Source: Octopus vulgaris (taxonomy: Eukaryota). Taken from it: a DNA stretch of 64,000 nucleotides. Positions 1 to 64,000 of this stretch are shown here, one piece after another. Where the stretch lies: assembly GCA_951406725.2 (NCBI GenBank), contig OX597838.1, positions 3,224,001 through 3,288,000 of the forward strand, given 5' to 3'. The stretch's first letter is position 1. Each line of letters opens with the position of its first letter. The position numbers were made by a program, and so were the translations under genes. The notes beneath the pieces are model-generated. The model was not told the origin of the DNA. It saw only the letters and a list, made by a program, of their open reading frames with translations, and made no database searches.

Positions 1-85
1 TAGGATCGTGGTTTCGATTCCCAGACCGGGCGTTGTGAGTGTTTATTGAGCGAAAACACGTAAAAGCTCCACGAGGCTCTGGCGA

Positions 86-186
86 TTTGGCTGATATACC
101 CTCCAGTCTTCATCAGGGCATATTGTGTAGTGGTTAAGAGCACTGGCTACTAACCCCAAGATTCCAAGTTTGATTCCAGGCAGTGA

Positions 187-246
<60 letters not shown>

Positions 247-433
247 TAATAATAATAACATTGAAAAATACCTTAGGAATGAGAACCCAGGTTCGAAATT
301 TCCCCAAGACACCTGATGAAGGCTAGAGGGTATAACAGCCGAAACGTTGTGTTAACAACAAACAAGATGAGGACAAATATCTGTCAAATGTTAATATTGT
401 AAATAATGCACATAATTCCTCATCTCTTCAATA
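86..433 (+). mobile_element. tRNA-headed element with (AAT)n linker and Penelope-pLTR-like hammerhead-bearing tail
   Basis: A/B-box-like head at 116-190, (AAT)n at 191-258, tail also present on the - strand at 31605-31806. Inverted partial hammerhead copy at 86-117. Confidence 0.6.
308..353 (+). ncRNA. Minimal type I hammerhead ribozyme motif
   Basis: gacac-CTGATGA-a-ggct..agcc-GAAAC-GTT-gtgtt: both core boxes, stem I gacac/gtgtt, stem II ggct/agcc, palindromic AACGTT in place of stem III. Confidence 0.65.
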
Positions 434-892
434 TGGTCGCATCGCAACCCCCTTCAGTCATGAATGACCATGGGATTGCACCTACAAATTACCCTCCCAG
501 GCACAAGTCTGGTTGTTTTATGAAAGACCAGCAGTTGCCCATGCATACCAGCCTCTCTCTCTCCACACCACTGATGTTATCCAAGAGAAAGGCAAAGGGG
601 CCGATACAGCTTGGCACCAGTGATGTCGCAATTCATTTCTACAGCTGAGTGAACTGGAGCAACGTGAAATAAAATGTCTTGCTCAAGAACACAACACACA
701 GCTCCATCCGGGAATTGAACTCACAACCTCACGATTGTAAGCTGAATGCTCTAACCACTGAGCCATGCACCTTCATATAGAACTTCAACAATAATTGTTT
801 CAACACATGGTTAAACATCAGGAATTTTGCAACACAAATTCATAAAAGTGAAACTGGTTCTACTTATACAATGCGCAAAATATGTTAACAAT

Positions 893-1368
893 AGGCGCAG
901 GAGTGGCTGTGTGGTAAGTAGCTTGCTAACCAACCACATGGTTCCGGGTTCAGTCCCACTGAGGAAACTTGCTTAACAACCACATGGTTCCGAGTTCAGT
1001 CCCACTGCGTGGCTCCTTGGGCAAGTGTCTGATACTATAGCTTCGGGCTGACCAAAGCTTTGTGAGTGGATTTGGTAGATGGAAACTGAGAGAAGCCCGT
1101 CGCGTATATATATATATATATGTATGTATATATATATATATATGTGTTTGTGTGTCTGTGTTTGTCCCCACAACATCGCTTGACACAACCGATGCTGGTG
1201 TGTTTACATCCCCATAACTTAGCAGTTCGGCAAAAGAGACCGATAGAATAAGTACTAGGCTTACAAAGAATAAGCTCTGGGGTAGATTTGCTCGACTATA
1301 AAGGCGGTGCTCCAGCATGGCCAGCATGTCAAATGACTGAAACGAGTAAGAGAGTAAAGAGAGTAAAA
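893..1368 (+). mobile_element. tRNA-derived SINE family A with duplicated head segment
   Basis: Head ggcgcaggagtggctgtgtggtaag..ggttcagtccc, CORE-like ccttgggcaagt, internal (TA)n, tail ..gactgaaac(gagtaaaa)n. More than 15 copies in the window. Confidence 0.9.
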
Positions 1369-1784
1369 AAGAGAGGAGGACTCGAGGAAGATGTGGGTGG
1401 AGGTAATGAGGACATGCTACATGTGTGTTTGTGTGCGTGCGTGCGTGCGTGCGTGTGTACTTGTATGCGTTTCTCTGTGTGCGTGCGTGTGTGTATGTGC
1501 AATTGTAGGTGTGTGAGGGTGAGAGGATGTGTGGGTGTAGAATCCCCCCCCCCCCTCATCATTATCGCCATTGTTTCAACATCCACTTCCTTCCTTCTTC
1601 TGATTCAGGAGTGAAGCTGGGCCAACAAGAGCAGCTGAACAGTCATTCATAAAGCTGGGCCTCTTCGTTTCTAGCATCTACCATCTGTCCAGGATCCTGC
1701 TGCCATCTGTATGTGTGGCATACGTTTCATATATGGTATGCATGGTATATATGTGTGTATGTATCTGCCTCTTTATTTATCTCC

Positions 1785-1829
<45 letters not shown>

Positions 1830-1838
1830 AATATATAT

Positions 1839-2248
1839 ACTCTTTTACTCTTTTACTTGTTTCAGTCATTTTGACTGCGGCCATGCTGGAGCACCGCCTT
1901 TAGTCGAGCAAATCGACCCCGGGACTCATTCTTTGTAAGCCCAGTACTTAGTCTATCGGTCTCTTTTGCCGAACCGCTAAGTTACGGGGACATAAACAAA
2001 CCAGCATCGGTTGTCAAGCAATGCTTGGGGGACAAACACAGACACACAAACACACACATATATATATATATATACATATATACGACAGGCTTCTTTCAGT
2101 TTCTGTCTACCAAATCCACTCACAAGGCATTGGTCAGCCCGGGGCTATAGTAGAAGACACTTGCCCAAGATGCCACGCAGTGGGACGGACTGAACCCGGA
2201 ACCATGTGGTTGGTTAGTAGCTACTTACCACACAGCCACTCCTGCGCC
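1839..2248 (-). mobile_element. SINE family A, left arm of head-to-head palindrome
   Basis: Full-length reverse-complement copy. Confidence 0.9.
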
Positions 2249-2254
2249 TATATA

Positions 2255-2415
2255 GGCACAGGAGTGGCTGTGTGTTAAGTAGCTTGCTAACCAACCACAT
2301 GGTTCCGGGTTCAGTCCGTCCCACTGCGTGGCATCTTCTGCTATAGCCCCGGGCCGACCAATGCCTTGTGAGTGGATTTGGTGGACAGAAACTGAAAGAA
2401 GCCTGTCATATATAT

Positions 2416-2451
<36 letters not shown>

Positions 2452-2672
2452 ATGTGTTTGTGTGTCTGTGTTTGTCCCCCTAGCATTGCTTGACAACCGA
2501 TGCTGGTGTGTTTATGTCCCCGTCACTTAGCGGTTCGGCAAAAGAGACCGATAGGATAAGTACTGGGCTTACAAAGAATAAGTCCCGGGGTCGATTTGCT
2601 TGACTAAAGGCGGTGCTCCAGCATGGGCGCAGTCAAATGACTGAAACAAGTAAAAGAGTAAAAGAGTAAAGA
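2255..2672 (+). mobile_element. SINE family A, right arm of head-to-head palindrome
   Basis: Near full-length copy, separated from the left arm by tatata. Confidence 0.9.
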
Positions 2673-3095
2673 ATATATATATATATATATATATAATACA
2701 AATAAGAAAATGGAGAAATAAATTTAGTTTGTTCATCAACTTTCGGATATTATAATGTTGGATTATTCATTCATTTTACAAATGAGAACATCAAAAGCAT
2801 GAAGAAATAATCCAACTTTATAATATCCGAAAGTTGACAAACAAACTAAATGTGTTACGGTAAAAATATTTCTTTACCTTCACCCGTTTAATACAATAAA
2901 TGAGTTAATTGCATTGCAATTATAAACATTTATGTATTAAGAATCTGGTTACTTTACCAACAGTATATTGGATAAATGATATCCCATAGTGGGTTACACC
3001 CATAACCCCTATCTTACTTTGTATGTGACCTCGTGTGTACCATTGGCGATTGTTTTTCCTCTGTCTTCCCTTCTCTGGATCTTTCCTTCTCCTAT

Positions 3096-3130
3096 GTTTC
3101 CGATGAAGAGCTCCGCTCGAAACGTTAAAC
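3096..3130 (+). ncRNA. Minimal hammerhead ribozyme motif (variant core CCGATGA)
   Basis: gttt-CCGATGA-a-gagc-tcc-gctc-GAAAC-GTT-aaac; stems I and II pair perfectly. Confidence 0.55.
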
Positions 3131-3333
3131 CCTCCTTCTTTCCTTCTTTCCTCAGCGTCCAATAATACTATATTTGTTCCACGTCCTCGCATTGTTGTGT
3201 TTTTTGTGCTTTCTTATTTGGATTAACTTTATATATATATATAATTATAATTTGAGGGAATAAAATCCAAACTTACAAGGAAAAAGAATTCAATTTAGAA
3301 ATACTAAATCAAATTCCACACAATATAATATAT

Positions 3334-3550
3334 GTAGATGCGGATGTCTTTAAAGTAGGACTGGATCTCTTCCTGTCAGGTGTCCCGGATGAACCAACTT
3401 CACGGCAGGAGGTGCAGATGAGGGCAGCTGCATCGAACTCTCTCATGCACCAAATGGCAGTTGCTAAAAAGCATTCGTGAGGTAAAATCACGTAGCAAAC
3501 CAAATGGCGGTGCCCCAGCATGGCCACAGCTCATGAGCTGAAACTGGAAA
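3334..3550 (+). mobile_element. LINE (CR1/L2-group-like) ORF2 C-terminus and 3' tail
   Basis: VDADVFKVGLDLFLSGVPDEPTSRQEVQMRAAASNSLMHQ..* (stop 3478-3480), then tail ggcggtgccccagcatggccacagctcatgagctgaaac. Interrupts an AT-rich element seen uninterrupted at about 33030-33300. Confidence 0.7.
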
Positions 3551-4076
3551 AAAATCAAAATCAATCAAATCATATAAAATATTAGAAAAAAACCCACATT
3601 TTATCAATTCAAAATGAATAATTAAATTACACCATCTAGAAAATTACATATAATAGAAAAGTTAAAATTAAAATAACAATAAAAAGTAAAGATTAAGTAA
3701 ATTACAAAAATAAGAAAAAAGGTATACAGTAGCTCCATCTAGCTGAAAGTATGCATTATTACTTTCACTTTCAGTGAGTTGGCCTTCAAATGGAAAAACA
3801 ACATTTGAGCAATGTCTCTGTTGGTGTTGATGGTGTCATAAAAACATTCACTGCGGAGAGACTTTTTGAACACCATGTATATATATGCATATAGAAATGT
3901 GTATATATATGTGCATGTGTTTGTGAATGTGAGTGTGTAGAGTCTGTTATATAAGGAAGCGGGTGGGTTGACTAAGTGAAAGTCTAAATGAGTAAATATT
4001 GGACACTCCAAAAATAGCGAAATAGCAGGATGTATTTAGCAAATGCATACTCCCACTTTCTGCTTCTTTCTCCCCC

Positions 4077-4108
<32 letters not shown>

Positions 4109-4333
4109 CTCTCTTTCTCTGTCTTTTTAACTTTCATTCATATTCCCTGTTTTACACACACACAAACACACACACACACTCTAGCCATACCTTTGTGTCT
4201 ACCTATCCATCTATTCATCTATCTATCTATCTGCCTGTCTGTCCATCTGTCTCTCCCTATCTATCAATCTGTTGGTCTGTCTGTCTGTGTCTGTCTATCT
4301 CTGTCTTTTTCACTCTCTCTCTCTCTCTCTTTC

Positions 4334-4397
<64 letters not shown>

Positions 4398-4645
4398 CAC
4401 ATATATATATATATACATTCACATATATATATATATATGTGTATGTATGTATGTATGTATGTATATCTCTCTTTCTTCCTAATTATAATCAGACCCACTT
4501 GCTATACAAACAAACATACACACTCGGATACACACATACATAGACAAAAAGAAATGGTGCCATGTGTATATGTAAGGTATGTGTGGGTGTTTATATGCAT
4601 ATATATATATATATATATATGTTTGTATGTTTGTATGTATGTATG

Positions 4646-4686
<41 letters not shown>

Positions 4687-4690
4687 GTGC

Positions 4691-4726
<36 letters not shown>

Positions 4727-5422
4727 GCACATATATATAACACTAAAGCATGATGTGTTCTTTGGATTCTATTAAACCTTCCAACCCATACATATGATGG
4801 AAGACAGTCCAGCCATGACAATCCCAACATCATATAGAGTACCGGAAGACTGCATTAACTATTTTGTTTACTTATTTCTTATTCAAAATCATAATGAGAT
4901 TAAGTTGCTATTTTTAGCAAGCTGAGTTACCCCCATAGGTGCTTGCTTTTTGATTTGCTAGCAGTAACTAGGGTTACAAGTGAGCCCCAGTTCAGCCAGC
5001 CGTCAGTAGGTCCCCTCACAGTCATAGACAACGGTGCTAACATTTTGGGGTGTTTTCAACAGCCCACAGTACAAAGTTCAACCCCTTTCGTGGAATTAGC
5101 TTCTTATTTATTCTGCCGAAAGTAAAAGCAGCAAGCTGTTATTTTTATGTTCTGAGTTCAAATTCTGCCCAGGTTAATTTGGTCTTTCATTCTTTCAGGG
5201 ATCAGATAGGTACCAGTCACACATTGGGGTCAATGTTATACTCCTCTCCTAAAATTGCTGGCCTTGTGCCAAAATTTGAAACTAATATTTTGCCCAAAGT
5301 CAGCTTTAACAGTGATGACCTATGACTAAAATTTCCAGCCATGCCCATCCCATCTTTGTAAGGATATTGCAGACTGCTTTATCTTGTTTCCTTGTTTAAG
5401 ACAGTTTCTTTCCTTAAGACCT

Positions 5423-5645
5423 GGCAGAAACGTTAGCACACCGGGTGAAATGCTTAGTGGTATTTCATCTACCATTATGTTCTGGGTTCAAATTCTGCCG
5501 AGGTTAACTTTGCCTTTCATCCTTTCAGGGTCGATAAATTAAGTACCAGTTATGCACCGGGGTCAATGTAATCGACTTAAACCCTTTGTCTGTCCTTGTT
5601 TGTCCCCTCTATGTTTAGCCCCTTGTGGCCAATAAAGAAATAAGT
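5423..5645 (+). mobile_element. SINE family B (Nin-domain-like); other copies at 6197-6400(-), 9375-9595, 21765-21945(-), 47245-47460, 60285-60500
   Basis: Shared core gcctttcatcctttc(a/g)gggtcgataaattaagtaccagt and a B-box-like ggttcaaattc. Confidence 0.8.
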
Positions 5646-6514
5646 AATGTTCGATTTGAGGGAGATATGGCTGCTGTTTCCAGCAAGTATCTCAGCCGCA
5701 TACGAGACTCTTCCTTGGCACAAACAGATTCATGTAAAGCAGGCAAGTGTCTTCACATACGAATGACGTGAAATGAGTGACACCTGTGTGACATCTCATA
5801 GCTTTGGATGGAGGAGTGAGTCACAGCCCCCCCCACACACACACACACACTGACTCATACACCACTCTTAAATACATTCACACCCACACAAGGACCACGT
5901 CCATGGAATATATACACACAGTATGCTTGGGAAGAGCAATTATGTATTTCTCCCTACATGCATACAGACACACACACATACATGCAAATACATACATACA
6001 CACACATGTACATATGTACGTATATATGTATATATATATATGTGTGCGTATGTATATGTATGTATGTATGTATGTATGTGTGTATGTATATGTATGTATG
6101 TATGTATGTATAATGTATATTCTTTTTCCGCTCAAGAGCTGTGGCCATGCTGGGGCAGCACTAATTTATAGATAGATAGATAAATAGATGTATATATATT
6201 TCTTTATTGCCCACAAGGGGCTAAACATAGAGGGGACAAACAAGGACAGACAAAGGGATTAAGTCGATTACATCAACCCCAGTGCGTAACTGGTACTTTA
6301 TTTATCGACCTTGGCGGAATTTGAACTCAAAACGTAACGGCAGACGAAATACTATTAAGCATTTCGCCCGGCGTGCTAACCACTCTGCCAGCTCGGCGCC
6401 TTATAAATAGATATATAAATAGATATATACAGATATAAATACACTCACATATAATATAGATATAGATAGATAGATAGATAGATAGATAGACAGATAGATA
6501 GACAGATAGACATC

Positions 6515-6554
<40 letters not shown>

Positions 6555-7595
6555 CAGATAGATAGACAGATAGATAGACAGATAGACATCTAGATAGTTG
6601 GATAGATAGATAGATAGACAGATAGATAGATAGACAGACAGATAGATAGACAGATAGACAGATAGATAGATAAATAGATAGATAGGAGTATTGTACATAC
6701 ACGAACCTATATAAGTGAATCCCATCCAGCCCCGCACCCATACCCACACCTCTATTAATGAGCTTTTAACAACCACTGCCATGTTATTGCAGCCTTACCT
6801 CCCATGGCTACCCCTCAGCACACCTTTGCTATTTTAGATTGCAAGGGGCCTGGCTTCAGTCGCCACCATCACTACATCTACCGGCTACACACACACACAC
6901 GAACACATACATACATACATACATACACACACAAGGCAGAATCTTTCTCTTCTCTAAGCTCTTACCAATTCTAGAGCCAGGAAAATGGAAGGAAGTAGGG
7001 CAATGAACGGATGTAGAGAGATGAAAGGAGGGGGTGAAGAGAGTTAGGGAGAGAGAGGGAGAGAGAGAGAGAGAAACAGATAGACAGACAGAGACACAGA
7101 GAAAGAGAGAGAGAAATAGATAGACAGAGATAAAGAGAGAGATATGAAATAAGGAATAAAGAAGAAGCAGCACTTTATGTCTGTATGTATAGTGGAGGTG
7201 CATGGCTTAGTGGTTAGGGTGTTGGACTTGTGATCATAAGATAGTGGTTTCAATACCTGGACTGGGCCATGCATTGTATTCATTTCACATTGGTCCAGTC
7301 CACTCAGCTGACAAAAGTGGGTAACCCTGTGACAGACTGGCACCCTATCCAGGTGGGGGAATATATATGCTACAGAAGCAAGGAAACCGGCCCTTATGAG
7401 TCGGTAGGCCTCAAGAAGGTAACTTTAACTTAGTTTTTTTTTAGGGTAAGAGGAGAAGTTCATAGGCTGACTAAGAAGGAGTTACCATACAGTAATTAAA
7501 CCTGTCCTGCATTAAATTAAACCTTTACTGATGCTAACTGTATATTTTCTTTCCAGATAAACCCACATTGGATACAGAATTGAGGACTTCGGAAA

Positions 7596-7793
7596 GTGAA
7601 ACTGGATAAAATTTGGCAGCGTGGTGTTATCAAATATTTGCAGAAAAAGGGGTTAGCCCCCAAGAACATTCATACAGACATAGTTACTACATTAGGAGAT
7701 GATGCTCCAGCTTTATCAACTGTGCAAAAGGGGACAGCTGAATTCAAGAAGGGTAGGAAGAGTTTTGAAGAAACATTTCCCCAGAGGCCATAA
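7596..7793 (+). mobile_element. Mariner transposase N-terminal HTH fragment
   Basis: RGVIKYLQKKGLAPKNIHTDIVTTLGDDAPALSTVQKGTAEFKKGRKSFE resembles the Mos1-type HTH; truncated. Confidence 0.85.
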
Positions 7794-8077
7794 GTATTAG
7801 AAGCTCTTCAACTCCCATAATGTCAAGGCAGGCTACTCCTGCTTAGACGACATTGAATTTAACATTGCACGCATCAACAGATGTTAAAATGCACAGACAC
7901 AACCCCCAGCTCTAGCCTGCGACAGCCAAAACCCTACCACCTGCCCTTTAGTAAAAAAACTGTGAATATACATGAATTGGACATCATAAAAGAGCTTTCC
8001 AAGGATTGACATTATGTATCAGTTCATGATTCCTGGTTAGGATTCAGTCAAAGATTCTTTGGCTCAATCTTGTCAGG

Positions 8078-8112
<35 letters not shown>

Positions 8113-8144
8113 ACACCACCATCATCATCATCACCACCACCACC

Positions 8145-8202
<58 letters not shown>

Positions 8203-8611
8203 ACACCACCATCATCATCATCACCACCACCACCACCACCACCACAACCACAATCCCGTCTTCATTAATGACCTCAGTGGTGGATCAATTTTTACAGTAA
8301 TTACCAGCTATGAGTGAGGGGCGGGAGGAGACAAGAGAATGTGTAATTAGCCAGTTAATTAGCGATATGTAATATCGCAGTTGTAATTATATTGTATCGT
8401 TACAGCAGAACAAGTATATGTGTTGTTATGTTATGTGAGAATGTGTTTGGGTGTGTATGTGTATGTGTGTGTGTGTGTGTGTGTATACATTCAGACGCAC
8501 ATGTGCAGTGATGGCTGTGTGGTAAGATGTTTGCTTCCCAACCACACAGTGCTGGGTTCAGTCCCACTGGATGGCACCTTTGGCAAGTGTCTTCTGCAAT
8601 AGATTCTACCT

Positions 8612-9095
8612 ATGTATAAATGTATGTATGTATGTATGTATGTATGTATGTGTGTGTGTATGTATGTATGTATGTATGTACGTATGTATGAATGTATGTG
8701 TGTGTGTGTATGTATGTATGTATGTATGTACGTATGTATGAATGTATGTATGTATGTACGTATGTATGTATGGATGTATGTATGTATGTATGTATGTATG
8801 TATGTATGTATGTATGTATGAATGAATGAATATATATATATGTATGTATGAATGAATATATGTATGTATGTATGTATGTGAGTATGTATATATGTATGCA
8901 TGCATGTATGTATGTATGTATGTATGTATGTATGTACGTACGCATGTATGTATGTATGTATGTATGTATGTATGTATGTATGTATGTATGTATGTATGTA
9001 TGTATGTATGTATGTATGTATGTATGTATGTATGTACGTACGTATGTATGTACGTATGTATGTATGTATGTATGTATGTATGTATGTATGTATAT
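8612..9095. repeat. (TATG)n microsatellite array
   Basis: Direct inspection. Confidence 0.95.
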
Positions 9096-10072
9096 GTGCA
9101 GGTTTGTATGTTTTGTTTTATGTATGTATTCTCATGCATATAGCAACATATCTAGACATGCTCATATATATTCAAATGATAAATTTCTGGAAAGTTTTAC
9201 AGATTTTTACAGTTCCAGTGATGGTTTGGATCTGTAGCCTTCGAATCAACTTTCTCCTTTCTGGTTTTGAGAAGCCTAATTTCTCAAGCTTAGTATTTGG
9301 GTATGTATGTATGTATGTATGTATGTATGTATGTATGTATGTATGTATGTATGTAGGTAGGTAGGTAGGTAGCAGGCAGAAACGTTAGCACGCCGGGCGA
9401 AATGCGTAGCCGTATTTCATCTGCCGTTACGTACTGAGTTCAAATTCTGTCAAGGTTGACTTTGCCTTTCATCCTTTCAGGGTCGATAAATTAAGTAGCA
9501 GTTACGCACTGGGGTCGATGTAATCGAATTAATCCGTTTGTCTGTCCTTGTTTGTCCTCTGTGTGTTTAGCCCCTTGTGGGTAGTAAAGAAATAGGTAGG
9601 TAGGTAGGTAGGTAGGTAGATAGGTAAGTAGCTAGGTAGGTAGGTAGGGTAGGTAGGTAGGTAGGTTTGTAGGCAGCTATATATGTAGGTATGAATGTAT
9701 ACATAAATGGATGTATGACTATATGTATGTATGAATGTGTGCATGTATGATATACATATATGTAATGTGTGTGTATGTATGTATGTATGTATGTATGCAT
9801 GTATGATATACATATATGTAATGTGTGTGTATGTATGTATGCATGTATGTATGTATGTATGTGTTTGCAAAGGATGGTCGGTGAGTTAATCACGGTTACA
9901 AACCTGGTCCCTAAAGATGTTGAGCATGTCAGCCTCTTTTGCGAGGGAGGCTGTACACCATCAAATGGTTTCATTAGCTCTTCCCTTACAGATAAATGAA
10001 GCCGACATTCAGGTAGCTGTATGGAATGTTTGGGGGGGCTTTAAGGATGGGTTTCAAATCCTGCTATCTCCA

Positions 10073-10106
<34 letters not shown>

Positions 10107-10524
10107 GCACACACACGTACACACAGACATGCTCCTCACAAAGCATCATCATCATCATCATCATCGTTGAGAGGACAAACAAGGACCAACAAACGGATTA
10201 AGTCGATTACATTGAGCCCAGTGCGTAACTGGTACTTAATTTATCATTATCTTAGTTGTTGTCATCCTCCTCCTCCTCCTCCTCCTCCTCCTCATCATCA
10301 TCATCATCTTTGTCGTCATCATCGGCATTGTCATCATAACCATAATCCTCCCCACCCATCACCATCACCACCACTACCACATCAACATTATCATCGCTAT
10401 TGTTGTCGTCGTCATTGTAACTGCCATCACCACCATCATCACCACTACCACTACCATCCTCTTCATCACCATCATCATCATTATATATATACACACACAT
10501 ACATAATTATATATATTATAAACA

Positions 10525-10909
10525 TCTCTCTATATATAAACGGCAGTTTGTCTGTGTGTGTTTCTGTGTGTCCGTTAGGTTGTACCCTCACCCTGAACAC
10601 GGCTTTCAACCGATTTTGATGAAAGTTGACACACACATAGCCCAATGTCATAATTCAAAACTAACGCAGCGAAAATTTTGAAAAGTTCCCCCAGTTATGA
10701 AAAAAATCGATAAATTCGACATGGGGTCGAGAATCAGAAACACAAACCACAGACTGTCTAGGGGACGCAACTCGACCTTTTTTAACTTTCAAAAAAAATT
10801 TACCATAATTTTTTTTCCATTTTTTTGCTATTTTTTGGCTATAACTCTCTAAAAATGCTTTATAGTTATTTCCCTTACAAACCTGAGCAATGCCGGGCAA
10901 TACTGCTAG
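10525..10909 (+). mobile_element. Non-autonomous Helitron, family H1
   Basis: A|TC start, subterminal GC hairpin, CTAG|T end, no TSD. Near-identical copy at 60800-61185. Confidence 0.85.
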
Positions 10910-11313
10910 TATAGTTATAAAATGAGATAGGGGTTGTACACCATATTGATTGTAATTATTGTACTGTATTTATGTATAATATCATTGCTATTGTGTAGTA
11001 TTTTAATAAAGTATATGATTCGGTATTATCTGACAGTTGATGATTGATTTAGATATATTTCTCCATTTTCTCATTTTGTATTATAAACATATATATATTT
11101 ATATGCATAAAAAGTACTGTCACCTGCAAAATCGAACAGTATCAAAGGTAATTGGCATGAAACTGCTATGATATTTTAACTCAGCTGCAAATATTCTGTG
11201 TATCGAGTTGTTGTCTAATTTCCTGTCCATTTAGTCTTTGTCTACTTTCCTGTTTGCTCTGCTTTCGTCTAACTTTTATCCTTGTTGTATTCTTTCTGTT
11301 CAACTCTTGATAG

Positions 11314-11344
<31 letters not shown>

Positions 11345-11628
11345 TATGGATGTTTGATCTTTATCACTCTTGTTTGCATGTTTCTCGGATTGCACTGTCC
11401 TCAAATTGTCACCCAAACACTCTAAGATGCCAAGCAATAATAGCATGTCATTTCCAAATTTCTGGTGGAATGAATGCTGCTGGTTTTCTCACAGACGGTG
11501 CCCAACTGACCCTGCTATACTATGTAGTTGACAAAATCCAAAACAAACAATGCACAAGTGTGAAATTAAAAGTATAAAATGGTGACAATTTACCCATTGC
11601 ACTCTGTATGTACATATATATATATATT

Positions 11629-11659
<31 letters not shown>

Positions 11660-11672
11660 CATCATCATCATC

Positions 11673-11704
<32 letters not shown>

Positions 11705-11952
11705 CGTTTAACGCCCGTTTTCCGCGCAAGCACGGGTTGGATGGTTCGACTGGGGTCTGGGAAGCCAGGAGCTGCACCAGGCTCCGATATGTATGTATGT
11801 ATATATATATACACATTTATACTATATATACAAATTCTGATGTAAATACATAAACGAACATATGTATATATGTATATACACACACGTATACTCATTACAC
11901 ATATAAAAAAATAATTAATGTACTTCATTGTACTACTGCCTCTCTATAACAC

Positions 11953-11994
<42 letters not shown>

Positions 11995-12510
11995 ATTCAC
12001 ACAAACACACACCTGCTCACACATACATGCATATATATATATATAAATGTAAACAAAATTCCTAAATTCTTCCGATCCTTTGCCTGCCCCCTCCCCCTCT
12101 TAGCTCGTATGTTCTTTCCCACCACACACATGCACATACACACACACACAGACACACACACACACACTTGTACAAGTTTTGGCAGGATTCAACAATGGAA
12201 CTCTTGTGTTTTGCCCAAGTGCCAACTTCCTGAATTTGAGGCTGTGATTCTATCTCCAGTCCAAGAACAGCAGAAACTACACATTCTACTTGTTGTTGGT
12301 GAATATTTCTATGTAAAAACAGTCTAACTATACACATGTATGTATGTATGCATGTATGTATGTGTGTGTGTATGTGTGTATGTATGTATGTATGTGTGTG
12401 TGTATGTATGTATGTAAGTATATGTATATGTATGTATGTAAATATGTATGTATGTATGTATGTATATATGCATGTATGTATGTATGTATGTGTGTGTGTG
12501 TGTATGTATG

Positions 12511-13479
12511 TACTGTAATACCTCACTTTACGAGGACTCACTGTACAAGACCCCGGGTTTACGAGTTTTATTTTCTAATAAATATAAAAAGGTTAAACAG
12601 CCATTTTGTGTGTGTGGCAACACTGGTTCCGATGTATCTACACAACTGTACATAAAAATCTACAAGTCTGTTTACGAGGGCTTTTGAACGGGCGATTGCA
12701 TCTACAAGTGATGGTGTGTATGAGTCTAGAGCGAGGGAAAGTGATTCAGAAAACGATTATGATATCTATATATATAATAATAATAATATTTTTTGCCATA
12801 AATAATCTCAACATTCTTTTACATTACATAACTCTTTACTCTTTACTCTTTTACTTGTTTCAGTCATTTGACTGCGGCCATGCTGGAGCACCGCCTTTAG
12901 TCGAGCAAATCGACCCTCAGGACTTATTCTTTGTAAGCCCAGTACTTATTCTATCGGTCTCTTTTGCCGAACCGCTAAGTGACGGGGACGTAAATATACC
13001 AGCCAGCATCGGTTGTCAAGCAATGTTAGGGGGACAAACACAGACACACAAACACATACACACACATACATATATATATATATATACATATATACGACAG
13101 GCTTCTTTCAGTTTCCGTCTACCAAATCCACTCACAAGGCATTGGTCGGCCCGGGGCTATAGCAGAAGACACTTGCCCAAGGTGTCATGCAGTGGGACTG
13201 AACCCGGAACCATGTGGTTGGTTAGCAAGCTACTTACCACACAGCCACTCCTGCGCCTATGAAATATAAAATATTCATAAAATATTCTTTGCATTCTATT
13301 GTTGTTTTATTGCCATTTATTTTCGGGTATTATAAATTTTAGAAGTAAAATATTTTTCTGGGAACAAATTATGATTTGTAACATTACTACTATGGGAAAT
13401 TATTGCTCTGTTTTATGAGTTTTAACTTTACGAGCGGTCTTGCGGAACAAATTAACTCGTAAGTCAAGGCATAACTGTA
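12511..13479. mobile_element. Tigger/pogo-like MITE with nested SINE A (12832-13258, -)
   Basis: Imperfect TIRs ctgtaatacctcactttacgag / ctcgtaagtcaaggcataactg flanked by TA. Confidence 0.6.
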
Positions 13480-13485
13480 TGTGTG

Positions 13486-13960
13486 TAAGAAGGGTTGCAG
13501 AAAAGTTCCTGGTTTTGGGTAAAAGAAAATACAGCAGGATCAGTTAATTATGATTTTATTCAACATCGGTGGCACGTAAATAGCACCATCCGATCGTGGC
13601 CGTTTTGCCAGCCTCATCTGGCACCTGTGCAGGTGGCACGTAAAAAGCACCCACTACACTCATGGAGTGGTTGGCGTTAGGAAGGGCATCCAGCCGTAGA
13701 AACACTGCCAGATCAGATTGGGGCCTGGTGCAGCCTTCTGGCTTCCCAGACCCTGGTCGAACAGTCTAACCCATGCTAGCATGGAAAGCGGATGCTAAAT
13801 GATGATGATAATGATGATGATGATATTCCCCTCTCAGATTCACACACTTATTGCAGCAGTCCTTCAGTTTTTCCAAGCCCTGTAAACTTGGAAGGTTGAG
13901 TCTCCAATCAGGATTTTTGTGATATCCTTAAAGCCAGGAACTTTCCAGCAGCCCCTGTTA
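13486..13960. mobile_element. Mariner-like MITE with nested RTE 3' fragment (13567-13823); related copies at 38657-38870, 53388-53530, 62560-62730
   Basis: TIRs gaaaagttcctgg(c/t)ttt / aaagccaggaactttcc with TA ends. Confidence 0.65.
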
Positions 13961-14211
13961 TGCATATGTGTATGTGTGTTGTTTTCTGTTTTGTTTAATT
14001 ATTAAATTCTTCTGAGGAAGGAGCTGGTTTCTACTAAATTTACAAAATTCCATTGCTGGAACGTAGGTAACAAAATCGTTACACTTTAAACTGAGAAAGA
14101 CTTGCATATTTTTACTGTTCCATTTACAGATTGCATTTGTAATGTGTGAGTCACTCGGCTGATATCTTTTCTGGAAAATCCAAGCTTATCATTTATGTAT
14201 ATATGTATGCA

Positions 14212-14253
<42 letters not shown>

Positions 14254-14576
14254 TGTGTGGGTGTGTGTGTTCTCTCTTTTGATTTGAATATTTAATTCTT
14301 CCTCTGAAGGAGGTGCTGCTTTCTAACAAAGATACAAAGCTCCATTGTTTGTAGAGAGCTAACAACAACTTGCACATTTTTATTGTTCCTCTTACAGATT
14401 CTATTCATAAGAGAGTCAGTCGGTTGATATCCTTTTCTGAAAATCCAAGCTTATCCAGATTGTCACATGGGCATTAACTAACGAATCCTAGATGCACAAA
14501 GTTATTATTGGTATAAATGTGAATTTGTAATCCAGATATAGAAGAAGCTGGGGGGGGGGTTGAAGCAGTTGCCTAT

Positions 14577-15665
14577 AGTATGTATGTATGTATGTATGTA
14601 TGTATGTATGTATGTATGTATGTATGTATGTATGTAGTGTGTATGTATGTATGTATGTATGTATGTATGTATGTATGTATGTATGTATGTGTGTATGTAT
14701 GTATGTAGTGTGTATGTATGTATGTATGTATGTATGTATGTATGTATGTATGTGTATGTATGTATGTATGTATGTATGTATGTATGTATGTATGTATGTA
14801 TGTATGTATGTGTGTGTGTATGTATGTATGTATGTATGTATGTAGTGTGTATGTATGTATGTATGTATGTATGTATGTATGTATGTGTGTATGTATGTAT
14901 GTATGTATGTATGTATGTATGTATGTATGTATGTATGTATGTATGTATGTATGTATGTATGTATGTATGTATGTATGTATGTATGTATGTATGTATGTAT
15001 GTATGTATGTATGTAGTGTGTATGTATGTATGTATGTATGTATGTATGTATGTATTTATGTCTTTATGTATGTATGTATGTATGTATGTATGTATGTATG
15101 TATGTATGTATTTATGTCTTTATGTATGTATGTATGTATGTATGTATGTATGTATGTATGTATGTATGTATGTGTGTATGTATGTATGTATGTATGTAAG
15201 CATGTATGTATGTATGTATGTATGTATGTATGTATGTATGTATGTATGTATGTATGTATGTATGTATGTATGTATGTATGTATGTGTGTATGTATGTATG
15301 TATGTATGTATGTAAGCATGCATGTATGTATGTATGTATGTATGTATGTATGTATGTATGTATGTATGTATGTGTGTATGTATGTATGTATGTATGTAAG
15401 CATGCATGTATGTATGTATGTATGTGTGTATGTATGTATGTATGTATGTATGTATGTATGTATGTATGTATGTATGTATGTATGTATGTATGTATGTATG
15501 TATGTATTTATGTATGTATGTATGTATGTAAGCATGCATGTATGTATGTATGTATGTATGTATGTATGTATGTGTGTATGTATGTATGTATGTATGTAAG
15601 CATGCATGTATGTATGTATGTATGTATGTATATATGTATGTATGTATGTATGTGTGTATGTATGC
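14577..15665. repeat. About 1.1 kb (TATG)n microsatellite with variant units
   Basis: Direct inspection; source of the long MYVC ORFs. Confidence 0.97.
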
Positions 15666-15711
15666 TCAGTTTGTATCACCCTCTCTCAATCATTCACCTT
15701 TTCTCTCTCCA

Positions 15712-15742
<31 letters not shown>

Positions 15743-16215
15743 CACACATATGCACATGTGTGTATATATATATATATATGTATGTATGTATTTATGTCTG
15801 TATGTATGTATGTATTTATGTCTGTATGTATGTATGTATGTATATATATATTTATAGGCGATTATTGATTCTGTTATCATTTTTTAAAACAGTTCCATTG
15901 GATAATAACAGAATTAATAACTTCGCAATCCAATTTTTCGTGAATCATTTTTCTTGTGAATTGTTTGTTCGTGTATATATATTTTTATTATACGTAATAA
16001 GTATGAAGTCATTATTTAATGAATTTATCAGTGGCTAGTATACTAAAATACCACAATGGTTAATTTATATTAAAATTTCAGTAAGGGCATTTAATAATTT
16101 CAATGCCAGTCTTCTAAAGACAGACCCCCAAATGGTCCATGAACCACTAAAAATTTTTACTCCACTACCACAAGGTTAAAATTTATATATACATATATAT
16201 TATATACATATATAT

Positions 16216-16248
<33 letters not shown>

Positions 16249-17595
16249 ATACAAGGGTGAGTCAAAGAGTAATGCCATTTTGTTTAGGACAGGTATAATT
16301 ACTAACACAGGAACATGTATCATACATCAAAATGAAGCTGGTCCTCTGTGGATCACCACCCATGCTATCACACAAACACATGATAGAAGCACAGTAATGT
16401 GACTACGGTCTAAGTGGTGATGGTGGTGGTGGTGGTGGTGACAGCGGTGGCGTTGGTGGTAATGGTGGTGGTAGCGGTGACGGCGGCGGCGATGGAGATG
16501 ATTATGGTGGTAGAGGTGGTGGTGGTGGCGGGGGGAAGCGGCGGCGGTGATGTGGTAGCATGGTAACCGAGGGTTGGGGGGGGTGGAGATGGGTTGGGGG
16601 GGGGGGTAAGTCAGTTGGGATCAGTAGCAAGATAAGGGAGGACTTTTTTCCTGGAATTGAGAGTCAGCCAGTGGTTATGGGTGCTGTGCGTGTGTGTGTG
16701 TGCTGTGGTATGTGTGTGTGTGTGTACGTGCGTGTGTGTACGTGTAGCTATCTGACTGTGTCTGCTGACTTGCTTAGCATGTGTGCACCCGTATACAGGT
16801 GATTAATTCTGAACCTGGGAGTATCGGCATTTGCATGAGATAACAGTAACAAGCGAAGGTCAGGTGTCATTCTTGCACATCCAAACACACACACACACTC
16901 TCTCTTTCACATACGTTCACACACAGACACACACATACACACACACACACTTAGAAATTATGTCCTACATTACATACAAGCATACTATACATATATATAT
17001 ATATATACATGCAAACAGACATACACAAACCACATGGCTGTTTGGTAAGAAGCTTGCTTCCCAACCACACGGTTCTGGGTTCAGTCCCACTGCGTGGCAC
17101 CTCCGGTAAGTGTCTTCTACTGAGGCCTCGGGCAGACCAAGTCCTTATGAGTGAATTTGGTTGACCCCGTCGTATGTGTGTGTGTGTGTGTGTGTGTTTG
17201 TCCCCTGCCACCATTGCTTGACAACCGAGCTTAACAGTTCGGCAAAAGACATCGATAGAATAAGTACTAGGCGTACAAAAAATAAGTCTTGGGGGTTGGT
17301 TCCTTCGACTAAAAATCCTTGAAAGTGGTGCTCCAACATGGCCACAGTCAAATGACTGAAACAATTGAAAATGTACAAATGTTATTTACTTAAGGACCCA
17401 TAGGTACATGATGATGATGATGATAATCATCATCATTTTAACACCCACTTTTCCACGCTTGCATGGGTCTTCCTGTCAATAACCCTCGCCTGTTTCCTCC
17501 ATGGCCAGACACGATTAAAAAGGAACGACACTGCTTGTGTGGTAGTCACACTCGTTTACAACGATGTCAAGTCAAAAAAACACAAACATACACAT

Positions 17596-17972
17596 AGGCA
17601 CAGGAGTGGCTGTGTGGTAAGTAGCTTGCTTACGAACCACATGGTTCAGGGTTCAGTCCCACTGCATGGCACCTTGGGCAAGTGTCTTCTACTATAACCT
17701 CGGGCCGACCAAAGCCTTGTGAGTGGATTTGGTAGACGGAAACTGAAAGAAGCCCGTCGTATATATGCATATATATATGTATGTGTATATGTTTGTGTGT
17801 CTGTGTTTGTCCCCCCAACATCGCTTGACAACCGATGCTGGTGTGTTTACGTCCCCCGTAACTTAATGGTTCGGCAAAAAGACTGATAGAATAAGTACTA
17901 GGCTTCCAAAGAATGAGTCCTGGGGTCGATTTGCTCGACTAAAAGGTAGTGCTCCAAGTAAAAGAGTAAGAG
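17596..17972 (+). mobile_element. SINE family A; further copies at 17030-17365, 22214-22380, 26530-26860(-), 27318-27700(-), 28330-28705, 32760-33485(-), 36378-36770(-), 53975-54340(-)
   Basis: Same head, body and tail as 893-1368. Confidence 0.88.
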
Positions 17973-18340
17973 TATACCACACATACATACACACATATTG
18001 ATTCCAGTTGCAAAAGGGTTGACTCCAAGGCAGCGTCAAACGGAACAGATGGATGATCAAAAGCAGTCCAAGCGTGACCATCTTTTATTATTTTTTTTAG
18101 ATATAATATATTGATAACCACATTATATGAGTCCCTTCTCACTATTTTAAAGAGAATAGAGTATAATCAGATTTGGCAGCTATTTCTAGCAGACTAAGAA
18201 ACCATGTAAAGGTTTCCTCGTATATTCTTTTCTGCTCTAAGGCCCAAGGCCCGAAATTGGGGGGGGGGGGGGGCAGTCGATTTGATCGACACCAGTACGT
18301 AACTGGTACTTAATTTATCTTCCCTGAAAGGATGAAAGGC

Positions 18341-18870
18341 AAAGTCGACCTCGGCGGAATTTGAACTCAGATCGTAGAGGCAGACGAAATACCTATTTCT
18401 TTACAACCCACAGGGGGCTAAACACAGAGGGGACAAACAATGACAGACAAACGGATTAAGTCGATTACATCGACCCCAGTGCGTAATCGACCCCGAAAGG
18501 ATGATAGATAAAGTCGACCTCGGCGGAATTTGAACTCAGATCGTAGAGGCAGACGAAATACCTATTTCTTTACAACCCACAAGGGGCTAAACACAGAGGG
18601 GACAAACAATGACAGACAAACGGATTAAGTCGATTACATCGACCCCAGTGCGTAATCGACCCCGAAAGGATGATAGGTAAAGTCGACCTCGGCGGAATTT
18701 GAACTCAGATCGTAGAGGCAGACGAAATACCTATTTCTTTACTACCCACAAGGGGCTAAACACAGAGGGGACAAACAAGGACAGATAAATGGATTAAGTC
18801 GATTACATCGACCCCAGTGCGTAATCGATCCCGAAAAGATGATAGGTAAAGTCGACCTCGGCGGAATTTA
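18341..18870 (-). repeat. 169-bp tandem repeat (3+ units) built from SINE family B
   Basis: aaagtcgacctcggcgg recurs at 18341, 18510, 18679 and 18848. Confidence 0.9.
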
Positions 18871-19637
18871 AACTTGAGGCGTGAAGACGGATGAAATGCC
18901 GCTAAGCGTTTTGTCCGAACTGCTAAACAATCCGGCTAGCTTGCCGCCTTGTTTCCTCATTGTACATTTCAAAAATTTATTAACTTTGCTGTTGTTTGGT
19001 CCCAGGTCAGCCTAGCGGTTTAAATATGACCACCCCTTATTATTTTCAAGGATTACACTATTTTTACATGTATTTTACGAGGCATATTTGCCTGCTATTT
19101 CTCGAAGGTCGAGTAAAGGCACAGAAGTAACCTAATAGCGCTGGTGCAGTTTTTGTTTAGCCCTAGGTCAACACTGATCGAGCAAAACACTCATACATGG
19201 CATGGCATTCCAGCCATGTCCATCCCATCTCATAAGAGTCACGTAGAAGTACATTATCCACAGTGGTTTTTCCTTATTTCAGAAGGTAGTGCGCAATCTG
19301 AAGGAAATTTAACTGCTGTTTCTAGCAGTTTGGGAAAATACGTCGAGCCGTCATTGGTAAACTGCAGCCATCGTGTCTTTCTGAATGGCAATCCTAAACG
19401 AAAATTTACTTTCAATTTCTTTTAGTAGTGCGGCCCACCTAATGATGAGTCATGTCTCATGCGGCCCGCTTCTCTGAAAAGGTTGCCCGTGCCTGACATA
19501 GACGTTACTGACGATGTTGTTTAGTCGTTAGTCAATCCCGATTGAGAAACCCGGCAACGAAAGACATTTCATCCCTGACTGTCCTGCTTTTTCTCTCGAC
19601 ATTGTGAACTCAAGACTTAATTATCAAATTGTATATA

Positions 19638-20037
19638 TCTTTATATATAAAAGAGAGGTTGTGTGTCTGTCTCCTACGATTTAGATTCCTAACTACTCCC
19701 ACATTTTGCAGTGCAGTTTAATCAAAAGCGGGTATCTTATAGTCGTGATTCATATCGAGCTCTTCTGGGTATTAGCGCGCGTCTACGATGAGTCTACGAT
19801 TTAAAAAAAAAATTACCATAATTTTTTTCCATTTTTAATGCCTTTTTTCGCTATTATATAAGGGAAGTAACTCTCTAAGAATGTCAACGATGAGTCAACG
19901 ATTTAAAAAAAAATTTACCATCATTTTTTTCCCTATTTTTAATGCATATTTTTGCTAATTTTTGGCTATAACTCTCTAAAAATGCTTATATAGTTATTTC
20001 CCTTACAAACCCGAGCAACGCCGGGCGATACTGCTAG
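19638..20037 (+). mobile_element. Non-autonomous Helitron, family H2
   Basis: A|TC start, cccgagcaacgccggg hairpin, CTAG|T end. Shorter copy at 41033-41322(-). Confidence 0.85.
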
Positions 20038-20264
20038 TTTTCTAATATAATAGTAAGGTGTAGATTGAAAATAGATTTCGGGAAGGTGGAAATAGGCGTG
20101 GCTTTGTGGTAAGACATTTGCTTTGCAGTCACATCAGTCTGGGTTCAGTCCCACCGTGTTACACCTGGGTCGAGTGTCTTCAATTACAGCCCTGCCCAAA
20201 TAAGGCTTTTGAAAGGATTTGGTAGACGGAAACCGAAAAGCGTCGCCACATAGAACCTATACCT

Positions 20265-20302
<38 letters not shown>

Positions 20303-20689
20303 ATTAAGGGTTTAGCAACGATTTGCCTCACCACACAAATCGCTGCTAAACCCTTAATTACTTAGTATTACTTAAACTTTCCTCGAATGGGGCTTTTACA
20401 TGCCGAAATCTACTTGGTGAAATTAAAGATTATTCCAAATTAATTAATTTCACCCTTTATTATTGATAAATATATATATATATATATAGATAGATGTGTA
20501 TGTTGTTTGCTGGTTCGTTAGGGGGACATAAGCGAACTGGGATATTTCTTTAAGGCAAAAAAGAAATAAATACTGGAGTCTAATTCATTCGACTCGAACC
20601 CGTGGAGGCGGTGCTCCAGCGTGGCCGCAGTGCCTTGACCGAAACATACAAAAGCTACGACGAAAAAAAAAAAAATATATATATATATA

Positions 20690-21020
20690 AATTTCCGGAA
20701 GTTACGTCATAGGAAAGTTCAGCTGCTTTTTTTTTTTTAGTAACCGGAAGTTTCCGTCATTTACTGCGTGACTACCATTTCCACAATCCGACCATGCCAT
20801 CATAAACCCAACAACAAACTCTGTGTCGTCAGTCGTTCGATCCGTTGTCTCGTCGCCTCGTGTCCTTGGTTCTGGTCTCCCCGCTTCCACCCGCTTCCCC
20901 CGTCTAACAAATGTTGTCTCCACCCCCCAAAGCACTGTTCACTGCCCGACTCTCTCCTCTTCGACATCTTCTCAGCTGATCGGAAACATTTCTCTTCTTC
21001 ATCTGCTTCCTACTTCGAAA
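20690..21020 (+). promoter_or_regulatory. Putative promoter/5' UTR of the FAM234-like gene
   Basis: Locally CpG-rich, non-repetitive DNA. ETS sites CCGGAAGT at 20695-20702 and 20744-20751; CRE-like TTACGTCA at 20702-20709. Confidence 0.65.
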
Positions 21021-21215
21021 CACAAACACACATCAATATATATACACACCTGTGCCCGTGAGAGTATATACATATATATATATATATATTGTCTATATAG
21101 ACTATATATATATATATACACACACCTGTGCCCGTGAGAGTATATAACATATATATATATATTGTCTATATAGACTATATATATATATATATACACACGA
21201 TTTAGCTGTCGCTCT

Positions 21216-21231
21216 ATGGGGATATTGCAGA
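21216..21231 (+). CDS. FAM234-like exon 1, coding part (MGILQ + 1 nt)
   Basis: ATG GGG ATA TTG CAG A|gtgagt. Strong donor, phase 1 matches the exon 2 acceptor, and it lies just downstream of the CpG-rich promoter. Confidence 0.75.
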
Positions 21232-24200
21232 GTGAGTGAACCTTTTTTTCATTTAAATATTTGTTGTTTTACCTTTTTGTTGTTCACAGAAAACTTAAAA
21301 TGAAACCAGAAGTTATTCATGCATCTTTTATAAGACGATCCACGCCCAAACACCTTTTTATTGTTTGTTTTTAAATGCTCTTTTTTTTTTTTTTTCTTAG
21401 CTTCTTTATCTCTGTTGTTGATCCACCCTTAATATATTCAATCACTGCCTCACGTCTTGCCCACCTTTTATTTTTTGACTTTATCTATTATCTATCCACA
21501 CACACACACACTCACATATATTTAATGGAAGGTGGGGGTCACGAAATGTAACAACAGGTTGTGTTACGGTTGGGATGTTGAAAGTAACGACTGTTCAAAT
21601 CCAGATTCACCAAATAATAATAATAATTGTGTACAGTGCTCAGGTGCACTACAACTCATCTAAAGTGTATATATAATCAGGTGTAGTTTCGGCGGATTTC
21701 GGAAAGCATGGGAAGGAATATATGATTACCGAATTGCTCCAAGTCCGTGAGACATCATAATCTTTTCTTCTCTGGGCACAAGGCCTGACATTTTTGGTGG
21801 AAGGGTTAAGTCGATCACATCGACCCCAATACTCAACTGGTACTTAATTTATCGACCTCGAAAGGATGACAGGTAAAGTCAACCTCGGCGGAATTTGAAC
21901 TCGGAGCAAAGCGGCAGACGAAATACCTGTTTCTTTACTACCCACAAGAGTGTATTTCTGCACTCACGATTGAGGGTTCGATTCCCAGGCTGGGCACTGC
22001 ATTGTGCTCTGGAGCCAAACTCTTTATCTCATGTTGGCATATGACCACAGTGCACCTGTACAAGCAATGTCGATTTGATGGGAGGAATGGGCTTGGGTGC
22101 AGCGCAAACGGGTCAATCACTGTAAATAAAATAATTTGTGCTAGAAAAAATTGCACAACTATCTTTCTCGGTTCAAGAGTCTACCATTCTATTATAGAAT
22201 GGTTGCACGCATAGGTGCAGGCGTGGGTGTGTGGTAAGAAATTGGCTTCCCAACCATATGCTTCTGGGTTCAGTCCCACTGTGTGGCACCTTTGGCAAGT
22301 GTCTTCTACTATGGCCTCAGGCCAACAAAAGCCCTGTGAGTGGATTCGGTACACTGAAACTGAAAGAAGCCCGTCGTGTATATATATATATATATATATT
22401 TTTATATATATATATGTGTGTGTGTATATATAGATATAAATTCCATAATTATGAGCATAATTATAATTAGGCTTCAGCAAATATTTGCTTTACCACATAC
22501 CGAAATTTAGAAATAGCAGTTAAAATACTATTCTACTGCCATAAGATATCTCCCAGACAGCAATACTCAGCAACCCACGCAGGTAAAGAGAAAAAAAATA
22601 ATGAATCCACCTGGCTTTGATTAACTAAATACGCGTTTCGGGGTTAAAGAGATATAAAAAGAGGTAAAATCATATTTCTGTTCACTTATTCTCTTCCTCC
22701 GTACAGTATTTCAAGTTTTAAATTTGAGAGCCCTGATAATTAACATAGGTACTTGACCAAGTGCCATCGAATAGCATATATCCTAAGGGAGATATGTCCA
22801 GACTATAATATATAGGGGTTGATTTGTTTGACTAAAAAATCTTCAAGAAGGTGCTCCAGCATGGCCGCAATCAAATGACTGAAACAAATAACAGAATAAC
22901 CACCAAGCACAGTGGAAATAGCTGGGAGAAAGAACATGGCAACTTGAGGATCGACCATTCAAAACTTCTTAATCTAATGCCAGGTTTTAATTTAATGTCA
23001 CATTTTTAATGAGTTGGATAAGCTTTGGATCTTTTTAACAAGTCCCTTAATTTCGGACACAGTTTCAGAGAGAGAGGGTTGGGGGTGGGGTCCACATATC
23101 ATTATTCTTTATTGACAGTCTTGCATGAGATATATCTCAGGTATTTTGACCCTTTAGCATTCAGATTACTCTGTCAAATGTAATTCTTATTTGTTCACAT
23201 TGTTCTGAATTAATCATGCGTTATCTCAACCTTGAGATTTCAACGATGTGACTCTATGTTTTCAGAATGACATTGTAGGCTGGATCTGACCATTCTTAAC
23301 ATAAAACTGATGTCTTGCAAACAACATGCAAGTGCTACCAGTCGAGAACTCCGCATACCAGAAGCCAGCAAGTGTATGGGGTCATCAGGAGAGAATGCAC
23401 GCCATTTCGGGGTTTACCTCTCAAAGACATCAATGCGCACCGGCCCCACCTCACTGATATGAGGCCCTGCTTGCTTGATCAACTGGTTATTAAATAAAGC
23501 TCAATATTCTTCTAGCCTTCGCTCATCGTATCTTTTTAACCAAATCCAGTGGCTAGCCTTCTCCACTATAGTTAGGATATCAGTCATGGTGGTATTGACT
23601 TTACAATGAGTTAGGCCTAACAATAACAACAGTCGTCTCATACTGTGTCCAACGAACCCTCTACATCCGACTTCGATTAGAAAATGTTCTGCTTTCCAGC
23701 CTGCGTCTTCACATTCCTCGAGGAGGTTTACATAACGGTCAAACTTTCGAGCCCAAGCAGCATCCATGTTATCTTCATGAGGAATCATTAACTTGACTAG
23801 ATTTACAACTTTCCTTCTTTCACACCACATGAAAATATCCGGTTTTTTCATAACTGGACACTTCCCAATAGCCGTTCCACTTTTCCTGTCTCACAGGAAG
23901 TTTCTTGTTCTTCTTCTTGAAACGGATCCATTGACCTGGAATATTAGTGCCACATATGGCCAGTTTAAATGATAAAGGATTATACATTACTGAAAGCCCT
24001 CGTTCACAGCAATAACTGGATGGGAACAGCAAAAGGCCCCCTCCACACGTTTTTAGAGACTCGATTTAGGTCTAGCTGATTGTGGTCAACTTTAAATTTT
24101 CCAGGCGTTTTTACAAGCCTCGCGTACCCCTGAAGTTTTCCTTTGTGTACTCCAGACTGAGGCGTTGGACTCGTGATCAGAAGGTTGTGGTTTCGATTCC

Positions 24201-27200
24201 TGGAGTGGATGACACACTTCATTTTGCATTGCTCCAGTTCCCTCTGCGCCGGACTGACATCCCATCCAGTTGGGAAATATATTCGCCCTGGAAACCAGGA
24301 AACCAGCCCCACGACTCTATATGACTCAGGAAGGAACTCTACTTTACTACTTTTACTCCAGACTGAGAAACCCTTTACTCAGACACTGGCGTGTGATACG
24401 ATGAAGATTTGGCTGTTATATCTAGCAGGCTGAACGACCATGTAGACAGATCAATCGTGAAAACGGTTTATATTTAAGTGTATATATGTGACCAGAACAA
24501 TGAAGTAGGCCTGTGTTTTGAATTAACAATGAATATCTTCACTTGATACTTAATAGTCAGGTACTTGAAAATGTAGCAGTAGTAGTTGTTTAACAAGTAA
24601 GGATTGTAGCATAGGGTGACTAATGTTTGAGCTATTTCAAAATCAAAGTTACAAGTTAACAGAATAAAACAGCAGTGGTCATGTCGTTGTTGTTGTTTAA
24701 CCCCAGGCCAGCTCTGATCAACCACACTTTATTTTAGTCAAAATGATCCCTCTGTTTGTGGTTCTTATAATTATTCATGTTTAGTCCCAGTGCTCCAGTA
24801 TGATCTAAGCATTCCAGCTATGGCCACCTCATCATAGTTTCAGGCAATGTATCCTAGATTGCATTTTCCAAATATGCCTTTGTGATAAGCGATAGATTAA
24901 GAGTGATTCTGCTGCTAATCCTAGAGATCAAGGAACGGTGTAAGAACTTCTGTTTGGCTTAAACTCACATTTTTCTCTAAGAATCTTATTATGCTCTGCC
25001 CTGGGACCTTTCACACCTTTTTCTCATTCTTTCTTTCTTATTGAATTTTCTTTTTATTACCCTTTTGTTACTGTATTTATTTTGAGATGCTCTGTGTTTC
25101 TTTCAATTACTTTAAATATAACAAAGAATTTAGTAAAATAACTTAGTTATCATTAAGCTAGTGTTTGGAGCATAAATTGTGACGAAGGTTTGGTGGAAGA
25201 TTTTAATTCAAAACTTATGAAAACAAGACATTCGGTTTCAGCCGGGTTGGTATTGAAAGGGTTAATTGGGGTAATTTTTCATGCTGAATCTGATTCTGCA
25301 ATTCATTTATTCCAAATTCTGGGAAAATGTCGCAGAGGCCTAAGCCTTTAGTGTTTAAATCACTCTGCCAAATGTCAAGCTTATCTATTCATATTGCTTT
25401 GAATTAGTCATGTATTGTCTTGTAGCTTTGAGATTTCAATATTTTTAGGATGATATTGTAGGGTAAGTGTGAGAGGCCATATCTGGTCAGTTTGAGTTTA
25501 AAAGAGGAGGCACATTTGGGCTGGACATGGCCGTTTTAAATGCTAAAGGGTTAAAGTTTGATCATTTTCACTCGGTCAGAAATTAGGATTTGGAAGCTGG
25601 CATTTTCCGTATAATAGCTTCTCTATCACAAAATGAAAGTGAAAACATGGGATTCTCCAACGATGAAGTTTTAAACGAAATGAAAGCAATTACATGCCAT
25701 ATTAAGAGAGAGAGGGAGAGACAGAGAGAGAGAGAGAGACTGAGGGAGAGACAGAGAGAGAGAGAGACTGAGGGAGAGACAGAGAGAGAGAGAGACTGAG
25801 GGAGAGACAGAGAGAGAAGTGGAGCAGCATGTGTGCGAAATATACATATACAGAAAAAGTGAGAATCAGTGTGGTAAATATATATAGGTGGGAGAAGAGC
25901 ATAAAAGACGGACATGGATGGATGGATAGATAGATAGATAGGTAGGTAGGTAGGTAGATAGATAGATAGATAGGTAGATAGGTAGGTAGGTAGATAGGTA
26001 GGTAGGTAGGTAGGTAGATAGATAGGTAGATAGGATAGATAGGTATGGATGGATGGATGGATGGATGGATGGATGGATGGATAGGTAGGTAGGTAGGTAG
26101 GTAGGTAGGTAGGTAGGTAGATAGACAGATAGATAGGTAGATAGACAGATAGATAGGTAGATAGACAGATAGATAGGTAGATGGATAGATAAATAGATAG
26201 ATAGATGGATAGATAAATAGATAGATAGAGAGGGGGTGGGAGAGTGTGTGTGTTTGTGAGTGAATGACTGAATATATGTGAGTGTGAATGATAGAATATA
26301 TGAGTGTGTGTATGATAAAATGTGTGTGTGTGTGTGAATGATAGAATATGTGTATGTGTGTGCTTGTGAGCAATAGGATGTGTGTGTGTAGTTGTCACAG
26401 AGAGATCATATTTGATGTGTCACTTATTGTTGGAAGCCTGCTGTTTCGGATGGAGATAAGGGTTCAGCTTCACCGTTCTGTCCCTTTTCATGTTAACACA
26501 GATCAGCAGTCAATCAAATCAACCCTAGTATTCTTTTACTTGTTTCACTCATTTGACTGTGGCCATGCTGGAGCGCCACCTTTAGTCGAACAAATCGACC
26601 TCAGGACTTATTCTTTGTAAGCTTATTACATATTTTTTCGGTCTCTTTTTGCCGAATTGCTAAGTTGCGGGGACGTAAACACACCAGCATCGGTTGTCAG
26701 GTGATGGTGTTTGGAAAATACACACACACACATATACATATATACACAGATAGACACACACATGACGGGCTTCTTTCGGTTTCTGTCTTCGAAATCCACT
26801 CATAAGGTTTTGGTCGGCCTGGGGTCCAACCTGAACCACTTGCCCAAAATGCCGCACACTGATTAAATATAATTATTAATGAGTTATCAGGTAAGAGGTG
26901 AAACTGGGGAAACGGCCTTGTTATTAGTTAATATAATTAGTTGATGAGTATACATCGCTTTTAGAAGATTAGGGTACGTGAAATTTTTCATTTAAATAAA
27001 AGGATGTCCTCAGTGGTGAAAAAAACTGGAAACTACCGACATAAAGAGAAGATAACCACTTAGGGAATAGTTTATGATTTACTAAGTTGCCTCCCTTGAT
27101 CATTGCATTTTGTTGCAGGGCAGCGATCTTTTTTTTCTTTTTTTTTTTTGCACTGTGAACTTGTTTCATGCAATACAAATTATTCCTTGAGTCGGGGAGG

Positions 27201-30200
27201 ATCACACGCCTAACAAAACACAAGGTGCGTAATATTTGATTGAATTTAGATTTATCTAAATCTATCTAGTGGACATGGCAGATTTAATTATTTGCCCGGT
27301 AGATTATCTTAGATCTTCTACTTGTTTCAGTCATTTGACTGCGGCCATGATGGGGCAGCGCCTTGTAGAATCTAAATCGAATGTATCGACCCCCAGTACT
27401 TGTTTTCTATAAGCTTGGTACTTATTCTATCGGTCTCTTTTGCTGAACCGCTAAGTTATGGGGACATAAACACGCCACCACCAGTTGTCAAACAGTGGTG
27501 GGGACGAATACAGACACAAACACATTGATATATATATATATATATACACGATGGGCTACTTTCAGCGTCCGCCTACCAAGTCCACTTACAAGGCTTTGGT
27601 TGGCCTGAGGCTATAGTAGAAAACATTTGCCCAAGGTCCCACACAGTGGGACTGAACCCTGAACGATGTGGTTAGGAAGCAAGTTTCTTACCACACAGCT
27701 GCTATGTCTGTGTCTATAAAGATTAACATCCCCATGCTGGGAATCGAACCCAGACTGCCTGGGTGAAAGTCAGGTATCCTAACCACTGGACCGACAAAAA
27801 ATGATGAATAACCTTAGTCAATTTTTCAAACCTTATAATGCGGAACGCTTTCCGTCCTGACCTTATTCTCCGCAAGATCTCCTCCCCCATGTCTCAGTGC
27901 ATACTCACCTCTTGTCCAAGGTAGGCATATTCCTTCACCTCTATTTCCTCGACTTTTTAATGGTGATATTTTAACGAGCTCCTGATGTCCAGCTCCATCA
28001 GCATGGTCTGTAACTGGTCTGGAGTCTCCCCGATGATTGTCAATGAAATAGAAATAAAAGTTTAAAATTTATTCTTTCTCTTTGGGGGTAAAGACGATGT
28101 AGTATAGTGACCAGCTTCATGTATTGCTATTGTTTAACTCCCGGTCAGCTCTGATCAAAGAAGGCCTATGATGAAAACGATTCCAACTGTGGCCATCTTG
28201 TCTTTTTCAAAGAGTTGGTGAATTAAGCAGGATTGAGTTCTGATATATGTTTGTGCATTTAGATAAAGAAAGAATGAGAAAACCAGGTTGGATTAAATGC
28301 GATGATTTATTCAATTTACCAAAAAGCATTGGAGTGGCTGTGTGGTAAGTAGCTTGCTTACCAACCACATGGCTCTGGGTTCAGTCCCACTGTGTGGCAC
28401 CTTGGGCAAGTGTCTGCTCCTATAGCCTCGGGACGACCAAAGCCTTGTGAGTGGATTTGGTAGACAGGAACCTCGTCGTGTATATGTGTATGTGTGTGTG
28501 CATTTGTGTATCTGTGTTTGTCCCTCCAACATCGCATGACAACTGATGCTGGTATGTTTACGTCCCTGTAACTTAGCGGTTCGGCAAAAGAGACTGATAG
28601 AATAAGTACTAAGCTAACAAAGAATAAGTCCTGGGGTCGATTTGCTTGACCAAAGGTGGTGCTCCAGCATGGCTGCAGTCAAATGACTGAAACAAGTAAA
28701 AGAGTAACATTGTTGGAATACAACTGTCAGAAAATATACTTAATGGCATCTCACGCAGTTGATACTTGAACAGGACAGGGAAACAAATAGAAAAGGACAT
28801 ATGTATTAAATGCTACCTGTGAAATAAACTTGATCTCTGCTGGGATCCGAACTTGACTGTGCAAACCCACCTCACTAAAGAATAGCGGGAAGATTCCTCC
28901 TTATAAAGCTGATGGTGGGCTCCAGTGAACAAACACAAATTTGCTCACATTTGGCTGGTCTTTCACATGATGGGGATGGATAGCCCATGTAGAGCTAGGA
29001 CTCAGCTATCACATGGCCACTTGTAGAAAGCATAGTGTATGAGCCGATATTTGGGTAATTAAAGGTAGACAAACGTAGGGTATAAGCTGATATTTTTGAG
29101 CATGGTTGTTGCCAGAACCACCTGACTGGCCCTCGTGCAGTGGGCAGCATGTAAAAGCACCCACTACACTCTTGGAGTGGTTGGCGTTAGGAAGGGCATC
29201 CAGCTGTAGAAACTCTGCCAGATCAGATTGGAGCCTGGTGCAGCCATCTGGTTCGCCAGTCCTCAGTCAAACCGTCCACCCCATGCCAGCATGGAAAGCA
29301 GACGTTAAACGACATTGATGATGATGATGATTTTTCATGTTGCATTATCCGTTTAGAATCTGTCCTTTTATTTCATCTCACCACAGCACTCTAACATCTA
29401 ACACCATTAACTTCATGGCCACCACTGATGATAGGCCAATATTTCAGTTTTTGTTATGGACATTTTTTAATTTTTGTCTTTCCAGTAAAGAATCGTGACA
29501 ATGTCGTCTATTCACGCTTACAACAGAACATCAGTGATGATGATGACAGTGAAGATCAAATCATTTTCAACAAAGACCTGAACATCACTCCAGCTTCTCG
29601 GAATGGTGTTAAGAAGTTCAGTAATAATGTCATAGAGTTGGACAATTTACCAGGCAGCAAGCTGAAGCGACGTGACCCCCACCGAGCTGGCCAGTCATCA
29701 TGCTGTCGTATCACAAAAAGGGCCGCAATAGTTTTATTCGTAATCCTTGTCATCACCATTTTTGTCGTTGCCATCTTGCATTATAAAAGTTCCTCCCAGC
29801 ATTCTCCTTGCCAGACAACATCAAAGGAGTGGAATTTAAGTTTTGGCAACAATGGTAAGGACGTTTTAAACATACCTTTGTCTTTCAAATATGTTTTTTA
29901 GATATTGGGTCAGTGGTGATTTTGGATATATTGTCTCAGTCACATCAGTATCGTTACAGTCATATTCTTTGTGTCACAGTTGTGCTGATGCATTGTGTCA
30001 CAGTCATGTCGAGATATTGTGTCATAGTCATGTTGATATATTGTGTCACAGTTTATGGTGATACATTGTGTTTGTGTCACAGTTTATGGTAATACATTGT
30101 GTCACAGTTTATGGTGATACATTGTGTCACAGTCATTGTGTTTGTGTCAGTTTATGGTGATACATTGTGTTACAGTCATTGTGTTTGTGTCACAGTTTAT

Positions 30201-32057
30201 GGTGATACATTGTGTCACAGTCGTTGTGTTTGTGTCAGTTTATGGTGATACATTGTGTTACAGTCATTGTGTTTGTGTCACAGTTTATGGTGATACATTG
30301 TGTCACAGTCGTTGTGTTTGTGTCAGTTTATGGTAATACATTGTGTCACAGTCATTGTGTTTGTGTCACAGTTTATGGTGATACATTGTGTTACAGTCAT
30401 TGTGTTTGTGTCACAGTTTATGGTGATACATTGTGTCACAGTCGTTGTGCTTGTGTCACAGTCATGTCAATACATTGTGTGACAGTCATATTGATTGTGC
30501 CACAGTCATAAAAGAATCATCCATAACTTGCAGTAAGCAACATTTATTAAACGTTATTACTGTTATTTCTTTATTTTCTGCAAACAAAATGCACAAAAAA
30601 GCTACACGTTTGCATTATGTTATATATACAATAATAATAAAGGACGTTACCGTATACGTTTTCACAAACCAAGGGCGTTATATAGACCTCCTTGACTCAA
30701 GTTAGAGAAGGGGTGCGTATTATACACAAGGTTTAGGTTTTTCAGAGGTACAGCCCCCGTATTATACTCGAGGGCGGACTATACTCGAGGATTTTTGGTA
30801 CTCATCATCTCGTGATCTCTAAAACATCTATTGTCTTAATCAAACATTCACCACTGACTCTCCATTCTTTTCTCAACAATATTTTGACCATTGTAATTAT
30901 ATACCAACCACTGATATGCTTGTCTGTTGAGGCATTCATTGACCAATGGTCATTTTTTATGTATCATTTTAGTTATTCACCTTTCATTATTCCCAAGTAT
31001 CTTAATTTAGTAGCCTACATGCCTCTTGACCACACTGGTCATTTTGCTATATATTGTTTCTTCCACTCCACCCAATTAACCACTGGTCATTCTTGTGTAC
31101 TCATTATTTTAACCAGTCAGTGATTCTTGCATCCGGCTACTCGATATGGACAATGATGGCCAACTGGACATTCTCCTTAGTTTGGCCGCACCAGATTACT
31201 ACCATCATTATCACTCCAGCATGGACACAGATAACCAACAACCAGTAAATGAATTCTGTAACGATACAGGTGAGAATTGAAACTTTCTATAACAATTTAA
31301 CACTACAAGTACTGACATTTCTTTCTTCCTACAAGGAACATAGCGGTCATTTTTGACCAACATTGAAAATCTTTATTTAATGCAATTGATTTTAAATATA
31401 AGCTAATGTAGTTAATAAAGGATTTGAAAATACAGCCTTTTAGCATTTATTTATGTACCAAAAAATATACACACACATATATATGAAATGATACTCATGA
31501 TTGCATGTTCAATACAGTCATAGAAATTAGAAAGTAAAAGGCAAAAATGGTCATAAATGACCGTTCAGTACTTGTGGTGTTAAGTTTCTTTAATATTCAG
31601 TTCTATATTGAAGAGATGAGGAATTATGTACACTATTTACACTTGACGGATATTTGTCATCTTGTTTGTTGTTAACACAACGTTTTGGCTGATATACCGT
31701 CCAGCCTCCATCAGGTGTCTTGGGGGAAATTGCAAACCTGGGTTCTCATTCCTAAAGTATTTTTTGATGTTGTTGTTGTTATTATTATTATTATTATTGT
31801 TATTATTTTGAGCCTGTCTAGCATGTGGACGTTAGCCCCCCTTGATATATCCAGCGTTTCATCCCTATAGAGGCCAAAACTAGTTGAAAGGGATTTCTTT
31901 TTTAGTATATTTAGGATGGAAAGACCAACTAGGTCACGTATGTCCGCACTGTCAAAAGTACCCATTGCCATGTCGAAGGAGCCATTTGGGTTGGTGCGTT
32001 TGGTCCAAGTGGACCTCTTACTGAAGAGTAGGGTTTTTCTGATGTGCATGATAAGCC

Positions 32058-32101
<44 letters not shown>

Positions 32102-32960
32102 GCGTCTATATATATATATATATGTAGGATGGGCTTATTTTAATTTCCATATATCAAATCCACTTACAAGGCTTTGGTTGGCCTGAGGCTACAGTAGAAA
32201 ATACTTGCCTAAGGTGCCATGCAGTGGGACTGAACCCAGAACCATGTGGCCAGGAAGCAAATGTCTCATGACACATCCACACCTGCACCAATCATACAGT
32301 TTTCAAATAAAGGACACATTGCACAACCGAGGGGCCAAAACTTAAACATCATTGATCAGTGGCTAGGTTCACTCATTCAGAGTTGGGGGGGCCTAGGGCC
32401 AAAGAACAACAACAACAACATCCACATCAATTTCGTTGTGTCTTCTTTGATTTTGTCAGGACTCTCCTACCCACCTACTGGTCAACTTCTGGCCATACGT
32501 GGCTGTGATGGCAAACAGTTGTGGAAGCACTCCACCAAATCCAGCATCCTCTACATCCACTGTGACCAACTGGATGCCAACCAGGATGGTAAGCACGACT
32601 GCTTGATCAGTGGCTATGATGCCACTCTACAAGCTATCGATCCTCGTAAAGGTAAGTCCTACCATCTACGCATGCACTCTTAACGTTGTTTAACTCTTCA
32701 GCTTCCACATCACTCTGCCGAATGTAATGCTTATTTAGTCAAGATTTCAATGATGTGATTTACTCTTTTAATTGTTTCAGCCATTTGACTGTGGCCATGC
32801 TGGAGCACCGCGCATTTAGTCGAGCAAACCAACCCTAGGACTTATTCTTTGTATGCCTAGTACTTATTCTATCGGTCTCTTTTGCCGAACCGCTAACATT
32901 ACTGGGATGTAAACACACCAGCATCGGTTGTCAAACGATGTTGTGGGGACAAACACAGAC

Positions 32961-33006
<46 letters not shown>

Positions 33007-36000
33007 ATGTATATATATATATATATATATATAATTATTTGAGGGAATATTAATCCTAACTTACAGGGGAAAAAAATTCAATTTAGAAATACTAAATCAA
33101 ATTTCACACAATATAATATATATATATGTAAAAAAATTAGAAAAAGACCACCTTTTATCAATTCAAAATGAACAATTAAAATACACCATCTAGAAAATTA
33201 CATATAATAGAAATATTAAAATTAAAATAACAATAAAATACCAATGATTAAGTGAATTGCAAAAAAATAATAAAAACATATATAATTGGTAGAATAACAA
33301 ATATATATATATATATATATATACGACGGGCTTCTTTCAGTTTCTGTCTATCAAATCCACTCACAAGGCTTTGGTCGACCCGAGGCTATAGTAGAAGACA
33401 CTTGCCCAAGGTGCCACACAGTGGGACTAAACCTGGAACCATGTGGTTGGTGAGCAAGCTACTTACCACACAGCCACTCCTATGCTGTTAATTTTTAGAA
33501 TGACATTGTGGGATAGGTGTGAAAGGCCAGATTTAACCTGTGTGAACATAGAACAGGTAGAATATTTGGGCCAGATATGGCTGGTTTAAACCCTTTAGCA
33601 CCCAGATTACTCTGCCAAATGTAACACAAGTGCTTTTTACATGGCACCAACACCAGTGCTTTTCACTATATGTGAAAAGCCCCGCCTAAAGAATATGGTC
33701 GTAGCTAGAATATCTTTGATAATTAGTCTTGTCAATAAAGTCTGGCCTGAGACGAAACAGCTGTTATTGCCATCACCACTAACAACAGCTATCACAGACT
33801 TTTGAAAGAGCGATTTTAACTACAGTAGGGCTTTGATGTTGAAACCCCTGGCAGCCAGAGCCCAGTTATAGTATGGTGGGTGGTAGCATCAAAGATCTCT
33901 TTGCTTGAAAACAAGCTGGAGATTCTCTTGCTGATGTCCTTAACCAGGTTCCTGAACACTATGGCTGGATGGCAGGAACCTGTGTTAATGTAAAACAGCT
34001 TCTCATTGGGTTTCCTAAAGGACCTATAGGCACCTGATTCCAGGTCCGACCGTTGTCAGGTTGGTCTCTATAGTGACCTTCAGTCCAAGGGAGTTCATGA
34101 TGCTTGTGAGGTCCTTTCTGAGCCTGTCTAGCATGTGGACTTAGCCCCTCTTGATATATCCAGCGCTTCATCCATGTTGTCCTCAGCAATATAGAAATGT
34201 AAATTCTGAACGATTAGGTTGACTAAATGTTGTTTTATCATTGAAGAAAAAGTAATTTGTGTGTATTTATTTCAATTTTTGTTGTGAAGGTCTTGTGATA
34301 TGGTCAGCGAATAGTACATACTTGATTGACCACTGGAATATCTACCAAGCCCTAGTGGTACCTGATGTTGACCATGACAATGTAGATGATGTCCTCATTT
34401 TGCATGCTGGATGTTGTTACTATGGCAGACAAGTAAGTGTTTTTGTTACTATGGAAACTTGCCATGACTTTTCTTGGTGCTTTTGATTGATACTGTGTCA
34501 CTTTTGTTGTTACAGTAAAGTTAATTTATTTTTTAATTAATTGCTTGTATTTAATTTTGTTCATTCTTAACCCTGTCATTGCTGTATTTATCTTGAGATG
34601 CTCTGTGTTTCTTTCAATTACTTTAAATATAACCAAGAATTTAGTAAAATAACTTCGTTATCATTCAGTTAGTGTAAGCAACATAAATTGTGACTAAGGT
34701 TTGGTGGCAGATTTTAATTCAGAACTTAGAAAAACAAGACATTTATACTCAGAGCCAGATCCAGTTTCAGCTGGATTGGTAACAAAAGGGTTAATGAGTG
34801 TCTAGGAGACATATTTGATCTTTTAAAGCATCAATCATGGCCTGTGAGTTTTGTTGTGCTTCCAGGTGACATTTACAATTCTTATCATTGCCTCAGGTTT
34901 CTTAGATACGGTAGATGAGGCATTAAAATTACCCTGAAAAAAATTAACTTGATATAGGACTGATACTCTCTCTAGAGTACAAGTGATACTTATCTCTCAT
35001 TGGCATAATTCAGAGCTAAATAGGGGTCTTTAAATGTACCCAGCATGATCCTAATGTCAGAGCTAAATAGGGGTCCATTAATGTACCCAGCAAAATCTTA
35101 ATGATGATGATGATGATGTATGTCTATTATCTTTCTTATTGCAGCCCCCTGACATCACTGGTCGTTTCCTGCTATTTTCTGGGGCTACAGGACAAGCTGT
35201 AGGCACTTTTGTCGATATTTTCATTATGAAAGGGGCTGTCTATAGAAACCCTGTCCTCTACAAGTCATCAAATAACAAGCTCACTGTCCTCTTCACCAGT
35301 GGTCAGTTGTCTTCATCAGGTAAGTCCAGGGTTTCCAATTCTTTTTTTGTACAGTTTGGTGCTAGATTAAAACCTTCGGCATTTAATCCAGCCATATCAA
35401 ACCCAAATACATTAACCTCTTCCACGGGTTCCCTCAACCGCTTTTTCACACATCTATCTTCATCTAAGCGAAAAATATGTAAACACATAACCTTTGGAAG
35501 AGGTAGACCCAGGAAGACCTGGGATGAGGTAGTGAAGCACGACCTTTGAACATTAGGCTTCACCGAGGCAATGACTAGTGACTGAGACCTTTGGAAATAT
35601 GCTGTGCTTGAGAAAACCAGGCAAGCCAAGTGAGACCATAATCCGTGGACTATGCCAGTGGTGTAACCAGCCCACTTAGGGGTACCTTTTCCTTCATTGG
35701 ACACTAAACTCTGCTTGTGAAGACCTGTTGAGGCAAGTGAAATCAAAATCAAATTCAATGACAGCACCGCATGACTGGCATCCATGCTAGCGGAGCACTA
35801 AGAGCACCATCCGAGCGTGATCGTTGCCAGGGCTGCTGACTGCCTCCCATGCCAGTGGCACGTAAAAAGCACCATTCAAGTGTGATTGACGCCTTACTGG
35901 TACTTGTGCTGGTGGCACATGAAAAAATATTCAAGCGAGGTCATTGCCAGTGCCACTGGACTGGCTCCTGTGCAGGTGGCACGTAAAAAACACCATTTGA

Positions 36001-39000
36001 GCATGGCCGTTGCCAGTACCGCCTCACTGGCCCTCGTGCTGGTGGCACGTAAAAGCACCCATTACACTCTCAAGAGCGGTTGGCATTAGGAAGGGCATCC
36101 AGCTGTAGAAACCATGCCAGATCAGACTGGGCCTGGTGCAGCCTTCCAGCTTGCCAGCCCTGGCCAAACTGTCCAACCCATGTCAGCATGGACAACAGAC
36201 ATTAAATGATGATGATGATGATATATATAAAATTTACATACCTCTATTGTCCTTACTTCCACAGGTCAACTCTATCAGATATACTGGGATGTTTTAAAGA
36301 AGCAGCTGTTGGATCCCAATGTGGTGACTCTATCAAATGCTAAGGCAATCTACGAGTAAGTTCCCTAATATCTTCATCTTTTACTCTTTTACTTGTTTCA
36401 GTCATTTGATTGCGGCCATGCTGGAGCACTGCCTTTAGTCGAGAAAATCAACCCCAGGACTTATTCTTTGTAAGCCCAGTACTTATTCTATTGGTCTGTT
36501 TTTTTCGAACCACTAAGTTACGGGAACGTAAACACACCAGCATCGGTTGTCAAGTGATGTTGGGGGGGACAAACACACACACTCACATATATATATATAC
36601 ATATACACAACGAGGTTCTTTTAGTTCCTGTCTACCAAATCCACTCACAAGGTTTTGGTCGGTCCGTGGCTATAGTAGAAGACACTTGCCCAAGGTGCCA
36701 TGCAGTGGGACTGAACCCGGAACCATGTGGTTGGTTAGCAAGCTACTTACCACACAGCCACTCCTGTGCCTGTGGAGGGAAGGGGGGGTGATTTCTTTAT
36801 TTAAGTGCTATGGCACCGGTCACCACTTGTAAACATGATAATATGTCAAACAGCAACTGACAGAAGTGTGTGTGGGGGGGGGGGCACCTGGATTAAGACT
36901 GAGCCTTGGTTACCTTGAGAATATTCCACTTAGTTGCATGCATCCAGAGGCAGGTTGCCAGTTTCAGAAAAGAGCAATTGATTTCTTGAAGTTCTGTGTT
37001 TGCCCTTCGGCATCAACCCCTGTGTGAGTTGTGGTCTTTTTCCTCTTTCTATCTGCCTCAGAACCACAACCAGTTTCAGAGATTCTAGAAAAGGCTATTA
37101 GCACTGCTTGTCTCCCCACCCTTTGACAGAGCCTTTCAAATCTTAAATTGCTTGTGTCTAGCTCAAATATTGTGCCTTCTTTGTGTTAAAAAATAGCCAG
37201 ATCCAGTCTCTCACGTCTGTCCTGCAATGTCATTCTAAAAATAAACAATCATATCAAAATCTCAAAGCTATGAGAAAATGCTCGATTAATTCAAAACAGT
37301 ATGAATAAATAAGCATTACATTTGACAGAGTAATCTGTCAAGGGCCAAGACATACGGCTTTTATATCTTGATGTAGCCAAGTTATAAGGAGAACAAAAGT
37401 GACCCCGTCATTAATATGCTGGAGGACAAGCCCCAAACTATGTCCTCCCTAATACTACACCCCCTATACAACATGTAACGAGTTCTTTATTTTCATCTTG
37501 TTTCTGCAGGAGTCAGACAAAAGGGATCTTTGTCCCACCGGTCATAGTGGACATCCAAAATAATAGCGTAATGGATATTCTTGTGAGCGCATTTGATGGA
37601 ACCATTGCTCTGGTTGACGGCCAGACATTTACACCCAAGTGGAAAATTAACTTTACTAATTATGAATCATTCAGGTGAGTAATTAATTACAGAGGGCAAA
37701 CATAGTTTTGTTTTCAGTTTTGAAGTAGAAAAAAACTAATTGATTTAAATCTACTGTTCTATGGTGATTCTTGACTGGACTCTAGACATTGTTAAATTGC
37801 CAGTGGCACGTAAAAAGCACCAACCGATTGTTGCCGTTGCCAGCCTCGCCTGGCACCTGTGCCGGTGGCACGTAAAAAGCACCCACTACACTCATGGAGT
37901 GGTTGGCATCAGGAAGGGCATCCAGCTAGCTGTAAAAACACTGCCAGATCAGACTGGTGCCTGGTGCAGCCTCCTGGCTTCCCAGACCCCGGTCCGTCCA
38001 ACCCATGCTAGCATGGAAGACGGACATTAAACGATGATGATGATGATGATGTATACAGAGCTCATTAGTAAAAGTAATCAAAAGTCCATGGCCAGGACAT
38101 AGAATTATGCACCGGAAGTGAATAGTGAATGAGTCATTTTATGAAGGAAAAATGCAAAAAAAACAGGTTGGTGGGCTTCAGGTGTACTGATGATGAATTT
38201 CAGAAAACATGGAAATTTTTAAGGACGTAGTGTCCTGATAACTAACAACTGATGCTGGAAGTTTATTCAAAGCTCTTCAACAAGTTTGAACATGAAAAAA
38301 ATGCTTCCAAAAGTCATGGGTGCTGGCATTGCCTTTTGATCTTGTCAGTGCCACATATACATCACCTGTGCCAGTGTCATGTAGAAGGAACCCGTGCCAG
38401 TGCCACATCAAAAGCACCCAGTGCACTCTGTAAAGCAGCTGGCATTAGAAAGGGTGTCCCGCTGTAGAAACCATGCCAAAACAAACAAATGGAGCCTGGA
38501 TAGCTCTCCAGCCTGGCCAACCCATGCAAGCATGGAAAACAGGCATTAAAGGACGATGATGAGCATGTCCATGAGTGTTGGTCATATGAAATTCAAAAAA
38601 GGTGCCCCAGCTTATTGTTGGAGACATGGTTGTGCAGATGTTGCGTAGATATATTACAAGGGGCAGGTGCTGAAAAGTTCCTGGTTTTGAGGGTATCATG
38701 AAAGGCCTACTTGGAGGCCTGACCTTCCGAGTTCTTTTATGGGCTTAAATAAACTGAAGGACCACTGCAATAAGTGTGTGAATCTGAGAGGGGAATATGA
38801 GCGGCATAAAATCCCAATTAACTGATGCTCCTGTATTTTCTTTTACCCCAAAACCAGGAACTCTTCAGCACTTGCTCATGTTTGGAGATTATTATAATAA
38901 ATTTGGTAGACCTGAAGACAATAAATGCTGTGTCTTGAGTTTGCTGTCTATGATCCCCGCCTCACTACCAGCTCAATAGATCTCAACACTTCTAGTGACA

Positions 39001-39403
39001 CCCCCTTCACTCTTACCCCCCTCTACTGTTTGCTTTCATCCTCCTTATCCCTGTCGTGTTTCTCTCAGTATTCCAGCCCCTGGATACTTCAACGATGATG
39101 CTTACCTGGATTTCATGCTACATCTCAATTTCGGTACCTGGCCTTTGTACTTATATTCCATGGTAAGTTGTTCTGGCATCTCTCTCTCTCTCTCTCTCAA
39201 CCAAAACACAACAACACCGTTCTTCTGCCTTCTACTGACCAATACTCACCATTCTCTTATGTTGACCAGTACAAACCACTGGGCATTGAACTAACCAATA
39301 CCATTGTGATCAATATTTCTGACTACTATTACTATCGCTGCTGCTGCTGCTACTACTACTACTACTGTTGCTATTGCTATTACTACTACTGCTGCTACTG
39401 TTG

Positions 39404-39468
<65 letters not shown>

Positions 39469-39469
39469 G

Positions 39470-39516
<47 letters not shown>

Positions 39517-42500
39517 GTTGCTACTGCTATTACTACAACTACTGTTACTACTACTGTTGCTGCTACTGCTATTACTACTACCATTGTTGCTACTACTACT
39601 ACTACTACTACTACAGTGTGATAGTATGTCTGTAGCCCATACTGTGAAGGTGTGTAACCCTGTGACACTAGTGGCCTGGGTGTTACATTCACAGTTGCAA
39701 GATCATGATTTCGGTTGTCAGACAGAGCAGAGTGCATCGTGTTCTTGAGCAAAACACTTCACCTCACGTTGTTCTGCAATAATTTCAACCTCTGATATGT
39801 GTCATACCCGTACATGCTGTGCAGCAGAAAGGGATCTTTTCGCTTTGACCGGCAGATTTTAAAAATAATTTCTTTGTAACTAAACACTTTTAAACTTCGT
39901 ATACTGGTAGAATGTGTTTATAAAACATCATTTTCTCTTGGCTTTCTTGAGAAAATTCTGTAGTTTGTAAGATATTTGGTCTTTAATTTCTTAATTTTTG
40001 ACAATTTCAGCCTCCTGGCTCGCCAGTCCTCAGTCAAACCTGACTGGCCCTCGTGCCGGTCGCACGTAAAAGCACCCACTACACTCTCTCAGTGTGGTTG
40101 GCGTTGGGAAGGGCATCCAGTTGTAGAAACTCTGCCAAATCAGATTGGAGCCTGGTTCGCCAGACCTCAGTCAAATCGTCCAACCCATGCTACATGGAAA
40201 GCGGACGTTAAACGATGATGATGATGATTCCATGAAATGTAATGCTTGTATATCCACATTGTTTTTGAAGTAATCGTGTATTGTATTAGCCATGATATTT
40301 TGATGGTGTGATTGCTTATTTTTACAAATGACATTATAAGGTATCTGGCCAGTTTGAACATAAAAACAAATAGAATATTTGGGCTGGATACGACCAATTG
40401 AAATGCTAATGAGTTGACTGACCATACCATTCAGTCTGAGAGTTGCTGAAGCATGGAACAAACTGCCGGCATCGGTTGTTAGTTGTCGGAGCACTGCATC
40501 CTTCAAAACTTCCATGCTTCCTGAGATTCGCCAACACTACACTTGATTTTTTCCCTTCCATACACACGCAAGCATGTATCTGACTCATACACTGTTCACT
40601 TCCCAGACATTTCTACATTACTGCATGTACTTTATATGCACTTTCTGACAAGTTGTGGTGCACCTGAGCACTGTATACAATAATTTCATTATTATTATTA
40701 TTATAATTCTCTTTGCTTCTATATCCCGTCTAGGTGATGGTGATCAGTGGTAAAGATGGAACAGTACTCTGGGAAACGGCCTCATCATTTCCTTCATTCA
40801 CCTCTGACCTCACCTTACAAACAGTCGAACATCAGCGTGACGTTTTTGTATTCAAAACATTTAATCGCGATGGATACGTTCACGTGGACAGCAAAGACCC
40901 AGCCCGTATCATTTCTACAGATTCTGTAAGTTGCCCTTTCTCTTTCTGATATTCCATATGCCCTGAGCAGTCCTCACATAGCAGACAATGATCAAAGGTG
41001 TTCCAACCAGGACCATCTTGTTTTATTCTGTACTAGCAGTATCGTCCGGCGTTGCTCGGGTTTGTAAGGGAAATAACTATATAAGCATTTTTAGAGAGTT
41101 ACTTCCCTTATATAATAGCAAAAAATGCATTAAAAATGGGAAAAAATGATGGTAACTTTTATTTAAGATCGTAGATGCGCGCTAATACCCAGAAGGGCTT
41201 GATATGAATCACGTCTATAAGATACCCGGTTTTGGTTAAACTGCATCGCAAAATGTGGGAGTAGTTAGGAATCTAAATTGTAGGAGACAGACAGCACACA
41301 ACCTCACTTTTATATATAAAGATATCTATAGACTATAGCATTGAGAACAGTCAAAATCAAAATCAAACCAAATTGAGGTCGATCAACATCAGGTGACACG
41401 TAAAAGCAGGTGACACGTAAAAGCACCATCCGTTCGTGGCCGTTTGCCAGCCCTGTCTGGCCCCCGTGTCGGTGGCACGTAAAAGCACCATCCGTTCGTG
41501 TTCGTTGCCAGCCTGGCCTGGCCCCCGTGCCGGTGACACGTAAAAGCACCAATCCGTTCGTGGCCGTTTGCCAGCTCTGTCTGGCCCCCGTGCCGGTGAC
41601 ACGTAAAAGCACCATCCATTCGTGTTCGTTGCCAGCCCTGTCTGGCCCCCGTGTCAGTGGCACGTAAAAGCACCATCCGTTCGTGGCCGTTTGCCAGCTC
41701 TGTCTGGCACCTGTGCGGGTGGCACGTAAAAAGCACCCACTACACTCACGGAGTGGTTGGCATTAGGAAGGGCATCCAGCCGTAGAAACACTGCCAGATC
41801 TGACTGGGCCTGATGAAGCCTTCCAGCTTCACAGACCCCAGTTGAACCGTCCAACCCATGCCAGCATGGAGAACGGACGCTAAATGATGATGATATAGCA
41901 TCTAATGCAGTGGTTCCCAACCTTTTAACTACCAGGCACCCCTTTTATTTGAATGAGTTTTCCCACAGACCCCAGGATATTGAAAGGTCTGTCAGCTTAA
42001 CATGTACACTGGTCCCCTGTACTACCTCAACAGACCACCAGGGGCCCACAGACCACAGGTTGGGAACCACTGGTCTAAGTTGTCCTTCCTCTTTCTAGAC
42101 AATGCTTTGAAGAAAGTATTTGGCTGCCATTCTTAGAAGTTTGAGCGACTGCATAGAGGCTCTCTCCGTCTCCATTTTCTGAACTAATCAAGTGCTCCAC
42201 AGGTGATCAGTCGGCCACAGAACAGGTGCATTAGCTGTGTTTATACTATGTCTGAGGCCCACATTTCACAGTTTGGGCATGTTCTTGTGAGTCATAGGGG
42301 CATGCAATTCAACAGTCTGCACTCTCCTGTCTATTTCTGTCAGTGGTAGTAACACACAAGGGAGCGAGTGACCCCCATGTGAGCAAGTAACCCTCAAGGA
42401 AGCGAGTGACCCCCCAAGGGAGCGAGTGACCCCCAAGGGAGCAAGTGACCCCCAAGGGAGCAAGTGACCCCCAAGGGAGCGAGTGACCCCCAAAGGAGCG

Positions 42501-45500
42501 AGTGACCCCCCAAGGGAGCGAGTGACCCCCAAGGGAGCAAGTGACCCCCAAGGGAGCAAGTGACCCCCCAAGGGAGCGAGTGACCCTCAAGGGAGCGAGT
42601 GACAATGTGGCCTCATTATTTATTATGGCTAGGTTCCAATCCGGGCCGCAGCAACAAAGTCCACCCACCACATTGTTCAGTCCACCATCACTGCCTTTAG
42701 GTCCCGGATACATCCTGGGCCAGTGTCTGCAGTCAAGTAGTCAATGTCAGTGTGACAATGTTTTCCTCTTCTTACATCACCATGAAGAGGATTCCACAGG
42801 ACTAATTTGCTGTCCCTTTATTCTCAATGTCAGGCTGAAGTGATGTTGTTTTTGGTTAGTGACCCCCACTCCTCATTCTCCACCCACCTCCTGAATAAAA
42901 GTAAGGAAACAGACTCTTTGAGTATTGCAAATGTTCTGTCAATCAGTCACTTAATTGCAGTGTAAAGTGGCTGAGTATTCCTAGTCACAGGTGTGGTTGT
43001 GCATTAAGAAGTTTGCTTCCCAACCACTTAGTTCCAGGATCAGTCCCACTGCCTCAAAATCTGCAAAAATATCGTAAATATCATAATTTATCAGATTCAG
43101 AAAATTTTTCATGTAAATTACAATGTCCCCCAATTCGGGGCAGAAGATGAAGTCGCAGAAAAAAAAACATGTTTAAGTTGTGTTTTTAAAGTAATTTCAT
43201 CACAGTCATTTAAAAACTCCTAAAGAAGATGCAGTGAAAACTATTTTATAGCTGATTAGAGCTGTGGCTTAATTAGTTTATGCAGCCGTGAAAAAAAATC
43301 GATAATTCTGTTGCGGCAAAGTTGCAGCTTGCGGCAATGACGTCGTATTAAGCTGTACGTGACAGAAAATATTCAACATTTTTGTTTAATTGTTAAGTGT
43401 TTTTGATTTTAAAAGCAAGATTCGAGCGTGATCGTTACCTGCGTCGCCTTACCAGCACCTGTGCTGGTGGCACGTGAAAAACATTCGAAGCAAGGTCGTT
43501 TCCAGTGCTGCTAGACTGGCTCCTGTGCAGTTGGCACATAAAAGGCACCATCTGAGCGTGGCCATTGCCAGTACCGCCTGACTTGCCCTCGTGTCAGTGG
43601 CACGTAAAAGCACCCGCTACACTCTAGGAGTGGTTGGCGTTAGGAAGGGCATCCAGCTGTAGAAACTCTGCCAGGTCAAGATTGGAGTCTGGTGCGGCCA
43701 TCTGGTTCGCCAGACCTCAGTCAAATCATCCAACCCCTGCTAGCATGGAAAGCAGACATTAAACGATGATGACGATGATTTCACGCCGAGAAAAATGTGC
43801 ATGATAGCCCTTCTGAAGGGATACATGTAGATGTAACATTTTTCCTGAAAATGCCAACAATGTAAGCAGCAAAAAATTAGAAAGAAAATGAGGGCAAAAA
43901 GCACTCATTTTTTCACAATGGAAAATCGTTTCATTGTAGCTGGAATTCCATGACAAAATGTATGTTTGTTAAGCACAACAGCCTGCAGTGCATGCCGCTG
44001 GGCATTAAAAACCAATTGCACAAACCTAGAGGGGCTCTGGGCCCCCTTGAATCGATAAAAAATCACTCTTTTTGCCATAGCAACCACATCTTTATAGCTT
44101 GCGAATTTTAACCACCGCGGGTCTCATCCTCACCACGCATTTAGTATCCCTGCCAATTTTCAGCTCGATCCTAGCCTTGGTTTGGCTGCCTTTAACCATC
44201 AAAGCAAAATGTGCAGACAATTTTCGTCCAAGGACTGTTTTATAGATATAGATAAATAAGTAGAGGTGTTTCCCCACCTACTTTTTCCATTTTCCAATGC
44301 ATTTATGGAGACAGAAGATATTGTTTCAGAGTTCTAAGACTTTATGCCAGCTCTTTTGATGTCCGTTTACAACTTTTCCACATTACCCCCTTCACAAGAC
44401 AGAAACACTCTACCCTGACCATCTTATTTAAGATAAGATCAGTGCCCCACAACCAGTGTGCCGCAGCCCACTGGTGTGCCACAAGATGATGCTAAGTGTG
44501 CCATAAGACAATGCTTGGCGTGCCACAAAACGATGCTTGGTGTGCCACAAGACGATGCTAGGTGTGCCACAAGATGATGCTAGGTGTGCCACAAGACGAT
44601 GCTAGGTGTGCCACAAGACGATGCTAGGTGTGCCACAAGATGATGCTTGGTGTGCCACAAGATGATGCTAGGTGTGCCACAAGATGATGCTAGGTGTGCC
44701 ACAAGATGATGCTTGGTGTGCCACAAGACGATGCTAGGTGTGCCACAAGACGATGCTAGGTGTGCCACAAGACGATGCTAGGTGTTCCACAGGATGATGC
44801 TAGGTGTGCCACAAGACGATACTAGGTGTGCCACAAAACGATGCTACGTTTTCCACAGTGTAACCTGAATATAATTTTCTTTCCCTATACTTTTAATTAT
44901 ATTTGTAGCTCAGGTGTGCCGCCAAATTTTTGAAAGGAATATAAATGTACCACAAGTGCAAAAAGGTTGCGGGGCACTGGACCGTATTATTTAATGTAAC
45001 CTCTTTTTAAAACAGTAGACAGAGTTGAGTTTAGGGCTACTATTTCTAGCTCTTTCGATGGTTCCATGTTACTAATGCCAATTAATAATCCATCTTTCTC
45101 TCTCTCTTTTGTAGGTGGTTGAACATAGATCTGATCCAGATTCCAGTAAGTGTTTGTTTACTTATAGTTCTGTGTGTGTGTGTGTGTGTTTGACTGTTAC
45201 ACTGTTGACTAAAACTTGGCAGATGCCAGCGCCGCCTGACTGGTGTCCGTGTCGGTAACACATAAAAGCACCAACTGATCATAGCCGTTTGCCAGCAGCT
45301 CCTGCCCCTGTGCCGGAGGCACGTAAAAAACACCCACTACACTCACGGAGTGGTTGGCGTTAGGAAGGGCATTCAGCTGTAGAAACACTGCCAAATCAGA
45401 CTGGAGCCTGGTGCAGCCTCCATGGCTTACCAGACCCCGGTCGAACCGTCCAACCCATGCCAGCATGGAAAACGGACGTTAAATGATGATGATGATGATA

Positions 45501-48500
45501 TATATGTTGATTTGTATAAAGGATACACACACAGACATTTTGCCGTTTATATATATAGAGATTGTTGGTTTCTTATTATTATTTAAGACGTAAAAGAAAA
45601 AAGGTTTTATTATCATTAACATTGTAAGAATTTTGAAAAACTACATTTACAATGTACTAAAGAATTTCTTAAAAAATTGGATAGCAATTTGATAATAAAG
45701 ATGAATTACAAATTTGAATAACTTTTCTTTTTTGATGAATTGAGCGAACATCTGCTGGAAGCAGAAGAACAGCTTAAGGATTTTTAGAAATTGGGAAGTA
45801 AACTAAAAAAAACAACCTTAACCCTTTCGTTACCATATTTCTGTTGAGATGCTCTTTTTCTTTCAATTATTTTAAATATAACAAAGAATTTAGTAAAATA
45901 ACTTAGTTACTATTAAGCTAGTGTTAGTAACATAAATTGTGACTAAGGTTTGGTGGAAGATTTTAATTCGAAACTTAAGAAAACAAGACATTCGTACTAC
46001 AGAGCCAGAGGCGGTTTCAGCCGGGTTGGTAATGAAAGGGTTAAGTAATTGCCCTTGAAATTGTAGATCACACACCAAAGTAGCACCTTACAGAATGTAC
46101 TTGAGCTTGTGATCCATCCATCATTTAATGTCTGCTTTTCAAAACTTGTGTGGGCCAGAAGGAAATTTGTCGAGGTGGTTTTTCTACAGCCGGGTGCCTT
46201 TTCCAGTTGCCAACCTTCACCTGTTTCCAAGTAAGGTAATATTTCCATATGGCCATGAAAGATTGAAAATAAGCAACATTAATTTTGTGATATTGTTCAA
46301 GGTTGTAAACAACCATCACTTTTGCGGCGCTTGCTTACAACTTTCTCCTGAAGTCAAGACAAGAGCATACACACACACACACAATGGGCTTCTTTCAGTT
46401 TCTGTTTACCAAATGCACTCATTGAGTCTGGAACCTAGTGGTTGGGAAGCAAATTTTTTAAAGAAGTTCTTTAACCCTTTGGTGTCCAGATTTCTCTATT
46501 AAATCTAATACTTTTTCACTCAAATTGTTTTGAATTAATCATGCATTATGTTATAGCTTTGAGGTTTCAATGATATAATTGTTTATTTTTAGAATGTCAA
46601 TGTAGGTTAGGTGTGAGAGGCTGGATATGGCCAGTTTGAATATAAAACATGTAGAATATTTGGGCGGATATGGCCGGTTTAAACACTAAAGGGTTAATAA
46701 ATCTGCCTGGTTATTTATTTATTTATTTTTTCATTTATTTTAGCCTATTTACCTCAAAATCATCCAGGTTTCTTCCCATCTCCGGCTGGCTACTTTTTAA
46801 TTTGTACATTAACTTCACAATCAGCAATCACCGAAGAAGTTTTCATCATGGACCGAAGCAACTTGGACAAACCCATTCAATTGGCAGAAAATAAATATTC
46901 CTGTGAGAATTTTTTAGATTCGTTCATTGATGTTGTTGTTATTATTGTTAAGCGTTTCGCATTCAGATTTCTTTGCTTATTTATTCATTGTATTATCTTG
47001 TAGCTTTGAAGTTACGATAATGTGATTGTTTATTTTTAGAATGACATTGTGGGTTACGTGTGAGAAGCTGGATATGGCCAGCTTGAACATGTATATATTT
47101 CCTAAGCACAGGTGCATGGCTCAGTGGTTAGAGCATCGGGTTCACAGTCATGAGGTAGTGAGTTCAATTCCTGGGCTGGGCTGTGTGTTGTGTTCTTGAG
47201 CAAGACACTTTATTCCATGTTGCTCCAGTTAACTCAGCTGTAGAAACATTGGCACGCCGGGCGAAATGCTTAGCAGTATTTCGTCTACCATTACGTTCTG
47301 AGGTCAAATTCCAGTGAGGTCGACTTTGCCTTTCATCCTTTCGGGGTCAATGAATTAAGTACCAGTTATGGACTGGTGTCGATGTAATCGACTTAATCCG
47401 TTTGTCTGTCCTTGTTTGTCCCCTCTATGTTTAGCCCCTTGTGGGCAATAAAGAAATAAGAAATGAGTTGTGATGTCACTGGTGCCAAGCTGTATCAGCC
47501 CCTTTGCCTTTCCCTTGGATAACATCAGTCGTGTGGAGAGGAAAGGCTGGCATGCATTGGTGACTTCTAGTCTTCCATAAACAGCCTTGCCCAGACTTGT
47601 GCCTCAGAGGGGAACGTTTTTGGTGCAATCCCATGGTCATGCATGACCGAAGGGGATCTTTACTCCTTTACTCCTAACCGCATGGTTTCAGATTCAGTCC
47701 CACTGCATGGTACCTTGGGCAAGTGTTTCCTACAAAGGGATTTGTTGTGTGAGGCTGAAACAATACAAGAAAACACCAAGTCATCTACAAAAGGAAAAGG
47801 AAAACAAAGCAAAATAAGGTTGCAGTTTTACTTTGTATTTCTATGTTTCGGGGTTATGACTCCTCTTCAGGACATCTGGAAAAAGCAAGGAATGGAAAAG
47901 CCATTGCTCAGATGTGTGGGGGAGGAAGGAGGAAAGTGATGTATGCAGACTGGTGTTGCTAGGGCAACCAGTCTGTTTCATGTAGTTCCTTTTTCTTGTT
48001 AATGGCTGGTCTGAATATATTTATAAGGAGGGTATCCATGATTCTGAGGTTGAATGGCCCTGGTGGATACCTTAAAACCCTGGGTCAAGATAGAAACTGT
48101 GAAATTTCGGGTTGGGTAGGAACCTAGCCAATTACATCAACTCCACTGCTCAACTAGTTCTTATTTAAGTAATCCTGGAAGGACGAAGAGCAAAAGTCAG
48201 TCTCAGTAGAATTTGAACTCACAACTTTAAAAAAACCTGAAGAAATGCAATGTACTAATGATTCTGCAGCCGTTGCCATTATATATAGAATGGAGGGAAA
48301 CATCACTTGGTTCTTAATAAATATAAATTCTGCACCAGGTATTGAGTACTACTTGTCTTGTTTGCAAAACAAAAAAAATGTGTGTGTACAGGGCTCAATA
48401 TGATTATCTAGAACCTTTGAAGATATAGCTGCAGCATGGCCGTGATCCGGTGACTGAAACCTCTAAAATCCTCAGTAATGATGACTCCTAACATATGTGG

Positions 48501-50614
48501 TACCTCTATACAGCCAAGTGTACTGGGCCCTCTAGACTATTGTGTGTTTGGACACTGTAAGAATAAGAACTGCCATCATTTAGGCCAGTTGGCTAACGAC
48601 TTAGTTGATTATGGGCGTGGTGGTGGTGTTCATCCTTAATGTCAGCTGCAGCTACAGGCAGTCTGTATGTTACGAAAATAAATTTTATCTAATTTGAAAT
48701 TTCATTTTCCCTCTTTTGCTAGATTTGCCATCCCCATCGAAGGCAGATAGTCTGCGTGCTGTTGCTAAACCCTTTGGTCGTGGCACAGGTGAGTACTGCA
48801 ATGGGTGGGTGTCACTGGTCTTTGATGTTGTGTTACTACTGTTGCTTAACCAATCATACTGCATGGTACATGTGACAGTATGGTACATGTGACAGTATGG
48901 TTCATGTGACAGCACGGGACATGTGACAGCATGGGACATGTGACAGCATGGTTCATGTGCCAGCATGGTTCATGTAACAGCATGGGACATGTGACAATAT
49001 GGGATATGTGACAGCATGGGATGTGTGACAATATGGGACATGTGACAGCATGGTTCATGTGACAATATGGGACATGTGACAGCATGGTTCATGTGACAGT
49101 ATGGTACATATAACAGCATGGTACATGTGACAGTATGGTTCATGTGACAGTATGGTTCATGTGACAGCATGGTTCATGTGACAGCATCGGACATGTGACA
49201 GCATGGTTCATGTAACAGCATGGGACATGTGACAATATGGGATATGTGACAGCATGGGATGTGTGACAATATGGGACATGTGACAGCATGGTTCATGTGA
49301 CAATATGGGACATGTGACAGCATGGTTCATGTGACAGTATGGTACATATAACAGCATGGTACATGTGACAGTATGGTACATATAACAGCATGGTACATGT
49401 GACAGTATGGTACATATAACAGCATGGTACATGTGACAGTATGGTTCATGTGACAGCATGGTACATGTGGCTGCGTTGATCTGTTTATTATGTGTGTGGG
49501 TGGGTATATATGTTTATATGCACATGTATGTAAGCATAGAGATATGAAAATAAACAGATCAACATACAGATGGATAGGTATTGATTAGCATGCAAGTGGC
49601 TGAGCACTCCACAGACACGTGCACCCTTAACATAGTACTCAGGGAGATTCAGCGTGACGCAGAGTGTGACAAGTCTGGCCCTTTGAAATACAGGTACAAC
49701 AGAAACAGGAAGAAAGAGTGAGAGAAAGTTGTGGTAAAAGAGTACAGCAGGGTTCACCCCCCCACACACACAATATATATATATACACATACAATATATG
49801 TATGCATACATACAATATATAGATAGATACATACATGCAAACACAACAGGCTTCTTTCTGTTTCCATGTACCAGATGTAATAACAAGGCTTTGGTTGGCC
49901 CACAGTTATAGTAGAAGACCATTTCCCAAGGTGCCATACAATGAGACTGAACCCATAGCCATATGTTTAGTAAGCAAACTTCTTACCACACAGCCATACC
50001 AGTGCAAATTTTTAAAATGCTGGATCTGGCCCCCTTTTAAGATGGTAGTTAACGCCCTATATTTCAGTGCAGCTTTCCAACCCAAACAATTTGCCACCAC
50101 TGGCTCAAATGTGTCCCCCTACCCTTAAAGATAAACTATAAATGTTCGTGATCTGAGAATTGCTATAATCTTATTGATGATGTTGTTGTGAATTTTTTAC
50201 TTGACAGGAGCCATTGGTGATGTGGATGGAGATAATCAACCGGATTATATAAGCTTGACCAATCTGGCTATAGAGGTTCCGGATTCAAAACCTGGCTGCC
50301 CAATCTTCTGGCAGAATATGACCCTGTACAAGAAGACACTGATGCCATCCAGTCACTCCAGAAAGTCGGTACCCATTAAGATGTTTACATCACTGGTGAA
50401 TGAGGCGCAAGGGGGCGAACAGCATGAAAAGGGCCTTGAATCAACGCACTTTGTACCCCAACGGGAACAAGTATGGAACGAGTATTTAGGTAGTAAACAG
50501 ACTGGCATCTACCGTCGCCAACATCTGAGTGACGGAGGAAACACAATGTCGAGACGTAGCAGAGTTTTGTATTATTTAGTTGTTCTCTTTACATTATTGG
50601 TTGTTCTGCTTTGA
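21216..50614 (+). CDS. FAM234 (FAM234A/ITFG3, FAM234B)-like type II membrane protein with FG-GAP-like beta-propeller. join(21216-21231,29486-29854,31117-31269,32460-32651,34290-34432,35145-35319,36265-36355,37510-37674,39069-39162,40734-40925,45115-45145,46744-46902,48723-48788,50208-50614), about 750 aa
   Basis: Spliced by hand: every intron is GT..AG with matching phase, total 2253 nt with no internal stop. Cytosolic N-tail with YSRL and an acidic cluster, one TM helix (AAIVLFVILVITIFVVAILHY), repeated DxD/NxDG loops (DMDNDGQLD, DANQDGKHD, DVDHDNVDD, YFNDDAYLD, DVDGDNQPD) and G.DG..LW blade motifs. Family assignment is from recalled architecture, not a database search. Confidence 0.85.
23315..23960 (-). 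mobile_element. Hero/R2-like non-LTR retrotransposon 3' fragment (restriction-like endonuclease)
   Basis: KPDIFMW...LMIPHEDN...RKFDRY..L...GW...IEVGCRGF...KASHWIWLKR matches the PD-(D/E)xK RLE pattern of Hero-clade elements. Confidence 0.85.
27729..27794 (-). pseudogene. tRNA-Glu(TTC)-derived pseudogene
   Basis: Reverse complement ggtccagtggttaggatacctgacTTTCAcccaggcagtctgggttcgattcccagcatgggga. D, anticodon and T arms are recognisable; the 5' acceptor strand is lost. Confidence 0.7.
29486..29854 (+). CDS. FAM234-like exon 2 (cytosolic tail, TM helix, start of lumenal domain)
   Basis: tttttgtctttccag|TAAAG...AACAATG|gtaagg; KNRDNVVYSRLQQNISDDDDSED...CCRITKRAAIVLFVILVITIFVVAILHY...EWNLSFGNN. 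Confidence 0.9.
29940..30510. repeat. Minisatellite, about 44-46 bp compound unit (tgtgtcacagtttatggtgatacat / cagtcattgtgttt)
   Basis: Direct inspection; intron 2. Confidence 0.9.
31117..31269 (+). CDS. FAM234-like exon 3
   Basis: ttattttaaccag|TCAGT...GATACAG|gtgaga; VSDSCIRLLDMDNDGQLDILLSLAAPDYYHHYHSSMDTDNQQPVNEFCNDT. This frame is not in the ORF track. Confidence 0.9.
31809..32061 (-). mobile_element. Penelope-like element (Naiad-type) reverse transcriptase fragment
   Basis: IMHIRKTLLF...W.K...SFDMAMGTFDSADIRDLVGLSIL...FGLYRDETL matches the FDVTMGSYDGAEVCELVGL..GLYRDDGL pattern. Confidence 0.8.
32460..32651 (+). CDS. FAM234-like exon 4
   Basis: ttttgtcag|GACTC...CGTAAAG|gtaagt; GLSYPPTGQLLAIRGCDGKQLWKH...CDQLDANQDGKHDCLISGYDATLQAIDPRK. 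Confidence 0.92.
33830..34190 (-). mobile_element. Penelope-like element RT thumb fragment
   Basis: DLESGAYRSFRKPNEKLFYINTGSCHPAIVFRNLVKDISKRISSL. Shares about 55 nt with the fragment at 31809. Confidence 0.75.
34290..34432 (+). CDS. FAM234-like exon 5
   Basis: gttgtgaag|GTCTT...AGACAA|gtaagt; GLVIWSANSTYLIDHWNIYQALVVPDVDHDNVDDVLILHAGCCYYGRQ. Confidence 0.92.
35145..35319 (+). CDS. FAM234-like exon 6
   Basis: ctttcttattgcag|CCCCCT...TCATCAG|gtaagt; PPDITGRFLLFSGATGQAVGTFVD...TVLFTSGQLSSS. Confidence 0.92.
35465..36222 (+). mobile_element. RTE-clade LINE 3' fragment (ORF end, repeat-containing 3' UTR, (GAT)n tail); truncated copies at 29100-29330, 37795-38050, 40015-40228, 41350-41893, 43418-43779, 45210-45500, 54550-54850, 62070-62312
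   Basis: GRGRPRKTWDEVVKHDL*TLGFTEAMTSD*DLWKYAV, then ggcacgtaaaagcacc units, ggaagggcatccagc and (GAT)n. Confidence 0.82.
36265..36355 (+). CDS. FAM234-like exon 7
   Basis: cttacttccacag|GTCAA...TACGA|gtaagt; GQLYQIYWDVLKKQLLDPNVVTLSNAKAIY. Confidence 0.88.
37510..37674 (+). CDS. FAM234-like exon 8
   Basis: tgtttctgcag|GAGTC...TTCAG|gtgagt; ESQTKGIFVPPVIVDIQNNSVMDILVSAFDGTIALVDGQTFTPKWKINFTNYESF. Confidence 0.92.
39069..39162 (+). CDS. FAM234-like exon 9
   Basis: tttctctcag|TATTC...TCCATG|gtaagt; SIPAPGYFNDDAYLDFMLHLNFGTWPLYLYSM. Confidence 0.92.
39325..39615. repeat. (CTA)n trinucleotide array
   Basis: Direct inspection. Confidence 0.95.
40430..40703 (+). mobile_element. CR1-like LINE 3' end
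   Basis: FSLRVAEAWNKLPASVVSCRSTASFK..* then 3' UTR and (ATT)n. The tail also occurs at about 21613-21710(-). Confidence 0.8.
40734..40925 (+). CDS. FAM234-like exon 10
   Basis: cccgtctag|GTGATG...GATTCT|gtaagt; VMVISGKDGTVLWETASSFPSFTSDLTLQTVEHQRDVFVFK...ISTDS. Confidence 0.92.
41033..41322 (-). mobile_element. Non-autonomous Helitron H2, internally deleted
   Basis: Reverse complement of both termini of 19638-20037. Confidence 0.85.
41908..42072. mobile_element. hAT-Charlie-like MITE
   Basis: TIRs cagtggttcccaacc / ggttgggaaccactg; degenerate 8-bp flanks atctaatg / gtctaagt. Confidence 0.85.
42358..42603. repeat. 20-21 bp GC-rich minisatellite (agggagc[ga]agtgaccccca)n
   Basis: About 12 units, intron 10. 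Confidence 0.92.
44440..44979. mobile_element. hAT-like MITE with internal 21-bp tandem array
   Basis: TIRs cagtgccccacaacc / ggttgcggggcactg; (ggtgtgccacaaga[ct]gatgct[at])n at about 44473-44850. Confidence 0.85.
45115..45145 (+). CDS. FAM234-like exon 11 (31-nt microexon, VVEHRSDPDS)
   Basis: Long pyrimidine tract tctctctctcttttgtag|GTGGTT...TTCCA|gtaagt. Bridges phase 0 (exon 10) to phase 1 (exon 12). Confidence 0.75.
45822..46040. mobile_element. piggyBac-like MITE P1; copies at 25060-25261, 34571-34790, 58158-58378, 60750-61350
   Basis: TTAA|CCCTTTC...GAAAGGG|TTAA. Confidence 0.85.
46475..46693. mobile_element. piggyBac-like MITE P2; partial copies at about 23150-23310, 25345-25550, 33490-33625
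   Basis: TTAA|CCCTTT..TAAAGGG|TTAA. Confidence 0.8.
46744..46902 (+). CDS. FAM234-like exon 12
   Basis: atttattttag|CCTAT...TATTCCT|gtgaga; TYLPQNHPGFFPSPAGYFLICTLTSQSAITEEVFIMDRSNLDKPIQLAENKYS. Confidence 0.8.
48723..48788 (+). CDS. FAM234-like exon 13
   Basis: ccctcttttgctag|ATTTG...GGCACAG|gtgagt; YLPSPSKADSLRAVAKPFGRGT. Confidence 0.82.
48862..49470. repeat. 17-bp minisatellite (atgg[tg][ta]catgtgacag[ct])n with a 238-bp higher-order duplication
   Basis: The variant pattern starting near 48960 recurs 238 bp (14 units) later. Confidence 0.92.
50208..50614 (+). CDS. FAM234-like exon 14 (terminal: last FG-GAP-like loop and hydrophobic C-tail)
   Basis: ttttacttgacag|GAGCC; GAIGDVDGDNQPDYISL...WNEYLGSKQTGIY...SDGGNTMSRRSRVLYYLVVLFTLLVVLL*. 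Confidence 0.9.
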
Positions 50615-50778
50615 ATTTCAGGGAACTGGTAGGTGGGGTGGGGAGAATTTGAGATTTTTTTTTGCTTCCTTTTGTTTCTTTTTATTGTTATTGTTACATT
50701 TATTTTGCTTCTTGTCTTGTTTAGTTTTAAAAAAAACGCATTTTTTTTCCGTTTCCTGCAACTTTTCAGCATTTATCT

Positions 50779-50784
50779 AATAAA
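50779..50784 (+). terminator. Proximal polyadenylation signal AATAAA
   Basis: 165 nt after the stop codon, followed by a GT-rich tract. A further AATAAA is at 52146-52151. Confidence 0.45.
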
Positions 50785-50818
50785 TATGTGTGCATGTGTG
50801 TGTATATACATATTCATA

Positions 50819-50983
50819 GGCGCAGGAGTGGCGGTGTGGTAAGTAGCTTGCTTACCAACCACATGGTTCCAGGTTCAGTCCCACTGTGTGGCACTTTGGA
50901 CAAGGGTCTTCTACTATAGCCTCAGGCTGACCAAAGCCTTGTGAGTGGATTTGGTAGACAGAAACTGAAAGAAGCCCGTTTTA

Positions 50984-51038
<55 letters not shown>

Positions 51039-51248
51039 CTGTGTTTGTCCCCCCAACATCACATGACAACCGATGCTGGTGTGCTTACATCCCCGTAACT
51101 TAGCAGTTCAGCAAAAGGGACCGATAGAATAAGTACTAAGCTTACAAAGAATAAGTCCTGGGGTCGATTTGCTTGACTGAAGGTGGTGCTCTAGCATGGC
51201 CACAGTCAAATGACTGAAACAAGTAAAAGAGTAAAAGAGAGTAAAGAG
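50819..51248 (+). mobile_element. SINE family A, first arm of tail-to-tail pair
   Basis: Full-length copy about 200 nt after the stop codon. Confidence 0.9.
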
Positions 51249-51257
51249 TATATATTC

Positions 51258-51650
51258 CTTTATTCTTTTAGTCATTTGACTGTGGCCATGCTGGAGCATC
51301 ACCTTAAGGGGTTTTAGTTGAGCACATCGACCCCACAACTTATTCTTTGTAAGCCTAGCACTTATTCCATCAGTCTCTTTTGCCGAACCGCTAAGCTACA
51401 GGGACATAAACACACCAACATCGATCCTCAAATGATGGTGGGGAGACAAACACAGACACAAACACACAAATATTTATATTCATATAAGCCTGGGCTTCTT
51501 TCAGTTTCCATCTACCAAATCTACTCATAAGGCTTTGGTTGGCCTGAGGCTATAATAGCAGACACTTGCCCAAGGTGCCACACAGTGGGACTGAACCCGC
51601 AACCATGTTGTTGGGAAACAAGTTTCTTATCACACAGCCACTCCTGCACC
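51258..51650 (-). mobile_element. SINE family A, second arm of tail-to-tail pair
   Basis: More diverged reverse copy. Confidence 0.88.
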
Positions 51651-52150
51651 TTTATATATATAGATATATATATATATATATATATATAAACTTTTTAATC
51701 AGTCAGAATGTTATGTGAGTGACTCAAAGGCTGAATGTTTCTTACATATAAAAATGAAGCTTTTGGGTTATGTCTGTAACTGTTTCTGCTGATTAAAAAA
51801 AAATATGTACACACATGAATTGAGGGCTATTTTGTGTTCATTCCACCAAACCTATATATTTATATATATATATATATATATATACATACACACAAATATA
51901 TATATATATAAATATATATAGACACACACACATACACGATAGTATCGAACAGTGAGAATGAGTGCTCAATGCCACATTGGTGGGTAAATATTTGTTATTT
52001 GTAGATTAACAAGGCAACCAATGGTTTCATGCTAGAAAGAAAAAAAAGTTCTCCACAATTATTCAAGCAAACCAATTGGGAATTCTGTTACTCATCTCCT
52101 AAAATGTCAACGAGTGCCAACAGTTGGCTGTCTTATTAATCTACAAATAA

Positions 52151-52189
<39 letters not shown>

Positions 52190-52360
52190 ATTTGTATGTT
52201 GATTTTTTTCTCTCTTTTTTTTTTTTGTAAAACAAATATTTCCACATTTTTTTTTTTTGTTTTTCTTTTTCGGAGTTTATTTTATTTACTTTTATTTCTT
52301 CTTTTTTAAAACATTTTTCGTTAATGTTGACAATATATTTTTTATACAGTAACTTTTTAA

Positions 52361-52418
<58 letters not shown>

Positions 52419-55044
52419 AGGGAGAAATATCTTCAAATATTTCACCATTTATGCAACATGTCATCAAATTTTCTCAATCCTGGGCTCCTCTTTCTTTCTT
52501 TTTCTCTACCCCCTCCTCTTGCACCTTCTTCTACATCTTGTTCCTTAATTTCTTCATCCCCCCCCTCCTACATTACCCCCAACTCCTCTTCCGCAGTTAT
52601 TTTAACAGTGATTTTTTTTTTTTTCAGGAAACCATTTAATGCCTTCTTCTTCTTCTTCTTCTTCTTCTTGAGTTTATGATTTACTGTCCCCACCCCTCCA
52701 CCCCGTATCATACTACCAACATCAACACCACCGCTACCAACATCATCCCCACAACAGCTAGTTGTGAGGGAGGGAGGGAGTGAGGGGTGGAATGGGCAGA
52801 ACCTTCCCTGTGCACTGGAAACAAGCAAGGGACCAACAGCCAAATCTTGTGACCCTCATTTACATATTATTGCATCCCCTCCACCGCCACCTCCACCACA
52901 CTTGGCATGACAGTTCTTTGGGTTCGGGTCAAGAATGTGGATGATGGGTCAAGATTTGGACTGTTGTCCCCTCCTCTATAACCTCCTCCTCCCCCCACTC
53001 CAATCTCCATCACTTTATCAACTTGGCATGTAGTCGTTCCGCCTTTTGACCCCCCCCCCCCCCCCGTCATTTTCATCTTCATCATTCGTCATCGTGTTTC
53101 CTTTGACCTTTTGATGAATCTCTCTTTTTCCGTTCTCTGAAAATTCCCCCTTCCCCCTCACACATGCCACCACCACCCTTCCCACCCACCCCCACTTCCC
53201 ACCACCCCCACCATCATCATCATCATCATCCCCAAATCTAGGGTTTGTTCTTTGAATTTTCTGTGTAAATCTTTAGGGAAGAGATGGGTACTCCCATTCT
53301 CTCACAACCACCCCCCCTCCTCAATCTCAATAAACATATATGTATATACATACATACATATATATATATATACACGTGTGTGTGTATACAAGGAGGTGTT
53401 GAAAAGTTCCTCACTTTGGGTAAAAGAAAATACAAGAGGATCCATTTAATTATGATTTTATCCAACATATCCCCCTTTCAGATTCACGCACTTATTGCAG
53501 TGATCCTTCAGGTTTTCTAAGCCCCTTAGAGACAACTTTGCTCCCACCAGATTTCCCACATAATTTTCCATCCTTAAGGGTCACAATATATCTCTAATAG
53601 AATTAGAACTGTGTGTGTGTGTGTGTGAGAGAGAGAAGGGAGAATCTATGTAGCTATGTTTGAATATGTGTATATGCATGCATGCATGTGTGTGTGTGTG
53701 TGTGTGTGTGTCTGCTTGATTGCGTAATTGTGAGTGACAGAGATTTTGGCCAAGGAACAAAACTAAAACTCACCACTCATTTAATGCAACTAATTATAAT
53801 TAATCTCATTTGGATATCTTCATTATCATCATTGTTGTTGTTGTTATATGTATATAGCAGTTGTTAATGAGAAAATCTCAAGATATAATTAAAGTCTTTT
53901 GAAGAAATTCTTCGTTTCTTTTTCTTTTATTTTTGCGTTCTTCAATGTTTTGTCTTCTTTGATATTTTTCTTTTGTTTTGGTCATTAAACTGTGGCAATG
54001 CTGGGGCACTGCCTTGAAGAATTTTTTAGTCAAATGAATTGACCCCCCCCCCCCCCGCCGTACTTTTTTTCTTTATTTTGAAGCCTGATACTTATTTTAT
54101 TGGTCTCTTTTGCTGAACTGCTAAGTTTTTAGGATGTAAACACACCAGTACCAGTTGTCAAGTAACGGGGGTGGGAAAACAGACACACACACACACACAT
54201 GTATATATATACAAGCTTCTTTCAGTTTCCATCTACCTAATCCATTCACAAGGCTTTGGTCAGATCAGGGCTAGAGTAGCTGCCACGCAGTGGGACTGAA
54301 CCCAGAACCATGTGGCTGGAAGCAAGTTTCTTACCACGCACATACAATATATGTACACATATACACACAATAGGCTTCTTTCAGTTTCTGTTTTTCTCAA
54401 ACAGTGAAGATAGCAATTGCTACACTGTCAACCAAATCCACTCACAAGACTGGTCAGCCCAAGACTACAGTAAAATCAACTTGCCCAAGGTGCCACACAG
54501 TGGGATTGAACCCAAGACCATGTGATTGGGAAGCAAGTTTCTTACATATGCACCATGCCAGTGGCACATAAAAAGCACCATTTGAGCATGGTTGTTGCCA
54601 GTGCCGGCTGATGGGCTCCTCTGCCGGTGGCACATAAAAAGCTCCATTCAAGCGTGGTCGATGCCAGTGCCCAGTGGCACGTAAAAACCACCCACTACGC
54701 TCTTGGAGTGGTTGGCATTAGGAAGGGCATCCAGCTGTAGAAACCTTGCCAGATCAGATTGGAGCCTGGTGCAGCCTCCAGGCTTGCCAGTCCTTGGTTC
54801 GAACCGTCCAACCCATGCCAGCATGGAAAGTGGACATTAAACAATGATGATATATATATATATATGACGCCCTTCTTTCACTTTTTGTCAACCAAATCTA
54901 CTCACAAGGTTTTGGTTGGTCCAAGACTATAATAGAAACACTTGGCCAAAGTGTCACACAATGGGACTGAACTCGGAACCATGTGGTTGGGAAGCAAGCT
55001 TCTTACCACACAGCCATGTCTGCACCTACAATAATTTATTTTTG

Positions 55045-58005
55045 GTTGGAGGAAGTAATTTTTGAAATAAATAACCTACAACAGTAAGGGTTTAATTTCA
55101 CTCGAGGATTTACAGTACCTCTTTCCTGGAGAACCATAAGTGATCGGCAGCATGAATTTGCCCTCAGTGTAAGAGAACAACTTCACACTATACTTCAAGA
55201 GGATAATGTATATTATTCAATCGTTTTGGATGATTCAACGGTACTTTTTGGGTTATCTCACCCCCATTAAAATATTGGGTTATCCTCCACGTTTTATGAG
55301 AAATATCGGCACTTTTTGGTTATTTGCCTCAACTAAAAAAATTGTTTAACCCTTAATAAAACAACAACAGCAAAAGTGAAATGATGAAATCTCGAATTGG
55401 ATCTGATAATATTTTTATAACAAATCATGCAAAGATTAATAAACAAGAAAACGACATTTCTTCGTTTTTAATTCGACAAAACAGTAACAAGCTGTCGGTT
55501 GTTTCCGTGACAACTCGACAATTCACTTCGGATATCTTCGTGACCTCCGAAAATTTGCGGATTTTACATACACACATGAAGCAGGTAAGAACAAACATGC
55601 AAGGCCTTTTGCTGGCATAATTTCGTTATATCTATATTCCACAACACACAAATACATAAAAACAGAACACGGACACTGTCACGGAGGTCACGAAGATATC
55701 CGAAGTGAATTGTCGAGTTGACACGGAAACAACCGAAGTCTTGTTATGGTTTTGTCGAGTTAAAACGAAGGAACGCCTTATGAAAACTGAAAAAACAAAA
55801 ATTAATAAGCGTGAAAATTGAAATAATTAAACATTTTACTGAATCCGATAACATTTTTATAAGAAATCCTAGCATTCCTATTGAGGAGGCCAAACGTTAA
55901 CAAGGGTCTAACTCTTAATTCAATCTCTTGTCGCCACACAAACTCGATTTTTTAGGGGAGAGAGAACCCGGTTCTTTGAATGGCAAATTTTCAATGGTTG
56001 TGAGATAACCATAAAGTACGGATTCAATCGATACAAGTGATTCGGCGCAAGTTTTTTTTTATTTCATTCACGCCATAACTGAAGATTTTGTTTACTACAA
56101 AGAATTACTGGCTTCGGGCAATCTTCTGAATAGAACCGAGGAATAGATGTCTTCACAAACTTCCAAGATGTCAAGAAGTTCCATGACTGGAAAATGTAAA
56201 GGATTTATTGCCCAGATAAAAAGAAAAAGCCATATCAAATCCAGATGCTATCATTTCTTTTCATTGTATCAGCAAAATCTTTGTGCTAAATCAACCGTTT
56301 TAAGTGACATTCTGCAGCAAGTCGTAAATCTTGTTAATTATATTTGTGCCAATAATGCAACAAGGCATCGTCAGTTCCGTAACCTGCTGTTGTTGTTGTT
56401 GTTCCAATCAGGACTCACGCCATTAACCACAAAGAATAATCTCTAATTCGAGCCTACTCTAAGCTACTAAGAATGCGTGTGGCAACTTGAGGATCCACCC
56501 ACCACACGCAATTGCACGGGTGCGAAAGCTACGTTGTTATCCTCATTCCGTAAACGGTGGCTTTTAGCAGGTGGAGAGCTGAACCATCTCCAGAGGTACA
56601 GAGGATTCGCAATCTAGACGAGGGCCTGAAAGTTTACCACACCATAGTGGGATACACCATGGTTCCTCTGTTTTGTGGCAGAAGTAGGAAGAAAGAGTGA
56701 GAGAAAGTTGTGGTGAAAGAGTACAGCGGGGTTCACCACCCACCGCCGCCGGAGCCTCATGCAGCTTGAGTGTTTTTGCTCAATAAACACTCACAGTGCC
56801 CGGTCTGGGAATCGAAACCATGTTCTTACTACAGCGAATTCGCTGTCCCAACCACTGCTGTGGTAGGACGATGAAGAATTCAGTGTGGATTTGCGTTGAC
56901 TGTCGCAAGGACGGGTGTTACAAGTTTTTACTTTATGCAGGCAGATAATAAAATTTTACGAAGAACGAGTAGAACGACCGTGCGACGGAGGTGTGACTAG
57001 AATGGCCCCTTTGATACCTGGCAGAAGGGTCGATTAAAATAAACAGGAAAAGGATAAGTGCCAGAAGAAAAGGAGACGACAAAACCGGGAGAATGTGAAG
57101 AGAATATTAATGTGTGTGTCTAGCGGACTCTCTGATATTATATACACAAACGGAATGAACAATGTGAATTTTAGATGAATATTTCTATAGAAATACTGCA
57201 TTTCTTTGTGACATCCTGCGAAAGCCAAAGGACTTGAATATTTATTTGCAAGGTAAAGCAAAATCGGTTTACGACACGTGGCAAAAAAAATTCAAGCATT
57301 TCGGAAGAAATACGTTTCTTGAAGAAAGTTCTAAAATTTCAGATGAACCCTTTGTTCTTGGATAGCTTCGGTCATTCACGACCTCGAGAATTTGTATGAA
57401 TTCGTTGATGAACGAACATTCAGGTGTTCTGAATTTATTAATTGAAGAAGACAGGGAAAGGTCCGCTAACTTCGAGAAACAGGATATTCCACTCAAATTA
57501 GCATTTCTACAACATCTCGTTGATGTCTGAAAGGCCCTAGAAGTGTTACAGATGGAATTAATCGAGCTTTCAGAAGATGAAATTTTATAGTCGTTATTTA
57601 ATGCTGATAAAAAAGAAGATCCAGTTGAAGTATGGAAAATGCAGTAGAATTCCCACCACTTCGTCAACATACACGAAAAATGCTTTCCTGCTTATCTACG
57701 ACATATTCCTGCGAGTTTACATTTTCCTACCGAAACAAGACCAAGACTCGCTTATTGTCGCCAATTACGGATTCCCATCCAAAAGGTCAGCTGAAACTAC
57801 GAACATCGATGCTGCAACCCAAACATTGAAAGGCTTCCGCAAACAGCACCACCTTAATCATTGACAGGTAAGTTCTCTTCGTCATTTATTACCAAATATA
57901 TTCTGGGTTTTAAAAATAACAATGAAATGTTTTTTGTGGCGGCCTTGTTTAGATTACGATTAAACTTAATGCGGCCTCCCGACTTAAAAAGATTCCCCAC
58001 CTCTG
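55045..58005 (+). mobile_element. Decayed hAT (Charlie/Buster, GTF2IRD2-like) transposon with nested insertions
   Basis: Colinear peptides VPLSWRTISDR..YSIVLDDS|IDTSDSAQ..KELLA; YQQNLCAK..VVNLVNYI..RHRQFRNLL; LSQGRVL; AFLCDI..LNIYLQGK; LQMELIEL; LSTTYSCEFTFS. Terminal ..gattccccacctctg at 58005. Confidence 0.85.
55240..56020. mobile_element. Merlin-like palindromic MITE
   Basis: TIRs ggtactttttgggttatctca / tgagataaccataaagtacg; 8-bp TSD gattcaac / gattcaat; internal inverted repeat of about 90 bp. Confidence 0.75.
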
Positions 58006-59147
58006 ATTCGGAGCCTATAAACGGTGGTGTATAGGTGCAGTGAGTGTAGCCATGTGTGACCTTCATGACTCATGTATTCGGGCAGCCAGTTGTGAATTCA
58101 TGCATAACTGGAGGAATAAATCCGGGGTTATTTTAGTGAGTAAGCATTTGTCCTTAACCCTTTCATTACCGTATTTATTTTGGGATGCTCTGTGTTTCCT
58201 TCTATTAATTTTAAATATAATAAAGAATTTAGTAAAGTAACTTAGTTACCATTAAGCTAGTGTTAGGAACGTAAATTGTGACTAAAGTTTGGTGGAAGAT
58301 TTTAACTCAAAACTTATGAAAACAAGACATTTGTACTCAGAGCCAGAACCGGTTTTCGCTGGGTTGGTAATGAAAGGGTTAAATACGGTTTGTATATGAT
58401 AGCGCTGACCTGACCTTGGTGCTTTACCATTTAAGTACCTCATTCGGCTACCATTGGTTTCATGAACCAATGGTGGATTTCAGTCACAAATAAAGAAATT
58501 ATATCCACCAATGCGGTGTTGAATACTTCTTCTTATCATTCGACATTTACGTATGTGTGTGTTTGTGTGGGAAGGCGTGTAGCTAAGTGGTTAGCGCATC
58601 TGCTCACAGTCGTAACTTACTAAGGTTGGGAGTTCAATTCCTGATAGCATGTATCCTTGAGCAAGACATTTTAGGTGTTTCCATCATTTTGTCCAAGCCC
58701 TGTATATTCATGTCTCAATTTGCCTGGTGAGAAGGCCCAGATTACTTAACTCTGAATTTTGCTTAACCTTGGGACATGAATAATACAGAAATGAAGTTTG
58801 TTTTTAGAAGAAATTCTTAATTTTTATGACTTTCTCATCATTATTATTATTATTATTATAAGACGTGGCAGGAAATCAATTTTCCACCATGTTTAATAGT
58901 CTTTTTAAAAAACTTTTATGGTGGGGGGGTACAAAAGGAAGTCTTTCTGTCCAACTCATCTGGCAAAAAAGTACCTGTATTTCAAAGGGCCAACCTTGTC
59001 ACATTGAATCTCCCTGCAAACTACATTATTCCCTACATTAATAGTACATAGGTCTGTGGAGCACCCAGCCACCTGTGCCTTTACGTTGAGCAGGCTTTTA
59101 GGATCAAATCAACTGGAACACTCATCATTGTACCTGACTGAGTGGCA

Positions 59148-59412
59148 GCATATATAATGTATGCATATATATATAATGTATGCATATATATATAATGTAT
59201 GCATATATATAATGTATGCATATATATATAATGTATGCATATATATATAATGTATGCATATATATATATATAATGTATGCATATATATATAATGTATGCA
59301 TATATATATATATATATGCATGCAGGCATATATAATGTATGCATGCATATATATAATGTATTCAGGCATATATATTGTATGCATGCATATTCTATGTATG
59401 CATATATATATA
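59148..59412. repeat. AT-rich minisatellite (gcatatatataatgtat)n
   Basis: Direct inspection. Confidence 0.9.
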
Positions 59413-60799
59413 CACAAGTTTTTTTTTTTTTCATCATTTTGAACCATTAATTCCTACACTGTTTTTTCTCCCTTTTTATCGTTCACTTCATTTTCTTTTT
59501 TCCTCTAAATCTTTTCTGTCGAAGACCGTAGGTTTGTTGCCTCACCTGTCTTCATCATTTGCTTTCTGTAAATTCGATGTATGATAGACTCTCCTGTCGT
59601 TAGATGACGTATGAGGGTTTGACATTTTCTTACCGAACAACCACACAGATGGTTTGTTTTATAGTGATCAAATGTTTGTGTAGACATAAGCTCACTCCCT
59701 CCATCAGATTGATATTACCTGTACAGGTGCAACGGAGTGCCACATGTCAGATGACGAAATGATCGCAGAGTAACGTGAAATGAAGTGCTTTGCTCAAGAA
59801 CAACGCAACGTAACGATACAGCTTGGCACCAGTGGTGTTGCAATTCATTTCTACAGCTGAGTGAACTGGAGCAACGTGAAATAAAGTGTCTTGCTCAAGA
59901 GCACAACTCACGGCCTGGTCTGGGAATCGAACTCACTACCTCATGAGTGTGAGTGTGACGTTCTAACCACTAAGCCATGCACCTTCAGCTTCTTACACCT
60001 GCCTTAATCAAGTGGGGCTATGTTTAAAGCTAGTCCATCTGTGACTACCTAGTTATTTTTTTTTTGTGATTGAGTTGTGTTAAGTTAGGCTGCTATTTCT
60101 AGTAGGTCAAATAATATTGGTTTCAAATTTTGGCACAAAGACAGCAATTTCAGGAAAGCAGGTAAGTTGATTACATGGACCCCAGTGTTCAACTGGTATT
60201 TATTTTAATGGTCCCAAAAGGATGAAAGGCAAACTCAACCTTGGTAGCATTTGAACCCAGAATGTAAAGATTATTAAATGTTTTAAGGCGGTGAGCTGGC
60301 AGAAACGTTAGCACACCGGGCAAAATGCTTGGCGATATTTAGTCTACCTTTATGTTCTGAGTTCAAATTCTGACGAGCTCGACATTGCCTTTCATCCTTT
60401 TGGGGTCGATAAATTAAGTACCAGTTGCATTCTGGGGTCGATCTAATCAACTGGCCTCATCCCGAAAATTTTGGGCCCTGTGCCTAGAGTAGAAAAGATT
60501 ATTCGAATGTTTTAAGAGAATAATGGCTGGGTGTGGAGGTTTAAAACCAACCTGGATATTTGTAGAGTATTTTATTTTGTTGTTCTTGAATAACTGGACA
60601 TCGCTTTTGGCTCAGAACTCAATACAGGGTGCATCAGCTTTTGAGATCATTTGTATGAATTTAGAAAAAGACACGTAGCTCATTAAAACTGTATTTGAAA
60701 ACAAATTGTTTCAAATAATCTTGAGAATCTTTTTATCACACCTATTTAACCCTTTCATTACTGTATTTATTTTGAGATGTTCTCTGTTTCTTTCAATTA

Positions 60800-61185
60800 T
60801 CTCTCTCTATATAAACGGCAGTTTGTCTGTGCGTTTTCTGTGTGTCTGTTTGCTTGTACCCTCACCCTGGACCACGGCTTTCAACCGATTCTGATGAAAC
60901 TTGACACACACACATAGCCCAATGTCATAATTCAAAACTAACGCAGCGAAAATTTTGAAAAGTTCCCCCAGTTATGAAAAAAATCGATAAATTCGACATG
61001 GGGTCGAGAATCAGAAACACAAACCGCAAACTGTCTAGGGGACGCAACTCCACCTTTTTTAACTAAAAAAAAAATTTACCATAACTTTTTTTCCATTTTT
61101 TTGCTATTTTTTGGCTATAACTCTCTAAAAATGCTTTATAGTTATTTCCCTTACAAACCTGAGCAACGCCGGGCGATACTGCTAG
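60800..61185 (+). mobile_element. Helitron H1 nested in a piggyBac-like MITE
   Basis: Host ctttcaatta|ttttaaatat is split exactly between A and T with no TSD. Confidence 0.9.
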
Positions 61186-61383
61186 TTTTAAATATAACAA
61201 AGAATTTAGTGAAATTAGTTATCATTCAGCTAGTGTTAGGAACATAAATTGTGACTAAGGTTTGGTGCAAGATTTTAATTAAAAACTTTTGAAAACAAGA
61301 CATTTGTACTCAGAACCAGAGCCGTTTCAGCCAGGTTGGTAATGAAAGGGTTAAGGAATCCACCATTAAGATCAGTGACTGTT

Positions 61384-61650
61384 TCAATATGGGGTCAGGA
61401 GTATTGACATGCCCCTAATCAGATGATCTTTATCGAATTCGGACACAGTACTGGTTATGGCAGTAATAAGAGATTGTATAGTGTTAAGGGGGTGTTGATT
61501 GACCTCTCTCTTGACTATGCTCCATACGTAAAGGTCCAGTGGATTGGGGCCTGGTGAATTAGCAGGCCATGTGTCTGGCAGAATATGATCATGGAGATTG
61601 GCATGCATCCCCGCTTGGGGTGTCCTAGCTTTATGAGATGGCTCAGTCTT
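61384..61650 (-). mobile_element. Tc1/mariner (maT/DD37D-like) transposase C-terminal fragment
   Basis: WPANSPGPNPLDLYVWSIVKREVNQHPLNTIQSLITAI is a degenerate WPPNSPDLNPLDY motif. Confidence 0.85.
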
Positions 61651-61719
61651 GTTGGAAGATGTATGGTCTTCTGTTGTGTACTCTGTCAACGAAGGGCCTC
61701 ACTTGACCTCTTCTGGTGT

Positions 61720-61960
61720 CTATAATTGCTCTTTCCTAGCGTGATATCTTAAATGGCTTTCAAAACCTTGAAGGTGTTTGAGAAGCGGATCACAAATACT
61801 GCAGAAGGATCTCATTTCAGAACTGGCTTCATTTTCTGCTTGTTTATTATGAATGTTCAAGTGCAGTTTCAATCCTCCATGTGACTTGCAAGTCCCTTGA
61901 CAGCTATTCCATTGAAACTGGTCATCCAGAATGAAATTCCAATACTTCCTGTGTGTCTTG
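61720..61960 (-). mobile_element. Two degenerate C2H2 fingers, probably a LINE (RTE-type) ORF C-terminus
   Basis: WNSCQGTCKSHGGLKLHLNIH...CSICDPLLKHLQGFESHLRYH then stop. No TGEKP linkers or splice context. Confidence 0.5.
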
Positions 61961-62739
61961 CCCACATGGGGGTCTGCTGGCACAATTTCATATCAATGTG
62001 AGACATGCATACTTTTATGTCTACACATATATATGTACAGAGGCAGTGACCGAGACCTTTGGCATTATGCCGTGCTTGGGAAGAAGACCCATCAAGCCGA
62101 GCAGAATCGCAGTCATGGCAGATACTGGTGGCATGTAAAAGCACCCATTACACTCTCGGAGTGGTTGGTGTTAGGAAGGGCATCCTGCCATAAAAAAAAC
62201 CATGCCAAATCAGACTGGAGTCTGGTGCAGCCTTCCAACCCTGGTCAAACAGGCCAACCGATGCCAACATGGGTTTCGGACATTAAATTATGATGATGAT
62301 GATGATGATGACAAACACACACGAATGTGCTTCGTTATGTTTGTCTCTTGTCCCCTCTTGACAACCAGTGTTGTTCCAGCAACTTAGTGGTTCGGTAAAA
62401 GACACCGATTGAGTAGGTACCAGGCGTGAGGAGAAAAAAAAAACGGCAGAAAATACCAGGGTCAATTTGTTCGACTAAATCCATTCGAGACAGAGTCCCA
62501 GCATGACCACCACACTCCAATTTCTGAAACAAGTAAAAAGACAAACACACACAATACAATGGGGTGGGGCTGAAAAGTTCTTGGCTTTAAGAGTATTGTG
62601 AAAGGCCTGGTTGGAGACTCGACTTTCAGAGTTCTTTTACAGGGCTTAGAAAAAACTGAAGGACCACAGCAATAAGTGTGTGAATCTAAGAGGGGGATAT
62701 GTTGAATAAAATCACAATTTTAGCACCCCCTCATATATA

Positions 62740-63110
62740 TGGAAGCACTCCGTCGGTTACGACGACGAGGGTTCCGGTTGATCCGAATCAACGGAACAGC
62801 CTGCTCGTGAAATTAACGTGTAAGTGGCTGAGCACTCCACAGACACGTGTACCCTTAACGTAGTTCTCGGGGATATTCAGCGTGACACAGAGAGTGACAA
62901 GGCCGGCCCTTTGAAATACAGGTACAACAGAAACAGGAAGTAAGAGTGAGAGAAAGTTGTGGTGAAAGAGTACAGCAGGGATCACCACCATCCACTGCCG
63001 GAGTTGCGTGGAGCTTTTAGATGTTTTCGCTCAATAAACACTCACAACGCCTGGTCTGGGAATCAAAACCGCGAGTCCGCTGCCCTAACCACTGGGCCAT
63101 TGCGCCTCCA
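62740..63110 (-). mobile_element. tRNA-derived SINE family C; partial copies at 1-80(+), 49585-49760, 56680-56860, 58970-59150
   Basis: Head gtggaggcgcaatggcccagtggttagggc..ggttttgattccc; shared body across copies. Confidence 0.8.
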
Positions 63111-63828
63111 CATATGTATATATGTATACATATGTACATACACAGAAGGGGGTGCTGAAAAATTCCTGGTGTTAAGGGTACCAATGTTAAATGATGATGA
63201 TGATGATGATGATGGTTATGAAATGAAGACAAACAAGGAGCAGCAGTGTATTTTATAAAAGAAAAACTTTTATTGGGCAACAACCATAGATTTATTTCTC
63301 TGTGTCTCACCAACTGTTTCAGAACATAATACACACACACGCAAACTCGTACACAGACACTCACACACAAACACACTCACGCAGCAGACACACTCACACC
63401 ATAGACACACAAAATATTGTTGGATGTATAAAATGCAGAATTGTTGTTTTTCAGTGAATTTCCTTTTTTTTATGTGTAACATACATACACATATACTACA
63501 TATATAATTTATTTATAGTATATATTTTTTTACATAGTATATGTATAGTATACAAGCATACATATATATATATATATCTATATATATGTATATATTAGTA
63601 TATATGTGTGTGTATGTGCTGAAGTATATGACTGGTATATAACTGAAAGAAAGAGAGGCATGTATTGAGTACACCGAAGGAAAACAAAATGGAAGGAAGA
63701 CAATCTAACGAAGACAATAGATGGCGCTTGTGTCAGAGTTAGTTTCCTCCACAAAAAATATAAATAAAATAAAAAACCTGAAGATGTTATTTTTAGGGTT
63801 TTTTTTTTTTTTCTTTGATGAAAGTGAC

Positions 63829-63999
63829 TCAAACATAACGAAAAAGTATTTCCATGGAAACAGAGGAATTAAGGTGTCTGCGGAGAGATGGTACCAAACA
63901 TTTGGTGCTGTAGTAGAATTGGCTCAATACATTTTGGTAGAATTTCACCTTAGTGCTTGCTTTGATGTTGTTGTTGTTGGTCTGCTTAAGCAGTTGCTT
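63829..63999 (-). CDS. Possible 3' end of a neighbouring minus-strand gene running off the window
   Basis: Non-repetitive frame open from the window edge: KQLLKQTNNNNIKASTKVKFYQNVLSQFYYSTKCLVPSLRRHLNSSVSMEILFRYV*, followed by A/T-rich UTR-like sequence. No recognisable domain. Confidence 0.2.
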   Translation of the reverse strand, partial: KQLLKQTNNNNIKASTKVKFYQNVLSQFYYSTKCLVPSLRRHLNSSVSMEILFRYV

Positions 64000-64000
64000 G

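Follow-up and report, generated by a model that had tools for sequence, protein, structure and literature searches.

A FAM234-family gene in the Octopus vulgaris window

The window analysed here is a stretch of 64,000 nucleotides of the Octopus vulgaris genome (assembly GCA_951406725.2, contig OX597838.1, positions 3,224,001 to 3,288,000 of the forward strand). Splice-junction testing in the window joined 14 GT-AG exons into one open frame of 750 amino acids with a single stop (Table 1). The range 29486 to 50614, to which a preliminary description had assigned the gene, includes the tail and the stop and lacks the start: exons 2 to 14 alone are 13 exons without a start codon, and 29486 marks exon 2 because the ATG, supplied by exon 1, sits in a small exon further upstream. 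The encoded protein differs from the RefSeq protein XP_029651276.1 of O. sinensis (P0003) at 19 of 750 positions, none of which lies in the C-terminal tail; P0003, with 731 of 750 residues identical, was the stand-in for all database work.

Table 1. Positions of the exons and protein features of the FAM234-family gene in the window
Feature	Position	Strand	Remark
Exon 1, coding part, start codon, aa 1-6	21216..21231	+	GT donor follows; N-terminus matches the database models P0005/P0009
Exon 2: cytosolic tail, type II helix, first propeller strand	29486..29854	+	
YxxL motif and acidic cluster, aa 14-33	29509..29568	+	conserved
N-terminal type II transmembrane helix, aa 85-103	29722..29778	+	KD 3.43; sequence poorly conserved
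Exons 3-13 together: body of the predicted 8-bladed FG-GAP propeller	31117..48788	+	
Exon 3, propeller body	31117-31269	+	
Exon 4, propeller body	32460-32651	+	
Exon 5, propeller body	34290-34432	+	
Exon 6, propeller body	35145-35319	+	
Positions 232, 294, 322, 345, 346 (exons 4-6)	32460..35319	+	family R, R, E, G, E replaced in 5/5 cephalopod proteins
Exon 7, propeller body	36265-36355	+	
Exon 8, propeller body	37510-37674	+	
Exon 9, propeller body	39069-39162	+	
Exon 10, propeller body	40734-40925	+	
Exon 11, 31-nt microexon	45115-45145	+	in low-confidence insertion of the propeller
Exon 12, propeller body	46744-46902	+	
Exon 13, propeller body	48723-48788	+	
Exon 14: last blade, C-terminal arm, terminal motif, tail, stop	50208..50614	+	
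Family terminal W-x-x-Y-x-G motif, aa 705-717	50474..50512	+	most homologues end just beyond
Cephalopod-specific 33-aa tail, aa 718-750	50513..50611	+	stop at 50612-50614
S723-D724-G725-G726, candidate omega region (S723 or D724)	50528..50539	+	invariant in 6/6 aligned orthologues
16-residue hydrophobic run up to the stop, no cytosolic residues beyond	50564..50611	+	helix 731-749 in model

By its sequence, the gene product is a member of the FAM234 family (FAM234A/FAM234B, ITFG3/KIAA1467): Pfam matches P0003 to the FAM234A/B propeller family PF23727 with 118.9 bits (cut-off 26.4, E-value 2.7e-34). An AlphaFold2 model based on a 139-row alignment (pLDDT 80.8) places a helix at residues 79-107, followed by a strand-rich body; by structure, residues 118-662 match 8-bladed propellers best (top match 6tjg, Z-score 27.6, rmsd 2.5, 314 residues aligned). 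A sequence search of the PDB retrieved only distant PQQ-type, BamB and integrin propellers, and Foldseek only generic propellers. The ectodomain is predicted to be a compact, closed 8-bladed propeller on the lumenal side of the membrane.

The N-terminal anchor, proposed earlier as a type II helix at approximately residues 85-105, is recovered at residues 85-103, the best 19-residue Kyte-Doolittle window. In all five orthologues compared, three to six Lys or Arg residues occur in the 15 positions before this helix and one to two after it, and 7-12 N-glycosylation sequons follow it towards the C-terminus; hydropathy, charge bias and sequons agree, and they fit an N-in/C-out orientation of the chain. 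The cytosolic part in front of the helix comprises 84 amino acids with one YxxL motif, which together with the acidic cluster nearby presumably constitutes a cytosolic sorting signal. Human FAM234B is given as single-pass in an annotation that PMC7721111 takes from UniProt.

Several other features were observed around the coding exons. Minisatellite arrays, recognized by eye, occupy intronic segments at 29950-30500, 42360-42600, 44480-44850 and 48860-49470, and intron 1 holds a partial tRNA match on the minus strand (27737-27792, Rfam, 38.2 bits) that is probably a tRNA-derived SINE. Upstream of exon 1, at 20690-20760, there are two CCGGAAG boxes and one ACGTCA site, a combination that we take to resemble a housekeeping promoter. 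Within ~1 kb downstream of the stop, at 50900-51700, inverted pairs of dispersed repeats (170-200 nt, ~82% complementary) could form double-stranded RNA within a long 3' UTR. The interval 56200-57700, from which the last exon of the database model P0005 (57366) comes, has stop-riddled frames that resemble a decayed hAT-type transposase, and no Pfam match.

Layout, distribution and conservation of the C-terminal tail

The near-invariant residues of the family's terminal motif, W705, Y708 and G710, are present in the octopus protein, and the tail follows directly. The letters at 50513-50611, including small residues, a spacer and 16 hydrophobic residues, are exactly those of the preliminary description. 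Counted from S723, 27 residues remain to the C-terminus, and V735-L750 form the uncharged run of 16 residues, with a mean hydropathy of 2.94 (2.8-3.0 across orthologues). In the AlphaFold2 model, the C-terminal arm is ordered up to approximately residue 720 (pLDDT 93-96 for residues 701-720) and is connected to the terminal helix by a low-confidence linker at 723-729 (pLDDT <50). A complex prediction of the tail with the helix-plus-propeller part, run without alignments, gave a score of 0.00, which speaks neither for nor against binding. Two invariant Arg-Arg pairs within 50513-50557 flank a lumenal peptide of 10-11 residues, a layout that we would regard as propeptide-like.

The tail is present in the window protein, in the proteins of O. 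sinensis, O. bimaculoides and Argonauta hians, in an octopus-like fragment (P0194) and in two Logan clusters. The latter probably represent squid or cuttlefish, judging from the tree alone, in which they branch outside Octopus and Argonauta; as their contigs are shorter than 4 kb, the sequences are likely spliced transcripts. Among the 15 of 17 members listed for the larger cluster, 12 full-length ones (783 amino acids) carry the tail and three stop upstream of the last exon; all three members of the smaller cluster have it. None of 168 other homologues carries this tail, as assessed by the hydropathy of the last 30 residues and the distance from the terminal motif; this set may include an unrecognised cephalopod paralogue, and its only named vertebrate member is a fish protein (FAM234B). 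The hydropathy of the last 30 residues reaches at most 1.66 among the 168, compared to 2.7-2.9 in tail-bearing proteins (Kyte-Doolittle values). The terminal motif lies within the last 120 residues in 104 of these homologues, with a median of 17 residues from its Trp to the end (up to 24 in 91 proteins, 25-35 in eight and more in five). A freshwater-mussel protein (P0018) and its close relative P0036 have an extension of their own beyond the motif, comprising 18 residues with two cysteines.

A FastTree phylogeny built from 61 selected rows unites the five full-length proteins that carry the tail in a single clade with a support of 100. The clade is placed within a group of molluscan proteins, of which those from gastropods and bivalves stop at the terminal motif. 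This nesting among tail-less molluscan proteins indicates a gain on the cephalopod branch, which may be that of coleoids or of all cephalopods, there being no Nautilus protein among the named matches. As the preliminary description had surmised, the tail belongs to one lineage; it is no general trait of the family. The same description had left it to an alignment whether the tail is conserved or confined to one species: it is conserved, and it is a property of the clade and not of the species. Because orthologues keep 29-33 of its 33 residues, the tail is more than a chance extension of the frame. A full-text search outside the subscription journals found nothing on cephalopod FAM234, and among the matches listed for FAM234A/FAM234B no title or abstract opening mentions such a tail.

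Tail searches in other proteins, Pfam and a protein atlas yielded no donor gene: seven of 12 candidates matched, all of them FAM234 orthologues, and there was no Pfam family and no usable atlas match, all of which are weak negatives. T makes up 60% of the hydrophobic part of the tail and 49% of the UTR behind it; it accounts for 27% of the coding sequence and for 42% of the first helix. The frame beyond the stop also reads hydrophobic. Recruitment of the tail from 3' UTR appears to be a plausible, weakly supported origin on these grounds.

The degree of constraint on the tail is the most surprising result. Relative to P0003, all 33 tail residues are identical in O. bimaculoides and 29 in Argonauta and in both Logan proteins, whereas the latter three retain 368-404 of 750 residues over the whole protein (about 50%) and the distant orthologues only four to five of 19 residues in the first helix. 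On a five-taxon tree, the tail underwent eight changes in 33 sites, or 0.24 per site. The corresponding rate is 1.11 in the whole protein, 0.62 in the terminal motif, 2.0 in the first helix and 0.36 in the YxxL/acidic region (residues 11-35). None of the 685 other 33-residue windows is as low as the tail, making the tail the most conserved window of the protein. The preliminary description was silent on this point, as well as on a loss of Arg and Glu residues that occurred on the same branch.

This loss concerns the propeller. Among 71 columns that are conserved to at least 75% in 134 other homologues, seven are absent from all five cephalopod proteins (R232, G274, R294, a Pro near 319, E322, G345 and E346). 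All seven are kept in the Haliotis, Patella, Pecten and Mytilus proteins and in the bacterial-type homologue P0032, and likewise in 74 of the 134 homologues, while 12 of the 134, including fish FAM234B, keep at most two (one of them is gapped at all seven). The conservation of the Arg and Glu residues from bacteria to molluscs suggests a ligand or catalytic site, and R232, R294, E322, G345 and E346 may be considered a candidate active site of FAM234; by the same sequence comparison, the cephalopod propeller is likely a pseudo-enzyme. Loss of the conserved residues also occurred in other lineages; in cephalopods it coincides with the gain of the tail.

Possible roles of the tail

A hallmark of GPI signals, as summarized in PMC2571997, PMC10491789 and 10.1101/838680, is a positional pattern: approximately ten unstructured polar residues precede a small omega residue, omega+1 is not Pro, omega+2 is small again, and a hydrophilic spacer of 8-12 residues leads to 15-20 hydrophobic residues that extend to the end of the chain. 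According to the same sources, little conservation is to be expected in such signals, and their hydrophobicity has to fall into a narrow range. In all six aligned orthologues, the triplets S723(D,G) and D724(G,G) comply with the small-residue and no-Pro rule, and a spacer of 8-9 residues is followed by 16 hydrophobic ones up to the stop, with nothing beyond. The GPI-signal layout described initially from the octopus sequence thus extends, from omega to the stop, to six of six orthologues. The stretch between the ordered arm and omega is shorter, with 5-6 polar residues as opposed to the approximately ten flexible ones of the published pattern. An approximate hydropathy sum of the tail, calculated by three variants that do not exactly reproduce the published formula, amounts to 10-29 and overlaps with the values of human GPI signals (11-44 among 120 of 130 rows; 23.5 for BST2). 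Basic residues are positioned on the lumenal side of the tail helix, which, by the positive-inside rule, is unusual for an ordinary second helix.

The tail probably provides a second membrane anchor, be it a GPI moiety or a helix. As the best explanation, with chances that we consider about even, the cephalopod FAM234 protein would combine its N-terminal helix with a GPI anchor, which likely takes the place of the tail upon cleavage behind S723 or D724; the two anchors would probably reside in the same membrane. Arguments against GPI are the short flexible stretch before omega, the strongly hydrophobic 16-residue core, given the narrow range needed, and the lack of the tail in both O. vulgaris database models (P0005 and P0009). 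Moreover, extreme conservation is odd for a signal that is cleaved off, and a retained helix fits it at least as well; neither anchor model accounts for the constraint fully. Sequence-specific information has been described for individual GPI signals, namely for CEA (PMC2064130) and in swaps between CD59 and PrP (PMC9520029).

The tail may instead remain uncleaved, forming a short second transmembrane helix that ends flush with the cytosolic face; in such a two-helix hairpin with a large lumenal domain, it could bind a conserved membrane partner or retain the protein in the ER or Golgi. We regard this as a genuine possibility, if not the probable one: the near-invariance of the tail next to a drifting first helix would be explained directly, and both the hydrophobicity of the core and the short linker before omega are in its favour. 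However, 16 residues are short for a stable transmembrane helix. A GPI signal accounts better for the invariant S-D-G-G, which stands exactly where omega would be expected, for the arginines on the lumenal side and for a chain that ends without any cytosolic residues. Even the tail of tetherin has been argued to be a second helix, by a work in the reference list of PMC9599465. A tetherin-style tether with one anchor in each of two membranes, which the preliminary description had envisaged, finds little to build on here and is improbable. Helix-plus-GPI topology is indeed rare and used by tetherin (PMC3989765 and PMC3235769), but bridging is unlikely because the compact, closed propeller offers no coiled-coil rod and its linkers are short (in the model, about 12 residues on the side of the first helix and 6-7 before omega). 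In addition, purifying constraint on the tail is strong, which sets it apart from the bat tetherins, presented as diverse in PMC9599465.

Three further readings carry still lower probabilities. That the tail lies outside the main O. vulgaris product, the gene ending via another last exon, is the least probable of all. Its basis is P0005, which splices from a donor at 50471 to the exon at 57366 and also skips exon 3, and P0009, which runs into intron 11. The donor at 50471 scores 4.7, though, compared to 7.9-13.0 for the 13 used donors (from which the scoring matrix was built, so that it is biased towards them), and splicing from it would remove the near-invariant residues of the terminal motif; in RefSeq, the models of two Octopus species have the tail as their C-terminus, and so have the 12 full-length Logan members. 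P0005 and P0009 may be mispredictions or minor isoforms. It is also quite improbable that the tail is a processing module, in which the Arg-Arg pairs at 718-719 and 731-732 are convertase sites, cleavage at which sheds the propeller from its C-terminal anchor or frees the peptide of 10-11 residues. Dibasic pairs are typical of convertase sites, the six aligned orthologues share both pairs and most of the intervening residues without change, and the segment is lumenal; yet basic residues beyond the terminal motif are common in tail-less homologues as well, and the conserved hydrophobic run would be left unexplained. Finally, it may be the nucleotide sequence that is conserved, as part of an RNA-editing duplex, of a regulatory element or of an overlapping gene, the peptide being a tolerated read-through of old 3' UTR. 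According to PMC6881472, a paper that also disputes the cause, the sequence around editing sites shared among coleoids is conserved, and three of the differences observed in the tail (N/D, M/V and V/I) can come from A-G changes. This reading is nevertheless very improbable: folding revealed no local RNA structure in the tail region (z = -0.17, -0.01, -0.75 and -1.11), there is neither an Rfam match nor a convincing overlapping reading frame at the tail, and its best long-range duplex ranks only eighth in strength among ten coding segments tested. Furthermore, the single indel leaves the reading frame intact, and the substitutions are mostly conservative. A search of metagenomes for DNA of orthologues yielded three weak loci out of 323 candidate stretches and nothing from cephalopods, and one supplement of the squid editing study PMC4384741 contains no row for FAM234, KIAA1467 or ITFG3.

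If the tail is a GPI signal, the protein could operate in the following manner: The first helix would direct the chain into the ER as a type II protein, and the GPI transamidase would then process the tail and place GPI at 723/724. The short linkers to both anchors would fix the propeller close to one bilayer. Its GPI may bring the protein into ordered lipid domains, and sorting and endocytosis may be driven by the cytosolic YxxL/acidic motif. The propeller would have lost an ancestral enzyme or ligand site and would now serve as a binding surface. The tail itself may be conserved through tuning of the signal, either for efficiency or because the type of anchor is specified. An even more specific scenario, which we put forward tentatively and consider rather unlikely as a whole, is that in cephalopods a molluscan enzyme-like propeller became a catalytically dead surface receptor and that, on the same branch, 3' UTR became a sequence-tuned GPI signal. 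The signal would then be the most constrained part of the protein because its exact sequence sets a switch between GPI and helix or the anchor type.

Whichever anchor applies, the tail-bearing FAM234 is a real, clade-wide addition to a known family with an unexplained degree of constraint. Its clean gain on one branch, with tail-less orthologues in the sister groups, constitutes a natural pair for studying the effect of a second anchor. A GPI-type signal more conserved than the fold it serves runs counter to the expected degeneracy of such signals; if the tail is a retained helix, it marks a conserved membrane partner in cephalopods. The replaced Arg/Glu set, in turn, suggests where the FAM234 family, so far uncharacterised, may have an active site.

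Comparison with known systems

The cephalopod protein shares with FAM234A and FAM234B the PF23727 match, the type II helix, the cytosolic Tyr/acidic motif, the FG-GAP propeller and the terminal W-x-x-Y-x-G; it differs from other FAM234 proteins by the additional hydrophobic tail of 33 residues and the replacement of the conserved R/R/E/E. If the tail is retained, the topology would be that of proteins with two helices and a large ectodomain, such as CD36, P2X and ENTPD1. These have cytosolic C-terminal residues, which the octopus tail lacks.

BST2/tetherin (CD317) likewise has an N-terminal helix, a cytosolic Tyr motif and a C-terminal GPI-type signal, the latter being assigned to the octopus protein by pattern only. 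The two have no sequence or fold relation: the octopus ectodomain is a propeller, whereas tetherin has a disulfide-linked coiled-coil rod, by which it bridges membranes (PMC3235769), and the octopus cytosolic tail of 84 amino acids with one YxxL contrasts with the 21 amino acids and the dual-tyrosine motif given for tetherin in PMC3235769 and PMC9599465. Short linkers and strong conservation of the tail also set the octopus protein apart. The octopus protein is not a relative of tetherin. Helix-plus-GPI proteins are rare, and the review PMC3989765 lists four others (a form of the prion protein, ponticulin, Sm23 and NcSRS2); no propeller is on its list.

An analogy with respect to the position of the signal is found in bacterial FAM234-like propellers with a T9SS C-terminal sorting domain, in which a sorting signal directly follows the same terminal motif. 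Among four bacterial-type homologues tested, the domain scores above the cut-off in P0174 (34.3 versus 23 bits), below it in P0134 and P0173, and is absent from the fourth. The bacterial signal is unrelated to the cephalopod tail and was gained independently; its occurrence behind the same motif indicates that this position tolerates an added targeting module.
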